Made by a program: the position numbers and the translations under genes. A model generated the notes under the pieces. That model was not told the origin of the DNA and searched no databases. It saw only the letters and a list, made by a program, of their open reading frames with translations. DNA of 64,000 nucleotides from Eutreptiella sp. 'Long Island Sound 2002' (taxonomy: Eukaryota > Protista > Euglenida), in the NCBI GenBank assembly GCA_964036045.1, contig OZ038379.1, forward strand, positions 54,746,001-54,810,000, written 5' to 3'. How positions within the stretch are numbered: position 1 is the stretch's first letter; every line of letters starts with the position of its first letter. Of this stretch, positions 1 through 64,000 are shown piece by piece.

Positions 1-2924
1 ACACAATTCTCCGAAAAAACCGGGGCATAGCCCGCAGCATAATTTCGGAGTGGTGCCCATTTGCCAAATATGCCGACATGGATGTTGCTTCCTCGCACCC
101 CCAAAGGTCCAAATGCCTAAGGTAGCTCAAAAAAGATGTTGTTGTATAATGAGCTATAAAATGGGCAACCAAAAGGGCCCCATTCCTAAGCCAGGCTTGC
201 TACTACCTAGTATGTGGACACGAAGATAGACGATGGTTCGTTGGGTTCCCGAAGTTGGGGTTTCCCTCCGGTAAGATTTGTCGACACTTTGGATTTGAAG
301 GACGTTCTACATCCCTCAAGCTGCCAGAGAAGGCCTAGTGGATTTTTTGGGTGGAAGAGGGGGGGGGGAGGGGGGCTATATGACATGTGTTCCTTGCATT
401 TCCACTCGCAGTTGCCCCAGCCCACCCTACGCCTCTCGATGCTGGGGTGCCATACATGTCTTGCTTTTGATATGATGAAGCCCGCGAAGTCGAATCCTCG
501 TGGCATGCTGATCCATGATGACACTCATAGGACCTTGCTTTGATGACTTCAATGGTGCATAGACCAAATTGTTCTCGGCCCATGCATTTTCGCCTAATGG
601 CTTAACAAGGAGGTTGAGCCCTGTTAAGTTTTCATTTCCAATTCGCCCCCCATGGTTGTCCGTACAAATGCCGATCCCGTTGCCATTTGGAACATTTTTC
701 TGCCGATCAAAGCCGTGTGCCATGTCCTTGTCTTATGAACTCGTTGGACATACCAGCAAAAGGGCTCTTGCCTATTTTCCCGAGCTGTGTGTTGTCCCAT
801 TTTTTGGTTTCTGTCTGTTAGAAAGCCTTTCGGACGTTTTGTGCAAAGATGCTTTGGTGAACTTCCGAGCAAAGATATATGGAATCTTCGGGATGAGAGG
901 TGATGACAACAAAAATGCCGTGGATGTGAGCACCAACGTATCCCACGCATAGCAACAATACCTTGGAGCATCAGAAGACCCCTCTTGACGACTGGTTTGA
1001 CATATAACCAGACCCCATAACCCACATGGGACAAACCACCGCCCGGGTACGGTTGACGAAATCGTACATGCCCTTTTTTTGCAACTTGTTACATTGCACA
1101 CTCCAAAGTATGGCCGCATCGACCGCCGGCCACTTCAAGAAACGCCAGCAAAGGCATTTAAGGCACGGGGGGGTTCAAAAGTTGCCAAAACCACGACCGC
1201 GGTTGTGAACATACAAATCAGCATTTGGTGGGTCACGTAGTACACACAACAATGAATCCGGTGTAGTGTTTTGTACATTGTATATGGCACACAACATCAC
1301 TGAAGAACCGTGCGCGTTGTAAGCTATCACCACAAACCATTCCCCATGTACTCGAAGTGACCCCCGGGCAATCATCGCAAGCTTTTTTGTCATTTGTGGA
1401 CCGGTGAGGTTTTGAATCGGGATGCCTAGCAACACGTGGGGCATGGGCCATGAAACCAACACCATGCATTTGGCTAGGACGAACGGAGGCGGTGGCCCGC
1501 ATCAGTCAATTGCAATGCACTGTGTGTATGGGGCCGTGGGTGCTCCTTAACGCATTTTTGTGGACCTCCCATTGTCTTGCTCCATAATGTTGCACCACAT
1601 TATATGGCTCACCCAAGGGTGTCCTCACAACCAACTAAACCCCGGTCCCAATTAACACCACGGGCCCATTTTTATGTGTTGGTGCGCGATTTTACTTTTT
1701 GCATGATTTTATTGCGTGCTTTGGTGTGACGTGCATTCGTGTTTTCTTTCTTTCGTCGGTGCAAATTCTTTCCCAAGGTGAAGCGTCGCATTGCGTTTTA
1801 CATTGTTCCACCACGAGGCACACTATTAGCACCCAATCCCACACCCAAAGTCACCTCAAAGCTCATTCCCACGCTAATGTCCGTCGCGGGTGTTCTTGGC
1901 GTGAGGTAAAATCTTGGAGGCTGTGGTGTATGGAACCGAGGTGTTTTGGGTTGTGTCCTGTGCTGTTGTGATCTGGGGGACCATGTCGTATGGGGCTGCC
2001 TTGTGTTGTCTTGTGTGGGGAAGCGGTGCTTGGACTTATGGTGATTGGGGCTGCGGTGTCCAAGGCTGTCGTTTGTGGGGTCTTGTTGTGTATGGTTCTA
2101 GGGTGTAGAATGGTAGTTAATTGGGATGTGCACCCTTTGCGTACCGCACTGATCAATGAAGATTCGCCCGTCAGTGCCTTTCGGCCTATTTTGCCGCTTG
2201 TTCCGTGTGTTTGTGCCCGTTTGTTGTGCTTAGTTCGCCAAACCTCACAAAAAATTGCCAATACGCGAAATTTAGTGCGACCAGTTGTAAACGGAATTTA
2301 CATTCGCAAAGAATTGTTCAATTCGCGCGAGGATGGCGCGAATATGCGCTATCTTCATCGAGTTCGGCACACTTGTGTGCTTTCGTCCCCCTTGTGCGGC
2401 TCTGATTTTCTCTTGCTATTGCCCTCTCGCAACATGGGAGCCTTCCCGACTCACCCGCCGACACCCACACCCCCTTCCAAGCCCTCCCCTGCCAACTGCA
2501 CATGGTGGAGGAGGCCACCTACACGGGGGGCCTGCTTGCGGGGGAGGTGGTGGTGTGCGTGAAGGGTTTGGACTCCTACCCCACCGTCATCTATATTGAT
2601 TTGAGGGAACCCGACCGTTGGGCCGCCCTCGGCAAGAAGGGTGGGCAACAGAGCAATGAGAAGAAGCAATGTACTCCTACTATGGCGGCCCGTGACACCG
2701 CAGATCCCATGGCCGGCATGCAGCGTCGCGTCGAGTTTCGCAAGGCAGAGGACGTTCCTTCGAGCAGCGCTAGGGATTCCCCTCACGCCCCCTGCCCCGG
2801 CTGCCAGGCCACATTCTTAGCATTATTCGTGGCCTAGCCCGTTGCCAACTTGGTTGACGCCTGGTAACCGGCCGGCGCTCGCGCCATCACAGTCCCATAT
2901 ATCGCACGAAGCCGCCCCCCCCTA

Positions 2925-3075
2925 CCTTGGAGGTAGGGGGGGGGTTGGGGGGGGGTGGGGGGGGGTAAGGGGGGGAGGTAAGGGGGGGTTGGGGGGGGTA
3001 GGGGGGGGGTAAGGGGGGGGAGGTATGGGGGGGGGAGGTAGGGGGGGGAGGTAGGGGGGGGAGGTAGGGGGGGGG
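2925..3075 (+). repeat. G-rich low-complexity tract (GGGGGGGAGGTA-like units), potential G-quadruplex
   Basis: Runs of 6-10 G separated by AGGTA/TA/TT; produces the spurious poly-Pro ORF on the minus strand. Confidence 0.9.
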
Positions 3076-3084
3076 GCGACTCCG

Positions 3085-3420
3085 CGGGTCCTAGGACGCC
3101 AACTACCCCCCCCCCCCCCAGGGGCCTCCGGCCGACAGTTAGTTGTCAAAGGTATGGGCCCAAGGAGCCAACGGGCGCCGAAGGCGCCCAATGGGGTTAT
3201 GTAGCCACCTTGCCCACTTGTGGGCCCTTTTCTGATTCTGCCCCCCGCTCTGAGGCGGTGGGGATCCCCTAGGCGGCAGGGGTTATATAGCCACCTTGCC
3301 CCATCCTTGCCCACAAGTGAGCCAATTCTGATTCTGCCTCCCCGCTCTATAGCGGTGGCTATTTGGGCGTCTGGCCGTACTAGAGACCCATAATTTGATG
3401 TACTAGGGGCCCCTAGGGGC
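3085..3420. repeat. Dispersed minisatellite family, ~100-110 bp unit (core GTAGCCACCTTGCCCAC...TTCTGATTCTGCCCCCCGCTC)
   Basis: Core repeated here and again near 4070, 26040-26300, 39830 and 60940-61230. Confidence 0.85.
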
Positions 3421-3430
3421 ATCATGGTGA

Positions 3431-3875
3431 CCCCCGGCGTAGGTTTTGACTTCTAATTTTGTTCCCTTTGTTGGGGACCCCCGAGAATGCAGGGGTGATG
3501 TAGCATTTTCGCCCTCTTTTGGGCCCCAACCGTCCGGTGCTAATGAGAAAACCGGGACAATCTTCGAATCCACGCTTTGTTGCGTGGTGCATGAGGGTGA
3601 CCCCCGGCGTGGGTTTTCACTTCTGATTTTGTTCCCTCTGTTGGGGACCCCCGAGAATGCAGGGGTGATGTAGCATTTCCGCCCTCTTTTGGGCCCCAAC
3701 CGTCCGGTGCTATTGAGGAAACCGGGACAATATTTGAATCCACGCTTTGTTGCGTGGTGCATCAGGGTGTCCCCCGGCGTAGGTTTTGACTTCTGATTTT
3801 GTTCCCTTTGTTGGGGACCCCCGAGAATGCAGGGGTGATGTAGCATTTCCGCCCTCTTTTGGGCCCCAACCATCA
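3431..3875. repeat. Tandem repeat, 170-bp unit, ~2.6 copies
   Basis: CCCCCGGCGT(A/G)GGTTTT unit starts at 3431, 3601 and 3771. Confidence 0.92.
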
Positions 3876-4156
3876 TGGTGAGATGTAGCCAATTCGCCGA
3901 GACCGGCACTTGAAGATCCCTGCCTCGAGCTTTCATACCCCAGCTCCAGGAGGAGTCAATCAGGGGCTTGGAGATCCCTGCCTCGAGCTTTTCCGCGGCT
4001 CGAGAAGGAGGCATTCAGGTGCTTTCTTTCTTCTCTTCCTGTCTCATAGGCGTAGGCGTAGGCAGGGGTGACGTAGCCACCTTGCCCACAAGTGGGCCGA
4101 TTCTGATTGTCGCGTCTGTGGCGTCGCGATTTTCCGCGTTTTCTTAGGTAAGTGCG

Positions 4157-4212
4157 GGGTTACAAGTGAGACCGGTTTACAGGGTTACAAGTGCAAGTTA
4201 CAGGGCAAGGGC
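4157..4212 (+). repeat. Short direct repeats (GGGTTACAAGTG-like, 2-3 copies) just upstream of the KDZ-like remnant
   Basis: GGGTTACAAGTG occurs twice plus a partial TTACAGGG copy; possibly subterminal repeats (inference). Confidence 0.55.
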
Positions 4213-4432
4213 ATCATGCAGCCTGTGCATTTGTGACCACGGCTTTTTCATCACCCATTCTACAGGATATTGTGCATCACCATGAATTACGATTCAGTCG
4301 AGGACGTGGTTGCAACATATGTTGCTCGCTATGCACAGCACTATAGGCAATTCTGGTCGCATCCTTGGCCCACAAGGCCCGTCAACGCACTGTTGGTAGA
4401 CTTGCAGACCGTGAGGATTCAAGGCAACTTCG

Positions 4433-6811
4433 ATGCATGTGTTCCGCGCCCTCAATCGCTTGCGTCAATGTGGCGTTTTGGAGTTGACATACCAGCCGCC
4501 GATGTATTTGTTGCCGTTCTGTGATGCCTGCCACGCGTGCGGTGGGAATCTGGAAGCAGCCCATGTTACCACCCTAGAAGTATTGGGGAATGCAGAGGTG
4601 CTCATTCCGCGTACCATGTAATCCGCTCTGCCAATGTTGTAAGTACCATATTGCGTTCCCGTTCTTCCTTAAGGGAGGCCGAAGGATATTCAACTTCTGA
4701 AGGGCACCTGTACTTCGTGCGACATAGACTACACCTACGATGGTTTCACCGTTGGTGGTAAATCCTAGCGACTCACCGAGGAACGGCCATACATGATGGT
4801 CACGAATAGGTGTGTGCAACGTCCGTTTTTGCGTCCATTTCCAAGATGTGTGCCTACAGTGCATAGCATCTGTGCAATATTTAGGTCCGTCTTGCGCAAG
4901 CGCGACATCGATGACACGGAAGTGAGGTTGACGCTGCAACATGCTAGCTTCCACACACAAGGTCTTGTGTTGGGGATACCGCCAAAGATTTTGAAGAAGG
5001 GTTTGTTCTTGCGTTGGGCCATGCGCTATCACCGAGAGCAGATGGTGCAGGACGTCATGCCCGATACGGATCTCCGGGATGACTCACTCTTTGAGATGTT
5101 GAACACCCGCATCCGTAGCAATGGAATGCCTTCGCGGCACCATAGGTGTGTGTTTACTACAGTGGTGTTACCCTTCGGTTTGGTGAGTGGACAACTACCA
5201 TCTCTTGTTTGTGTCATGTGTAGGTGCACAACAGCGGGGCCCCAGCATGTGAGGCACATGAGTTTCAAGAAGGCTGGGGACAACCAAGTGGCATACCTTA
5301 CTGCAGGTCTCCAGAGGTTTGAGGAGGTGGTGATTCTGGACGGGCACGAGAAGGTTTGCCGCCCTGTGTGTCAACATCAACGTGGTGAGCGGGGACTACA
5401 TCCAACAACAGGCTTGAACATCCCTTTGCAATGCTCCCAATGGCCTCACAAGACTACTGGTTCTGCCTACTACCGTGAGCATAAACCTGTGGATCAACCG
5501 GTCGTTCCCAAACTTTTGGATGAGAGCGATGATGAAGAAGATGAGGTGATTGCCCTCCGTACGCGGTCCAAGCGCGCGCAGCCCCCAAGTCCAGCGTCAG
5601 CAACATCCTCACCCGCCCTAAAGCGAGTGGCCCTTGATCAGCCCGACGTGGACGGTATCGCGAAGCAGCTGCTTGCCACCGATTTGAAGGGGAAGGACGA
5701 TCCTTTGTCCCCATCCAGTGCCGAATCTACGTCTTCCTGTGGTGCTCCTGTTGGTGCTGGAGGTGTGTGGCGGTAACCTAACGCCTTGGAAGCACTTCTC
5801 CGTTCCATGTTGCCATCATGTTACTCTTATCGTTGTAGGTGATCCAGCCGCGGAAAAAGAGGCCACTGTTGACGAAGGTGAATTGCACGGTGATGACGCG
5901 ATGCCGGATGAGGCAGCAGCTCCTGCTTCCCTTCCTCCGGGCAGTGCCCCTAAGGCCGTGGCACAGAAGAAGGATAGCGAAGGTTCCTGCTTCGTCGTGT
6001 TCCTGCTCCGTAGATTCGCTGCCACTTTACGCATATCACGTTTTCTTTCGTCACATGGGTATGTTTCGTCTTTCTTCCCGACAAGTTGAGGCACCATGAA
6101 GTGGTAATGTCGGAGGGCGTCAGGAATCAGCTGAGGACCCTTAGTATTGAAGTTGCGGGTTTCAAGGAGTGGGATGCGGACAAAGAGGCGCAGGACTTCC
6201 AAAAGTTGCGGGAGCCACGCGCCGGTTTGTCTGTGGCGAACTACGACAAAGTTGTGACCTTCTTCTTGTTGCGCTTGCGTGGCAACGAACCCATCGCGGT
6301 CCGCCCGGTGATGAAGGGCATCTTCGGCAAGGGGCAAGTGAAGTGCCCAAGTACAGTGGGTGTGTACAACTACACATGCGTTGCGAACGGGCCTTTTGTT
6401 GGTCGCAATACATCTCTTCTTTACTTTCGTCCTTTCCTCCTTGCAACAGGTAAGGCCGTGCTGCTGCGCTTTCAGTATGAGGGGATGTTGCTGATGCTGA
6501 CGAAGAAGTCCCCCATGGCACCGGTGCCTTCGCTGTGGATTGTGTTGTTGCCTGTGCGTGGCCCAACCCACATTATGCAGCACTATGGTGTGGAGCAAGT
6601 CGACTTGAACAGGCGCGTGCAGCTGGTGCCGCCGAAAAGTTTCTTGCTGCGGAACAAGACCGTGGAGAAGCAGCAGCCGAAGGTTAATTGGTGTTCCGGA
6701 GTAGTCAGTCGGCAGTGTAAGTACGTGTTGTCTACATCACCGTCTACTTGCATTCATCGCTCCCATGGTGCCATTGGCACATGGTGCCCATTGGTTACAC
6801 ACTGTATTTAA
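4433..6811 (+). pseudogene. Decayed KDZ (Kyakuja-like) transposase with CxC-type cysteine clusters
   Basis: Cys clusters CDACHACG (~4520) and CTSCDIDYTYDG (~4710), then HHRC, VILDGHEKVCRPVC (~5330) and CSQWP...AYYREH (~5430-5480). This order resembles the CxC5-DG-CxC6 layout of Kyakuja-type transposases. Broken by stops and frameshifts; the C-terminal catalytic residues are not clearly seen. Confidence 0.5.
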
Positions 6812-7184
6812 GTTTTCACATGTGTCCTCCGTTGTTTGAGTCCATCATATATGGCACCTTTTGCGTGGGCCGATATGCCGTGGTATTGTGTTCCTACTGC
6901 GGTGGCTTGTCGCTTGTCTTCTGCATTCTTTGGTGTGCCGCCATGCTTGGCACCCTGCGTCCATACTCGTTCTTCTGTTCATAGTCACGTGTTGACTTTG
7001 GCGCTGCATACGGTGCAGCAACACATTGGACTCGAGTCCTAGCAATCACTCACCATGGGTCGCAGTTCCTGTTTTGATTTCGTGGCTGTTGTGCTTGCAT
7101 TGGTCTCCTCTTTGCAGATGGGGTGGAGGTGTTTGGGCGAGATGGGAGCCGTAGCAAAGAACGGTTAGGTGGTGCGTAGGAGTG

Positions 7185-8450
7185 AAGTTCTTTAAGGGGC
7201 CACAGGCAAGGCGGTACGCACAGAAGGCGGGGCGAACACAAGGCGGAACACACAAAAGGCGGTCTGTGGCCACCGCAGGAGTCTTGTTATTTAAGGGGCC
7301 ACAGGCAAGGCGTTGCACACACAACGCGGTAAACACAAAAGGCGGTCTGTGGCCACCGCAAGAGTCATGTTAGTTAAGGGGCCTCAAGCAAGGCGGTGCA
7401 CACACAAGGCGGAACACACAAAAGGCGGTCTGTAGCCACCGCAGGAGTCTTGTTATTTCAGGGGCCACAAGCAAGGCGGTGCACACACAAGGCGGTGCAC
7501 ACACAAGGCCGTAAACACAAAAGGCGGTCTGTGGCCACCGCAGGAGTCAGGTTATTTAAGGGGCCAAAGGGAAGGCGTTGCACACACAAGGCGGAACACA
7601 CAAAAGGCGGTCTGTGGCCAATGCAGGAGTCTTGTTATTTAAGGGGCCACAGGCAAGGCGGTGCACACACAAGGCGGTGCACACACAAGGCGGATCACAC
7701 CAAAGGCGGCCTGTGGCCACCGCAGGAGTCATGTTAGTTGAGGGGCCACAAGCAAGGCCGTGCACACGCAAGGCGGAACACACAAAAGGCGGCCTGTGGC
7801 CACCGCAGGAGTCTTGTTATTTAAGGGGCCACAGGCAAGGCGGTGCACACACAAGGCGTTGCACACCCAAGGCGGAACACACAAAAGGCGGTCTTTGGCC
7901 ACCGCAGGAGTCTTGTTACTTAAGGGGCCACAGGCAAGGCGGTGCACACACAAGGCGGTGCACACACAAGGCGGATCACACCAAAGGCGGCCTGTGGCCA
8001 CCGCAGGAGTCATGTTAGTTGAGGGGCCACAAGCAAGGCCGTGCACACGCAAGGCGGAACACACAAAAGGCGGCCTGTGGCCACCGCAGGAGTCTTGTTA
8101 TTTAAGGGGCCACAGGCAAGGCGGTGCACACACAAGGCGTTGCACACCCAAGGCGGAACACACAAAAGGCGGTCTTTGGCCACCGCAGGAGTCTTGTTAC
8201 TTAAGGGGCCACAGGCAAGGCGGTGCACACACAAGGCTGTGCACACAAAAGGCGGCCTGTGGCCACCGCAGGAGTCTTGTTATTTAAGGGGCCACAGGCA
8301 AGGGGGTGCACACACAAGGCGGTGCACACACAAGGCGGAACACACAAAAGGCGGTCTCTGGCCATCGCAGCAGTCTTGTTTTTTAAGGGGCCACAGGCAA
8401 CGCGGTGCACACACAAGGCTGTGCAGCCAAAAGGCGGTCTACCAAGACAA
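7185..8450. repeat. Tandem minisatellite, 82-99 bp monomers with a 281-bp higher-order duplication
   Basis: GGCGG(T/C)CTGTGGCCACCGCAGGAGTCTTGTTATTTAAGGGGCCACAGGCAAGG repeated >10 times; the variant CGGATCACACC recurs at 7691 and 7972 (281 bp apart). Confidence 0.95.
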
Positions 8451-8810
8451 GGGTGTGGGTGGGGTGGGGGGCGGGGGTTGCTCGGGAAGGGCGGGGGGGA
8501 TGGGGGGTTGGTACTGGGGGGGGGCGGGGCAGGTAGGAGTGGCAACGTAGGGGGGGGAGGTAGGGTTGGGGGAGACGAAGTGGGGGGGGGGGAGGTAGGG
8601 AGGGGAAGAGGTAAGGGGGGGGGAGGTAGGGGGGAGGAAGGTAGCGGGGGGAGGTAGGGGGGGGAGGTAGGGGGGGGAGGTAGGGGGGGGGTAGGGGGGG
8701 GTTGGGGGGGGTAGTGGGGGGTAGAGGGGGGTAGGGGGGGGTTGGGGGGGGTTGGGGGGGGTAGGGGGGGTAGGGGGGGGGAGGTAGGGGGGGTGGTAGG
8801 GGGGGGCGAC
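8450..8810 (+). repeat. Second G-rich tract, same type as 2925-3075
   Basis: GGGGGGGAGGTA-like units; both tracts end in ...GGGGGGCGACT. Confidence 0.9.
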
Positions 8811-10101
8811 TTCGTGCATACTATCCACAGTCCTATCAATTTTGCGTATGTTGTCCCCCTTTGCCTGGAAGTTGGAGCTCCTGGGGCGCACATGTACCGG
8901 CGTCAAAATGATCTGGCCCGTGTCCGGCAGGTGTTGCACGGAGTACACTGCACCTACCTCCCGGGAGACGTCCCTTGTTTTATGTGGACTTGACTTAGAA
9001 AATCTTGCGAAGATGGCGAGAACATCGCGCGATACTCGCGAACTTCTCAAAGCCTCACATGAGAGTCATGGTGGCTGAATCACGCGCAACACGCACGATC
9101 CTCCCGACATTGTTCCAAATGTATTGTACAAGGGTTGCAATCTTCGCGACACTGTTCCTAATTGAATGTATAATGGCACTATAGTGAGTCTTAGCTCCCA
9201 CTGCTGGCAGTCCAAGATCCCGCGGGGGGTTTTGGTATCAAAGAATTCGGGGTGCAACGAGCCTCCACCATGACCTCCGTGGGGTACTTGGAGGCCAAGT
9301 GTCATGGGTGGACATTGTCTTGGCATAGTCAGGGAGGACACTTTCCATAGTGTGCCCCCCGCTTGATTGCTCCGACGGCAAGAGACGCACTGTCGAATGC
9401 ACTGCACACAGCGGGGCCTTGGTGGCCTCGGCTTCGCCTACCGCTAAACTTGCCCGCGAATTTCGCGTGAATTTCACATAATCAGACCTTCGAGTCGAAT
9501 GTTGGGTACCAAGAATTTCATACAATTTTCGCACGAATGTCGCACGAATTTCACACCGATTTCACATGGCTAATGCACAACTCTCACATGCGAAGTTCAC
9601 TTGCTAGAGCTCCACCCCAGCTCCATCCACGCTATGAGGCGCTTCGAGCCCCACACCCAACAGCACCCGGAGAAGGGGCCTATGCAGCAGGCTGGCAGCT
9701 CCAGTTAGTCCCATTTGGCATCCCAATCTAGCTCGGAGCCCCTGGCCGAGTCCGAACCGGAGCTTGGGTTGGATCGCTGGATCCATGTCATTCCATGTTC
9801 AATTTTGGCACCGGGACCACAGGGTACAACGGGCCCCAGTTTGGCAGGCCGTCTGTTTGCCCACACCAGCGATTGCTGTTGCCTCGGAACCCTGGTGACT
9901 CAGATTAAAGTCAATATGGTTAATTTTAATTTTTAATATATGAACCGGTTAACTTATTAATCTCGCAAATATTAACACGTTAACGTTCAATTTTTTTGAT
10001 TGGGTCATTTGTACTCATTTTTCCATGCACATATGACGGCCAATAAGGGGTGTCACGTGGTATATTGTTGCACAATGGCATAGTACAGATGTTCCAATGT
10101 T

Positions 10102-12170
10102 GTGTTGGTGGGTGTCTTGGACACCCCCCCCTCCGGTTGCCCGCATTCCCCCCCACTCCACACTACCATGCTCCGTTGTATAGGTCTTGTTATGCCTTTC
10201 TCTTGGGACACCCTTACTAAGCTTAGCATGAGGCTTGTGCATTTGAGTGGGACCAAGAGTTTGCGGGACCCTTTGGTCTCCCAACTCCTTGGTGAGTGGG
10301 TGGCTTCATCTCCCTTGGCCTGGGCCCGATGGTCCGAGGCCACGGAGGTTGGCTACCCCTCCCTCATTCGTGACAAGCAAAAGGAGGCGGTGAAGCAATA
10401 TGCCTCCCTCCTCTTCCCGGCCCCGGACCTCATCGGCCTACTCATGACCTTGAACGTCCCCAAGCTTGGCTTCCGGCACATGTCGGAGTATATGAGCCGC
10501 CGGGGGTCGGCCTACACGGCCGCAACCGGCCTCCTGTTCCCCAAGCCCATCCGCACTCGGGATACGTTCACGGACATGTGGAAGGAGCTGGTCACCCCCC
10601 TTGACCTACGGCCGCCCGTGTCCATCCCCGATCCCCACGGGAGTGGGCGCTCTTGGCTGCTCCTGTCATGGGCCCGGTACGTCCAATGACTTCCATCGGT
10701 AATGGACACCATCGATTGGAGGAGGCCCCTCACCTTCATTGTGCGTGAGGATGCGTACCCGTGCGCCGGTAGTAGCTGGAACCAACTCTCCATTGGGCTC
10801 CTCAACCACGGCGCACGGGGCCGCACACCTGCGTACTTGTGGGTGATAGGGATGGCGGTGTGCAGGTACAAGGACATGGCGGCACTAGCAACGATATGGG
10901 CCAACAACGTGAAGGTTTGTGGCCCATTCGTTGTTTGTTAATTTTTCCGTTAATTTCTCCAGATTGATATCTAGATTTCGGTTAATATTAACGCCTACTG
11001 AAAGTTTAACTTAATATTAATCTCGAGAAACTAATGCAAATATTAATCCATGTGCTTTTTGTAGGTATTGCAGTCCATACAAGATTGCAAGAACTTCTAG
11101 GGGGTGTCGCGCTGGGTGCCAAGCGGTTTGGTCATCAGGGGAGACCAACCCTTCGTGCAGCGCCTCATTGGTGTGTCCACCCCACCCATGGTGGGCTCAA
11201 TTTACAATATGGGGGTGTGGGACAAGGTTGCGGCGGCATGGGTCAACGTGGCGACCCGGCGCACATTGGACCGTGAGCACGCGGCCCGCGTGCGCTACAA
11301 GGAGACCGGCCGTAGCTTGGAGAATGGGGGATGCATAGGGGAACCACACATTGTGGTTGGCCGTTGCGTGGTTTTCCAATGCATCCTCCATCGTTGCATA
11401 GCCATAGGCAGGCTGCAAGTGGCTTTCATCGAGACACGCCTCCTGGACCTCACCAAGGAGAACGCCGACGCCGTGCAACGGGTCCTCTACCGGGCCCGCA
11501 CAGGTGTGAAGTCGGGTACGTTGACGGCACCCGACGGAGAGGAGGCCCGTGCGTTGTTCCTCGCGTGGGAGGAACTTGGTCCGTTGTTGGACTACATCCT
11601 GGAGGATTGTGAATGGCAAGCCGTCGTGGCCATCCGTGACCTCCTTCGGGAGTTGTACACAGACAAGCCGCCCCGCGGGGACCCACATGCGGCCGCGGTG
11701 GCGCGCGCCTACTGTGCACATTGTTGCAAGGAGGCGTGCCAATCAAACTACCTCCTTTGTTTGGAGGAGGATGTCACCGAGGCCGTCGCCAACGCACGCC
11801 GCTTGGGTGTTGGGTTGGGTGCTCTGTGCGCGGATGTTGTTGAGAGCCTGTACGCCATCCTTAAGCGCGCATACAATGACCACCCGGGCCGGTGGGGGGG
11901 TTGCCGGGGGCAACCGAACTAGAACGGGAGGCGGAGGTAGTTTTGCAAGTGTGGGAGTGATGGTTTTTAAAATTTGACCGCCGGTTGCGCAATTACGGGA
12001 CCCCCAATACCGCCCCATGCACCATGGCCAACCTCATAGCCACCCGTAGCCCCTCGCCCTCCACCCTTGCTTCCCCTCCGCCAGCTTTGTTTTCGCCTTG
12101 CCATGGACGCGTCCGCAATGCACAAGATGTTGTGCGACATGTTGGCAGCCAACAATCGAACCCTGGTGTG
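10102..12170 (+). pseudogene. DDE transposase of RAG1/Transib/CMC type (element A); intron 10915-11064; in-frame stops at 10687 and 11098; frameshift near 11900
   Basis: Motifs TFIVREDAY (D1 ~10750), IRGDQPFVQRLIG (D2 ~11143), CILH (~11389), LGALCADVVESLYAILKR (E ~11842) and QVWEWWFLKFD; the GT-AG splice keeps the frame; homologous to B, C and D. Confidence 0.78.
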
Positions 12171-12380
12171 GTTTGCTTGTGCACGCTTGCTTGCGTGTTC
12201 CGATTAAATAGTTGCGGGGAGTTTGTCAATATTTCGAGATTAATATTAATAGTCGCGTCCATTAATATTTACTATATTAATTAATCTTTTGGTCGAGAAT
12301 ATTGAATTCAAGAAATTAACTCGGGGGCTTAAAAATTAGAAAAGAATTAATTTTGTTTTTTCGCGTGTTCCTCTCCACAG

Positions 12381-14501
12381 ATGGCCCAAGTGGAGGCACA
12401 ACTGGCAGTAGCAGCTCTAGCACAAGCTTCAGCTGCTCCGCCAGCCCTGCCACCAGCCGTGGAAAGTCGCCCGCCGCCCGCTCGCCCATCCGAGGAGTCA
12501 AGCGACGACTCCTCAGATAGGCGAAAGAAGGAGAAGCAGGAGAAGAAGAAACAGAAGAGGCGGAAGAGGGAGAGGAGGGAGAGGGACTGGAGCCAAGGGC
12601 TGGGGGGGGGATACAGGCCAGCCGGGGGGGGGGGTTAAGGAAGAGGGGGAGGGGGAAGTGGTGGTGGACGAGGGGAACGTGGACGGGGAAGAGGGGGAGC
12701 AAGTTGAGGTTGTTGACCCCCCACTATGCGCCCCCCCCCCTCCCCTAGTGGCTCCTCAAAGCCCCAGGCCCCCAGTCCGCTACCACCCGGAAGGCGGGGG
12801 CGATCCCCTGGTCAGGCCAAGTGCTAGAGCGGCGCTGTGCGGGGGATAATTTGTTTTATCCTTTCCCGCGCATAGCCACATGACAATCATGTGGATTTTC
12901 CGGAGGTTAATCCGGTGTTTGATTCGCAGGAAGGAGGGGCAACATAGAGGCACCTGGGGTAAGGATGCCTCCAGGGGGGGCGGGTTTGGGTCTGCAAACC
13001 CTACCCTGGTGCCCCCCTCGCCCCCATGCCTGAGACCACCAGTGTGGGCAGCTTGCCGGCACTGAATTTGTTGTTTGACCCCCGCGCCATCCGTTTTCAA
13101 ACGGCGCACTACCAGGTGCTGCTGCAGCACTGGACCCAGCTGGGCTGGGTCAAGCAGTGGCGGCAAGGCGAGGCCGTCGCGTTCGGGGTCGACTAAGGCA
13201 CTGTCCTGGCCGTGCCCCGACCCATTTATGATCCGGGGCCTCAACCCTCATACGAGGGTCTCATCCCGATCTCCCGTAGCGCGAAGGCGGCCTCGGTGGC
13301 TGTGAACCTGGCCAAGCCGGCGGCCTAATCGGCCCCAACGGCCAGCGTGGCAGCCCCCGTTGAGGCCCCTACCGCAGCTTCTCACTTCCGAGATGCCATG
13401 GGGGCAGTGTAGGTAGCTGGCGCCAGTGCTACCTTTGAGGTATGGTGCCCGTTTGTTTTGCTTAAACTCTAGGTCGCCGGTATTAATTTCTCGAGATTGA
13501 TATTTAATTTCTGAAGCGCCGGTCGAAATATGGAAAGTTAAAGGTGAATATTAATGTCCAAAAAATAAAAAAGTCGCTAGAAAAATTAATTTCACACTTC
13601 TGTTGTTTTTTTATTCCATGTCTGCAGTTAGCCGACGTCGTGGTCAACGCGACGCATGCTATGCCCATCCGGGTGGCCTGGCGAGACGCCGAGGGATCCC
13701 AGGAAATACCCCTAGGGTCCCTCCACCGCATGGTGGCCCGAGACCCACCCTTAGGCCTTGCTCTCTTGCGAGGTCTCCATGACTGGGAGACCTCGCGTGT
13801 GGTGAGAGGCGGTGGGGTTTGCACGGGGGGAGGATGAGGAGTTGCGGGGGAGCATCGAAGGGGGTGGGGTGAGCGACGGGGAGGAGGGGGGGAAGGGGGG
13901 GGGGGCGTCCTCCGCCACCGCGCCAACCCCCCCCCCCCAAGCGAAGCCGCAACCCAACCCCCGCCAGCCTGCTCAAAGAAACGAAGGTTCTCCTTCGAGT
14001 CCCGGTCGGAGAGTGACGACGCGGGAATCCCCCGTGGCAAAAAGCCCAAACCCCCCGCCTCCACCCCCACCGCACGGCCTACGAAGGCTTTCGCCGCCCC
14101 CAAGCTCACCAACCCCCCCAAGACCGCCACCGCCCACCCCCCCAACCCCGACCAAGACCGACACCCCCAAGGCGGGGGGTGCAACAGCCGAGAAGAAGGA
14201 TGACCGTGCCGACGATCCGATTGTCGGGACGGTCGCCCGCGTCCCCTACCCCGCAGGGTTAGAGAAGGGCACTGTCCGCGCTGTCCATGGGCAGAAGCGT
14301 GGTGCCGTTTGCGTGGAATACCCGGGCGGCAACACCCTCTACGAGATGGCCTGGCACCTCCTCTTCCCCATCCCCGAGGAGGCCGAGCGGTACTGGGAAG
14401 AGGCCCGGTGGAGCAAGAAAAAGCCCCAATCCCCCGCCCCCACAAACGAAGAGACTAACCTCCCAAACCCGAACCCTACCACCGAACTCACTTCCCGCTA
14501 A
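12381..14501 (+). pseudogene. Downstream exons of element A: Lys/Glu-rich segment, 'GWVK...YDPG..SY.G' domain, 'DVVVN' exon and Tudor/KOW-like domain
   Basis: Introns 12171-12380 and 13440-13627 (GT-AG). Segments WTQLGWVKQWRQG...IYDPGPQPSYEG, LADVVVNATHAMPIRVAW and DPIVGTVARVPYPAGLEKGTVRAV...VCVEYPG...HLLF each have homologues in C and/or D. The Tudor/KOW label is inference. Confidence 0.65.
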
Positions 14502-15639
14502 CCCCGCATCCGGACCCACGAAGACGTGGGACCCCATTACGGGGTCCCATGAGTGTGACGGCCCGCATAGGGACCCAATGGGCCACAATGGCCATGCAAA
14601 ACATGCATGAACACACACATAATGCATTAGATGTTGTGTTGTGCCGTTGTTAGGAGGGTTAATATTTGGGGAATAGAGGTAATATTTGTGAGGTCGATAT
14701 TAATGCTGGTGACTCATTGATTTTTCACTTTTCAAATATTAATCCAAAAATTAAAAACAAAAATTAAAGCCGAGGACCATTTTAACATATGGAAACAACC
14801 ACATGGGTAGGACCCCCCCACCAACCCCCGGGGGAAAATGACACCCAAGCCCGTAAGGCAACCCATGGGGGTCATAAATTTCACGGCACACCCCGTAACC
14901 CCCCTTAAAAAATGCAAACTTGAGATTAACGTGTTAATTTTTGGCCAGATATTAACTATATTGGGTTTAATCTAGGTCACTAGGGAAGGCAAGTCTGCTT
15001 CGAAGGGCCTCAAAGTTAATTTTTGGTAGCTGCTTGGAGTTTGAATGTCACGACCCCACATGAGGGAGAAGGCGACGCCCCCCACACCATTAGGTTCCCC
15101 TGCGAGACCCCCCGCACCATTAGCTTCCCCTATCCCGTGACCATGAAGGAGGGTTTTGTGTCGGGGTAGGCGCCAGAGAATGAGGTTTTGATGGCTCCCT
15201 ACTGCCTCAAGAGCGGCCACTAGAAATGCCGCCATCCACCGTCCGGGCGGGGAGGGGGGTTCTGCAACGGACTTGTGTGTTGCTCTTGAATACCATTAGG
15301 CACTTGGGGCCACGCAATGAGTACTAGCTGGACCTTGCATTGCGCCGCATGCTCCACCATGCGGCTCGTGAGATTCGGTCGGGCGCCGAGGGGAGGGAAG
15401 AAGAGGTGCAGGGGGATGACGACGCGAGGATGGGGTCATTAGCGTGGAGTCGCGCCACGAGCCGCAGCCAAGGCACACCCGGATAGCCAAGCAAAGTCCG
15501 CGGCGCAGCCAGCCTGGGTCCATAGGAAACCCCCGTGCACCCTGACATGCCCCATTGGGTGCAGCAGCACCAGCACTAGCACCAGCACCAGCACACCTAG
15601 CAGCGTGACAAGCGAACAGCTTGACTTCTTGCGAAGCGA

Positions 15640-16440
15640 GACAAAATACTTGCTATGGCGGCGCGGAGGGTGGCGGAGCGAAAGAGGGATGTGCTGCAGG
15701 GTTAGGTGGACGCCCTGAAGCAACAGCTTTTTGCCCGTCGTCGGCAGAAAGAGGAACATAGAAGCAGTAACACTAGCAGTATCAGCAGCCGCAGCACGAG
15801 CTGCAGCATGCGGGGCGCACCCCACCCACACACACCCACCAACCCCGTGGGGATTCATTTTTCGCTTCTGAGCATGCAGGCATGGATGGGGGCAACCGAC
15901 CATCCGGGGGCAGCTGGCTGCAGCGGAGGGGTCCAGATACAGGGGACCACCGCTAACACGCCATTTGACACCGTTTTGCCGCACTTGGCGTCTATGTTGC
16001 ATTCCCACGCGCGTGTCCACGCCCGCTACACCGTGGCATGTGTAACACTAGCGCCCACAGACCCCAATTTCAGGATGCCCCTGGAGCTAGCAAGCCCATG
16101 GGCAGCCACCCGAGGGGGTGAAGGCAGCAAGGCAGTAGGCAACATGGGCACAAGAAGCCAGGACCAATGAGGCCAGTTGCGATGCGAGGCACCATGCCTT
16201 TCACGTTCACTATGGTATCCATTTGTGTGAACAATTTTCGCGCGAAGTTGGGGCGAATTTCTCACGAAATTCGCACGAAATTCACAACCAAAACAGATTT
16301 ATATGTGTGCTAGCATGTGGCCGTGAATGTGAACTTGCCGCAAATTTCGCGCAAAATTGGCACGAATTGATTGAACATTTTTCAATTTTGCTCCTGCAGC
16401 TTTTGCGCCATCGAATCATGATTCCAAGGGGTTGTGACGA
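15640..16440 (+). pseudogene. Uncharacterised coding remnant (ORF 15706-16170) followed by a probable intron (~16215-16396) filled with the GAATTTCG(C/T)ACGAA-type motif
   Basis: 154-aa ORF, GTATCC donor, CTCCTGCAG acceptor; motif shared with clusters at 2240-2400, 9450-9600 and element E. Confidence 0.35.
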
Positions 16441-17067
16441 CTAGTACTCCTGCAGTGCAGACATCCAACCCTTTGTGATAGTGACCCGTGAGTCCACAAT
16501 GCTTGGCTGAGGTCTACACATACTTGTGATTGACACAAAATAGAAGTATGGAAGGTACCATCAAAATCCCACAATTCTGGCACAACATGTGGTGTGTTCC
16601 ATCACAAAGCAGCATGACTCAAGGCGTGCTACCGATTTTTGGGTGGCGTGCAAACGAGGCACAATTAAATGGATCGCTGGGGTCCTGGGTATGGGGGCCA
16701 ACTTGGAACGGCTGTAGTACAAAGTAGCTTGACCTATTTGACACAACCGCCACAATATTTCTCCGAGTAGGTGAAAGAGACCAAAACTCGCGAGCAAGGC
16801 ATCTACCCACCCCAATCCCTCCGGGCACTCACGTGCACTAGTGCCGGCTTTGGCCGACTCATGAAAAGACTGTGCACTGGTGAATGTTTTTTTTTTTGCA
16901 CTTGCGGAGCCAATAAAAGTCGTTTCTCGCTTTCTGATGTCTCCAATGACCTATTGGTCTTCAATGGCCTTTATCCTCGGACGGTGAAATTGAGCACCAC
17001 ACATGTTCCAGTGCCTGACATAAGCTATGGAGTGTTATGTCACACACTTGACCTGGTCATTGGTGTG

Positions 17068-19700
17068 TTAGACACCTGACTTGTTTGTTGATGTGTGTGA
17101 TACCTTGCAGTGTGCGTGACATTTGAAAGGATATTGTGTACAGTGTGCATAATTGAAGTCACATGTGCACGCACATTGTATGTGCGTGCGAATTGCACGT
17201 AGTAGGATTGTACGTGCATTGTACATCGATTCTTGCATGCATGCATCGTGGATCCAACTAAGGTGTATCCACCTCACCATCCTCTGCGCAAAGGGGCTGG
17301 GCCCAAGGTAACCCATTACTTCATTGGCTCTGGCAGCGTTCGGGCAATCGGTTGCCAATGACAACTCATTGCTAGTGAGGACGTCAATAGGTCCCACGTC
17401 AAGTACGCTGGTGATAGTGTAATGTGGTAGCCTCCGAGATTGCTGGCTTTGTGCAAGTTTAGGTAGGATAGCACCAAGGTTAGGAAGGGTCGCCGGTGTT
17501 AGGGCATAGGCCTCGAGGACAAGTATCCGCCCACCCCTCAAGGTGGATAGGATTGGGATCAACAAAGGGTGCACGCTGGTGCAGAAGGTTTCTACGACCA
17601 CATTGTGTCTTGGACTATTGAGGCTTCTCCATACTTCCACACCCCATTCTTACCACGTCTCGTGCTCTAGGTACCGGAGTTTTTGCAGGGGAATGTAGGG
17701 TAGGGGCACGTTTTCTAGGCTGTGGACCCTCTCAGATACGATTTTGTGCTAGTTCCGTTGCATTTCGTGCTATAGATGCGCCATGTGTCAGACGTGTGAC
17801 ATGCACTCACTGTGGTGAGTGTTTTGGCTCTGGCGATCCAAGGTTTAGTGGTTGGTTCGATAGAGTGTGCCGATAGGGGCCATGGACTTCTCCATTGTAC
17901 GGTAATGGGTAATGAGGTCCTTGTTGTCTTGGCTCCTAAACCCAATGTAGCGACGGGGTGGGCCTTGCTCTAGATGTCTTATGTGTGCAGAAAGCGCACC
18001 CGGACACAACAGGGCAAGACACGAGCCAAGTTTAGGTCGGCACCGCCAATTTAAGGTGACTAGTCTGTGTGCCACAACAATAATGATCGCGAAAGTGCTG
18101 CACAATCGTACCACGCATGTGGCTTTGGTTAGGAAGCCACCTCACTCCGCATAGCCTCAAGCTTTTCTTCCACGTATGCATATGCCGGGAGGGCATCATG
18201 TTAGTCTAATCAACTGAGTTATGCCAATGATATGTTATTCAAGTACAACTCTTTCCATGCATGTGTATGGACACCCCTAAGACAACCGGCTGCATTTGCA
18301 ATTGTTGTTGTCACAAAAACCCGCATGGAGAAAGTTAAGACGCCACTGCAATTGCCTAACGCGGCATCCCGTTGGAAGGAGGTGAGGGGCATATTCAGTG
18401 ATGAGTGCCCGAAACACGCAACCGGCAGAGGATCCTTTCACAGGCCGCCGTTTACTAGCCCACTTCCCACGGCCACCCCCGCAACGCGCCGCCGCACGTT
18501 ATTCCCCGGCGGTGAGGGTGCAAGAAAGATAGCAAGGACCATCTATTCCATGAGAATGGGGTCAGGGGCACAAAGGACATAGATTGTATTCGGGTAGTTC
18601 TGGAAAGCCAAGAAACTCAAGGGCAACCCAACGTGGTCCGTTTGCATTGTACACCCTGAGAACAGCCATTTTGTCCCGTGCCACACTTCGAAAAGCAAAG
18701 CGTTTTTAGTCATGCCCTCTTTTTTTTTGTATGCGGTAGACATGCAACACACATCGTTTTCATACTTCTCCCATAAATGTCCACATTTGAAATTATTGGC
18801 AATATAATGTTAGGCGTTTGGCATGCCTGGGTGTGCCACAACAACTCATGCATGGTTTTTTTCCATGACCTCAGAAGGTCATCATGTGAGGTTACATTGT
18901 CCCTAGTGATGTCAAAGGTTTGCCATGGAGCCTTGAGGGAAACCGTCGTCCGGACGCTCAAGGGTGCACACACATGCTCCAGCTTCAGATTGAATTGTTA
19001 CAATGCGTGGACATTGTTCTCTGACCTACGTGGCTGCATCTTGCAGCTATGGGCCGAGAATGTCGACATTGGCGATGAGGGTCACATGTGTGGCGTGCCC
19101 ACAGAACCGAGTATGCAACGGCTCCATGATTGGAAGGATTGCAAATGCAGTTCCATTTATCCACCTGTCCCGTACCTCATTAGGGTTGCGTTTGCTCTTG
19201 TGCTGATTAAAGTTCTCAATCCACAGAATACAGAGGCAAGCTGCGGCTAATAACACTTTGTCTACTGCACTTGCCTGTGCGCGGTGACAATCACATGCTC
19301 CTCTTGGGCATCAACTATGCCCAGCCCCCGAAGGGCTTTGCGTTGCACCTTGGTTAGGTGCGTCAACGCCCGTGGGGCTTCAAGCCGCACACCGTGTGGC
19401 AGGGCTTACCTCTGGTATGACGTGTGCAAGGTCCACAGACAACTCTGGAAGTGCCCAATCTAGTGGTTGGAAATGTCAGCTATACCCAATGATTCGTGCA
19501 ATCCAACCCATTTTTTACGGCAACCGTGGGTGCAATGCACATCAAGGAGGTGTTGCACAAATTTACGTGCCAATCCATTGTCCAGGGCATCTTTGATGAG
19601 ATGCTATGTGGAACCGTAGAGTTTTTCAGTTTACTTTCCCATAACTGTTGAATGTATTCTGCCCACGCATAACGAGGCTTCACGGACACCGATTGACCAA
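17068..19700 (-). pseudogene. Possible highly decayed non-LTR retrotransposon 3' region
   Basis: Minus-strand fragment LTKVQRKALRGLGIVD (~19310-19365) resembles the GGLG..D motif downstream of L1-type RT domains; 190-aa ORF 17068-17640; no YADD motif found. Confidence 0.22.
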
Positions 19701-20626
19701 TGAAAAACCGAGCACTGCATGAGAATCATGACAGGTGTCTAACAAGTGCGTGACACAGCACGTTTCAGACGTGTGACACGTAGTGACACCAACTGGGCTA
19801 AATATGCGTATTGTGAAAACCCCATGAATTCAATCTTTGATTGCTGTGTGTTTGAAACATTTGAAGTGTGGTAGGAATCATTGAACAAGGCAATTTTGTG
19901 AAGCCGCCGAGGACAATCATTTTAAGGTCTATTCTCGCAAAGGCCGAAAGAACCCATGTTCAGCAAATTAATGGTTGTTTTTCTTTTTCCAGTAAGCTGC
20001 GGATAGCCAACTGCCACAAATTGCCGTGCCATTACATATTCACGCCAAGAAGTCCGCATGTGCAAGATTCTCTCTGGGTCATTTTTTCCCAGTATCTTGA
20101 CATGTTACCTTTTGTTTTAATTCATGCTTTTCTTCTACTCCATTTTTGGAAGTGGATGCCTGTTGGACGAAGTTGAATGCTCTCTTCCAACATTCCGCAA
20201 TCTTGTGGAAAGGCTTTGACTGTTTTTTGTGTCATTTGCACATCATTGTTGTTGGTGTTTCGGTCCTTTTTCTGTCCTTCCGGCCCGGTTCCTGTGACAT
20301 TTGCCTCTTTTTCGCAATGGCAAGACCAATTTCTCTTGCAACGGAGCCTACTCATTCGATTGCTGGTGAAATGGCGAACCCCTTGGTTACTAGATTTTTC
20401 CCTCAAGATCCTAATGACCTGGAGGAGCAAAGAATGACCGTACCAAAAGCGGGACCCGAGAAGGTGATGCGAATGACTGTATGACAGTGAGGAGCTGGTG
20501 GAGGAACTTCACACTGGTGAAATTGCGGAGACCGGCACCCTAGCATCAAAGCGAGATGTGGCACCTTCGGATACGCATGATGCTCGTGCATGAGCCTCAT
20601 GTCAGGCACTCATTGAGTCATAGAAT

Positions 20627-21400
20627 TTGCCGGTACTCGATAACGATGACGATGACGATGTTGGAATCAGAGAAGACAATGTAGATGAGGTTGTTGTCAA
20701 GATGCTCAAAGGCGCTCCAAACACACCGACGATAGACATGATATCCTTGGTCATGCTTGATTGGGACAAGATTGATCCACACCACGTCAACAACGTCACC
20801 CTTGCCATGTACCATAGACAAGACCTTGGACCCGTAGACTTTTTGCTGAAGGACCGTGGAAGTATGTCTTACACTTTGTGTTTGTGTGAGACGTCTGACA
20901 CATGAGTAATGATAATTTTTTGACACACACTTGACATGAATGATATTGTCATTGCCTTTTCTTCTAGCTGGATGGTGCGGGGTATTAGGAGCCCCACATT
21001 CTTTGGCAAGTTGTTTTTGATTTGGTAAACACCTTATCAACGAGCAACATCACAAACGTGATAAGCTTCATGATCGTTATGAATACGTCTTGGGGCGTAT
21101 CTTGGCAGTGGACAGTAGCTTGGAGGACCGTGAGGCTGCAGTAGGGGCCCGTCAGCGTTCCCAACACAACACAAAGGAGCAGACTCTTTCATCTGGTGGG
21201 GAATCGCAATGGTGTTTGCCGAAAACAAAAGCAAGAGTATGGGATTGCTTTTCTGTCGACGAAAGACCTCTTTGCAGCAATGCTCCACAGTGGTTGGTCG
21301 ATTGCGATCCATGGTTGAAAACTTCGGGCGGAGAAGAAAAAAGTTTGCGGGAAATGCACAAATTGACGATTTGGACTATGCAGATATCAAAATGGTGGTA
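20627..21400 (+). pseudogene. ParB/sulfiredoxin-like domain exons of a larger decayed multi-exon gene (~20400-24700)
   Basis: Exon GIREDNVDEVVVKMLKGAPNTPTI..., then GT-AG intron 20862-20967 that preserves the frame into GWCGVLGAPHSLASCF*...LEDREAAVGARQRSQHNTKEQTLS. VLGAPH resembles the ParB-fold (V/I)xGxH motif; one TGA at 21018. Confidence 0.45.
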
Positions 21401-23082
21401 TGTGCTACTCATGCCGTGTTCTTTTTTGTCAGACTCCCAACATAACGTGTCCTTGTTTCACTCGTGGCATGGTCCATAACATTTTTTTACATTTCATAGA
21501 AGCGAGAGGTGAATAGGACATTTTGACCATTGGCACACTTTGTGGCCTGCAGTTGCGCTTCTTACACGTTCCTAATGAATGTGACGAACTTCAAGAAATC
21601 CACCGAGGTTGTACGGATTGCTAGATTCGGAGAGCACGCCAACCTTTTTCCGCCGAATGATTGTATGGAGTTTGTGGGCTGGATGGATGAAGTGGGAAGT
21701 GCAATCAACAATGAAATGAATGCAAAGATGAAGGGGATCAAGAATCTTAGATTTGCAAAATACCATGTGCTGCACCCAAAGAAAGAAGTCCCTGCTTCCA
21801 AAAGTATGACTGTGCAAGCTTTGCAAGCATGGTATAATCTCATGTCAGATGTCTCACACAATTCATTACTCTGTCTAACAAACACTGGATACATGCGTTG
21901 CCCTGGCCTAGAAGCTTGCCATGAAGACGCTGGCAATCGGACGTATTGATGTCCATGCTGATAAGTAAATGAGGCGCAACAATGTCTTCCCACCCATCAA
22001 TAAGGTGCTGTTGTATGACTTTTTGAAGTGAAGTGGCATCAAGGATACTCGTGAAGAACTCATGGGAAGCACTACCAGAAAGCTAGCGGTTGCTGCATAA
22101 CAATGTAGGGCACAAGGACAAAAGGATCAAAATTACGATGTAAACTCCTTCCGAATCAGAGCATAAGTAGCAAAGAGGGGCCGCAGAAGGATAGTGCGGT
22201 CTGCAATACAACGCTTCAATGATTTATCAACAAAAGTAATTGGAAAAAGACAGCAATTTGGCTATGTAGTGTGAAATTAGCACTTGATATGCCCTCTTTT
22301 GTGTGTAATGGCCTGTTTCGGAATTAGGGTCAGGTAGGTAGGGCCAAAAACAGGATATGGCTTCGCTAGCTTGGCCAAGCAACTAAATTCAGAATCAGTG
22401 ACAACATAGGACCACAATAAGTAAATGAAACATTTGAGTCTCTAGGTCCTGAGGTGGGAGACCACTCGGCTTAACCTTTAAGGGGAAATGCATGAAGTGC
22501 CTACTTTTTTTTCGGTATATACCACCATGAAGGAAGAGACCTCCGCTCCATTGAGTGGTAGGGGTGACCTTCATGTGGGGGCCAGGGTTATTACCCTAGT
22601 TACCTTGAAAAATGTACTCAATGCTTCAAGAGAATAACGGGAGTGATGCAATGTTAGTCTTCTGTCACTTTCCAACGGAATGGATGGCGCTTGGCCGAGA
22701 AGAAGTACCCCACAAAAGACGTGGCTAGTGACTTTTTCTTACTCACTTGAATTGACAGGTCCCACACAAGGCATTTGCTGGATACAAGATCGAATTGCCG
22801 AGCGTTTGCATTCGGCTTGCGAAAAGCGCAATGTCCCAAAGCTCTACCCGGTCTGCTCACAATCTCAGCAAACAGACCACTGGCAACAAAAGATATTACT
22901 GGAACTGAATGAAATAAAACTGTTGACAACTTGACCGTTCAACGACAGGACTGACAAAAATTGGGACTCAACATCTAGCCTCGATTATGCTGGCGGATTC
23001 AGCATGTAGATCCTCTTTCACACGCACCTCAATAGCCTGGTTGACTAGCGGGATACATGGCATGCCCTTGTGATCGCGATGC

Positions 23083-23742
23083 ATGCCACGGCTGCTAGAC
23101 CGGCTAGTGGCCTTTGTCTGTGAGAGGAATGTTCCCCTAGTGATCTTTGGGTTTCACGAATATGCTCGGAAAGCTGCTCAGCAGCTGCAAGCCTTCGCCA
23201 ATGATGTTGTGGTAGCGTATGGTATGTATTCCCCCCCGAAGACAACGAGGAAAATCTTACAATCCGAAGTCAACACTACTGATGATCCCGTATATGGTAT
23301 TATGTCTCGCACTTCGAAGACTGTTGAGGCCCCGTACTACATTTCACAAAGGGTTGCTGGCATCCGCAATTCTGTGGTGACATTTCTGTGTGACAAGTTG
23401 GGTTCTGGTCCATTGGGTGAGGTGACTCCTCATTGGTGGACTGAAGACAATCCTCTTCATTCCGCAGGGAGGTTGTTGTGTTACCGACATTGGGTACTGT
23501 GTGGCTTCACTACTCCACTACATGCCACCTTTCCAAGTGGGGCTTCTGTGCCCCTGGTGCAGTGTGGTGCGCGGCGCCTCGAGAACGAGACGGATCATGA
23601 CACCCACCACTGGTGGACCAATGAACCGCCTGATTTTGGTCACAGGCACCGTGTCTTGTATCAGCGTGTGACTCTCACTTCAGCATCTGTGGTGGCCCAG
23701 CCAACCACCGAGCAAAAGGCCGAGGTGATGCAGGATCAATGA
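23083..23742 (+). CDS. Hypothetical 219-aa ORF, probably an exon of the decayed 20400-24700 gene
   Basis: Long non-repetitive ORF with ordinary globular composition; no family recognised with confidence. Confidence 0.35.
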   Translation: MPRLLDRLVAFVCERNVPLVIFGFHEYARKAAQQLQAFANDVVVAYGMYSPPKTTRKILQSEVNTTDDPVYGIMSRTSKTVEAPYYISQRVAGIRNSVVTFLCDKLGSGPLGEVTPHWWTEDNPLHSAGRLLCYRHWVLCGFTTPLHATFPSGASVPLVQCGARRLENETDHDTHHWWTNEPPDFGHRHRVLYQRVTLTSASVVAQPTTEQKAEVMQDQ

Positions 23743-26029
23743 AATGAAGTAGCAAGCCAAGAAGCGGAAGGCACATGAAAGTGAAGATCGCGAATGGGAA
23801 CCGGAGCTCAAGAGCCAGAAGGTTGCGGGAGGCCGTGTCTCTGCAAGGTCCATGGATGAGAGGGCAAGGGATTGGGCAGCAAAAGAGGCAACACATGGTG
23901 CAGAGACCGATGCCAGAGACCGATGCAGATGCACAAGTTGCTGTTTAGGCCAAAAAGCAGGGTGTAGCACTAGCAACAAGATGTAGCATGTGCCTTTGTT
24001 GGTCCTATTAGCCAATCATCCGTGCAAGTTCCACATCCTCCAAGGGCAAAGGAAGGGGAACACTTGTGAAGGCTGCCCCCCCCCGTCACCTACTTGTGGT
24101 GAAACTGATTCTAGAAGCCAGGCGGGGCGAAGCGGACAAACTTCAGGCATCCCCAAGGCAAAGCCCAAGAAGAGTCCCGTACCCACCAAAGGGCTGGCAA
24201 CGCCTTGGACGACTTGCCTTGAGTGCCTTTGTCTTCCATTGCCATGTCAGCTCTCTGACATGGATGTTGTGTCTGCATGTCAATGGTCTAATACAAAGAT
24301 GGTTGAGTGCCTGTTAGGCTTCTGACATCGGACGTCCTGCATGTGTGTGCTACATTTGCCTTTGTGCATGTGCGTGATGTGTGTGCCTACACGTGCAAGT
24401 TGCACCTGCACGTTTCACATCGCCCAGTGTTCTTAAAATGGCCTCGTCTTCTTCGTCCTCCTATGCCATCCCCACGTCATCACCCGCGGTTGAGACTAAG
24501 CAACAGCCCCTTCTGCCATTCTTGGCTTTCGTTGGCCTAGACTACGCCATGAGCAGCAACCATGGGCATGAACAGCAACAACGGCAACCAGCATTGCAGA
24601 ATAGGAAGAGGGCGCACACGCGATCTGCAGAGGGGCAAGCCAAGCTCGCCATCAAACGGATCAAGAGGTAGGAGGACTACTTCAAGAAGTGGCTGAGAGG
24701 GCGTTCGGGGCATCAAGATGTCAAGAAGGAGATATGCGAAGGAGGATTCAAACTCAAGATCAAAAACTCAAGGGCTGAGGTAGATGTGTTCTTGGCAGCA
24801 ACAGCAGACGGCTCGGCCAAGAGGTTGAAGACTGACTGGGACTGGGACCGCCATCCTATGAGGGAGATCTAGAAGAAGCCAAGTGAAACCCATGCCTTTC
24901 GCCGACAAGCCAACCTCACTCCCCGCTACCACAATAGCCAAAAAAATACAATCTTCATGTCCCTGAGCCAACAATGAGGAACCCCCGACTACCACTTCTA
25001 CCTGGGGATCCATGGGTCGGCAGAGTTGGCTGATCGTGTGGCCAAGATGTTCGACACGTGAGATTCAACATGGCCCTATGTGACCTTCTAACCATTCTGT
25101 TCGTTGTCTTGTCATTTGTTTTGTCAAGTGTGTGACATGAAAAGAGTGTTGTGAATTGCATGTCCCAGTTAGACGTGCCTGCCTGCATGCTAGTGTCCGG
25201 CGTGCAATGGCACTTTACGGGGGGGGGGGTTGCCTTAAGGCAAACTGGTGTGTTAGACACTTGACATGACTCTTTAACTACATTGTGTGAAGACGGTATC
25301 TGATTTTCATTTTCTTTTATTTAAACTAATCTGATTTTTCTGTGCCGGCCGTCTGACACAATCGTCTTTGCGGGTCCGTTGTCCAACCGTTGAGTAGTCC
25401 ACTGGACTTCAATTTATCAAATTTCAGCTTGTTCGCAGACAATATTGTGAATGGGAAGCACAATCTGATGCCAATGGACCTGTGGAGGTTGTTCAGGGTG
25501 AACAATGCTGAGTTGTGTTCTATGTTGTATTGTGCCGATATGTATCATAATTGGTATACATATTCACAACACATACTTGCGCTTTTGATCTATTATTGTC
25601 CAAAGGCACTTGCAGCTGTGCCCGTGCCTGTGTTGCCCTTGTCCCTGTACCACATGCGCTTCTGTGTAGGATTCGGTTCTTTCACTACTCATCAAACAGG
25701 CAGCTCGCAGAGAGGATGAACAATATGCAGTATGTCGGATGTCTTACATCTGATGTTTGTGTCAGACCTGTGACATGAATGGGTAATATGTCACAGCACA
25801 ATGCTCTGGAACAAAAAGTTCCAGGCCACACAAATTTGTGCATAGTGAAAACCATCAACTTTGGATGCCACATTTTTTTAGAGAAAACAAGTATTGGTGT
25901 AAAAAAAAACAAAAAAAGTTTTCATGTCGGATGGCACTTTTCACACCCCACCACAGCTTTGAACCCCCAAGGAGAAGGCACAAGATATGTGGACATTGCC
26001 GAGATTTGGGTTTCCGAGACGGCCGGCGT

Positions 26030-26420
26030 TAGGTAGCCACTTGGGATTTTGATCACCGCGCTAAGCACTAGGGAACGCCGAGAAGGCAACAGCCCTTATG
26101 TAGCAGCAACTTTGACCAAATTTAGGCCAATCCTGAATTTCAATCGGCAATGAGCGCCGAGGACACCCGAGAAGGTGAGGGTTATGTAGCCACTTTTGAT
26201 TTTCACCCGGTGCTGAGCATTGAGGACTCCGAAAAAGACAAAGGGATGTGTAGCCATTTTCCCCATTTTTGGGCTGCAAGGGTTCAGTGGCTACTTGTAA
26301 TCTTGACCCTTGTGCTGAGCACTTCGGACCCCCGAGCATTAACGGGTTATATATTCGTTTGGCACAAATTTGGGATACTTGTAATTTTCTACTCCTCGGG
26401 ACGGCATGCCTAAGGTCGCC
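26030..26420. repeat. Degenerate copies of the GTAGCCAC minisatellite family
   Basis: GTAGCCAC / ATGTAGC(C/A) cores recur at ~70-bp spacing; CCCCGAG(A/C)A motifs as in 3085-3875. Confidence 0.65.
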
Positions 26421-26929
26421 GTTTCTGTTTCTTTGCCACTTTTTTTCTTCCACCCTTCATGCATGCATCAGTGTTCTTGAGCAAAGCTCCGCGGATGGCA
26501 GGAAGATATGGGCTACAAAGAGTATCGTGGGGAAAATGATACGCTTGGATAAGATATGCATGTCTTGGGTGTTTGTGAATCTCTACCCTTTTGTTGGTGA
26601 TGAAGCTTACTCATCATCCATGGGTAAGGAGGAACGGACACATGCTTAGGTGCAGTGCATGCGGGGGACCGACAATCAAATTGCTTTACATCATCAGACA
26701 CGTTGTACACATACAATTACATTCGTGTTTGCAACCTGCTTGGAACTTTTTTGGGCTAAATTAAGCCTCCGGCTTGGCGCTTTGCCTGCACTGTATAGTG
26801 TATTTCTATTTGTGCATGTGCTTGTGCACGATGGGGTGCGCAGCTGCAGCCCCCCCAACCCCCCGGCCAACATATGTGCACCTCTCGATTTGGTTTCTTT
26901 TTTTTTTCTTGCGATGTGTGTTCATAGGA

Positions 26930-27765
26930 CCCCACCCTAAAAGGAGGGCCAATGGACATCACCGGGATATGGGTATCTATATGAGTGACCGGCTTGGCTT
27001 TTTTGCCTACTTTGTCCCTTTGTCCATCCTGCACCCAGCTCCGTCTGTGAACGTGGGTGGAAGCAGTGGCTTTGTAGCTTCTTGTGCGAGGTATCGAGTA
27101 CCCCTCTCGACCCGGTCCCACCTGGTTCCATTCCATCCGGAAGGGTTGTCGCGCCACCCTGTAGTGATAGTAACCCAACATCTCATTGTCCTAGTGCAGA
27201 ATAAATCTTAGTTGATGTGTGCAAAGCGCTCAGTGATAGCCATGGGTCATTTCGGCAATCCGTGCCAGAGGAGGAGGTATTGCTGCTGACAATTGGGCTA
27301 CTACCCTCATCCCTTGCCCCCTCTGTGCTTTCTTCAGGGAGCCACATGTTCAACAGCAAAAACGAACGAGAGCTGTTGCAGATCTATTCGCAGCAGTTTG
27401 GACCGCCTTCGGTGCAGGACTGGCCCGAACTTCCCACTTACCGAAAGTACCACCGCTTTGAGGCCTTTCTGAAAGACCTACCGTACAAACGTGCGGTCAA
27501 TTCCATCGCCAAACTATTGTCAAATCACGACAAAATGAACAGCTGGTCTGATAACCCGCAACTCCTCAGCTTTACTTCCCTCTTGAGTGCAATGCTGGTT
27601 TGGAATCCCGCCCATCGACCCTATCCTCGACAGCTGCTGGGCCAGAGTTTCTTCCGCCCTGTTTGGGACGCCTTCCGAGAGGGGCCTACCGAAACACAGT
27701 TGGTGATCATGAAGAAAGTTCTCAAGTTGGATCTGAAGAAAGAGGAGAACACGGTGAATATGACA
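26930..27765 (+). pseudogene. CMGC/CDK-like Ser/Thr protein kinase, C-lobe exons
   Basis: GSHMFNSKNERELLQIYSQQFGPPSVQDWPELPTY (cf. CDK G.PLF.G.SE.DQL..I...LGTP....WP), LLSAMLVWNPAHRP (subdomain XI) and LLGQSFF; acceptor TTCTTCAG at ~27338, donor GTATGA at ~27766. The upstream exon boundary is tentative; no intact HRD or DFG motif found. Confidence 0.72.
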
Positions 27766-28651
27766 GGTATGAACACAGTGTCTTGGGGTTGCCGCCACTT
27801 CGGCTGCTGCGCTCTGCATATTGCCTGCCTTGCTGAGTGATCTGTAGGTTTCCTGAGCATGAGCGATGATGTGGTGCTTGCAGTATTGGCATGCAGCCGA
27901 GATCCGTTCCCCGACGCCGGCTCCACGTAGGCTGCGTCAGTGTGCTTCTGTTTCGGCAAGCCCGTGCGTTGCGTGCCTGCGTGAATAAGCTGTAGCACAT
28001 CACGGGTTTGCTCCACCTCAGACCCATCCCAGTGATAGAGCTCCAACTTCTCATCTCTTCCTCTTCCTGGACACCATTCAGTCAACGCCTCTGCGTTGGA
28101 CACCGTGCATGCAACTGTTGCCCTTCCGCATCATGCACGCAAGGCATATGGGAGCAGCAGGAGGTTGGCATGCATTTGGGGCAACATTCCACAGTCTATC
28201 ACACCACCTGATCAACCTGTTGCCATGGACACGCTGCCAAGGATGCACGACGGGAGATGCTCGAAACTGCGAACCACCTTAGAGGCTTGGTGCTTGGGTT
28301 TCCCTGCGATTCATTGTTACCCCCCACCCCCATCCCCCCCCACCCATTTCTCGCATGCCACAACCATGGCACGCCAAAAAGCGCTGGGAGAGAACTCTGG
28401 CATGGTGCCCATTTCTTGATACCCCACAAAGCCCGTGTTAGAAGACGTGTACATTTTGAATGTGTGTGTGATGAAGACATGTGTGTACGGTTGTGACCGG
28501 TTGACCATATATAACACAATTGGTTTGCCTGTGCACAGATCATGTTGCCACCACTTGAGTAGGCAACATGAGCCCCAGCTCTAGCCAGAGCGTGAATTTT
28601 TTCTCACAACTGTGTCATGTTTGGTGTCTTTTCTCAGGGTGCAGCTGCTAT

Positions 28652-29010
28652 CTTCAAACTATGCCGTCTGCGGCCCATTTCCAGCCTCTCCGAAATGCAT
28701 TTGCCCGCATTGTGGCCGTTGCGACAGAAAAGTTCCCTTTGTCATTGCCCGTACTCTTGGATGGGCTCGACATTTTAGACCAATTTGTCGCCGAACCCAA
28801 AGGACTGATGGCGGTGGTGCTGCCGCCCGGACACCCGGATGCCGACCGTAAGTACCTAGCTCTCGCTTTCACGTGCATCTTTTTGGCTTTCAAATACTAC
28901 GATGATTTCTATCATGATCTTGCACTGGACAGTGATGAGGGGGAGGAGATGGAAGACGACGAGGACGAGGATGAGGATGAAGAAGATGAGGGGACTGATG
29001 ACAAAAGCGG
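28652..29010 (+). CDS. Cyclin-box (PHO80/cyclin-U-like) ORF with acidic tail
   Basis: LSLPVLLDGLDILDQFV...YLALAFTCIFLAFKYYDDFY matches cyclin N-box helices 2-3 (LDRF ... LLLASK..DD.Y); followed by a D/E tract. Confidence 0.62.
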
Positions 29011-29994
29011 TCCACTCTCCCTTCTTTTTTTTTGTCTGGGAGTGGGGATGCTAGAATCCCACCTTGAATCAAATGTAAACCTCCTTCTAACTCCAATTTC
29101 CCAAACATCAGTGTGATGGAAACCAAATACTAAGCCCTAGAATGTGGTTGCAAATGCTACGTTGTGTGTTTCTATTCATCATTGGGAGCATGGCCATGGA
29201 TAAGTGCAACCTGCTGGTGCGGGTCTCATTTGTTGCACCGCGGCACTGCAGGTCCCCATGCAGCACAAAAGATTTCGGCAACCCCCACCCGAACTGTAAT
29301 AACGGAATGATTTGTGCACGTTTGCATTGGTCTTGTGGGTCGCTAATGGAGGCTGATCACACCGGCACGCAATGGTTTTGAGATGTGAAGGAAAGAATTG
29401 TACTATTTCTGCTTGCACCCGGTGTAGCAGTCTGTGGTGCAAGGTTTAGCTAGGTGTAAACTGGGCCATAGGCCAAATGGAAAATACGTGTCTTTCGTTT
29501 ATTTTTGAAAAACGTCAGTTTGTGGGCAACTGCAGTTGTTTATCTGTGTCCGTTGGTGTTAATTGAGTTTTGCTGATATTTGTATTTTGTTTGATGATCG
29601 TTTTGGGCCTCTTTGTTGTGCAAATTGTGTGCTTTTTGTCATTTTGTTTACATTTTTAGGCACTCTTTCCCCTGCTCATTCTCGGATGGGGTCTGATGTC
29701 TGGTTGTGCCCATGGGTGCTAAACAAAAGGGGAGATTTAAGGCCACAATCACACAGAAAGAGACAGCAGTTGTGCGATACAAAAAGATTTTCTTTTTCAT
29801 ATGTTTTTCCAAAAAAAGAACACAAAAAAAACCAGCAAATGAACAATTTGCAGGCCACCAGCCGGATGGCTGCTGGCCTGTGTTTATTTACAGCTTGCAG
29901 TGATGTTTGTTGGCGCTTCCCAAGTGTGTGCCCAGTTGTGTGTGGTGTTGCTCAAAGGGGTCTGGAGTAAAACCTAGTAAAAAAAAGTTTTTCT

Positions 29995-30345
29995 TTGATG
30001 TTTTTGACACTTGCTTTTGCCAATAAAGCCAATCCTTGCAATTTGGGAATCGAAAAATCTTGATGACAATGATGATGTTTTTGACACTTGCTTTTGCCAA
30101 TAAAACCAATCCTTGCAATTTGGGAATCAAAAAACTTCTCGTTTTCGATGATGCCCTTGCAGCTGAACTCAAGCAACACAATCACAATACAATCCCAATG
30201 AATCATGCCAATGATGTTTTTGACACTTGCTTTTGCCAATAAAACCAATCCTTGCAATTTGGGAACCAAAAAACTTCTCGTTTTCGATGATGCCCTTGCA
30301 GCTGAACTCAAGCAACACAATCACAATACAATCCCAATGAACATG
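29995..30345. repeat. Tandem repeat, ~139-bp unit (one partial plus two copies), abutting the 3' end of the Penelope-like element
   Basis: GATGTTTTTGACACTTGCTTTTGCCAATAAA at ~29997, 30074 and 30213. Confidence 0.88.
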
Positions 30346-30390
30346 TACTAGTTTCGACCCGGCTTAGGTCCTCATCAGCTGATAAAGCAG
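30346..30390 (-). ncRNA. Minimal hammerhead ribozyme (3' pseudo-LTR, sense to RT)
   Basis: CUGAUGA-G-GACC(uaagccg)GGUC-GAAAC-UA-GUA; 4-bp stem II, palindromic ACUAGU stem III typical of PLE hammerheads; no stem I 3' arm in the flank. Confidence 0.8.
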
Positions 30391-30559
30391 AAACATATGA
30401 ACATAAAACAATGCATTGTAAATCAGCCAAACAGCAAATGCAATTGCATTTCTACAGCGGATTAAGCACACAATCTTCTGGCTGTGAATCATCTGTGGCG
30501 AGTGTCCTGTGTACGCGCGCCCGGAAAATCTGGCACAGATTTTTTGCTGGTTTCATAAT

Positions 30560-32100
30560 GGCAAACAACCTGATCCGCGGTATAAATTTTAATCTTCTCT
30601 GTAGAACATATGTAGCCCTGGCCCATGCCATCTGGATGACTCCGTGGTGCAGTGTGCGTAGCACATGTACAGTGCGTTGTAGCTCCCTCCCACCTCACAC
30701 TGCTCCCATGGCACCATTCCCTGCATTCACCTGTGATTCCACTTGTGACAGTGTTGCGACCACAGTGTCCAGTGTGTGTGTATCTGCTCCCTCCAACTCT
30801 CTGAGTCTCTGTGCTTTGGTCATCATATACTTCCCTCTGTGGGTCCACTCAATGTATTTTTCGGAAAGTACTCTCTGGGGGTATCCCCACCACACCAGCG
30901 CTGCCTGCAAACGCTTGCAGCAACTATCATACAGATATTCATGTGAACAGATCCTGATGTATCTGAGATACTCTCCAAACACCCATGACTCACGTGTGTG
31001 TCGTGGTGCATTTGCATGCTAGGGCAAATATGAACAGGCATGCGTGGGTCTCCAGTAGACAACCGTTTTTGGGGGGAGTGCAAAGATGAAACGGACGTCC
31101 AGGAAAGTTATATTTTTTTGACAACCAACGGCGTCAAACTAAAAGGGTAAGTCCTCAGGATACATATCACACAACGCAGAGGTGACGTGGTGTGTGTCAC
31201 ACTGTTTATGTAGCACCAGTCCATCGTCCAGGAACCTGAAAATCGGTGCAGATGCCAATGGTTTCAGTCGCTCGTAGGATCGGAGCACGAGTTGCGCCCA
31301 AGGGGGGGCCGCATTGGTGCCCATGATGAAACCATAGGTTTGGCGATAGACTCCAACGCCAGCGTTGCAAAAAACGGTGTGCTGAAAAATAAAATTCAAC
31401 AACCACCAGCCCAATGTCTGGTAATCATAAGCATGGCTCAGAAAAGGCAGTTTTGTTTTCATCCTCTGCATGTCCTCCAAGCTCACTGGTTGGAAAATAA
31501 ATGACAAAAAGTCACGTTCATAATTTGACAAACAACTTAGTTGATTATCCGATAGGCCATTGCACCACTGATGCCACCAATTGAACGCCTCATGGACATG
31601 CCGCCACGAAATTCTGGGGTACAGCGCATTAAAATCATAGTTGGTCAACACCAATTGGTGTGCCGTACCCAATTTCTCCACCTGAGAGCGTACACGGGAC
31701 AAAAGGTCCATGGTGTCGCACAAAGGCGTAGCGAGTCGGTCATCCCGGCTGTCCAACTTTAGAATTATTTGGCCTACCGTGGCCATTATCACCGACGCCG
31801 ACGACGTAGCCCAGTTGCCACCCCCACTAGTGGCCTAGATGCCCACCTACCCTCAGGTGTCAAATCAAGAGACTTGTGTGACTTGACAAGTAAACGAAAC
31901 CGTGGCAACCTCGAGAAATGGTGCGCGTTTAGGAACACACACAACATATTCTCCAATGAAGGGGGCAACCTGGGGGATAGCACATCGTTAATAATTTGAT
32001 CCCAGCGTTTTCTCTTGGATAGCCACTCCTTGTGTGAGGTCTCCGGGCCCAGTTTCCTATACACAGGCAAGTTCAAAGATGTGTCACTCATGTTCGCCCT
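30560..32100 (-). pseudogene. Penelope-type reverse transcriptase (frameshift ~31795, stop at 31139); no C-terminal GIY-YIG seen
   Basis: RLPRFRLLVKSHK...SRPLVG, TNYDFNALYPRI, YRQTYGFIMGTNAAPPWAQL, FRFLDDGLV, ITFLDV, YWRPTHACSYLP, GEYLRYIRICS...WGYP and KPAKNL occur in canonical PLE RT/thumb order. Confidence 0.93.
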
Positions 32101-32289
32101 TGCCTCACGCAAGTAACATGCATGCGTCATGATACATCGATTTGTGCCGGATTTTCCGGGCGCACGCACACAGGACACTCGCCACAGATGATTCACAGCC
32201 AGAAGATTGTGTGCTTAGTCCGCTGTAGAAATGCAATTGCATTTGCTGTTTGGCTGATTTACAATGCATTGTTTTATGTTCATATGTTT

Positions 32290-32334
32290 CTGCTTTATCA
32301 GCTGATGAGGACCTAAGCCGGGTCGAAACTAGTA
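32290..32334 (+). ncRNA. Minimal hammerhead ribozyme (inverted 5' pseudo-LTR copy)
   Basis: CTGATGAGGACCTAAGCCGGGTCGAAACTAGTA at 32302-32334, identical to the other copy. Confidence 0.8.
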
Positions 32335-32454
32335 CATGTTCATTGGGATTGTATTTTGATTGTGTTGCTTGAGTTCAGCTGCAAGGGCATCATCGAAAAC
32401 GAGAAGTTTTTTGATTCCCAAATTGCAAGGATTGGTTTTATTTGCAAAAGCAAG

Positions 32455-33130
32455 CCACGCTGCTGCCCAGCAGCCGCCGGAGCCACGGCTGGTCCCCACC
32501 AAGGAGGACCGCTGCCAGCACCTAGCTGTCCCACGCGTAAAATTTTTTGCTGTCAATAATGGACGGAAGGACCTGTGTTCATAAAAGGTCTTCATAATTC
32601 AGATTCGTAAAACGCGTTCATAATTCATAAATCAACAGCACGGCGTTTTATGACGGCCGTTTCCGAATTATGAACGCGCGGATTATAAACAACTTATGAA
32701 CACGAAAATGCAGACTACAAGCATGTAGCACGTGAACCCAAATTTGGCCCAGGGCAACCATATCCTTGTCCTCCGTGACGACCATGCCGATGACCCATAG
32801 GAAGGCGGGTGTGCGCGCCTTTTCCCCATGGCCCAATAGCCCCACCAATAGCTGCGACCAGCTACCACCGGCGCATGATACGTGTCACCCCGCGGGTGCG
32901 GGTGCGGGTCCAGTCAATCGACTGGCACAGGGCTGGCCGGGATTGCACGTATTGTGCCCACGACCGCAGAGGCCAACAACGACCCGATGATGGGGAGGGT
33001 AAGACATAACAAAATGTGTGGACAAAGAAGCGTTCATAAAAGCTATTCATAATTCATGGTTTATATGTGAATTGTTCATATTTGAACCATGAATTATGAA
33101 CAATACTACTTTTCATACAGGTACCTAGGG
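32455..33130 (-). mobile_element. Element B: 5' fragment of a TTCATAA-subfamily transposon (TIR plus transposase D1/D2 exons), truncated at the PLE inverted repeat
   Basis: End CCCTAGGTACCTGTATGAAAAGTAGTATTGTTCAT (31/35 identical to the end of C); RCWPLRSWAQYVQ, RGDTY, CAGGSWSQLLVGLLGHG...EDKDMVALGQIW, intron 32573-32722 (GC donor), then GGDQPWLRRLLG. Confidence 0.82.
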
Positions 33131-34289
33131 TGAATTGCTCTACCATAATGTCTTCGACCGCCCCCTCCAGCTCCGCATTCTGCACACATCATGGCTTTTT
33201 CATTTCATCAAATTTCGTAAGAGGCGTCACGTCGCATGAGTGCAAGGAGTCATAGGATTGAAGGATGCCAAGACCAAGGAGGTCCACAACATGCTCTTCT
33301 TCTCCTAGTGCATGAGGCACCAGATCCAGACCAGTGCCAAGAAGACCGGTAGGAAGGGGAGGAAGATCAAGAATTAGCGTAGTCAAGGTGATTTCCAGAT
33401 TGCTTTGCGCATAGCTGAAGAACAATTCTTTCTGGGGCTTGTCCGTGATGATGTCTGTGGAACATGACGACGCGCACAACGCTTGTGTTGTCCCAAGGGA
33501 CATGCCGAGAGGTCGATACGTGAGATGCGCCCGACGTGCACCACATCCTTATTGGCCCTAGGGACACGTTTGGAGCTGAAGTGCAACACATGTACAACGC
33601 CCAGCCCCCACCCTTTTTCGGAGGCAAAGAAATCCAAGAAACTTAAGAGGAAAAGAAAGGAACCGAGTAAGGAGAAGAAGAAGGAAAAGAAGAAAAAACA
33701 TGAGGAGGAGAACACCAAAGAGCAAGAGAGGGAGGAGGCAAGTGAGGAGGTGTGGTATGAGGAGAAAAGCAAGGTGGCCCGCATGGCAGCAATTGATTGA
33801 AGGGCAGTCCGTTCGCTGCGGTCCACCATATTGGAGAGCAGCGAACCCATGTCCCACAACAGTGGGAAAGACGGATCCAGTTTAGGGTCTTGATTAGATA
33901 GCAAGACGGGCCGTGGGTCTAGCAACGCGTCACACAGTGGGTCCGGCACCAGTTCTGCCACCTAGTCCAACACCCATGAGGAGTGTCAGTAACATCATGA
34001 TCTTTTACTAGGTAACAATTTTACTATGTTCACTAGTTTTTTACTAGGTATCGGAACCTAGTAAAAAAAAGTTATTTTCTTACTCTTAGGCGTCACAAGT
34101 TGCCCGCCCTCTAGGACCCCATATACGCACGATGTGAGAATATTCTACATTTCTAGTTTGAGTATGCTATTTGACATATGTGAGCAATGTTGGTACCAGC
34201 GTTGTGTGACATCCATTGAAATAGGTGGTGATGTGTTAGCCTTAGGTATCCGCTTCATCTAGTGTATCATGTTTGGGGTTTTTTTGAAG

Positions 34290-37200
34290 CTGGCCGAAAT
34301 TGAGGCCAGCTTTTTGGTTTAATGTTGAATGACTATACTCATTTTCATTTTTTTAAGGGCTGGCCGAAATTTCTCCCAGCTCTCTGGTCTAATCACCATT
34401 CATACACTCATATTCGGCTTTTTTTTGCCGGTGTGGCCGAAATTTCGGCCAGTATTTCCTCTTTCTACGCATATCAGCAATTGTTTTCCCATCCAACACA
34501 TTCTTCTTGGTTCCAGAGGTTCCACAAAACCGACCTATACACCACAAGTGAAAGAACAGCAAAGATACGGTTCATTGAACAGCAAACAAAACTACCCGCA
34601 AAGGATATACGTGTATTTCCTATTTTTATGAACCTGGCCGAAATTTCGGCCAGCTTTTCCAAGAACATCAAAACACATGGTCTTATTCACCAGACAGGCC
34701 CAAGCTGGCCGAAATTTCGGCCAGGTCCTTCAAAACTTGAAATAACGTCACAGAAATGGATACCTTTGAGGTTTTTTAAAAGTTGGCCGAAATTGAGGCC
34801 AGCTTTTCCATTGGTTCCATTGGAAACATGCATGTGTATATCCACCTTTTAACGTTTCTGGCCGAAATTTCGGCCAGCTTTTTGGTTTAACGTTGAATGG
34901 CTATACTCATTTTCATTGTTTCCAGGGCTGGCAGAAATTTCTCCCAGCTCTCTAGTCTAATCACCTTTCATACGCTCATATTCGGCTTTTTTGCCAGTGT
35001 GTGCCAAAACAATCAAAACACATGGTAGTATTCACCAGACAGGCCCAAGCTGGCCGAAATTTCGGCCAGGTCCTTCAAAACTTGAAATAATGTCACAAAA
35101 ATGGATACCTTTGAGCTTTTTTGGAGTTGGCCGAAATTGAGGCCAGCTTTTCCATTGGTTCCATTGGAAACATGCATGTGTATATACACCTTTTAACGCT
35201 TCTGGCCGAAATTTCGGCCAGCTTTTTGGTTTGGTGTTGAATGACTATACTCATTTTCATTTTCTTAAGGGCTGGCCGAAATTTCTCCCAGCTCTCTGGT
35301 CTAATCACCTTTCATACACTCGTATCCCGCTTTTTTGCCGGTGTGGCCGAAATTTCGGCCAGTTTGTCCCATTTCTGCGCATATTAGCAATTGTTTTCCC
35401 ATCCAAAACATCTGGCCGAAATTTCTGCCAAGTTGCAATTCTTGTTGTGCATAAATATTGCACCGTACACTCCTATAAAGCTGCTTTCTTCTCACAGCGT
35501 TAATGTCCTCTGGTATTACTATAACTGTCATGCTCGTATGGGGTGTGCCACGCATTGCCACTGTTTTGTGTGTACATTCTCTGTTTTGCATTTTGCTGGC
35601 CGAAATTTCGGCCAAAGTTGCCTTATGTGGACCCCTGATTCCAAATGACACACATTTCTGGCCGAAATTTCGGCCAGCTTCTCGGCAACCCGGTTTTGAA
35701 CAGTGGTTTCATATCCAGTGCAGGGCTGGCCGAAATTTCGGCTATGGTATTCCATCATTCGTGTCAAGACGTCGATTTTGGGCCATTTTGGGTTGAATGG
35801 CGCTTGTTATTGCCACTTTTGTGATTTCTCTTTCCATGAAATCCCCTGCAGTAGCATCCTTTTTCATGACCGAGCCTGCAATGGATTCACAGGAGGTGCT
35901 TATTTCCCCTCTAGCTGAAGCTGCGTCCGGAAACGGGCAACCCCAACCTGCCCATCAACCGGACGGGGATAAGGCAAGCACAGAGGGACTTCAAGGGGAG
36001 CCTAAGGCACCACAAATGAAAAATTCATCAACCACCATCACATTATCCGACTGGGTCACGTCAACAACCAAAATAAAAGTTTTCTTTGACCAAATTGTAA
36101 TAGACCACGACCGAAGCATTGGCCACGTCCGTAAATTATCCGAGGATCGTGTGCAGCGGCGCTATGACGATCTCAAGGCCGCACCGCCTGTGGATTACAT
36201 CCAAGATCTTCTTTTTTATAAAGTCATTCGTATGTCTCCTGCTGCCTACTGCCATTCCCAACGGGTTATATTGTTTGCCGGTACGAAGGTTGGCCAAAAT
36301 TTTGGCCAGCATCTGCGTCCCTAAGTGTTTTTGGTATACTGCTATTGTTTTTTCCCATAGCCTGTGTGGATTTGTCAGTTGGCAAGTATTTGCTTGTCAT
36401 TGAGTGTGGTACATTGTACACCATCTTCAAATGTCAGTGCACCTGTGCTCTTTGCGCATGTCTACCGTCATAGGTATCCATTTCGGTGACGTTATTTGAA
36501 GTTTTGAAGGACCTGGCCGAAATTTCGGCCAGCTTGGGCTTGTCAGGTGAATAAGACCATGTGTTTTGATGTTCTTGGAAAAGCTGGCCGAAATTTCGGC
36601 CATACACGTATATCCTTTGGGGGTAGTTTTGTTTGCTGTTCAACGAACCGTATCTTTGCTGCTCTTTTTTTGTGGTGCATAGGTGGGTTTTGTGGAAACC
36701 CCGGAACCAAGAAAAATGTGTTGGATGGGAAAACAATTGCTGATATGGGCAGAAACAGGAAATGCTGGCCGAAATTTCGGCCACACCGGCAAAAAAAGCT
36801 GAATATGAGTGTATGAATGGTGATTAGACCAGAGAGCTGGGAGAAATTTCGGCCAGCCCTTAAAAAAATGAAAATGAGTATAGTCATTCAACATTAAACC
36901 AAAAAGCTGGCCGAAATTTCGGCCAGAAGCGTTAAAAGGTGTATATACACATGGATGTTTCCAATGGAACCAATGGAAAAGCTGGCCTCAATTTCGGCCA
37001 GTTTGCAAAAAACCTCAAAGGTATCCATTTTTGTGACATTATTTCAAGTTTCCAAGGAACTGGCCGAAATTTCGGCCAGCTTGGGCCTGTCCGGTGAATA
37101 ACACCATGTGTTCTGATGTTTTTGGACCCGACTGGCAAAAAAGCCGAAGATGAGCGTATGAAAGTTGATTAGACCAAAGAGCTGGGAGAAATCTCGGCCA

Positions 37201-37622
37201 GCCCTTAAAAAAATGAAAATGAGTATAGTCATTCAACGTTAAACCAAAAAGCTGGCCGAAATTTCGGCCAGAAGCGTTAAAAGGTGTATATACACATGCA
37301 TGTTTCCAATGGAACCAATGGAAAAGCTGGCCTCAATTTCGGCCATCTTCCAAAAAACCTCAAAGGTATCCATTTCTGTGACGTTATTTCAAGTTTTGAA
37401 GGACCTTGCCGAAATTTCGGCCAGCTTGGGCCTGTCTGGTGAATAACACCATGTGTTTTGATTGTTTTGGCACAAACTGGCCGAAATTTCGGCCAGGTTC
37501 ATAAAAAAAGGAAATACACGTATATGCTTTGGGGGTAGTTTTGTTTGTTTTTCAATGACCCATATTTTTGCTGTTCTTTTACTTGTGCTGTATACGTGGG
37601 TTTTGTGGTAACCCCCAACCAA
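34290..37622. mobile_element. Element F: foldback-like structure built from modular repeats punctuated by the palindrome GGCCGAAATTTCGGCC
   Basis: Many copies of the 16-bp palindrome; 34290-35340 modules recur in inverted orientation at 36440-37622 around a unique core; termini and TSD not found. Confidence 0.7.
35880..36229 (+). pseudogene. ParB-like N-terminal exon in the core of element F
   Basis: IDHDRSIGHVRKLSEDRVQRRYDDLKAAPP, followed by a GTATGT donor at 36230; parallels the REDNVDEVVVKMLKGAP segment at ~20670. Confidence 0.4.
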
Positions 37623-37974
37623 GGGGTAAAAGTAATAATAGGTAGACCCCCCCCCCCCCTACTAAAGGAATGCAATGGTCTAAATGTAAAATACCACCAT
37701 ATTTTTGTGATTTGGTATCTTTATTTCGAAAATTTGTGTGTAGCTAGAAATAGAAAGAACGGCATATATTTCACATACATACCTTCATTTTGCCTATTGC
37801 CACCGGGGGGGGATAGATACCTCCAAAATAACACCCCTTTTCACATACTTTTCTCCTCACTACAACATGGACTTCCGTGGGCCATAGCGCCAGGTGGGGG
37901 GCGGGCAACTTGTGACGCCTAAGTTACTAGGTTTCGGGACCTCCAAAAACAAAAGAATTAGGCTTTAGAACTTT

Positions 37975-38960
37975 CGGGCCACTTGTTGGCCACTTCTGAT
38001 CTTGTCCCGCGCTCTGAGGGGCTTTTTTCCACTAGCATGGTGAGGTAGGGTGGTCCTTTAGGACCAATATTTTTTCTGTTAAGGACCGCCATTAATGATC
38101 CCCACTATGAGATTTTTTCCAGGAGGTCGGCGCGGGCCACTTTTGTTTCCCTCCCCTTCTGTAGTGGACCCCTGAGAACGCAGGGTGACATAGCACTTCC
38201 GCCCTCTTTTGGGCCCCCGAGAAGGTAGGGGTGAGGCAACCACTTCTAATTTTGCTCCCCTCTGTTGGGGATCCCGAGAATGCAATTTTGCCTCCAACTT
38301 TCTTTCCTTTTCTCTTGACTCCCACGCTTTGTTGCATGGCCCCTCAATTTGGCGTTAGGGACTCACAACCCACGCTTTATTGTGTGGCCCCTCGAGTTGT
38401 GGTTAGGGACCCACAATCACATTTTTGCTTGAACTAGTAGAGGCTGAAAAAATGGGTTTTCACCCCTTGTGTCTATATTCAAAATACTGGGTTCTTTCAG
38501 GAGAACCCAATAATGGGTGAAAACCAAATTGGACCAAATATCAATACCACCCTTGTGGAGAGGTATATCAAAGATGGCTCATACCCCAGTGGGTAAAGCT
38601 TTGCCTCTACAAGTGGAACGTCATGGGTTCAAACCCCATTGAGAGTAATTTGCAAGACTCCAAGGTGGGTCAGTGCCACCAGTGGAAAATTTTTGTTTTT
38701 GTTTTTTTTGCTTTTTGTGTGCTTTGATTTTGTCATTTTTGTTGGGGATCATCGAGAATGCAGGGGTGGCGTAGCATTTCCTCCCTGTTGTGAGCCCCCC
38801 AGAAGGCACGGTTTTGGCAGCCAATTCTGATTTTGTCCCCCTTTGTTTGGGGATCCCCGAGAATGCACGTTTGACGTAGCATTTCCGCCCACTCGTCGGC
38901 CCCACAGAAGCACCGGTTAGGCCGCCAATTCTGATTTTGTCCCCCTTTGCAAGCCCCCCC
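37975..38960. repeat. Further copies of the dispersed minisatellite family (incl. 48-bp GTGGCCCC variant at ~38310-38420)
   Basis: TTCTGATTTTGTCCCC, CCCCGAGAATGCA and CACGCTTTGTTG cores shared with 3431-3875 and 55660-56000. Confidence 0.75.
38576..38647 (+). pseudogene. Degenerate tRNA-like sequence (tRNA pseudogene or SINE head)
   Basis: A-box-like TACCCCAGTGG, T-arm CATGGGTTCAAACCCCAT, partial acceptor pairing CTCA/TGAG, ~72 nt; anticodon stem poorly paired. Confidence 0.5.
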
Positions 38961-39719
38961 CCCCCTCTCCTCCAAAGGGTTGCGAAACATACATGAACAC
39001 CTTCTTCACAACATGCATGGTTCGGCCCGGGTGGGGCGCCACTGGCAACATTGGCCAGGAATTGACCTAGTAAGGAAATTTTTTTTTTCAAATTTTGGCT
39101 TTTTTTACCAAGTAGAAAAATCTTTTCAAAAAAAATTTCAAATTTTTTTTTCACTAGGTGTTACTACATTTTACTAGGTTTTGCTACAGTTTGCTAGGTT
39201 TTACTACATCGCATACTAGGTCTTACCAAATGCCCTGCTCAAAGTTGTTCGTTGCAAATGCATGTGCACCTCCGCATTGATCTTACAAACGTACTGATGC
39301 AAGTTCATGAGGGAGTCACTGTTGCAAGGTGATCACACGAGCACATACTAGCTGTGAGATTTAAAGGAAATGGTTGTGCTTTCTTTTTTTGTGCTGGCCT
39401 CCAATGCCCTAATGCATGCTGTTTGCTGGCATGGCTCAAGTTTGTGGGTCCCTGGGGAAAATTTGAAAAGAAAACTTTTACATTTTTCTTTTAGCAATTT
39501 TTGGAACTTAGTAAAAAGTATTTTGTTACTCATTGTTTCCTCTGCGGCTGGCTTTTTACGAAGTTCGGAGACTGAGTAGAATTTTTTTCATTTTACTAAA
39601 TTCAAAACCAAGTGAACAAAGGGTTCTTTCTACTAAGTAACAATTTGGCTAGAGAAATTCTTTTCCTACTAATTGTGGAAACAAATTGTTTCCTCCTCAC
39701 AATGGGCACTTGCCTGACT

Positions 39720-40100
39720 GTAATGGTTATATAGCCACTCAGCCCACATGTGGGCTCCCAAGAGGACACGGGTTATGGAGCCTTTTTTGAGTTTGGTGCT
39801 GTTTTGGGAACCTCCAAAAGGCGGGGGTTATCTAGCCACATTGCCAACAGGTAGGTGTTCTGATTTTCTCCCCGTATTGAGCATTGGCACCCCCGGACAA
39901 GGCAGGGTTTATTCAGCCGTTTTGCCCGAATTGGGGCCACTTCAGATTTCCTCCTTGTGCAGGGCATTGGGTTAGGACAGTCTTCAAGGAACCGGTTTCT
40001 TTTTGGTTAAGGACCACCCTTAGGAACATTTTTCGACAAGACCACGTTTCTCCCCATGTTGGCAACCCCCGAGAAGACAAGGGCTACATAGGGCTTGGGG
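39720..40100. repeat. Degenerate GTAGCCAC-family minisatellite copies
   Basis: GGTTATATAGCCAC, GGTTATCTAGCCACATTGCC and TTCTGATTTT cores. Confidence 0.6.
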
Positions 40101-42583
40101 GGGGGGGGGGGCAAATGCGCTTTTTTGTGTTTTTTTGTGCTTTAGGGCTGTACTAATTTTTTGCGCTTTTTGGTTTAGCTTTTTTCCGCTTGCTTGCATC
40201 CCTTGTCACCCCAGTTTGCATTCTTTTCCTTTGCTCCATACATGGACAAGTTCATCTCACGTCCACTAGTTGCTTAAGAAGATGAATTTGAGCATGATTG
40301 CTGTCCTGACTTGGAGGACAAGGACCTAGAAAATGAAGGTGATGTTCAAGAGCTGGAGAGAAAAAAGGGGAGACTGGATTATGGGTCCAAAACGACCCAG
40401 CATCAAGGGCACGGCAATGTCCTCTTGTGACATCTGAAGTGTGTGGTGAGAGCACGTGGTGCTGTGCATGGTAAAAGCTAGTGTGTCACAGAAGAGATGT
40501 CCTCCCGACAGGCACACCACCCGGCCATGCACATCACCCGCCCATCAGAAACGACCGGAAGACCACAAAAACGTGAAGCAACCAAATGCCACTCGTCGGC
40601 TAAGAAGTATGCTAATGTCTAATGAAGACGTCGAGGGTAGATTCAATGTTCTGTAATGGAAGCCCTCAATGCTACTGATTGTGGCTAGCTTTGTTTGGGA
40701 TCAACATGTGTTACACTACCCTGTGGATGTTGTGATTTGTCGCGTTTTTTTCCATTTTTTTGAGCTTGTTTTTTGACATCCCAAGTTGCCCCCCCCCCCC
40801 ACCCCTAGAAATAGCCATTCGGCCCACAAATGGGCACCTAAGAAGGTAGGGGTTAAAGAGCCCTTTCAGATTTTGTCCCCTTGTTTGGGGACGCTTGAGT
40901 CCCCCAGGGCTGCCTAGGCGCAATTGACCGTGTGTTGGGGGGGAACCCAAGGCAAGGCTTGGGCAAACACGCAAACTAGGGAGCGGCTTGGCCACGACGT
41001 GGCATGGCCCATCCACCTCCGGCCATCTAGGGTAACCGCGATGCGGCAAGATTTGTGCATCGGGGTGGAGGACCGCAGGAGGGGTTGTGGAACCAGGCAT
41101 CTTGCGCCCATGCAACAATCTCCTTTGCCGTGTTTGCGGAGATATTTATGGGTGCCGGTTCCATCTTTGGGCTTTCCGCTAGTTATCCCGAGCCATTGCC
41201 CCGCTCCTACCAGCACTAGCGGACACGTGAGTCCATGTGGAGGGGAATAGGGTCGGCCCGTGATTATGGCAACGCGCGGCCTATGGGGCAGCCCCCTCCC
41301 GAGCTTGCGGGTTGTCCCGACAGCTGGCGGCTAGTTAGGTGGCCAGTGTTTGTCAATGGTGGTTTGCCCCCCCCCCCCCCGCCCCTTGAAAGGGTGGCAC
41401 CCCCATAGACACTTGTTAATATGGTGGGCTGCGTTGGTCAGAGGTTGGTGGGGCGGCCCCGTGCACCCCATGAATGCTTATTTGTATTACTGCTGAGGTA
41501 GCTGAACGGTGGGGTGAGGCGGCCGCAAGCCTCGGGCAACAGCAGGTGGGGCCCCACGCCGCGGCCCCACCTTGGGGTTGGAGCAAGTGGGGCACCCCCC
41601 AACCCCACAACAGGGGGGCAGGGGCGAGTGGGAAGGGTACTTACCGCTAGATGACAGAAAAGCCCCCTAGTGACGCCGGAGGAACCCAAGTCCACCTGAC
41701 GGGGGTAGGGGCAGCCCGTTTGGAGGGGGCGTGTGGCGCGGACCCCAATGTATGGCATACCTGGACAAAGGGGTGGCATACCCTTCCCAGTGCCACTAGA
41801 ACCCGAGTCCTCCCATGTGGGGGATAGGGGCGGCCCGCGGTGGGGGCCACGAGGGATCACCACGGGTGTGTCATGCCTGTTTTCCATGTTGTGCTGTGTT
41901 GGTGTGTGTACCACTTTCGCTTTGGATTCAAGATTGAAGGATTACGTTGCCGATGGGCCCAACCACATACTGATCAGAGAATTCGCATTTGGAGCAAAGC
42001 GACCCGATGTCCGATGCCGATGTGGAACCGGGGATAGTGTCCGTCGGCCTCCAAAGCAAACAACAAGTGTGTTCAGATGCTCCACCTACTTTTGCCCTTG
42101 GTACGTGTATGAAAGGTAGTTTTGTTCATCATAAATGGTTTTATGAAATATGAATGCATTTTGCTCTTGCTAGGGTACCCATGGGCCATTTTCGTTCAGA
42201 ACTGGGGGGGTTGGGTCAACACCCTCGTGGTGATTTTTTTTTGTGGACCGGGGTTTTTTTGGAATAATTGCCATTTTTGCCAGTTTTTGCAAATTATGAA
42301 AACATCCTCCTCTGTTCATAATTCGGTTCATAATTCAGTTCATAATTCAGAACTCGTTTTAACGAACCTGCCGATCATTTTATGAACGCGTTTTATGAAA
42401 GCGGTTTGTAAACAGATGCACATGCATACAAAAATCGCTCAATTTTCAATTTTTCTTGTACACTGCACTGCTTTTCTTTGTCCCTTGTCGTTGCTTGTTC
42501 TTGCCGCCCTAAACCTCAGGACTGGGGCCTGTCGGGTCCTCCCAATGGGTGTCCGTGGCCTGCTTTTCGCCCCCATCCGGGGC

Positions 42584-44728
42584 CTAGGCATGGGTTTGGG
42601 TAGGTGGTTGGGCTCTCGGTTTGGCCAAGGGGTGCGCTGGGGCATCCACCTCCATGGGTGCGGCCTCAGGGGCAGCTTTGGGCTTGGGCTGAGGGGCCTG
42701 CTTAGCCGGCTTGGGGGCCGGCTGAGCCGGCGGCACAGCGTCCGGATTGGGGTTAGGCTTGTTTTTGGCCTTGGCGGCCTTCTTACCTGCAGGTGCAGCC
42801 TTCTGCTGCTCCAAATGGGTCACTGCTGCAGCATGAGAGGCATACAACAGATGCCTCTCAACCCGAAACATCACCTTCTCCCCTGGGTGTTCCATCCACA
42901 CTCTCACCCCCGCCCCCGCCACAACCGAGGTTACAACCCCCGGGTAGACACCATCGGTGTAGGGCACATACACCTGTTCACCAAGCAGGGGGTCACGTGA
43001 CTCATCCCGCTCCAAAGAGGGGGGTTCCTCGCGGTGCTTTTGCTGCAGGGGCTGCTTCCCCTTCACCCCCTTCCCGTGTCCACGCGGGTGTGCTTGGTCC
43101 GACGATGAGCTGTTGCCCGATTCGAAGGACTTGCGCTTGGGACGGGGGGCCTTTTTGGGTTGCATGGGGTTTTTTTTTCCCGGGGGGGGGGGGGGGGGGG
43201 CAGGAGGTTTGGGTTGCTCGGCGGGGGGGGGGGGGGGGCGCTTTGCTAGGGAGGTGCTGCGGGGGCTGCCGGGGTTGGGGGGGTCAACCCACCACTGGAC
43301 AGCAGGATCTCCTCGTCAGCACACCCCTCCCGCCAGAATTTCCCCAGGCTCGAACAGTGGGGCGTATTCGCCGCCCACGTGTCCGTTCGGCGGCGGGACC
43401 GCCCCTAGTCCCTCAGCCCGGACAGGATGGCGCAAACCTGTTGGGGGTTGAGGAGCAGCAGCTGGTGCAGGGCGGACTGGGCAATGCTCAAATCGGCGGT
43501 GCCCAACCGGTACCGAATGCAGACCCCCGCGACGTCCGCGGGGTTCACTTCCACGTCCATGACCTGTGACAGTGCCGCTCATAAAATGCGTTCATAAAAC
43601 GCATTCATAAAATGCGTTCATGGTTCATACACAGGCAATGCAGAGTCGCTGAATTGTGAACGCCGAATTATGAACGAATTGTGAAAGAATTATGAATGCA
43701 CACACCCAAAAATCCGGCTTTGGTCCGACGGTGCCCATGGCGCCCAAGGCGGTCCGCAAATTTGCAGCTGCGCTGGGATGGGTGCCCTGGGGGGCGCCTG
43801 TGGGGGCCGTGGTGCTGCTGATGGCCGGCGCTGCCCGGCCAAGGGGATTGATGGGGCGGGTGATGGTGAGGCCCTTGACGGCCCCCTTGTACGAAGCCTC
43901 CTGCCCCGGGTCATACAACCCCCCCAAAATGGATTCCCACTGGGGGATGCACTCCAACTTGCGCCCGGAGCGATGCAGCTTCACCCACCCCCTTTTCTCC
44001 CATTGGAGGAAGCACAGCTCCCAATTGGAGCTCCACATCAAGGCCCCCAGCGGGCCCGTAAAAACTTTGGCCTGCGTCAACTCCCCAGCCCCAATTGGTT
44101 CGGGGATGGGGGACAGTGGCTTTCCCGGCAAGGGGTTTCTATGCCCATGCCCCCCCCGCCCCCGTGTACCGCCAGCCCCCCCCCCCCCCCCGCACCCTTG
44201 TTGTGGATGCGGCGCCGCAAAAGGCGGCAAAATGCCTAGCGTAGGGTGATATAAATCACCTCGCGGCTCGAAAAAAGGGGGGCATCGGGGGAGTAACCAT
44301 TGTCCAGCGCTCCTTGCATGCTTGGCCGGCCTCCCCCCTCAACCACGGGGTCACATCTGAAACCTGCTTCCCCTCCCCAACCCCTGAGTCCCGCTGCACT
44401 GCCATGTCCTCGATCTCGGCGTTCAGCTCCTCAATGTCGGTCGCTCCTCCTCCTTCGCCCCCCTCCCCCCCGCTGCCTCCTTCTTCTTCCTCTTTTCCTC
44501 TTCCTTCTTCTCCTTCTTCCTCCTCTTCCTCTCCTGCTCTGAGGAGTTTGTTGACTCCTCACCCGACGACTTGGCGGCGGGTCCGGAGGCGGGGTGAGCG
44601 GCAGGGGGTCGGGAGTGCGCTTGAGAAGGAGGAGCTTGAGGTGGAGGTGGAGGCGGAGGTGCAGCTTGAGGCTGAGTTGGAGCTAGAGCTTGGGCTGCCA
44701 GCCGCTGCTCGTGTGGACGTCGGGGACG
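42584..44728 (-). pseudogene. Downstream exons of element C (Lys/Glu-rich; GWVK...LYDPGQEASYKG; MDVEVN exon; Tudor/KOW-like)
   Basis: Introns 44729-44873 and 43564-43705; RDPLLGEQVYVPYTDGVYPGVVTSV...VWMEHPGEKVMFRVERHLLY aligns with the domain at ~14210-14370 in A. Confidence 0.7.
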
Positions 44729-44873
44729 CTGTTCATAAATCGTTCATAAAACCGCTTCATAATTCATCACTTCATAAATCGGTTCACAATTCATTTATGA
44801 CGGCAGTTTCGGTTTTATGAATATGAATATGAATATGAATATGAACGCGAACAACAACAGACAGACGGCATAC

Positions 44874-45900
44874 CACCAAGGTCAGGGTCGCCTTCCGGCT
44901 CTCCTCCAACAGCTTCCTTAGCTCGGCGGCGTCCATGGATGGGCGAAGAGTTCTAAAGCTAGGTCGCAGAGGGCGCGTGGGTGGAGGGTGCTTGGGGCGT
45001 GGTGCTTAGAAGTGAAGCGGCGGTGCACGCCGCGGTGTATGGCGTGTTATAGTGTAACCACAGCAGGTGAAAGGTTAGAAACAACCATTCCCAAACCTGC
45101 TGGACGGCCATTGCGTCCCGTCCCACTGCACTCTTACCCGCACCCCCACCCCTGGAACTGTGCCCATTGTTTCCCTCCTTCAAAATGTAATTTACGCTCT
45201 CCACAACGTCCCCCGACACAGCAGCCAATCCCACCCCACATGCTCGAGCATGGCACCACAGTCCTCTTCGAGGAACAATAAATAGTGAAACCCCGACTCC
45301 CCGCAACAGTGTTCCCGTCCTGAAACGCAGCAGCAACACGTCGGCACGAAGAGCGTGGCACAACCAGAATCGGAGAGTACAAAGTGCGTAGCAATGTTCG
45401 CAGCCCCATAACCGCTTGCCACGTGGGGTCGTCCTCGACGTCTGCAAACAGCGGCGCAATCTGCTCCCAGGCCCACAACAAGTTGTGGGCCTCCTCCCCG
45501 TCCGGTGCATTGTGCGCCCGCAACCGCACGCCAAGCTCGTTGCGGTACAGAATTTTCTGTACCTCCCTCGCAACCTTAGGGGGATGATTTCCCACCCGGG
45601 CCTCAAGGAAGGCCACGAAGAGCCTCCCAAAGGCCATGCAACAGTGCAAAATGCTCAAAAATACCCGGTTTCCGGCTGCGACCAGCAGCGGCTCGCCGGT
45701 GCATCCTGCGGCATCCAAATTTTAGCGGGTCACCAGACAGCGACGACCATTGTTCGCATCCGACTGCGTTGTCCTCCGAGCAGTGACGCCATTCCTTCGC
45801 TTGGCGGTATTGTCACACACGGCCTCGTTGAAAATGCTCCCCACTTGGGGAGGATGAGCCGGCAAAGGTGGCGAAGCTCAAGCGTGCACCGCATCCGGTG
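44874..45900 (-). pseudogene. DDE transposase C-terminal half (element C)
   Basis: GCTGEP, FLSILHCCMAFGRL, APDGEEAHNLLWAWE, HYLLFLEED, SGDVVESVNYILK and QVWEWLFLTF align with A and D; frameshifted. Confidence 0.8.
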
Positions 45901-46810
45901 AAGGCCGCGCACCTGGTGGAATTCGCACGGACACAAAAAAGGATTCCGCACTCCATGATCAACACGATAGGGTGACCACCGCTTGCTCTGCGAACAGGGC
46001 AAACACGCCAAGAAAAGCACCAAGTGAGTGATGCACATGCCTGCAATCCGGTCAATTTGGAGGAGTTTCCCGAAGGGGAAGACTACGAGTGTAGCCGGGG
46101 TCAAGTGGTGCATAATTGCAAGGAATGCCTGAGCCACAAGCAGAAGCTAGCCGAAGGTTCGTGTGCCCTCAGTGTTTGCTGCTTTTTACGTGTTGTCTCC
46201 GAAAGTGTCCCTATGTTCCGGTTTCAAAGTGGCACGCGTTTTAGGCGTGTTCCGTATCGGCTTCGTATGTGTCCTCGGAGACCCTGGTTCGCTCTACGCG
46301 TTCTGTGCATTGCCTATCCTAATCTAGCTTCTGTAGATAGCCAGGTTTCGGCAATGGCAACTGCCACGCTGTTGATTGCAACACCACGTAGCACCTAAGC
46401 CACTTTCGTGTGTGCCACGATGAATTGTTCCAGGGCTAGCCAACCCATGAGCACTTTACCAAGACTTCCCCACCAGTGCACTGCACAGGGCAATCGCCTC
46501 AATTTTGCGCGTGGCAGCAAGGTGTGCAAGTGATGTTTGACCGCAGAACCCTACTCCGGGCGGCCGCAAGCAATGAAATGGCAAAGACTTTTGTTGGGTG
46601 CTATGACCGCACCACAAGGACGCAGTGTTCGGCTGATGACGATGACAAGAGGCAACGTGAGTTTGCCCGTCGTCTGAATATAAGGGTAACGACCTAAATT
46701 GCATCACCACGTGCACCTGCCTCATCCAAGAATGCCCCTTTTCAATCATAAGATCCACCCCGCGGAAAGCTTCCGAAAGGTACTGGATCCATGAGACCAT
46801 CCCGAACAAA

Positions 46811-48548
46811 GTGACACTGCGCGATATGGAAGGCAACTTCGTATCTCCGTCAAAGCCGCACTTCTTCACCCGGCAGGGTCTACAGTACTCCTTCAAGACT
46901 GGACGGCGGTTTCCACTCGCTGCTTGTACCCGGGAGGCCTTCAATGCTGAGCGGCGAGCTCGTTGTACCCTTCTCCAGCTAGCGCCGCCAATCACCGCTG
47001 GTACCTTCCCTTCGTTCAGCCGCTCATGGCCCATCGCCTCTTGGCTCAATTACGTGCAGTTGCGCAATGCGCTGCGCGATTGCATTCGCTGGTCACAACC
47101 CCTCTTGTTCATTGTGCGGGGCGATGTGTTTTGCTTCATAGGGGGAGGTTGGAGCCACACTGGCATCGTGTTGGCCAACCATGCTCCCCGCGCCCGCCAA
47201 GCGGCGTACTACTAGGCTAGCAGGCTGGCTGTGTGAGGTAACAAGGATATGGCCCAATTGGGTCTCATGTGGCCTGGCAACCTGCATGTATGGTTGCCAC
47301 GAACACGTAGCTATTTCGTTTCGCCGTTTAGTTGTTCAAATTTGAATATTCGAACGTCAAAAAACGTTCAAAAACCGGCACAACTGCCCGAAATTCGTTT
47401 TTCGAATTCCAAAAAAGATTTTTGAACATTCAAAATTCTTATCTGCTTTCAGATTTTGCAGCACATCTACGACACCGGCCGCTTTACTTGAGCCACCGTG
47501 GAACGTGCTGCGACCGTTCGCTGCACCGGTGACAGCCCCTGGGTCCGCTCCTGGGTGGGCGTCTCGATTGGTCCCCAATGGGGGTTGATCTACAACGAGG
47601 CAATATGGGATGCCACCACGCAGCGGTGGGCAAGGCACCCAACAATGCTGCACCCTGCAACGCCATGCGGACCACCACCGCCAATACTTCCTGCATCGCC
47701 ATAGCCTGCAATTGCCGCTTGCGTCGCTAAGCCCCTAGTGCGCATGGTAGGGCAGCACATTTTCATGTGCATTGTGCAGTGCATCATGGCAGTGGGCCGG
47801 TTTCTGGTGCAGTTCTATGGATGCCCTATGCACCGACCATGATAATGCACGGCGGGCCCGTGTCCAGTTCGTCTTGGACGGGGCACACACCGGGATTCGC
47901 ATGGGCTCCGCTGCCTCGCCGGATGGGGAGGAAGTGTACCGGTTGCTGCTATCTTGGGAGCAGGTACAAGATGCGGCGTGCTTGGATGCCGCGCACCCAG
48001 CTGGTCGTGCTGTACTGGAGATGCGGGTGCTGCTGCGGCATCTGTACCGCACTTACTAGCATGGGCCGCCCCCGCATTCTCGTGGGCCAGCCAGCCGCTT
48101 CCGAGAACACGTGGCCCCGAAATCGGGGTCCCACTACCTCCTATTTTTGGAGGAGCACTGCGGCGATGTCTTGGCGGCCCTGCAGCCCCATGGCATAGCC
48201 TTGATTAGCCACAACATTGTTGACTCTGTGAATAGGATTTTGAAGTTGGTCTACAACCACCACTTGGCCCGTGGGAGTGGCTGCGCAGAGCATCCCACAC
48301 TGTGCGAGGCCCGCGTGGTGGCCCAAGTGTGGGAGTGGTGGTTCTTGCCGTTTGATCTGCCACTCCACACGCGGGAAGTCCGCCATAGGACATCATGCTT
48401 GGTTGGTACTCTGATGGAACCCATTGTGCAACCCCCACCTCCCCTTCTCGTTCCCCGCTCGCCACCTCCCCCAGCTATCTTTCAGCATGGACGAAAACGC
48501 TGTCGCGGCGATGATTGCTAGGAGCGACAAACAATTACTTCAAAAAAT
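46811..48548 (+). pseudogene. DDE transposase (element D); intron 47288-47452
   Basis: SRSWPIASWLNYVQ, LLFIVRGDVF (D1), GNKDMAQLGLMW, TGDSPWVRSWVG (D2), SPDGEEVYRLLLSWE, SHYLLFLEEH, NIVDSVNRILK and QVWEWWFLPFD; several stops. Confidence 0.8.
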
Positions 48549-48599
48549 GGTATGCTTGTGCTTGTATTTGTTTGCATTGTCGCATTGTGCGTGCTTGTG

Positions 48600-48790
48600 A
48601 TTGAGTACAGTACAATATAGCACAGTGCAGTACAATGTAGCACAGTACAACACAGTACAGTACAACATAGTGCAATAGAGTAGAACATAGTACAGCACAT
48701 TACAATACAATATAGTGCAATACAGCACATCACAGTACACCACAGCACGGTACAGCACCGTGCAATACAGTACAGCATAGTTGTACACAG
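48600..48790. repeat. Degenerate pentanucleotide microsatellite (CAGTA/CAATA)n within an intron of D
   Basis: Visible 5-bp periodicity. Confidence 0.85.
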
Positions 48791-51783
48791 GGAGCAGGGA
48801 ATATTGTTCAAATGTGAATTTTACAGTCCAGACCAGTACAGAGGGAGCAGGGAATGTCGTTCAAATTTGTATTTTAAAAATTCAAAAATCCTTCAAAACA
48901 GGTGCATTGACGTCAGAACTATTTGAATTTGAATTTTTCTTTTTTGAATATTCCATTGTGGGCATGTGTTTGCAGGTCATGCATGAGCTTGCCGCAATCC
49001 GAGACAAAGAACGTCTTGCGGCGGATCGTTCACCGCGCCCCGGGCCATGATTGGCCCGTCGTTGGTACATTAACTGGTACACTACTGAGCCCAAGAGCAC
49101 CCCGGAGGTTTTGATCCACTTGCGCTCCGACACCTCCGAGGAGCCCAGCAATGCAGGTGGTGCGGTCGCCCGCTTGCCCACCGTCCATTGCCATCGAGCC
49201 CAGTGTAGGGTCTCCACCAACACTGAGGTGCTCTGCGGGCTTCGAGTGCTAGATGGAACCATGCAGTGTGCGCTGCAACACAAACTGCAGGGTGATGTGG
49301 GCGTTCCTGAGGCCATAGAAACAGCGGGGCGTCCAGCGCTGTTGAGTCCTTCCCAACAGCAGCAGGCAGCCATGGCACCGCGACGGCCTTGGCAAGGGCG
49401 CTGGAGGGCACAACCTCGTGCAACCCAGTGCGTGGGGTCGCCCCAATGTCCTCCACAGAATGCTCGGAGCCAAATTGTTGGTCCCCCTCCTCCTCCTTTA
49501 CCACAACCCCAACGTCTCGTCTGCGCTCTACAGCCACGGCCTCGCCTGCCATGCCCTGTCCTGACATGTCCCTCCTGTCACCCTTTCCCATCATGTCCTT
49601 GTCCTTGCTCTCCTTTTTCGATTTCTTTTCTTTTTTGGGGCGCTCATCCTCCCCGCCCACGCTTTCCCCGCACCCTTCCGGCACCGGAGAAGAGGAGTTG
49701 GTGGGGAGGGGGTCGCTTGGGAGGGGGGGGGCTAGAATGGAGGTGCTGTCGCTGCCGATGCTGCTACTGCTAATGGTGCCGCTGGCTAGAATGCAGGTGC
49801 TCCAGCTTGCGGCACTTGGGGATGCAGGGCTCTGGCTGAGCCTGGCATGCCTGGCAAGGTCTATATATCCACGCACAAGCCCACAGATATTGACACCGCC
49901 ATCCCGGGACTACAATGACGCGGCCCGAGACTACGCGCCGATATCCCCGGAAGGCGAATGTCGTCGAGAAGGAGGCTCAAACACCGGAGGGCCTTTTCCG
50001 CGCCGGCGTGGCAGCGTTGCTGGCGCGTGTTAGTAGCCAAGAAGTGCAGGTATGCCCCCCCCCCCCCCCCTTGTGGTCTGCCCCACGGAGCGCAAATTTG
50101 AAATTTAGATGTTGGTGACGTAGGACATTCAAATGTCAAAAGTCCAATTCAAAAATGAGCAGGCGGCGTAGAACTGTCTTTTTTGAAAAAGTCAAAAAAG
50201 AATTTCAAAATTCAAACTGAACGTTTTTTCCTGTCTTGCCTATCGAAATCTGTTTTAGGTCACCGACATTTACACGAACGCTTCACATGCTGCCGCTGTC
50301 CGTGCGCAATTGGAGGGGGCGGACGGCGGCAGCAAGGACATTCTCAACATCGGCGGCCTCTTCTGCCTCCTCTTGAACTGTCAGTGTCCGGCCTCTAGGT
50401 CCTGTGCGGGCTGCACGAATTGATGCAGGGCCGCGAGCTCAGCGGCCTTTGGGCGACTTCGGGGAGGCTGCCGCAACTATGGTTCCCGCTGCAGGAGGGC
50501 GGCAAGAGCTCCACACCCGCGTGCAAGGCGGCCCTAGCCCCAGCCGCCGTCTAGACCGAGGAAAGCCCGCCGCCCGCCCCGCTAGCGCGACTCAAGTTCG
50601 AGTCGCATGACAAGTGGCGGTTGCGCGGGCACAAGCGGCCCCCCAGCTGTACCCTTCGTGAACCGGCCGTTTGAATCCGAGATTCAGGGTACCGTGAATT
50701 TCACCTATTTTTGCTGTGTTTTGCTCGTAACTTGGTGCTATCGTGTGCTTTTGTCGTGCTATCTTCGCCCAAAGTAAGATCCAACAAATGTGTGCAATTT
50801 ACAGTTTTGCAGTAGCCGCATGGTTCAACACATTTGGTGAGATCGCCGTGAATGTGAAATTCACGCACCCAAATTCACGCATAAATTCACGCTAGATTCA
50901 CAGATTCACGAGAATGTGAAATTCGCACGAATTTCGTACGAATTCGTACGAATTTCGTGCGAATTTCGTGCGAATTCGTACGAATCGGCCCCAATTTTGT
51001 CTTGTCACTGCTATTTGTTGCACACATTGGATATTGAACAATTTGTTTTGTAGATCCCTAGATACACGCTAGCAAGCACAATTTCGTTCTAGCCTAAAAC
51101 GACATCGCCAGGGCGTTCTAGCCTACAACGTCTAGCTAGAACGTAGACTAGAACAGGAATCATTCTAGCCTAGATTTGTTCTACAGTAGAACACACATAA
51201 CAAATCAAACCATTATACACATTACATTTCTTATGCTTTGTTGCGTTGCTCACAAATTTATTGGGAAGGGCATAGGTTATAGGTGATAGTGGATGCAGTG
51301 GTGGGGGGTCCATTGGGGTCAAACCATTGTTGCATTGCTCACACAGTTGTTGGGAAGGGCAAAGGTGATAGTTGCTAGTAGATGCATGAGGGTGGGGTGG
51401 GGGGGTCCATTGGGTCAAACCATAGGAGCGTAATCAACCACGTCTAGGGTTGGGAGGGGGGGGGGGCAAGGATACCCCCACCTACACCTGAGTGTCTGGG
51501 TGTGGGGTTAGGAGGGTGTCTTGCTTGTTGCAGTGCGGTTAAGGTTAGGGAGGGTACTCCTTTTCTCTTCACAGGTTTTTTCTACTGTTTCATTCTTCGA
51601 TGTCGGCTCTTCCAAGGTTTTCACCTGCAGCTTGGTAGAAGAGTTGGATTGTTCACCCACCAACAGGGATCGTGACACGTGTTCACACGCCATTGGGTAA
51701 CAGCATCCGTGTTCATGGCTCCGTGCGATTGGGTGCATCCAGACTGAGGTATGTTGCATGTAGATGTTTCGTGTTGCCACATA

Positions 51784-51785
<2 letters not shown>

Positions 51786-51856
<71 letters not shown>
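51786..51856. repeat. (TG)n microsatellite
   Basis: Perfect dinucleotide run. Confidence 0.98.
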
Positions 51857-51858
<2 letters not shown>

Positions 51859-52439
51859 CCTCGGGAACTGTGGTGCATGAAATAAGGGGTGGCCCCCCAG
51901 TGATCGACCAGGGGGGGCGCCAGCCCCCCCGGGAGCTTCTTTGGATATTGCGGTACATGAAAGAAGGGGTGGCCCCCTCCTCCTGTGTGTGTGTGTGTTT
52001 GTGTGTGCGGTGTGTGTGTGTGTGTACATTGCTGCACTTTATGTGTGTGTGGGTGCCGGGGGGGCAGGTATAGGGAAATGTGTGTGGGTGTGGGGACTCC
52101 GGTACATGCATAGGTGGTGTTGGTGTGGCTCTTCTGCCAGTGTCCTCCAAAAATGGTGCGAGATTCGTACGAAGTTCGCACGAAATTCGTACGAAATTCG
52201 TGCGAATTTCGTGCGAATTTCGTACGAATTTCGTGCGAATTTCGTACGAATTTCTTACGAATTTGGTCCCTCAATACGTACCGTGAATGTGGTTGTTACG
52301 AATTTCGTATGAATTTGGTACGAAGTTCAAACAATTTGCATGAATTTGTGTCATTTTTGTGTGTGTGTGGGTGTGCCTGGTCGGAGGGGTTGTTGTTTGT
52401 GTGGGCGTGGGTGCATGGTGTGTGCGTGCCTGGGTGATA

Positions 52440-52990
52440 TGTGCATGCATTGGTGGTTCTTGGGTTCTTGGGTGGTTTTGTTGAATCATGTGGGACAACA
52501 CTTTTGTGTTGTTTGTAGTTTGTGACTGTCTTTCGTTTGTGTTTGTTGCTGCTCAATGTCATTATGTGGGTTTAATGCCTGCTTTTCGATTGCGTTGGTA
52601 TCGCTGTTTTGCTTGCTGCTTGTTGTGCTTCGTCTGTGTGCTGCTCCTCACTGGTGACTGTTGCTGATGACCTGACTCTGTTGTTCTTCTGTGTTGTTGT
52701 TGTGTTGCTGTGCTGTGTGCTATGAGTGGGTGTGGATGGTTGGATGGGTGCCTGCCTGTTGTTGAATCATGTGGGACAATACTTTTGTGCTGTTTGTAGT
52801 TTGTGACTGTCTGTCGTTTGTGTTTGTTGCTGCTGATTGTCATGATGTGTGTGTAATGCCTGCTTTTCGGCTGTGTTGGTACCGTTGTTTTGCTTGCTGC
52901 TTGTTGTGCTTCGTCTGTCTGCTGCTCCTCATTGGTGACTTTTGCTGATGACCTGACTGTGTTGTTCTTCTGTGTTGTTGTTGTGTTGTC
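52440..52990. repeat. Two tandem ~270-bp T/G-rich units at the centre of the internal inverted repeat of E
   Basis: TTGAATCATGTGGGACAA...CTTTTGTG...GTAGTTTGTGACTGTC recurs at ~52481 and ~52762. Confidence 0.8.
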
Positions 52991-53248
52991 GTACGAAATT
53001 CGTGCGAAATTCGTGCGAATTTCATACGAAATTCGTAACAACGACATTCACGGTACACTTCGGGGACGAATTTCGTACGAAATTCGTACGAAATTTGCAC
53101 GAATTTCGTACGAATTTCGTACGAATTTCGTGCGAAATTCGTGCGATTTTTGCAGAACACTGGCAGAAGAGCCACACCAACACCACCTATGCAATAACGA
53201 AGTCCCCACACCCACACACATTTCCCTGTACCTGCCCCCCCCCCCGGG

Positions 53249-53282
<34 letters not shown>

Positions 53283-53615
53283 GACACACACACACACCCA
53301 TGCACAAACACACACATACCCTCAATGAAAGCAAACAGCCCCCCATGCACTCGACCCACACCCACACACTGCGCGCTCACACACCTTGATACTTACCTGG
53401 ACAGTGGATGTGCCACGGTTAGATGTTTAGGGGGGGGGGGTTCTGTGTGTGTGTGTGTGTGTGTATGTGTGTCTGCCTGTGTGTGTGGATGGGTTTCTGC
53501 GGATGTGTGTGTGTGTGTGGGTGGGTGGGTCGTTGTGTCCATGTGTAGTTGGGTGTCCGGTTGTGTGTGTTTGTGTGTACGGGCGTGTTGGTGTGAGGTG
53601 CAGGAAGGGTGTGTC

Positions 53616-53650
<35 letters not shown>

Positions 53651-55659
53651 CTTGTGCGTATATCTGGTTTGGTGCTCCTCACATCCTCACCCGCCCCACA
53701 CACACAGGCGGACGCCCACACCCATAACCAAAAAGACAGTCATACACCCCCCCCCCCCACACAGAGACACACACACACCCATGCACAAACACATACATAT
53801 CCTCAATGAAAGCAAACAGCCCCCCACTCGACCCATACCCACACACTGCCCGCCCACACACCCTCATACGTACCTGGACAGTGGATGTGTGTGTGTGTGT
53901 GTGTGTGTGTTGATTGGTTTGTGCGTGTGGGTACGTGTTTGTGTGTGGGTGTGTATCCATGGGTCCGTGGTTGTGTGTGTGGGTGTGTGGGTGTTGGTGT
54001 GAGGTTTGGGACGGGTTTGTGTGCGTATGTGGTCGGGTGGCCCCCACATCCTCACACACACCAACACACAGACGCACGCCCGCACGTAGAAACAAACAGG
54101 AAGTCACACATCCACCCACATGCAAACCCAACCATACAACCATACACAAACCCACACAAACCCACACACCCCACACAAAGGCACACCCACACACATGTGC
54201 ACATGTTGCCTGTAGCCGGGGTGCCTGCAGGGGTGTTTGGGGGGGAGGTACCCCGGGTGTTAGGACAAATGAGGGGGTGCAGAAGGGTGAAATTGGTATG
54301 AATTCACGTGAATTCACGGCCGTGAATCGGCTACAGGCTTGCCGGGTTCCGGCACCTCTCGTTTTGGGCACGGTTCGGACATGATGGATGCTTTTGGGGC
54401 GGGACTTTCATTGGATGATGCGTAACGAAGCTAGGGGAGGAATTTTGGGCGCTCAAATCCCTTGGAATGAACCAAGAATATGGCATTTTCCCCCAAAAAC
54501 CTCAAAATTTGGGTAAATTCACGTGCAATTCACGCAATTATTCAAACGGCCACTTAACGGCCGTTCACGAAGGGTACAGCCCAGCCCCTCCTCTTCCTCT
54601 TGGAGCCCGAGCTCCACCACGAGCTCAAGCAAGGTGGTGTAAGTCAACCTTGACTTGTGTAAGCCGCCAAAGAAAAAGAAGAAGGAAATGAAGCGCAAGG
54701 GGCAGACCACAGAGGGGGCAGACCACAGGAGGGGGGGGGTGGGGAGAAGGCAACAGAGGGGGTGGTAGAGAAAAAGGGCAGGCACGTAGCGACGAAGGGG
54801 GCCGGGGTGGGGCAGCCGAAGCGGGGTGAAAAGAAGAAGAGGGGGGGAGAGGCACCCGGAGGCCCGCCAGTGTGCGTCTCGCACCCGAAGCAAGTGGAGA
54901 AAGGGCTGGTGGTGGGGAATTTGAAGGGGGGAGGAGCACAAGTGGGTGGTATTCGGCAGTGGAGAGGCACCATACATGGTGGCAGCACATTTGTGCTATG
55001 CCACCGAGGCGACAGCCATAGCGCAGTGGCAAAACGCCACAGCAGTGGGGGGAGAAGCAACATAGCAAGCCCCCCCCCCCCCCCACACACAGGCGGACGA
55101 GGCGGCCAGCCAAGCTCCAACCCCGAGACCAGCAAAGGCCGCGGCACAGCCCGCTATCCGGTCCGCACCCGCGGAGCCCGCTAGCGGGTCCGCGCCTGCG
55201 GAACGTGCCACCGGGTCCACCGAGGACCGAGCCTAGCGCACCCAAACTCTTCAGGAGTCCCCATGGTGCCGCGAACTCCAAGCGACACTGCGGGCCGGGG
55301 TTTCACATCCAGGGGGGGCTCAATAGAGACCGCAAAAACGGGGGGGGGGTTGAGAAAAGGGCTCAATTGACACCATTCTCACGTATGAATAGGGTGGGAC
55401 AGCGTGGGCTTGGTGCCAACACCGCCTTGTGTTTTTAGTGTATGATTCCTTTTCATCAAACCATCGGTGATTCCGAGCAGCAAATTAGCAAGACGAGGCA
55501 GTATACACATGTCGTTCGGTGCGAAGTGTGTTCTAGCGGAAGATTAGCAAGACGGGCCGCTATACAAATGCCGTTTGTTGCGAATTGAAGATCCAAGTGC
55601 AGCGCCATATTCTTTTAGGGGCCAACGCGGTAGTGCGTTCTTTCTTTCATTCTTGTTTG

Positions 55660-56000
55660 TCTTTCCCACCCTTTCTTGCGTGGCCCCTCCAGTTTGGGTT
55701 AGGGACTCGCAATCCACGCTTTGTTGTGTGGCCCGTTGAGTTGGGGTACGGTACTCGTAATACATGCTTTGTTGCCTTGCCCCTTGAGTTGGGGTTGGCG
55801 ACTTGCAATACACGCATTGTTGTGTGACCCCTTGAGTTGTGGTTAGGGACTCGCAATACAAACTTTGTTGCGTGGCCCCTTGAGTTGGGGTTAGGGACTC
55901 ACAATCGACGCTTTGTTGAGTGGCCCCTTCAATTCGGGTTAGGGACTTGCAATCCACGCTTTGTTGCGTGGCCCCTTGAGTTGGGGTTGGGGACTCGAAG
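55660..56000. repeat. Minisatellite, 48-bp unit, ~7 copies
   Basis: GTGGCCCCTTGAGTTGGGGTTAGGGACTCGCAATCCACGCTTTGTTGC-like units at 55680, 55728, 55824, 55872, 55920 and 55968. Confidence 0.92.
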
Positions 56001-57316
56001 GCCGGGAGGCATCTCAAAAGGTGGTGTGGCATGGTTGTGCGTGGTGTGAAAGGCGAAATGGAACGCTTGTTGCGGCAAGCACGTGTTTGTTTGGCGATGA
56101 AAGGGCAATTTGTTGTAGCAAATTTGAAACGGTTCAGCTATTTGGACCTTAGCTGCTCTTGCTCTAAGGCGGAATTCATGAAGCGTGTACACAACCATGC
56201 CGATTCCCTTCGATCCTGCTGCATCTGTCCCTATTGAATCCATGGCCGAGGAAAATGAATATCAGGATTGGGACATTGTTTCTGCTCACTGCCTTACGGG
56301 TGATGCATCAGATGGGAATCACATTCTCACTTGTGGGGTTGGCACCAGTTGTGCGTGACACCTCCTCTTCAGGAGATTTCTACGGGTTGTTGGTTGTGTG
56401 CTGAGTATGTCTCTGCATAGGTTGGACCAGGTAGCCGCTTGGCTGATCCTGGCTATGCACCATCGACGGCTACATCCTCGAGCTGGAGCTCTTCTAGCTC
56501 CACCTTTGCCTCCACCTATGACTCCAGCTCCGCTTTTAACTCTAGCTCTAGCTGTGACTCTCACTCTGATTCCGAGTGCGGCGTTGTCACTGAAGGTGGC
56601 TGTGACTCAGCTGGTGACTCTGTGTCTGACTACCTCATGCGGTTCTAACAGGAGGCCATGGTGGGGCACTACATGCATGTATCCGGAATGAACCGGGTTA
56701 TTGTGTCCTTAAACACAGGTACCACCCCCATTGCATCCACGTACCTCCGCGGGGACGGTTTTTGGGGGTGTTTTGGGATTCATGTCAGTTGAGCCCCTTT
56801 TCGGGGGGGTCCAGCCGGAGGGCTCCATTGACCCCCCCCCACCCGGAATTTAAAACCTGGCAGCCCTGGTGGGGGTGTTACCCCTACCACAACCCGTCCC
56901 AGTGGTTACGGTCTTGCCCACGTTGGATATCTTTGGCGCTTCAATAGCACACAATGAGTTGATCTTTCGGTGGAGTGATTATTTAGCAGCCTATCCAATT
57001 ACTTGACGTCCGATGTCCAATAGAATGTGTGTCCGCAATCAACCATGGCATCCTTTCATCATCACCGAGGCCCAAACAGGAACACGGAATGATCTAGCCT
57101 TTCTAGTGTAGACAATGGGACACATACAAAAATAGAGGGAGACCCCGTTCCCCTTGGTCGCCGACGAAAACATCCATCATCGAATTGTGAAGCCTGCCAC
57201 AGCTCCACTTACGCGTCCTGGGATTTGAGGCCACTGTTGACCAATGGTCCGCCTGTGTTTGGGATATGGCACCATATAAGTACTCGGTGAAACTGACGCA
57301 CCGCCCTTTCTATTAA

Positions 57317-58122
57317 TTGTTTGTTTCCATCACTTGTGGTAGTGCGGAGGCTGGAGTTCAAGTACAAGCATTTCCAAACTTGATATACCCAGAACGTGTG
57401 GTCGCCTGTTTGTTGGTTGCAGCTTCGGATGGACAAGGTCAATTGGATGTTGCACAATGTGCAGGTGACATTTGTGACACTCCCATTAGGTCCAATGTGA
57501 ATGTTGGGAACACCTTGCTTTGTCAACATGCGTTGGCACTATTTTTGTTGGGAACAACGGTTCATATCTGCCACTGGGTCGTGGCGATAGTACCGCAACC
57601 AAGAAGGCACTGCATTACTCACTGCATGTTATGGCGCGCCCCACACTGGGCCGTGAACACCTCGTGGGGTACTTCTCAAGTGTACTCACTTCTATTTTGA
57701 TGTGGTGCCCTTGGATGACGGATATCCTTGCGCAATGCCATTAAGAGGAAATGTGTTAGGCAATGTTGTCGTGGTTGATTTCATCGATGCGTTGTCGTGC
57801 ACTAATGAACGGTGGGGATTCAATACCTGACTTGTATTTGCTTTTGAAGCCTGCCATTCACCATGTCAAAGACCTAGTGAATAACCGTATTCCTGTGGGA
57901 ATGTATTCTTATAAAGTGAGGAACCTACAGCGCTTGGTGCATGGTCTGCGGAATGACAAGGTACCTGCCATCCAGTTGGAGAGGGCAAAGATGGAGACTG
58001 TTCATCCCATGTGGGCAGGGGTGCTAGACTATTTCGTGTCATTCTCAACTCTTATGGAGAGAAAATTGGGCAGAGCTTTGTCGCAACACGTTGCACACAG
58101 CGACCAGTGTGGTGGATGCTAG
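57317..58122 (+). pseudogene. Decayed coding remnant with a SWIM-like zinc finger
   Basis: CAGDIC-x15-CQHALALFL at 57458-57545 resembles the SWIM C-x-C...C-x-H pattern found in MULE and Zisupton transposases. Confidence 0.35.
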
Positions 58123-60099
58123 TAACACATTTATTGCGCTCTTGGATTCACATGTCCATCAGGCCATGAATGTGCAGCACACAGAAGCTGATCAACAAAC
58201 TGCACTCCTACCTAGAGAGATATCTTGGATCGAGGGCTGTCCTACTAAGTGCGTTGCGATGAGAACCACTCACATCTGGGATTGGTGCAATGGATCCAAA
58301 ACCACGTCCTACTCCACCTCCTGCTCCCAAACTTGCACCAAAACTCCCACCAAAGTGCAACCCGCAATCCTATGGACCACAACTAGCGGAAGGGCAAAAT
58401 AGGTTTGCGCAATAGGAGGGCGGATTCGAGTCCTCCGAGGGAGGGGGGTGGGCGGTCCAAGGACGGGGCTCCAAAGGCAGGAATGTTCATGAAACCAGAT
58501 TTTGGGTATTTTTTACCCTGTAGATTGAAGAAACCTCCGGACGTAACTCCCGCCGGACCCGACGGGATATAAAAGGGGGCACGGGCAGGGCTAGGGGGGC
58601 AGTTCCCCTTGTGCGCTCAATCGTAATGGCCAGTGTCCAACAAGTGTAACACCCCTTTTTGGCGGATCCAAATAGGGGTGGGGGCAAAAGAAAACACTGA
58701 GTCCTGGGGGCGCCCAAGGCTCCTCCTCGGGAGTCGAGATGCCCGACCCCGTTCTATACTGGGGTCTGGGAAATAGGCACTCACAACCCCTCCATCCCTC
58801 GCGGGCTGTAAAGGTGGCCGCTACCAGTTTCACCCGGTCAAAAAGGAGGTATGAAGCAGTTTTTTTTTAGCACCATTTTTGGGTTTTCTACATTTTTACA
58901 AGAAAAATGTCGGACATCATTGCTTTGCCTTTTCAACCTTCCCCTGTGCCATGCACTCCTCATGAATAATTTGGGAAATCGGAAGATGTTTTTATGTATG
59001 AGATATTTCCCTCCACCTCTTGGAAGGATGGAAATGGGATTGTCCCGCAAAGATGGGCTTTGCAAGAGAAGGTAGCAAAAAGGATAGCAGACAAGCGGCG
59101 CTCCATTGCAACGTTATTGCCCTTAAAAGCCCAAGTAAAGGCTAGCTGTCAAGAGGCACACTGCTTGAGAGTGAGAAAGCATTTTACCCGTATGGATCAT
59201 TTGGCGCGCAACTTTGCACTCGAGCGCGCCAAGTGTGCTCCCGTCAGGCTCCTACCTTCCCCCATTAGCGATGCCCACTTGATCACTACACCTCTTTGTT
59301 GAAAAGCATTTTAAACAAAGACGAGTCATTTGCCCCCTTCCCCCTATCCTCCCCCCTAAGCCCTCCACACCACGCCGAAGCACGATCACGGATTCGTTTA
59401 TGACCACCCCACGTCCTCTCCGCCCCGCCGCCTCCAAGCAAGTCCACAAAGGTACAGTAATGACGGACTTTTTTTGCCGCAGTACTGAGCGCTCCTTCCC
59501 ATCCCCAACAAAGTGGTCCTCACCCCAACAATCCATACCACTGCAACAATGCGCACTCCTCCAAGACTCACATTAGCACCCTCCGTGCATGCTGCACCTT
59601 GCAGTGCCACGTCCACGTCCACTTGCGATTGAACGTCAAGCATTGACTCTGAATCTAATTCCACAAGTCGTGATTCTCCTTGTGATTGCAGTACTTCAAG
59701 ATCTCATGTTTCCCATTCATCATATGATTTATTCTAGTCTTAGGTGTAGTGCCAATAGGAGGCCAAGGAGGGGCGCTGCTGCCCCCCCTCCCCCGGCCTT
59801 TTTTTGCGTTATGGGATGTAGCCGGAATGGACCGGAGATAAGTACCAGGACCGTTGGTTTGGGGTGGGCGGGTGCTGGAAATCATTTTTCATCATTGAAC
59901 CGTCGGATTTTGCGTTGTGCATGCTACTTTTTAGGCCCTTTGACCTTCGAGCCTCGAAGGGGGCACGGGAGTCTAGGAAAGGGGCTCGAACCCCCAACCC
60001 CCCCCGAGCAAAACTTTCTTCCGCGGTCCCAGCTAGGCGTATGGACGGGCCACCTCATGTTGCTCCAAAGTGGCTTGCCAATCCCGAAATGCTGTCCAT

Positions 60100-60720
60100 A
60101 AGCGTGCGGACACGCCCATTCAACGTTATTAGCAATGATGATGCAAGCACCTACCAATGGGCCGATGATACTGACTCAAATAATGCGATTTTGGTTCACG
60201 GGGCCACAAGCAGAGTCCCCCTAGTTCTTGAGGAGGATGAGTTCAGTTTGTCATATGATGTTACTACACAAAAATACAAACACCCTTGTGGACAGTGGCA
60301 CCCAGCTGAAAGAGATGTCGCCTTGTAAAAACGTGTTCTAGGTATTGTGTCCATCAATTTTTGGAGCACTGCATCGTCTTTTGTTGTCGAAATGGTTGTG
60401 TACAGAACACCTCTTGTATTGTTACCACTGATGGCCTAGCTGCAGGTAGTGCAAATGTTGCTGACGAACTTGATGTTCCTGCTGGGGATGCTGTAACGTC
60501 AGCCGAGCTGGGAACCCTTACATATTCAGTGCTTACGAGGACGGCGATGGTGCAACTAGTTGCGAGGAGTAGAGTGACTGCGTCGGTGGACCGGGATCGA
60601 TGGATTGAGGCGAAGAAGATGAAAATTCCTAACACAAAGCTCTCTTGCGACCAACATGCCGAACATGGATGGACCGCAAAACTTGACGAAAAGGATGTGC
60701 ACACGGGGGACGATCCTGGT
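60100..60720 (+). pseudogene. Decayed coding remnant with a possible SWIM-like motif
   Basis: KYKHPCGQWHPAERDVA then (frameshift) CKNVF*VL at ~60275-60345. Confidence 0.22.
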
Positions 60721-60924
60721 CGGGACCTGACCCCAAAGGGGGGGGACCCCCCCCCCCCCTCTACGGACTCCAAAATTGTCGCACGGCACAATGTGTTTTG
60801 TCGGCGCCAAACGCGCCGCACATTTTGTTTTGGGCATTCGCAGGGGGATTTTTTTTTGTTCGACCCTATGCGGCTAAACTCAAAATACTTGGAATTTCGG
60901 GGAGAATTCAAAAATGGCTGAAAA

Positions 60925-61260
60925 GCACAAAAAAGGTTATGTAGCCACCTTGCCCACTTCTGGGCCACTTCTGATTCTGCCCCCGGCCCCGAGGCGGAGG
61001 GGATCCCCGAGGCAGCAGGGGTTGTGTAGCCACCTTGCCCACAAGTGGGCCACTGCTGATTTTGTCCCCAGCTCTAAAGCGGAGGGCCCCCCAGAGGCGG
61101 CAGGGGTTATGTAGCCACCTTGCCCACATGTGGGCCACTTCTGAATCTGCCCCCCGCTCCGAAGCGGAGGGGCTCCCCGAGGCGGCAGGGGTTATGTAGC
61201 CACCTTGCCCACAAGTGGGCCACTTTTGATTCTGCCCCCCGCTCTGCTTGAGGCCCCTCC
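60925..61260. repeat. GTAGCCACCTTGCCCAC minisatellite copies
   Basis: Core at ~60941, 61026, 61111 and 61196 (85-bp spacing). Confidence 0.9.
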
Positions 61261-62836
61261 CCTCCCTTCGCTTCTCTATATATATGTCTGTGGTTTGTGA
61301 CAAGGGGTAGGGACGGCACACGACGAGTGGGAGGATGATTTTGCTGCTTGGGGCGCCTCCCCTTGCTTCGCTTCTATGTATATATGTCTGTGGTTTCCGA
61401 CAAGGGGAAGGCAAGGCCTTTGGGCGAACTGAAGACAACATTCAGTACTGCTCTGAAAGTGCTGCAGTGCAGCAAAACAATCATGAGCTATCAACCGTCA
61501 CAGTGCGTCTTGTTAGCTTTGTTTGTTTGCGCGCTTGGACGGGGCCTGATCGAAAAGATGCTAGGTTTGGGTCAACGAGGGGGGGGTCCCCCCCCCTTGG
61601 AGGGGAGTCCCCCCCCCACCTTACAGCCCCCCAACCTGTTGAACACCCCTTGGGGTCACACATTGGCTGGCAGCGGCCCCCGTGGATGTGCGGCTACGCT
61701 ACGAGATTCCGGAGTTGCATCCGCCACGAGGTACCCTAGAGCGTGAGGTGTGGATTGACGAAGGTACTGTTTGCAATGTCTCGTGTTTCTCATGCCTCGG
61801 TAGCCGCATTCCTAGAAAAAGCGCACCAAAGGTTGCTCTGACGTCAAACTCTCATTGAGACACACCAGTGTTAGACAGACGGGCGTAAGCGCGTTCTGGC
61901 ATGTCACCACATGACTGCGGTAGCATTTCGCCACTACAAAAGAATCATCTCGCAACAAAACTCCCCGCCAGAATGGTGCTTGTTCATTATTGCTGAAGTC
62001 ATTAAAAGTGACCGTGGCCTTGACTCGCGTCAAACTCTGGTGGGGGAAGCAACACGATACAATACTCCGTGAGGGTTTTCCAAACATCGCCAACAAGTGT
62101 GGAGAAGTTGCCCGTCATTCATTGCTCGTATAGTTGATTTCCTTGGAAAAGCGCGCCAAAGATCGCTTCGACCACAAAGTGGTACCGTGGCATACGCCTA
62201 TGGCACGCTTGTCTTGATGTCCACATTCAACCTTCCATGGCATGTGACCCCCTAATTCAGTCTCTTCATTTCGGTTATATGTCCGGAATGTAGTATGAGA
62301 TTCACCTAGGCAAGTACACTAACCAGAAGGAACTAGTTTCTGTCGCCATCAAGAAGGCGCGACTGCTAAAGGGGAAGAGCAATTTGGTATGTGAGTTTTC
62401 GTGGGCTTGCACTGAAGTTTCAATTGGATTCAACATCATTCTCCTTTCCTCTATAAATCATACGATGGTGTCTGGAAGTTGGGGAAGCCCCTATGCTATT
62501 TACTAGCCGGCACCAACAATGAGCTCTCTGAAGCTTTGTCGAAGTACCATGACAACACGGAGACAAGTTTGTAACGGCCAGCTGGTGCCTAGATGTACGT
62601 AGAACAGTACTTGCTTCTCCACTATTGGACCCTTTAACCGCATTTGGAAATCACGAGTCTGAAGGAGACATTGGGCCTTTGCTGGACACATATGACGCGG
62701 TTGTTGCCTTCGAGAAGCGGAAGGATGCCAAATCAATTGGATTGGGATGGCTTGTCATGGGTATCAAGTAAGGAAGCTGCTTGGAGGCATGCATTTTTGC
62801 ATTTTGCGAATACCTTTGTGCATCCCACGAAAAGAA

Positions 62837-62837
<1 letters not shown>

Positions 62838-62910
<73 letters not shown>

Positions 62911-62982
62911 TTCATACACACACACACACACACACACACAGACACACACATATATAAAGATATATATATATATATATATATC
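62838..62982. repeat. Compound (TA)n/(CA)n microsatellite
   Basis: Direct reading. Confidence 0.97.
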
Positions 62983-63969
62983 CTCCAATCTACACCCCTC
63001 TCCCAACTCTAGGTGGCTCCACCACACGGCTCTAAGGTACGTGCGAAGGGCACAAAGTGGTGCATACATGTGGTGGAAGGGGCTAAACTCGGTCAAAACG
63101 GGCTCAAAACGGGCTAAAAACACTTGTTTGAGCATCCCAAATGGTCTGGGATCACTTTTGGAAAAACGCGTTTTTGACCCATTTTTGACCCATTTTTGGT
63201 CCCCAAATGGCCCATTTTCAAGGCATTTTGGGATTTTCCATGAGCCAAAACCTGTCGCCACGGGCTCAAAATGGGCTAAAACCACTTGTTTGAGAGGCAT
63301 AAATGGTCCAGGATCACTTTTGGAAAAACGCGTTTTTCACCCATTTTTGACGCATTGTTTGTCCCAAAACGGCCCATTTTCAAGGTATTTTGGGATTTTC
63401 CATGGCCCCAAACGCGCCACCACGGGCTCAAAACGGCCTAAAAACACTTGTTTGAGCATCCCAAGTGGTCTAGGAACAACTTTGGAAAAAATGATTTTTT
63501 TCGCCCCGGGGACCCTGGTGGACCCACCGTTGGCCCCCACCGTGCGCGGGCCGGGCTGCCCTCCGGCTGCAACAAGTGACCACTGGTACGGGGGTCTGGG
63601 TGGCTCGTTGGGCTATTGTGAAGCTTGGAAACCACAAAAAGTGGGGGCTTGCGGGTGGACTAGGTGCCCTCGGAATTCGGATTTGAGCCACGTAACCCAA
63701 GATACGCCCTGTGCTTGGTTTCGGGGTGGTGATGCGCGTTGCGCAGGTTTTTGGGGCTTTTTGGCGCCTTTTTGGGCCAGTTCTCGGACATATCGTGGAA
63801 TTGAAGGGCACTAGAGAGCTCTTTGACACGGTGAAGTCAAGCCGCAGTGTACTCACCGTATCCCTTCGTTTGGGCGTTTCGCCCGGGTTTTGGGGCTGTT
63901 TTGGGCGAAAAATGGCTGTTTTTGGCCCAAAAGTGCGCAGATTGGGGAGGGCACCTCCTAACTTGGCGC

Positions 63970-63972
<3 letters not shown>
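62983..63972. mobile_element. ~1-kb repeat with 162-bp internal tandem units, lying between two (TA)n tracts
   Basis: GGGCTCAAAA(C/T)GG..TAAAA.CACTTGTTTGAG at 63100, 63262 and 63424; TA runs on both sides. Mobile status is inference. Confidence 0.45.

Positions 63973-64000
<28 letters not shown>

Follow-up and report, generated by a model that had tools for sequence, protein, structure and literature searches.

Introns of a DNA transposon family in Eutreptiella carry the lineage-specific motif of the element's own ends

Introduction

In CACTA and hAT elements subterminal repeats serve as recognition sites, and in the CACTA element En/Spm they are bound by TnpA. To our knowledge CACTA introns are not built from subterminal units. 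In the hAT element Tol2 the first intron contains an Angel-like inverted-repeat block. The block is found in one intron only and is not known to be the element's own end motif, and we know of no co-variation across lineages in Tol2. Introners, known from algae, dinoflagellates and fungi, are transposons that generate introns (PMC9860276, PMC12130899). No earlier description was found of transposon introns that are built from the element's own end motif and change jointly with it by lineage.

The window analyzed here is a stretch of 64,000 nt from Eutreptiella sp. 'Long Island Sound 2002' (GCA_964036045.1, contig OZ038379.1, positions 54,746,001-54,810,000, forward strand). It holds three lineages of one transposon family, designated A, B/C and D, all as decayed copies. 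The comparison copies from outside the window were L001, L002, L003, L004, L006, L007, L008 and L009, the last two being metagenome relatives with long open frames.

Results

Element family and copies in the window

The transposon is roughly 5.1 kb long with 5'-CCCTAG termini. It has a single reading frame of ~1,250 residues interrupted by three phase-0 introns. The family is very abundant in this Eutreptiella, with thousands of contig pieces matching. The features of the window are listed in Table 1. Every copy in the window is a pseudogene. Element A has the termini CCCTGGTGAC.../...GTCACTAGGG and a 2-bp duplication (AA/AA). Its decay is evident from two stops (10687, 11098) and a frameshift around 11900. 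The 5' end of A forms an imperfect inverted repeat of ~90 bp with 14905-14985. Element B (tblastx against A 55-58%) is internally deleted and is cut off by an element inserted at 30087-32454; the undeleted layout is visible in L006. Element C (tblastx against A 44%) is 78-80% identical to L006, and element D (tblastx against A 37%) is 71-77% identical to L007.

Table 1. Transposon features in the 64,000-nt window.
Feature	Position	Strand	Details
Element A, full length but decayed	9890..14985	+	End-to-end alignment with L001 and L002, 81-82%
A 5' inverted repeat and subterminal zone	9890..10030	+	Units TTAATCTCG / AATATTAA
A intron 1, fold-back module	10915..11064	+	GT..AG, phase 0; 5 TTAATATT/AATATTAA matches; hairpin z -2.7
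A intron 2	12171..12380	+	Donor phase 0 in transposase frame; acceptor before ATGGCCCAAGTG
A intron 3	13440..13627	+	Borders GTATGG...TGCAG
A 3' subterminal zone	14640..14985	+	Module-like block ~14655-14765, plus inverted repeat
Element B	32455..33127	-	5' end 32993-33127, exon 1 remnant, intron 1 32573-32722, exon 2 start
Element C, 5' side truncated	42096..45860	-	Exons 2-4, intron 2 44729-44873, intron 3 43564-43705, 3' end
Fold-back module, C 3' subterminal zone	42283..42412	-	Against intron C3: score 42, z 13-17
Element D, decayed, ends uncertain or missing	46575..50693	+	Exons 1-4; introns 47288-47452, 48549-48975, 50050-50258
Solitary end of a further lineage	51047..51200	+	CCCTAGATACACG..., then 2x GTTCTAGC, then GCTAGAAC; sequence reading, pattern search

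Intron positions and reading frame

The initial annotation had placed nine introns at equivalent positions in A, B/C and D. All nine are AT-rich islands (31-42% GC) within exons of 56-67% GC, and their equivalence was borne out on aligned translations. Exon 2 starts with VLQSIQD in A, VLPSIID in B and ILQHIYD in D, and exon 4 with LADVVVNATHA in A, MDVEVNPADVA in C and VTDIYTNASHA in D. Eight of the nine have GT-AG borders; the exception is the donor of B, which is GC (GT in the related L006). The intron positions are conserved across lineages sharing only 37-58% of residues, and that of intron 1 is identical even in the distant relatives L008 and L009.

Removal of the three segments from L001 left four exons in one frame with few decay stops. 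The junctions, at residues 229, 598 and 953, coincided exactly with codon borders (phase 0 throughout). In L008 and L009 long open frames flank each module on both sides. Frame continuity suggests that the segments are removed by splicing. None of the joints listed on element A coincided with an intron border, and the two RNA runs compared with it contained no contigs. The dN/dS of the exons was 0.25, which points to purifying selection.

A lineage-specific unit in introns and ends

Each intron consists mainly of one fold-back module, in which a lineage-specific unit of 7-9 bp is repeated in a forward array and then, beyond a short GC-richer centre, in a reverse array. The subterminal zones at both ends hold the same units in the same layout. 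The general unit type is GTTNAWA. The unit is TTAATATT with TCTCGAGATTAAT in A, TTTAAATTT in L004, GTTCATAA in B/C, GTTCAAA in D and L007, CGTTCAAAG (CGTTCAA) in L009 and CGTTATAGCG (TTATAGCG) in L008. Between lineages, the unit always changes jointly in introns and ends.

These results uphold the core of the initial annotation, namely that each lineage fills its introns with its own motif and that in A and B/C this motif follows the element's own ends, and they extend it beyond the window. The A motif TTAATATT/AATATTAA had 12 matches, all in A introns or ends and none elsewhere in the 64 kb. An 18-mer, TCTCGAGATTAATATTAA, allowing up to 4 mismatches, had 5 matches in the whole window, all in A introns. 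The richness of B/C introns in TTCATAA/TTATGAA was likewise seen, with 25 matches in 884 bp of introns and ends; A and D had none, and the 49.6 kb of background had 6. TTCAAA/TTTGAA, reported for the D introns, occurred 18 times in 801 bp. The exons had been described as free of motif clusters, and none was found in them by motif counts in the window.

Local alignment gave z 2.5-18 within lineages and mostly <2 across them, and the matrix of 8-mer sharing among introns and ends was block-diagonal by lineage. The 8-mer sharing between B/C introns and ends was 0.317, the largest value among shuffles being 0.055. A match between introns and ends had been missed for D because the D copy in the window lacks true ends. 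With the ends of the complete D-like copy L007 this view was overturned: D introns shared 7.7% of 8-mers with them, against a largest shuffle value of 3.5% and ~1% for A and B/C introns.

The pattern was present in every further lineage examined (L004, L006, L007 and the two metagenome relatives). In L008, TTATAGCG had 25 matches against 0.07 expected, all within introns. Twenty-three of these form three fold-back blocks, each a forward then a reverse array, and the other two sit 200 bp upstream of a block in intron 2. In L009 there were 13 unit matches against 0.25 expected, located in the 5' end and two introns. Occurrence in at least six lineages, with relatives from other samples, is difficult to account for unless selection or some systematic copying process has been at work. 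The element's terminal 8-11 bases are missing from the modules, which therefore look like the recognition part of an end minus its cleavage part.

Within the window and nine loci, the possibility that the motifs are equally common in host introns was ruled out, each being absent from the introns of other lineages and from background.

Fold-back structure and kinship of the modules

Two features had been overlooked in the initial annotation: first, every intron forms a complete fold-back module; second, the kinship between modules extends along most of their sequence. Together they make an RNA-level role or an origin by copying and overwriting serious rivals to protein recognition. A intron 1 aligns colinearly with the A 5' subterminal zone, and most of A intron 3 can be aligned with A intron 1 (score 31, z 8-9). 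The block in the 3' zone of A has a GC-rich centre flanked by TTAATATT-type units and matches intron 2 (z 6.7-6.9). Introns B1, C2 and C3 are mutually colinear (scores 27-40), and the D introns resemble one another at z 4-9. Within one element the introns are only about 65-75% similar to one another, a level too low to be readily put down to ongoing gene conversion.

Near-perfect intron hairpins were found in copies with long open frames. The hairpin z values were -5.3, -6.8 and -13.8 in L008, where intron 3 had an MFE of -108 vs -52 kcal/mol, and -3.4 and -3.5 in L009. Hairpins were still detectable in decayed copies (B1, A1, C3 and D2); B intron 1, with 6 TTCATAA/TTATGAA matches, had a z of -5.3. 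Arm complementarity extends through the spacers, an arrangement that independent binding sites in a row explain no better than does a structural or copy-origin reading.

Divergence and constraint

Constraint tests gave mixed results overall; p from alignments of AT-rich DNA has a floor of about 0.36. Between A and L003, p was 0.23-0.28 for intron 1 and 0.43-0.50 for 4-fold sites. In three lineage pairs the divergence of intron 1 was 0.43-0.55 times that of 4-fold sites, and the ends were likewise slower than 4-fold sites (ratio 0.40-0.43). Motif positions were less diverged (0.071 vs 0.159, p 0.01), though ascertainment accounts for part of this difference. In the neutral pair L001-L002 (dN/dS 1.08) introns diverged at least as fast as exons. 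Introns 2 and 3 of A were more diverged from L001 and L002 than synonymous sites were. Intron G/C positions changed about as fast as G/C 4-fold sites.

Possible independent insertion of the modules

Origin of the modules as independent MITE insertions was unsupported, as no flanking duplications were seen by eye and no CCCTAG termini lie inside them. No stand-alone modules were found in ~100 kb of flanking DNA. All motif clusters in ~150 kb (the window and nine loci) lay within cognate elements. The intron segments showed no excess DNA depth and were not amplified separately.

Transposase fold and termini

The family is one of cut-and-paste DNA transposons with a DDE transposase and fits no named superfamily cleanly. 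The catalytic half of the transposase is predicted to fold like RAG1/Transib, with CACTA-type proteins matching equally well. The AF2 model (pLDDT 82.8) has a DDE core with a RAG1-type insertion domain. For the part from the second aspartate to the glutamate, the best fold match was to 42 RAG1 chains (E 4e-5 to 4e-3, TM 0.5-0.58). BbRAGL was also matched, and HzTransib had an E of 0.03. Language-model features likewise indicated RAG1 families. The catalytic glutamate sits within an ESxNxxLK-like motif. Predicted DUF4218-type (CACTA-associated) proteins matched the model as well as RAG1 did, at the fold level only. The transposase had no match in Pfam, RAG1 included, and did not match CACTA transposase families at the sequence level. 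No known type of DNA-binding domain was recognized in it and the N-terminal model was too poor for use, which counts against a recognition role of the modules.

The element termini are CCCTAGTG, CCCTAGGT or CCCTAGAA. The target-site duplication was 2 bp in all four full copies (AA, TA, AA and AG). A piggyBac assignment was rejected: the terminus CCCTAG is similar to CCCTAGAAAG of piggyBac, but the flanks are AA, TA and AG instead of TTAA and the fold is RAG1-like.

Discussion

The best explanation of these data, to which we give a probability of about 0.45, is that the introns contain additional, internal copies of the end-recognition module, which are putatively read by a protein. The units would be recognition sites of a DNA-binding function encoded by the element, as with CACTA and hAT subterminal repeats. 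Introns may house the modules because a tightly packed element offers no other non-coding space in its interior, and the match between introns and ends may be kept because one protein reads both. Such sites could serve for the loading or bridging of transposase along the element, which would assist in uniting its two ends, or they could let the protein dampen its own gene. In a wider form, held tentatively and at a little under even odds, the modules are working parts, whether read by protein or as pre-mRNA hairpins, kept in step with the ends in a RAG1-fold family with 2-bp duplications. Working modules of this kind would in effect constitute the self-recognition code spread along the element that the initial annotation had proposed.

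A rival account, in our judgment unlikely but the strongest of those considered, takes the modules as passengers without function. The element's subterminal fold-back would have been copied into or over pre-existing introns, by self-insertion of end-derived mini-elements into AT-rich introns or by template switching or conversion during repair. Copies would survive there because only introns and untranslated ends tolerate insertion without loss of the gene, and the hairpin shape would make the added length harmless for splicing. Such copying fits the fact that the introns of one element align colinearly, spacers and all, along most of their sequence, both among themselves and with the 3' subterminal module. 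Intron pieces also resemble end sequence: one in A intron 1 resembles the inner inverted repeat of the A 5' end, ACCTATCACTAAGACGTTCAA in L007 intron 3 resembles the inverted repeat ACCTATCTGAAACATAAGGTCGTTCAA, and GATAGACCCGTTCAA in L009 intron 2 resembles GGTAGACCCGTTCAA of the 5' end. The A-rich flanks beside element ends (AA, TA, AA, AG) and the divergence of A introns 2 and 3 from L001/L002, at least as fast as at synonymous sites, point the same way. However, chance re-insertion predicts empty, double or nested cases, whereas every intron seen in six lineages holds one module of the same layout. The modules also lack flanking duplications, internal CCCTAG termini, stand-alone counterparts in the flanks and excess depth. 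Their likeness of only about 65-75% shows that the copying is not of recent date; the hairpins are nonetheless near-perfect where the frames are long and open.

A function at the RNA level is considered improbable. Pre-mRNA hairpins would either bring splice sites together, making removal of the introns efficient, or serve as Dicer substrates; the small RNAs from the latter would match the element's untranslated ends and lead to self-limitation or host silencing. The strong hairpins of L008 and L009, still detectable in decayed copies, the pairing of arms through spacers and the presence of the same units in transcribed subterminal zones are all consistent with this. A splicing aid, however, leaves the end-motif composition of the hairpin unexplained, stem G-U vs A-C mismatches show no consistent sense-strand bias (0 vs 5 in L008, 9 vs 0 in L009), and no Rfam family was matched. 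An artefact of AT-rich composition, or of host-type spacers between separate frames, would suit the AT-rich, low-complexity introns and a window of pseudogenes but is most improbable, since no shuffled intron shared as much with its own ends as was observed, the AT-rich parts of a lineage lack the motifs of the others, the L008 unit is a GC-containing 8-mer in large excess over expectation, L001 without the segments joins four exons in frame, and the exon dN/dS is 0.25.

Should the modules prove functional, the family would be the first known case of a eukaryotic DNA transposon whose introns carry cis-acting sites that co-evolve with its ends. It would also provide a natural series of matched protein-and-site variants, with at least six unit types. 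Such a series would address the drift of transposase specificity, the separation of autonomous elements from relatives and parasitic short derivatives, and end recognition by RAG1-fold enzymes. If they are passengers, the family still illustrates that end-derived fold-backs can occupy entire spliceosomal introns without loss of gene function, which bears on the conversion of transposon sequence to intron sequence. Under either reading the family is both very abundant in this alga and without a clean place in any named superfamily.

Among known systems, Transib, RAG1 and ProtoRAG are alike in the fold of the catalytic part. They differ in having a 5-bp target-site duplication, 2 bp here, and the present gene has three introns with intronic modules. 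Unlike Transib and RAG1, the family has no CAC(A/T)(A/G)TG heptamer-like terminus and no Pfam RAG1 match. Tol2 is similar in its fold-back block within an intron of the transposase gene. Introners share spliceosomal introns of transposon-like, often inverted-repeat sequence and a marine protist or alga setting, but they occur as many near-identical copies at new host-gene positions with target duplications (PMC9860276, PMC12130899). Here the positions are old and common to lineages, the motif is that of the element's own ends, and neither duplications nor separate amplification were seen. The internal enhancer (IAS) of phage Mu is comparable as a set of internal sites read by the end-binding protein and aiding assembly; this is an analogy only, binding here being putative, and the prokaryotic Mu has just one enhancer and lacks introns. 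CACTA (En/Spm)/CMC elements are alike in cut-and-paste transposition and a short duplication (2-4 bp in CMC, 2 bp here). Both also have reiterated short units in both orientations over ~100-350 bp per end and a long multi-exon gene. In contrast to CACTA, the termini here are CCCTAG and every intron is built from subterminal units.

Copies and Ends of the Transposon

Four transposase-coding stretches encoding one common protein were found by tblastx in the window, which is eukaryotic and rich in transposons. These are copies A, B, C and D of a cut-and-paste DNA transposon, with B and C in one lineage. Residue identity to A was 55-58% for B, 44% for C and 37% for D. Each copy is a pseudogene. 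In A there are two stops (10687 and 11098) and a frameshift near 11900, B is both internally deleted and interrupted by another element, C is without its 5' third and D has many stops. The interrupting element was inserted in exon 2 of B, truncating it, and has 315-nt arms which are 97% complementary.

Table. Features of the window
Feature	Position	Strand	Method
Element A	9890-14985	+	tblastx
Element B	32455-33127	-	tblastx
Element C	42096 to ~45860	-	tblastx
Element D	~46575-50693	+	tblastx
Met-Asp peptide, A	12099-12170		
Met-Asp peptide, C	44937-44874		
Met-Asp peptide, D	48486-48548		
Block in 3' subterminal zone of C	42283-42412		
Tandem array in D intron 2	48600-48770		
Element inserted in B	30087-32454		
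Arms of element inserted in B	30226-30540 and 32140-32454		
Large fold-back element	34200-37610		
CGAATTTCGTACGAAATTCGTGCG-type arrays	9440-9560, 16240-16370, 50850-50980, 52150-52270, 53000-53150		
CGAATTTCGTACGAAATTCGTGCG-type inverted set (example), arms	52107-52234 and 53066-53193		
Solitary end, further lineage	51047-51200		

Outside the window, copies L001 and L002 had 81-82% identity to A across its entire length. L004 was a separate lineage with ~71% identity to A in exons 1-2. L008 and L009, distant relatives on two metagenome contigs, had 33-39% identity and long open frames. Querying with the longest open stretch of A gave 282 related predicted proteins, nearly all in one large eukaryotic assembly. 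A profile search of 1.84 billion proteins gave 606 relatives, all unnamed fragments, from which no superfamily name was obtained. DNA contigs matched to A numbered thousands of pieces and the family is thus very abundant. Words related to it were present in an estuary metagenome. One of the loci analyzed had a weak match to a light-harvesting protein; the host is accordingly a photosynthetic aquatic protist.

The ends, defined from full copies, are 5'-CCCTAGTG(A/G)CC...GG(C/T)CACTAGGG-3' with an imperfect inverted repeat of ~90 bp. Each of the four full copies had a 2-bp flank match (AA, TA, AA and AG). L007, a complete D-like copy (3727-10860), had GTTCAAA units at each end and an inverted repeat of 28 bp. 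Termini of D placed at 46211 and 50693 are a guess; the flanks mismatch and the L007 terminus differs. In L009 (37-80) telomere-like repeats (AACCCTAACCCTAACCCTA) come directly before the 5' terminus CCCTAGAAGCC, and the CCCTAG terminus of the family resembles the CCCTAA repeat. Immediately downstream of D is an isolated end from a further lineage, in the order CCCTAGATACACG..., GTTCTAGC twice and GCTAGAAC.

Other repeats were also present. The large fold-back element has arms of up to 465 nt, 93% complementary, and 13 copies of the palindrome CTGGCCGAAATTTCGGCCAG across it. A and D are flanked by direct and inverted sets of arrays of 11-bp units (CGAATTTCGTACGAAATTCGTGCG type), which probably represent another repeat family based on a palindromic unit.

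Transposase and Introns

No Pfam family was found for any protein piece tested and a profile search of PDB sequences yielded noise only. The AlphaFold model of the exon-2 protein (pLDDT 82.8) matched 42 RAG1 chains (E from 4e-5, TM 0.5-0.58), followed by BbRAGL, HzTransib and P-element transposase. In the AlphaFold DB, RAG1 and DUF4218-named (CACTA-associated) proteins were approximately equal matches. The predicted transposase fold is RAG1/Transib/CMC-like. A typical Transib was ruled out by the 2-bp duplication and CCCTAG termini, and a typical CACTA element by the termini. The AF2 model of the exon-1 protein (pLDDT 44) was too poor for a fold search.

Nine segments interrupting the coding sequence had a GC content of 31-42% compared to 56-67% for the surrounding exons. 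Their borders are GT-AG except in B, where the donor is GC. The equivalent positions given in the initial annotation were borne out, as the segments occupy matching positions in the protein. The first is at an identical codon in L008 and L009. Removal of the three segments from L001 left four exons in one frame of ~1,260 codons, with every junction at a codon border. Comparison of the A clade with the diverged copy L003 gave an exon dN/dS of 0.25; this is the alignment-based result, used where a tblastx-based version gave a wrong-frame artefact. Read sets X1 and X2 gave thousands of contig pieces representing many diverged copies and look like DNA libraries; among the joints listed in their pieces on A, none was at an intron border. 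Two RNA runs gave no contigs on A. The sequence evidence supports the identification of the segments as introns well.

An in-frame stop is located 12-17 codons past the intron 1 acceptor in A (11098), B (~32520) and D (~47489). The three stops fall at different codons within a six-codon stretch that is open in L001 and L002. The shared region could be chance decay, though the coincidence is striking. Just before intron 2, a second frame overlapping the transposase frame encodes a short conserved peptide starting with Met-Asp (MDASAMHKML.., MDAAELRKLL.., MDENAVAAMI..). The frame in phase with exon 3 is the transposase frame in A and L001 and the Met-Asp frame in C. The latter may provide the downstream exons with an overlapping or alternative start.

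Units Shared by Introns and Ends

Short units specific to each lineage were shared by its introns and ends, at counts well beyond chance. TTCATAA/TTATGAA occurred 25 times in 884 bp of B/C introns and ends, compared to 0 in A and D and 6 in 49.6 kb of background. All 12 occurrences of TTAATATT/AATATTAA were in A introns and ends, and an 18-mer taken from A introns recurred in A introns only. TTCAAA/TTTGAA occurred 18 times in D introns. No motif clusters were found in exons. Same-lineage introns matched each other and their own ends in all-against-all local alignment (z 2.5-18), and cross-lineage pairs were at noise level. The initial annotation had described these shared A and B/C motifs, the exons free of clusters and the unrelatedness of introns between lineages, and was correct on each.

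The proportion of intron 8-mers found in the ends of the same lineage was 0.13-0.21 for A and L001, 0.14 for L004 and 0.24-0.35 for B/C and the related copy L006, compared to at most 0.08 for shuffled introns. Cross-lineage values were 0.002-0.06, except for 0.08-0.11 between the related A/L001 and L004, and were below the own-lineage value in every pair. The match of introns to ends had been claimed for A and B/C. The claim stands for both; D looked like an exception only because its copy in the window is without its true ends. The L007 ends contain 7.7% of D intron 8-mers (largest shuffle 3.5%), compared to ~1% of those from A and B/C introns.

L004 has changed its units to the TTTAAATTT type, in both ends and all three introns. 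Its exons are approximately as distant from A as those of L003 (dS ~1), which has kept A-type units and an intron 1 that still aligns with that of A. In L008 the 8-mer TTATAGCG/CGCTATAA occurred 25 times compared to 0.07 expected; 23 matches were in three blocks, each a forward run then a reverse run, and the remaining two, both forward, were 200 bp upstream of the second block, within intron 2. In L009 CGTTCAA/TTGAACG had 13 occurrences compared to 0.25 expected, located in introns 1 and 2 and the 5' end. In ~150 kb, made up of the window and nine loci, motif clusters were always within an intron or end of their cognate element; independent MITE insertions, raised previously as an alternative, were searched for as stand-alone clusters and none was found there. 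The pattern of end-matched, lineage-specific intron content is certain.

Fold-Back Modules

Intron 1 of B (B1) and introns 2 and 3 of C (C2, C3) can be aligned over nearly the whole distance between donor and acceptor, and also with a block in the 3' subterminal zone of C. A1 and A3 align likewise, as do D1-D3. The layout is constant, with forward units, a short GC-richer centre and reverse units. The terminal CCCTAG... bases are absent from these modules. No k-mer of a GC-rich centre common to the lineages (CCGGCAGAA-like) was above shuffles, and Rfam gave no match in L001, L008 or L009. Hairpin z-scores in the decayed copies were -5.3 (B1), -2.7 (A1), -2.4 (C3) and -2.5 (D2), and those of the three L008 blocks were -5.3, -6.8 and -13.8. 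D intron 2 (427 bp) is expanded by a tandem array of ~10-bp units (GTACAGTACA / GCACAGTACA). A different tandem array, GGGATACAGGGATATGG, is present in L008 intron 2.

Selection on Introns

The evidence for selection on introns is mixed. L001 and L002 differ by neutral decay only (dN/dS 1.08) and their introns diverge at least as much as their exons, indicating that AT-rich DNA is not intrinsically slow here. Also in favor of constraint, between lineages intron 1 had d of 0.30-0.38 compared to dS of 0.75-0.81, with a floor near p 0.36 for AT-rich alignments. Composition-corrected ratios to 4-fold sites, calculated in three lineage pairs, were 0.43-0.55 (introns) and 0.40-0.43 (ends). This test is confounded by A/T 4-fold sites in GC-rich genes being mostly derived states. 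Against constraint, introns and 4-fold sites had equal rates at G/C positions. Between A and L001/L002, divergence in introns 2 and 3 is greater than at synonymous sites. Conservation of motif relative to non-motif positions within introns was significant in B/C-L006 only, where ascertainment accounts for part; this test is only suggestive.

Discussion

The intron modules may be functional internal recognition modules, to which we give a probability of roughly 45%. In favor of this are a layout of strictly one module per intron in every lineage seen, units that switch in step with those of the ends, the missing cleavage portion, the lack of separate amplification and a similarity of modules within an element that is too low for easy conversion. 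That the modules are end-derived passengers, tolerated in introns only, is somewhat unlikely; similarity over whole modules within one element, inverted-repeat-like pieces in some introns and the rapid change of introns 2 and 3 are in its favor. A hairpin role at the RNA level is improbable. It draws on near-perfect hairpins where copies keep long open frames; in the G-U versus A-C stem test of RNA-level selection L008 and L009 disagree, with no consistent sense-strand signature in the stems. An artefact of composition or of segments that are not introns is practically excluded.

No earlier description of end-matched fold-back introns in a transposon was found in the literature searched. Subterminal repeats bound by an element protein occur in CACTA and hAT elements, Mu has internal enhancers, and Tol2 has fold-back blocks in a transposase intron. 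Introners are introns made by transposons (PMC9860276, PMC12130899). Each of these systems supplies part of the picture seen here, but none joins conserved intron positions to lineage-specific, end-matched fold-back content.
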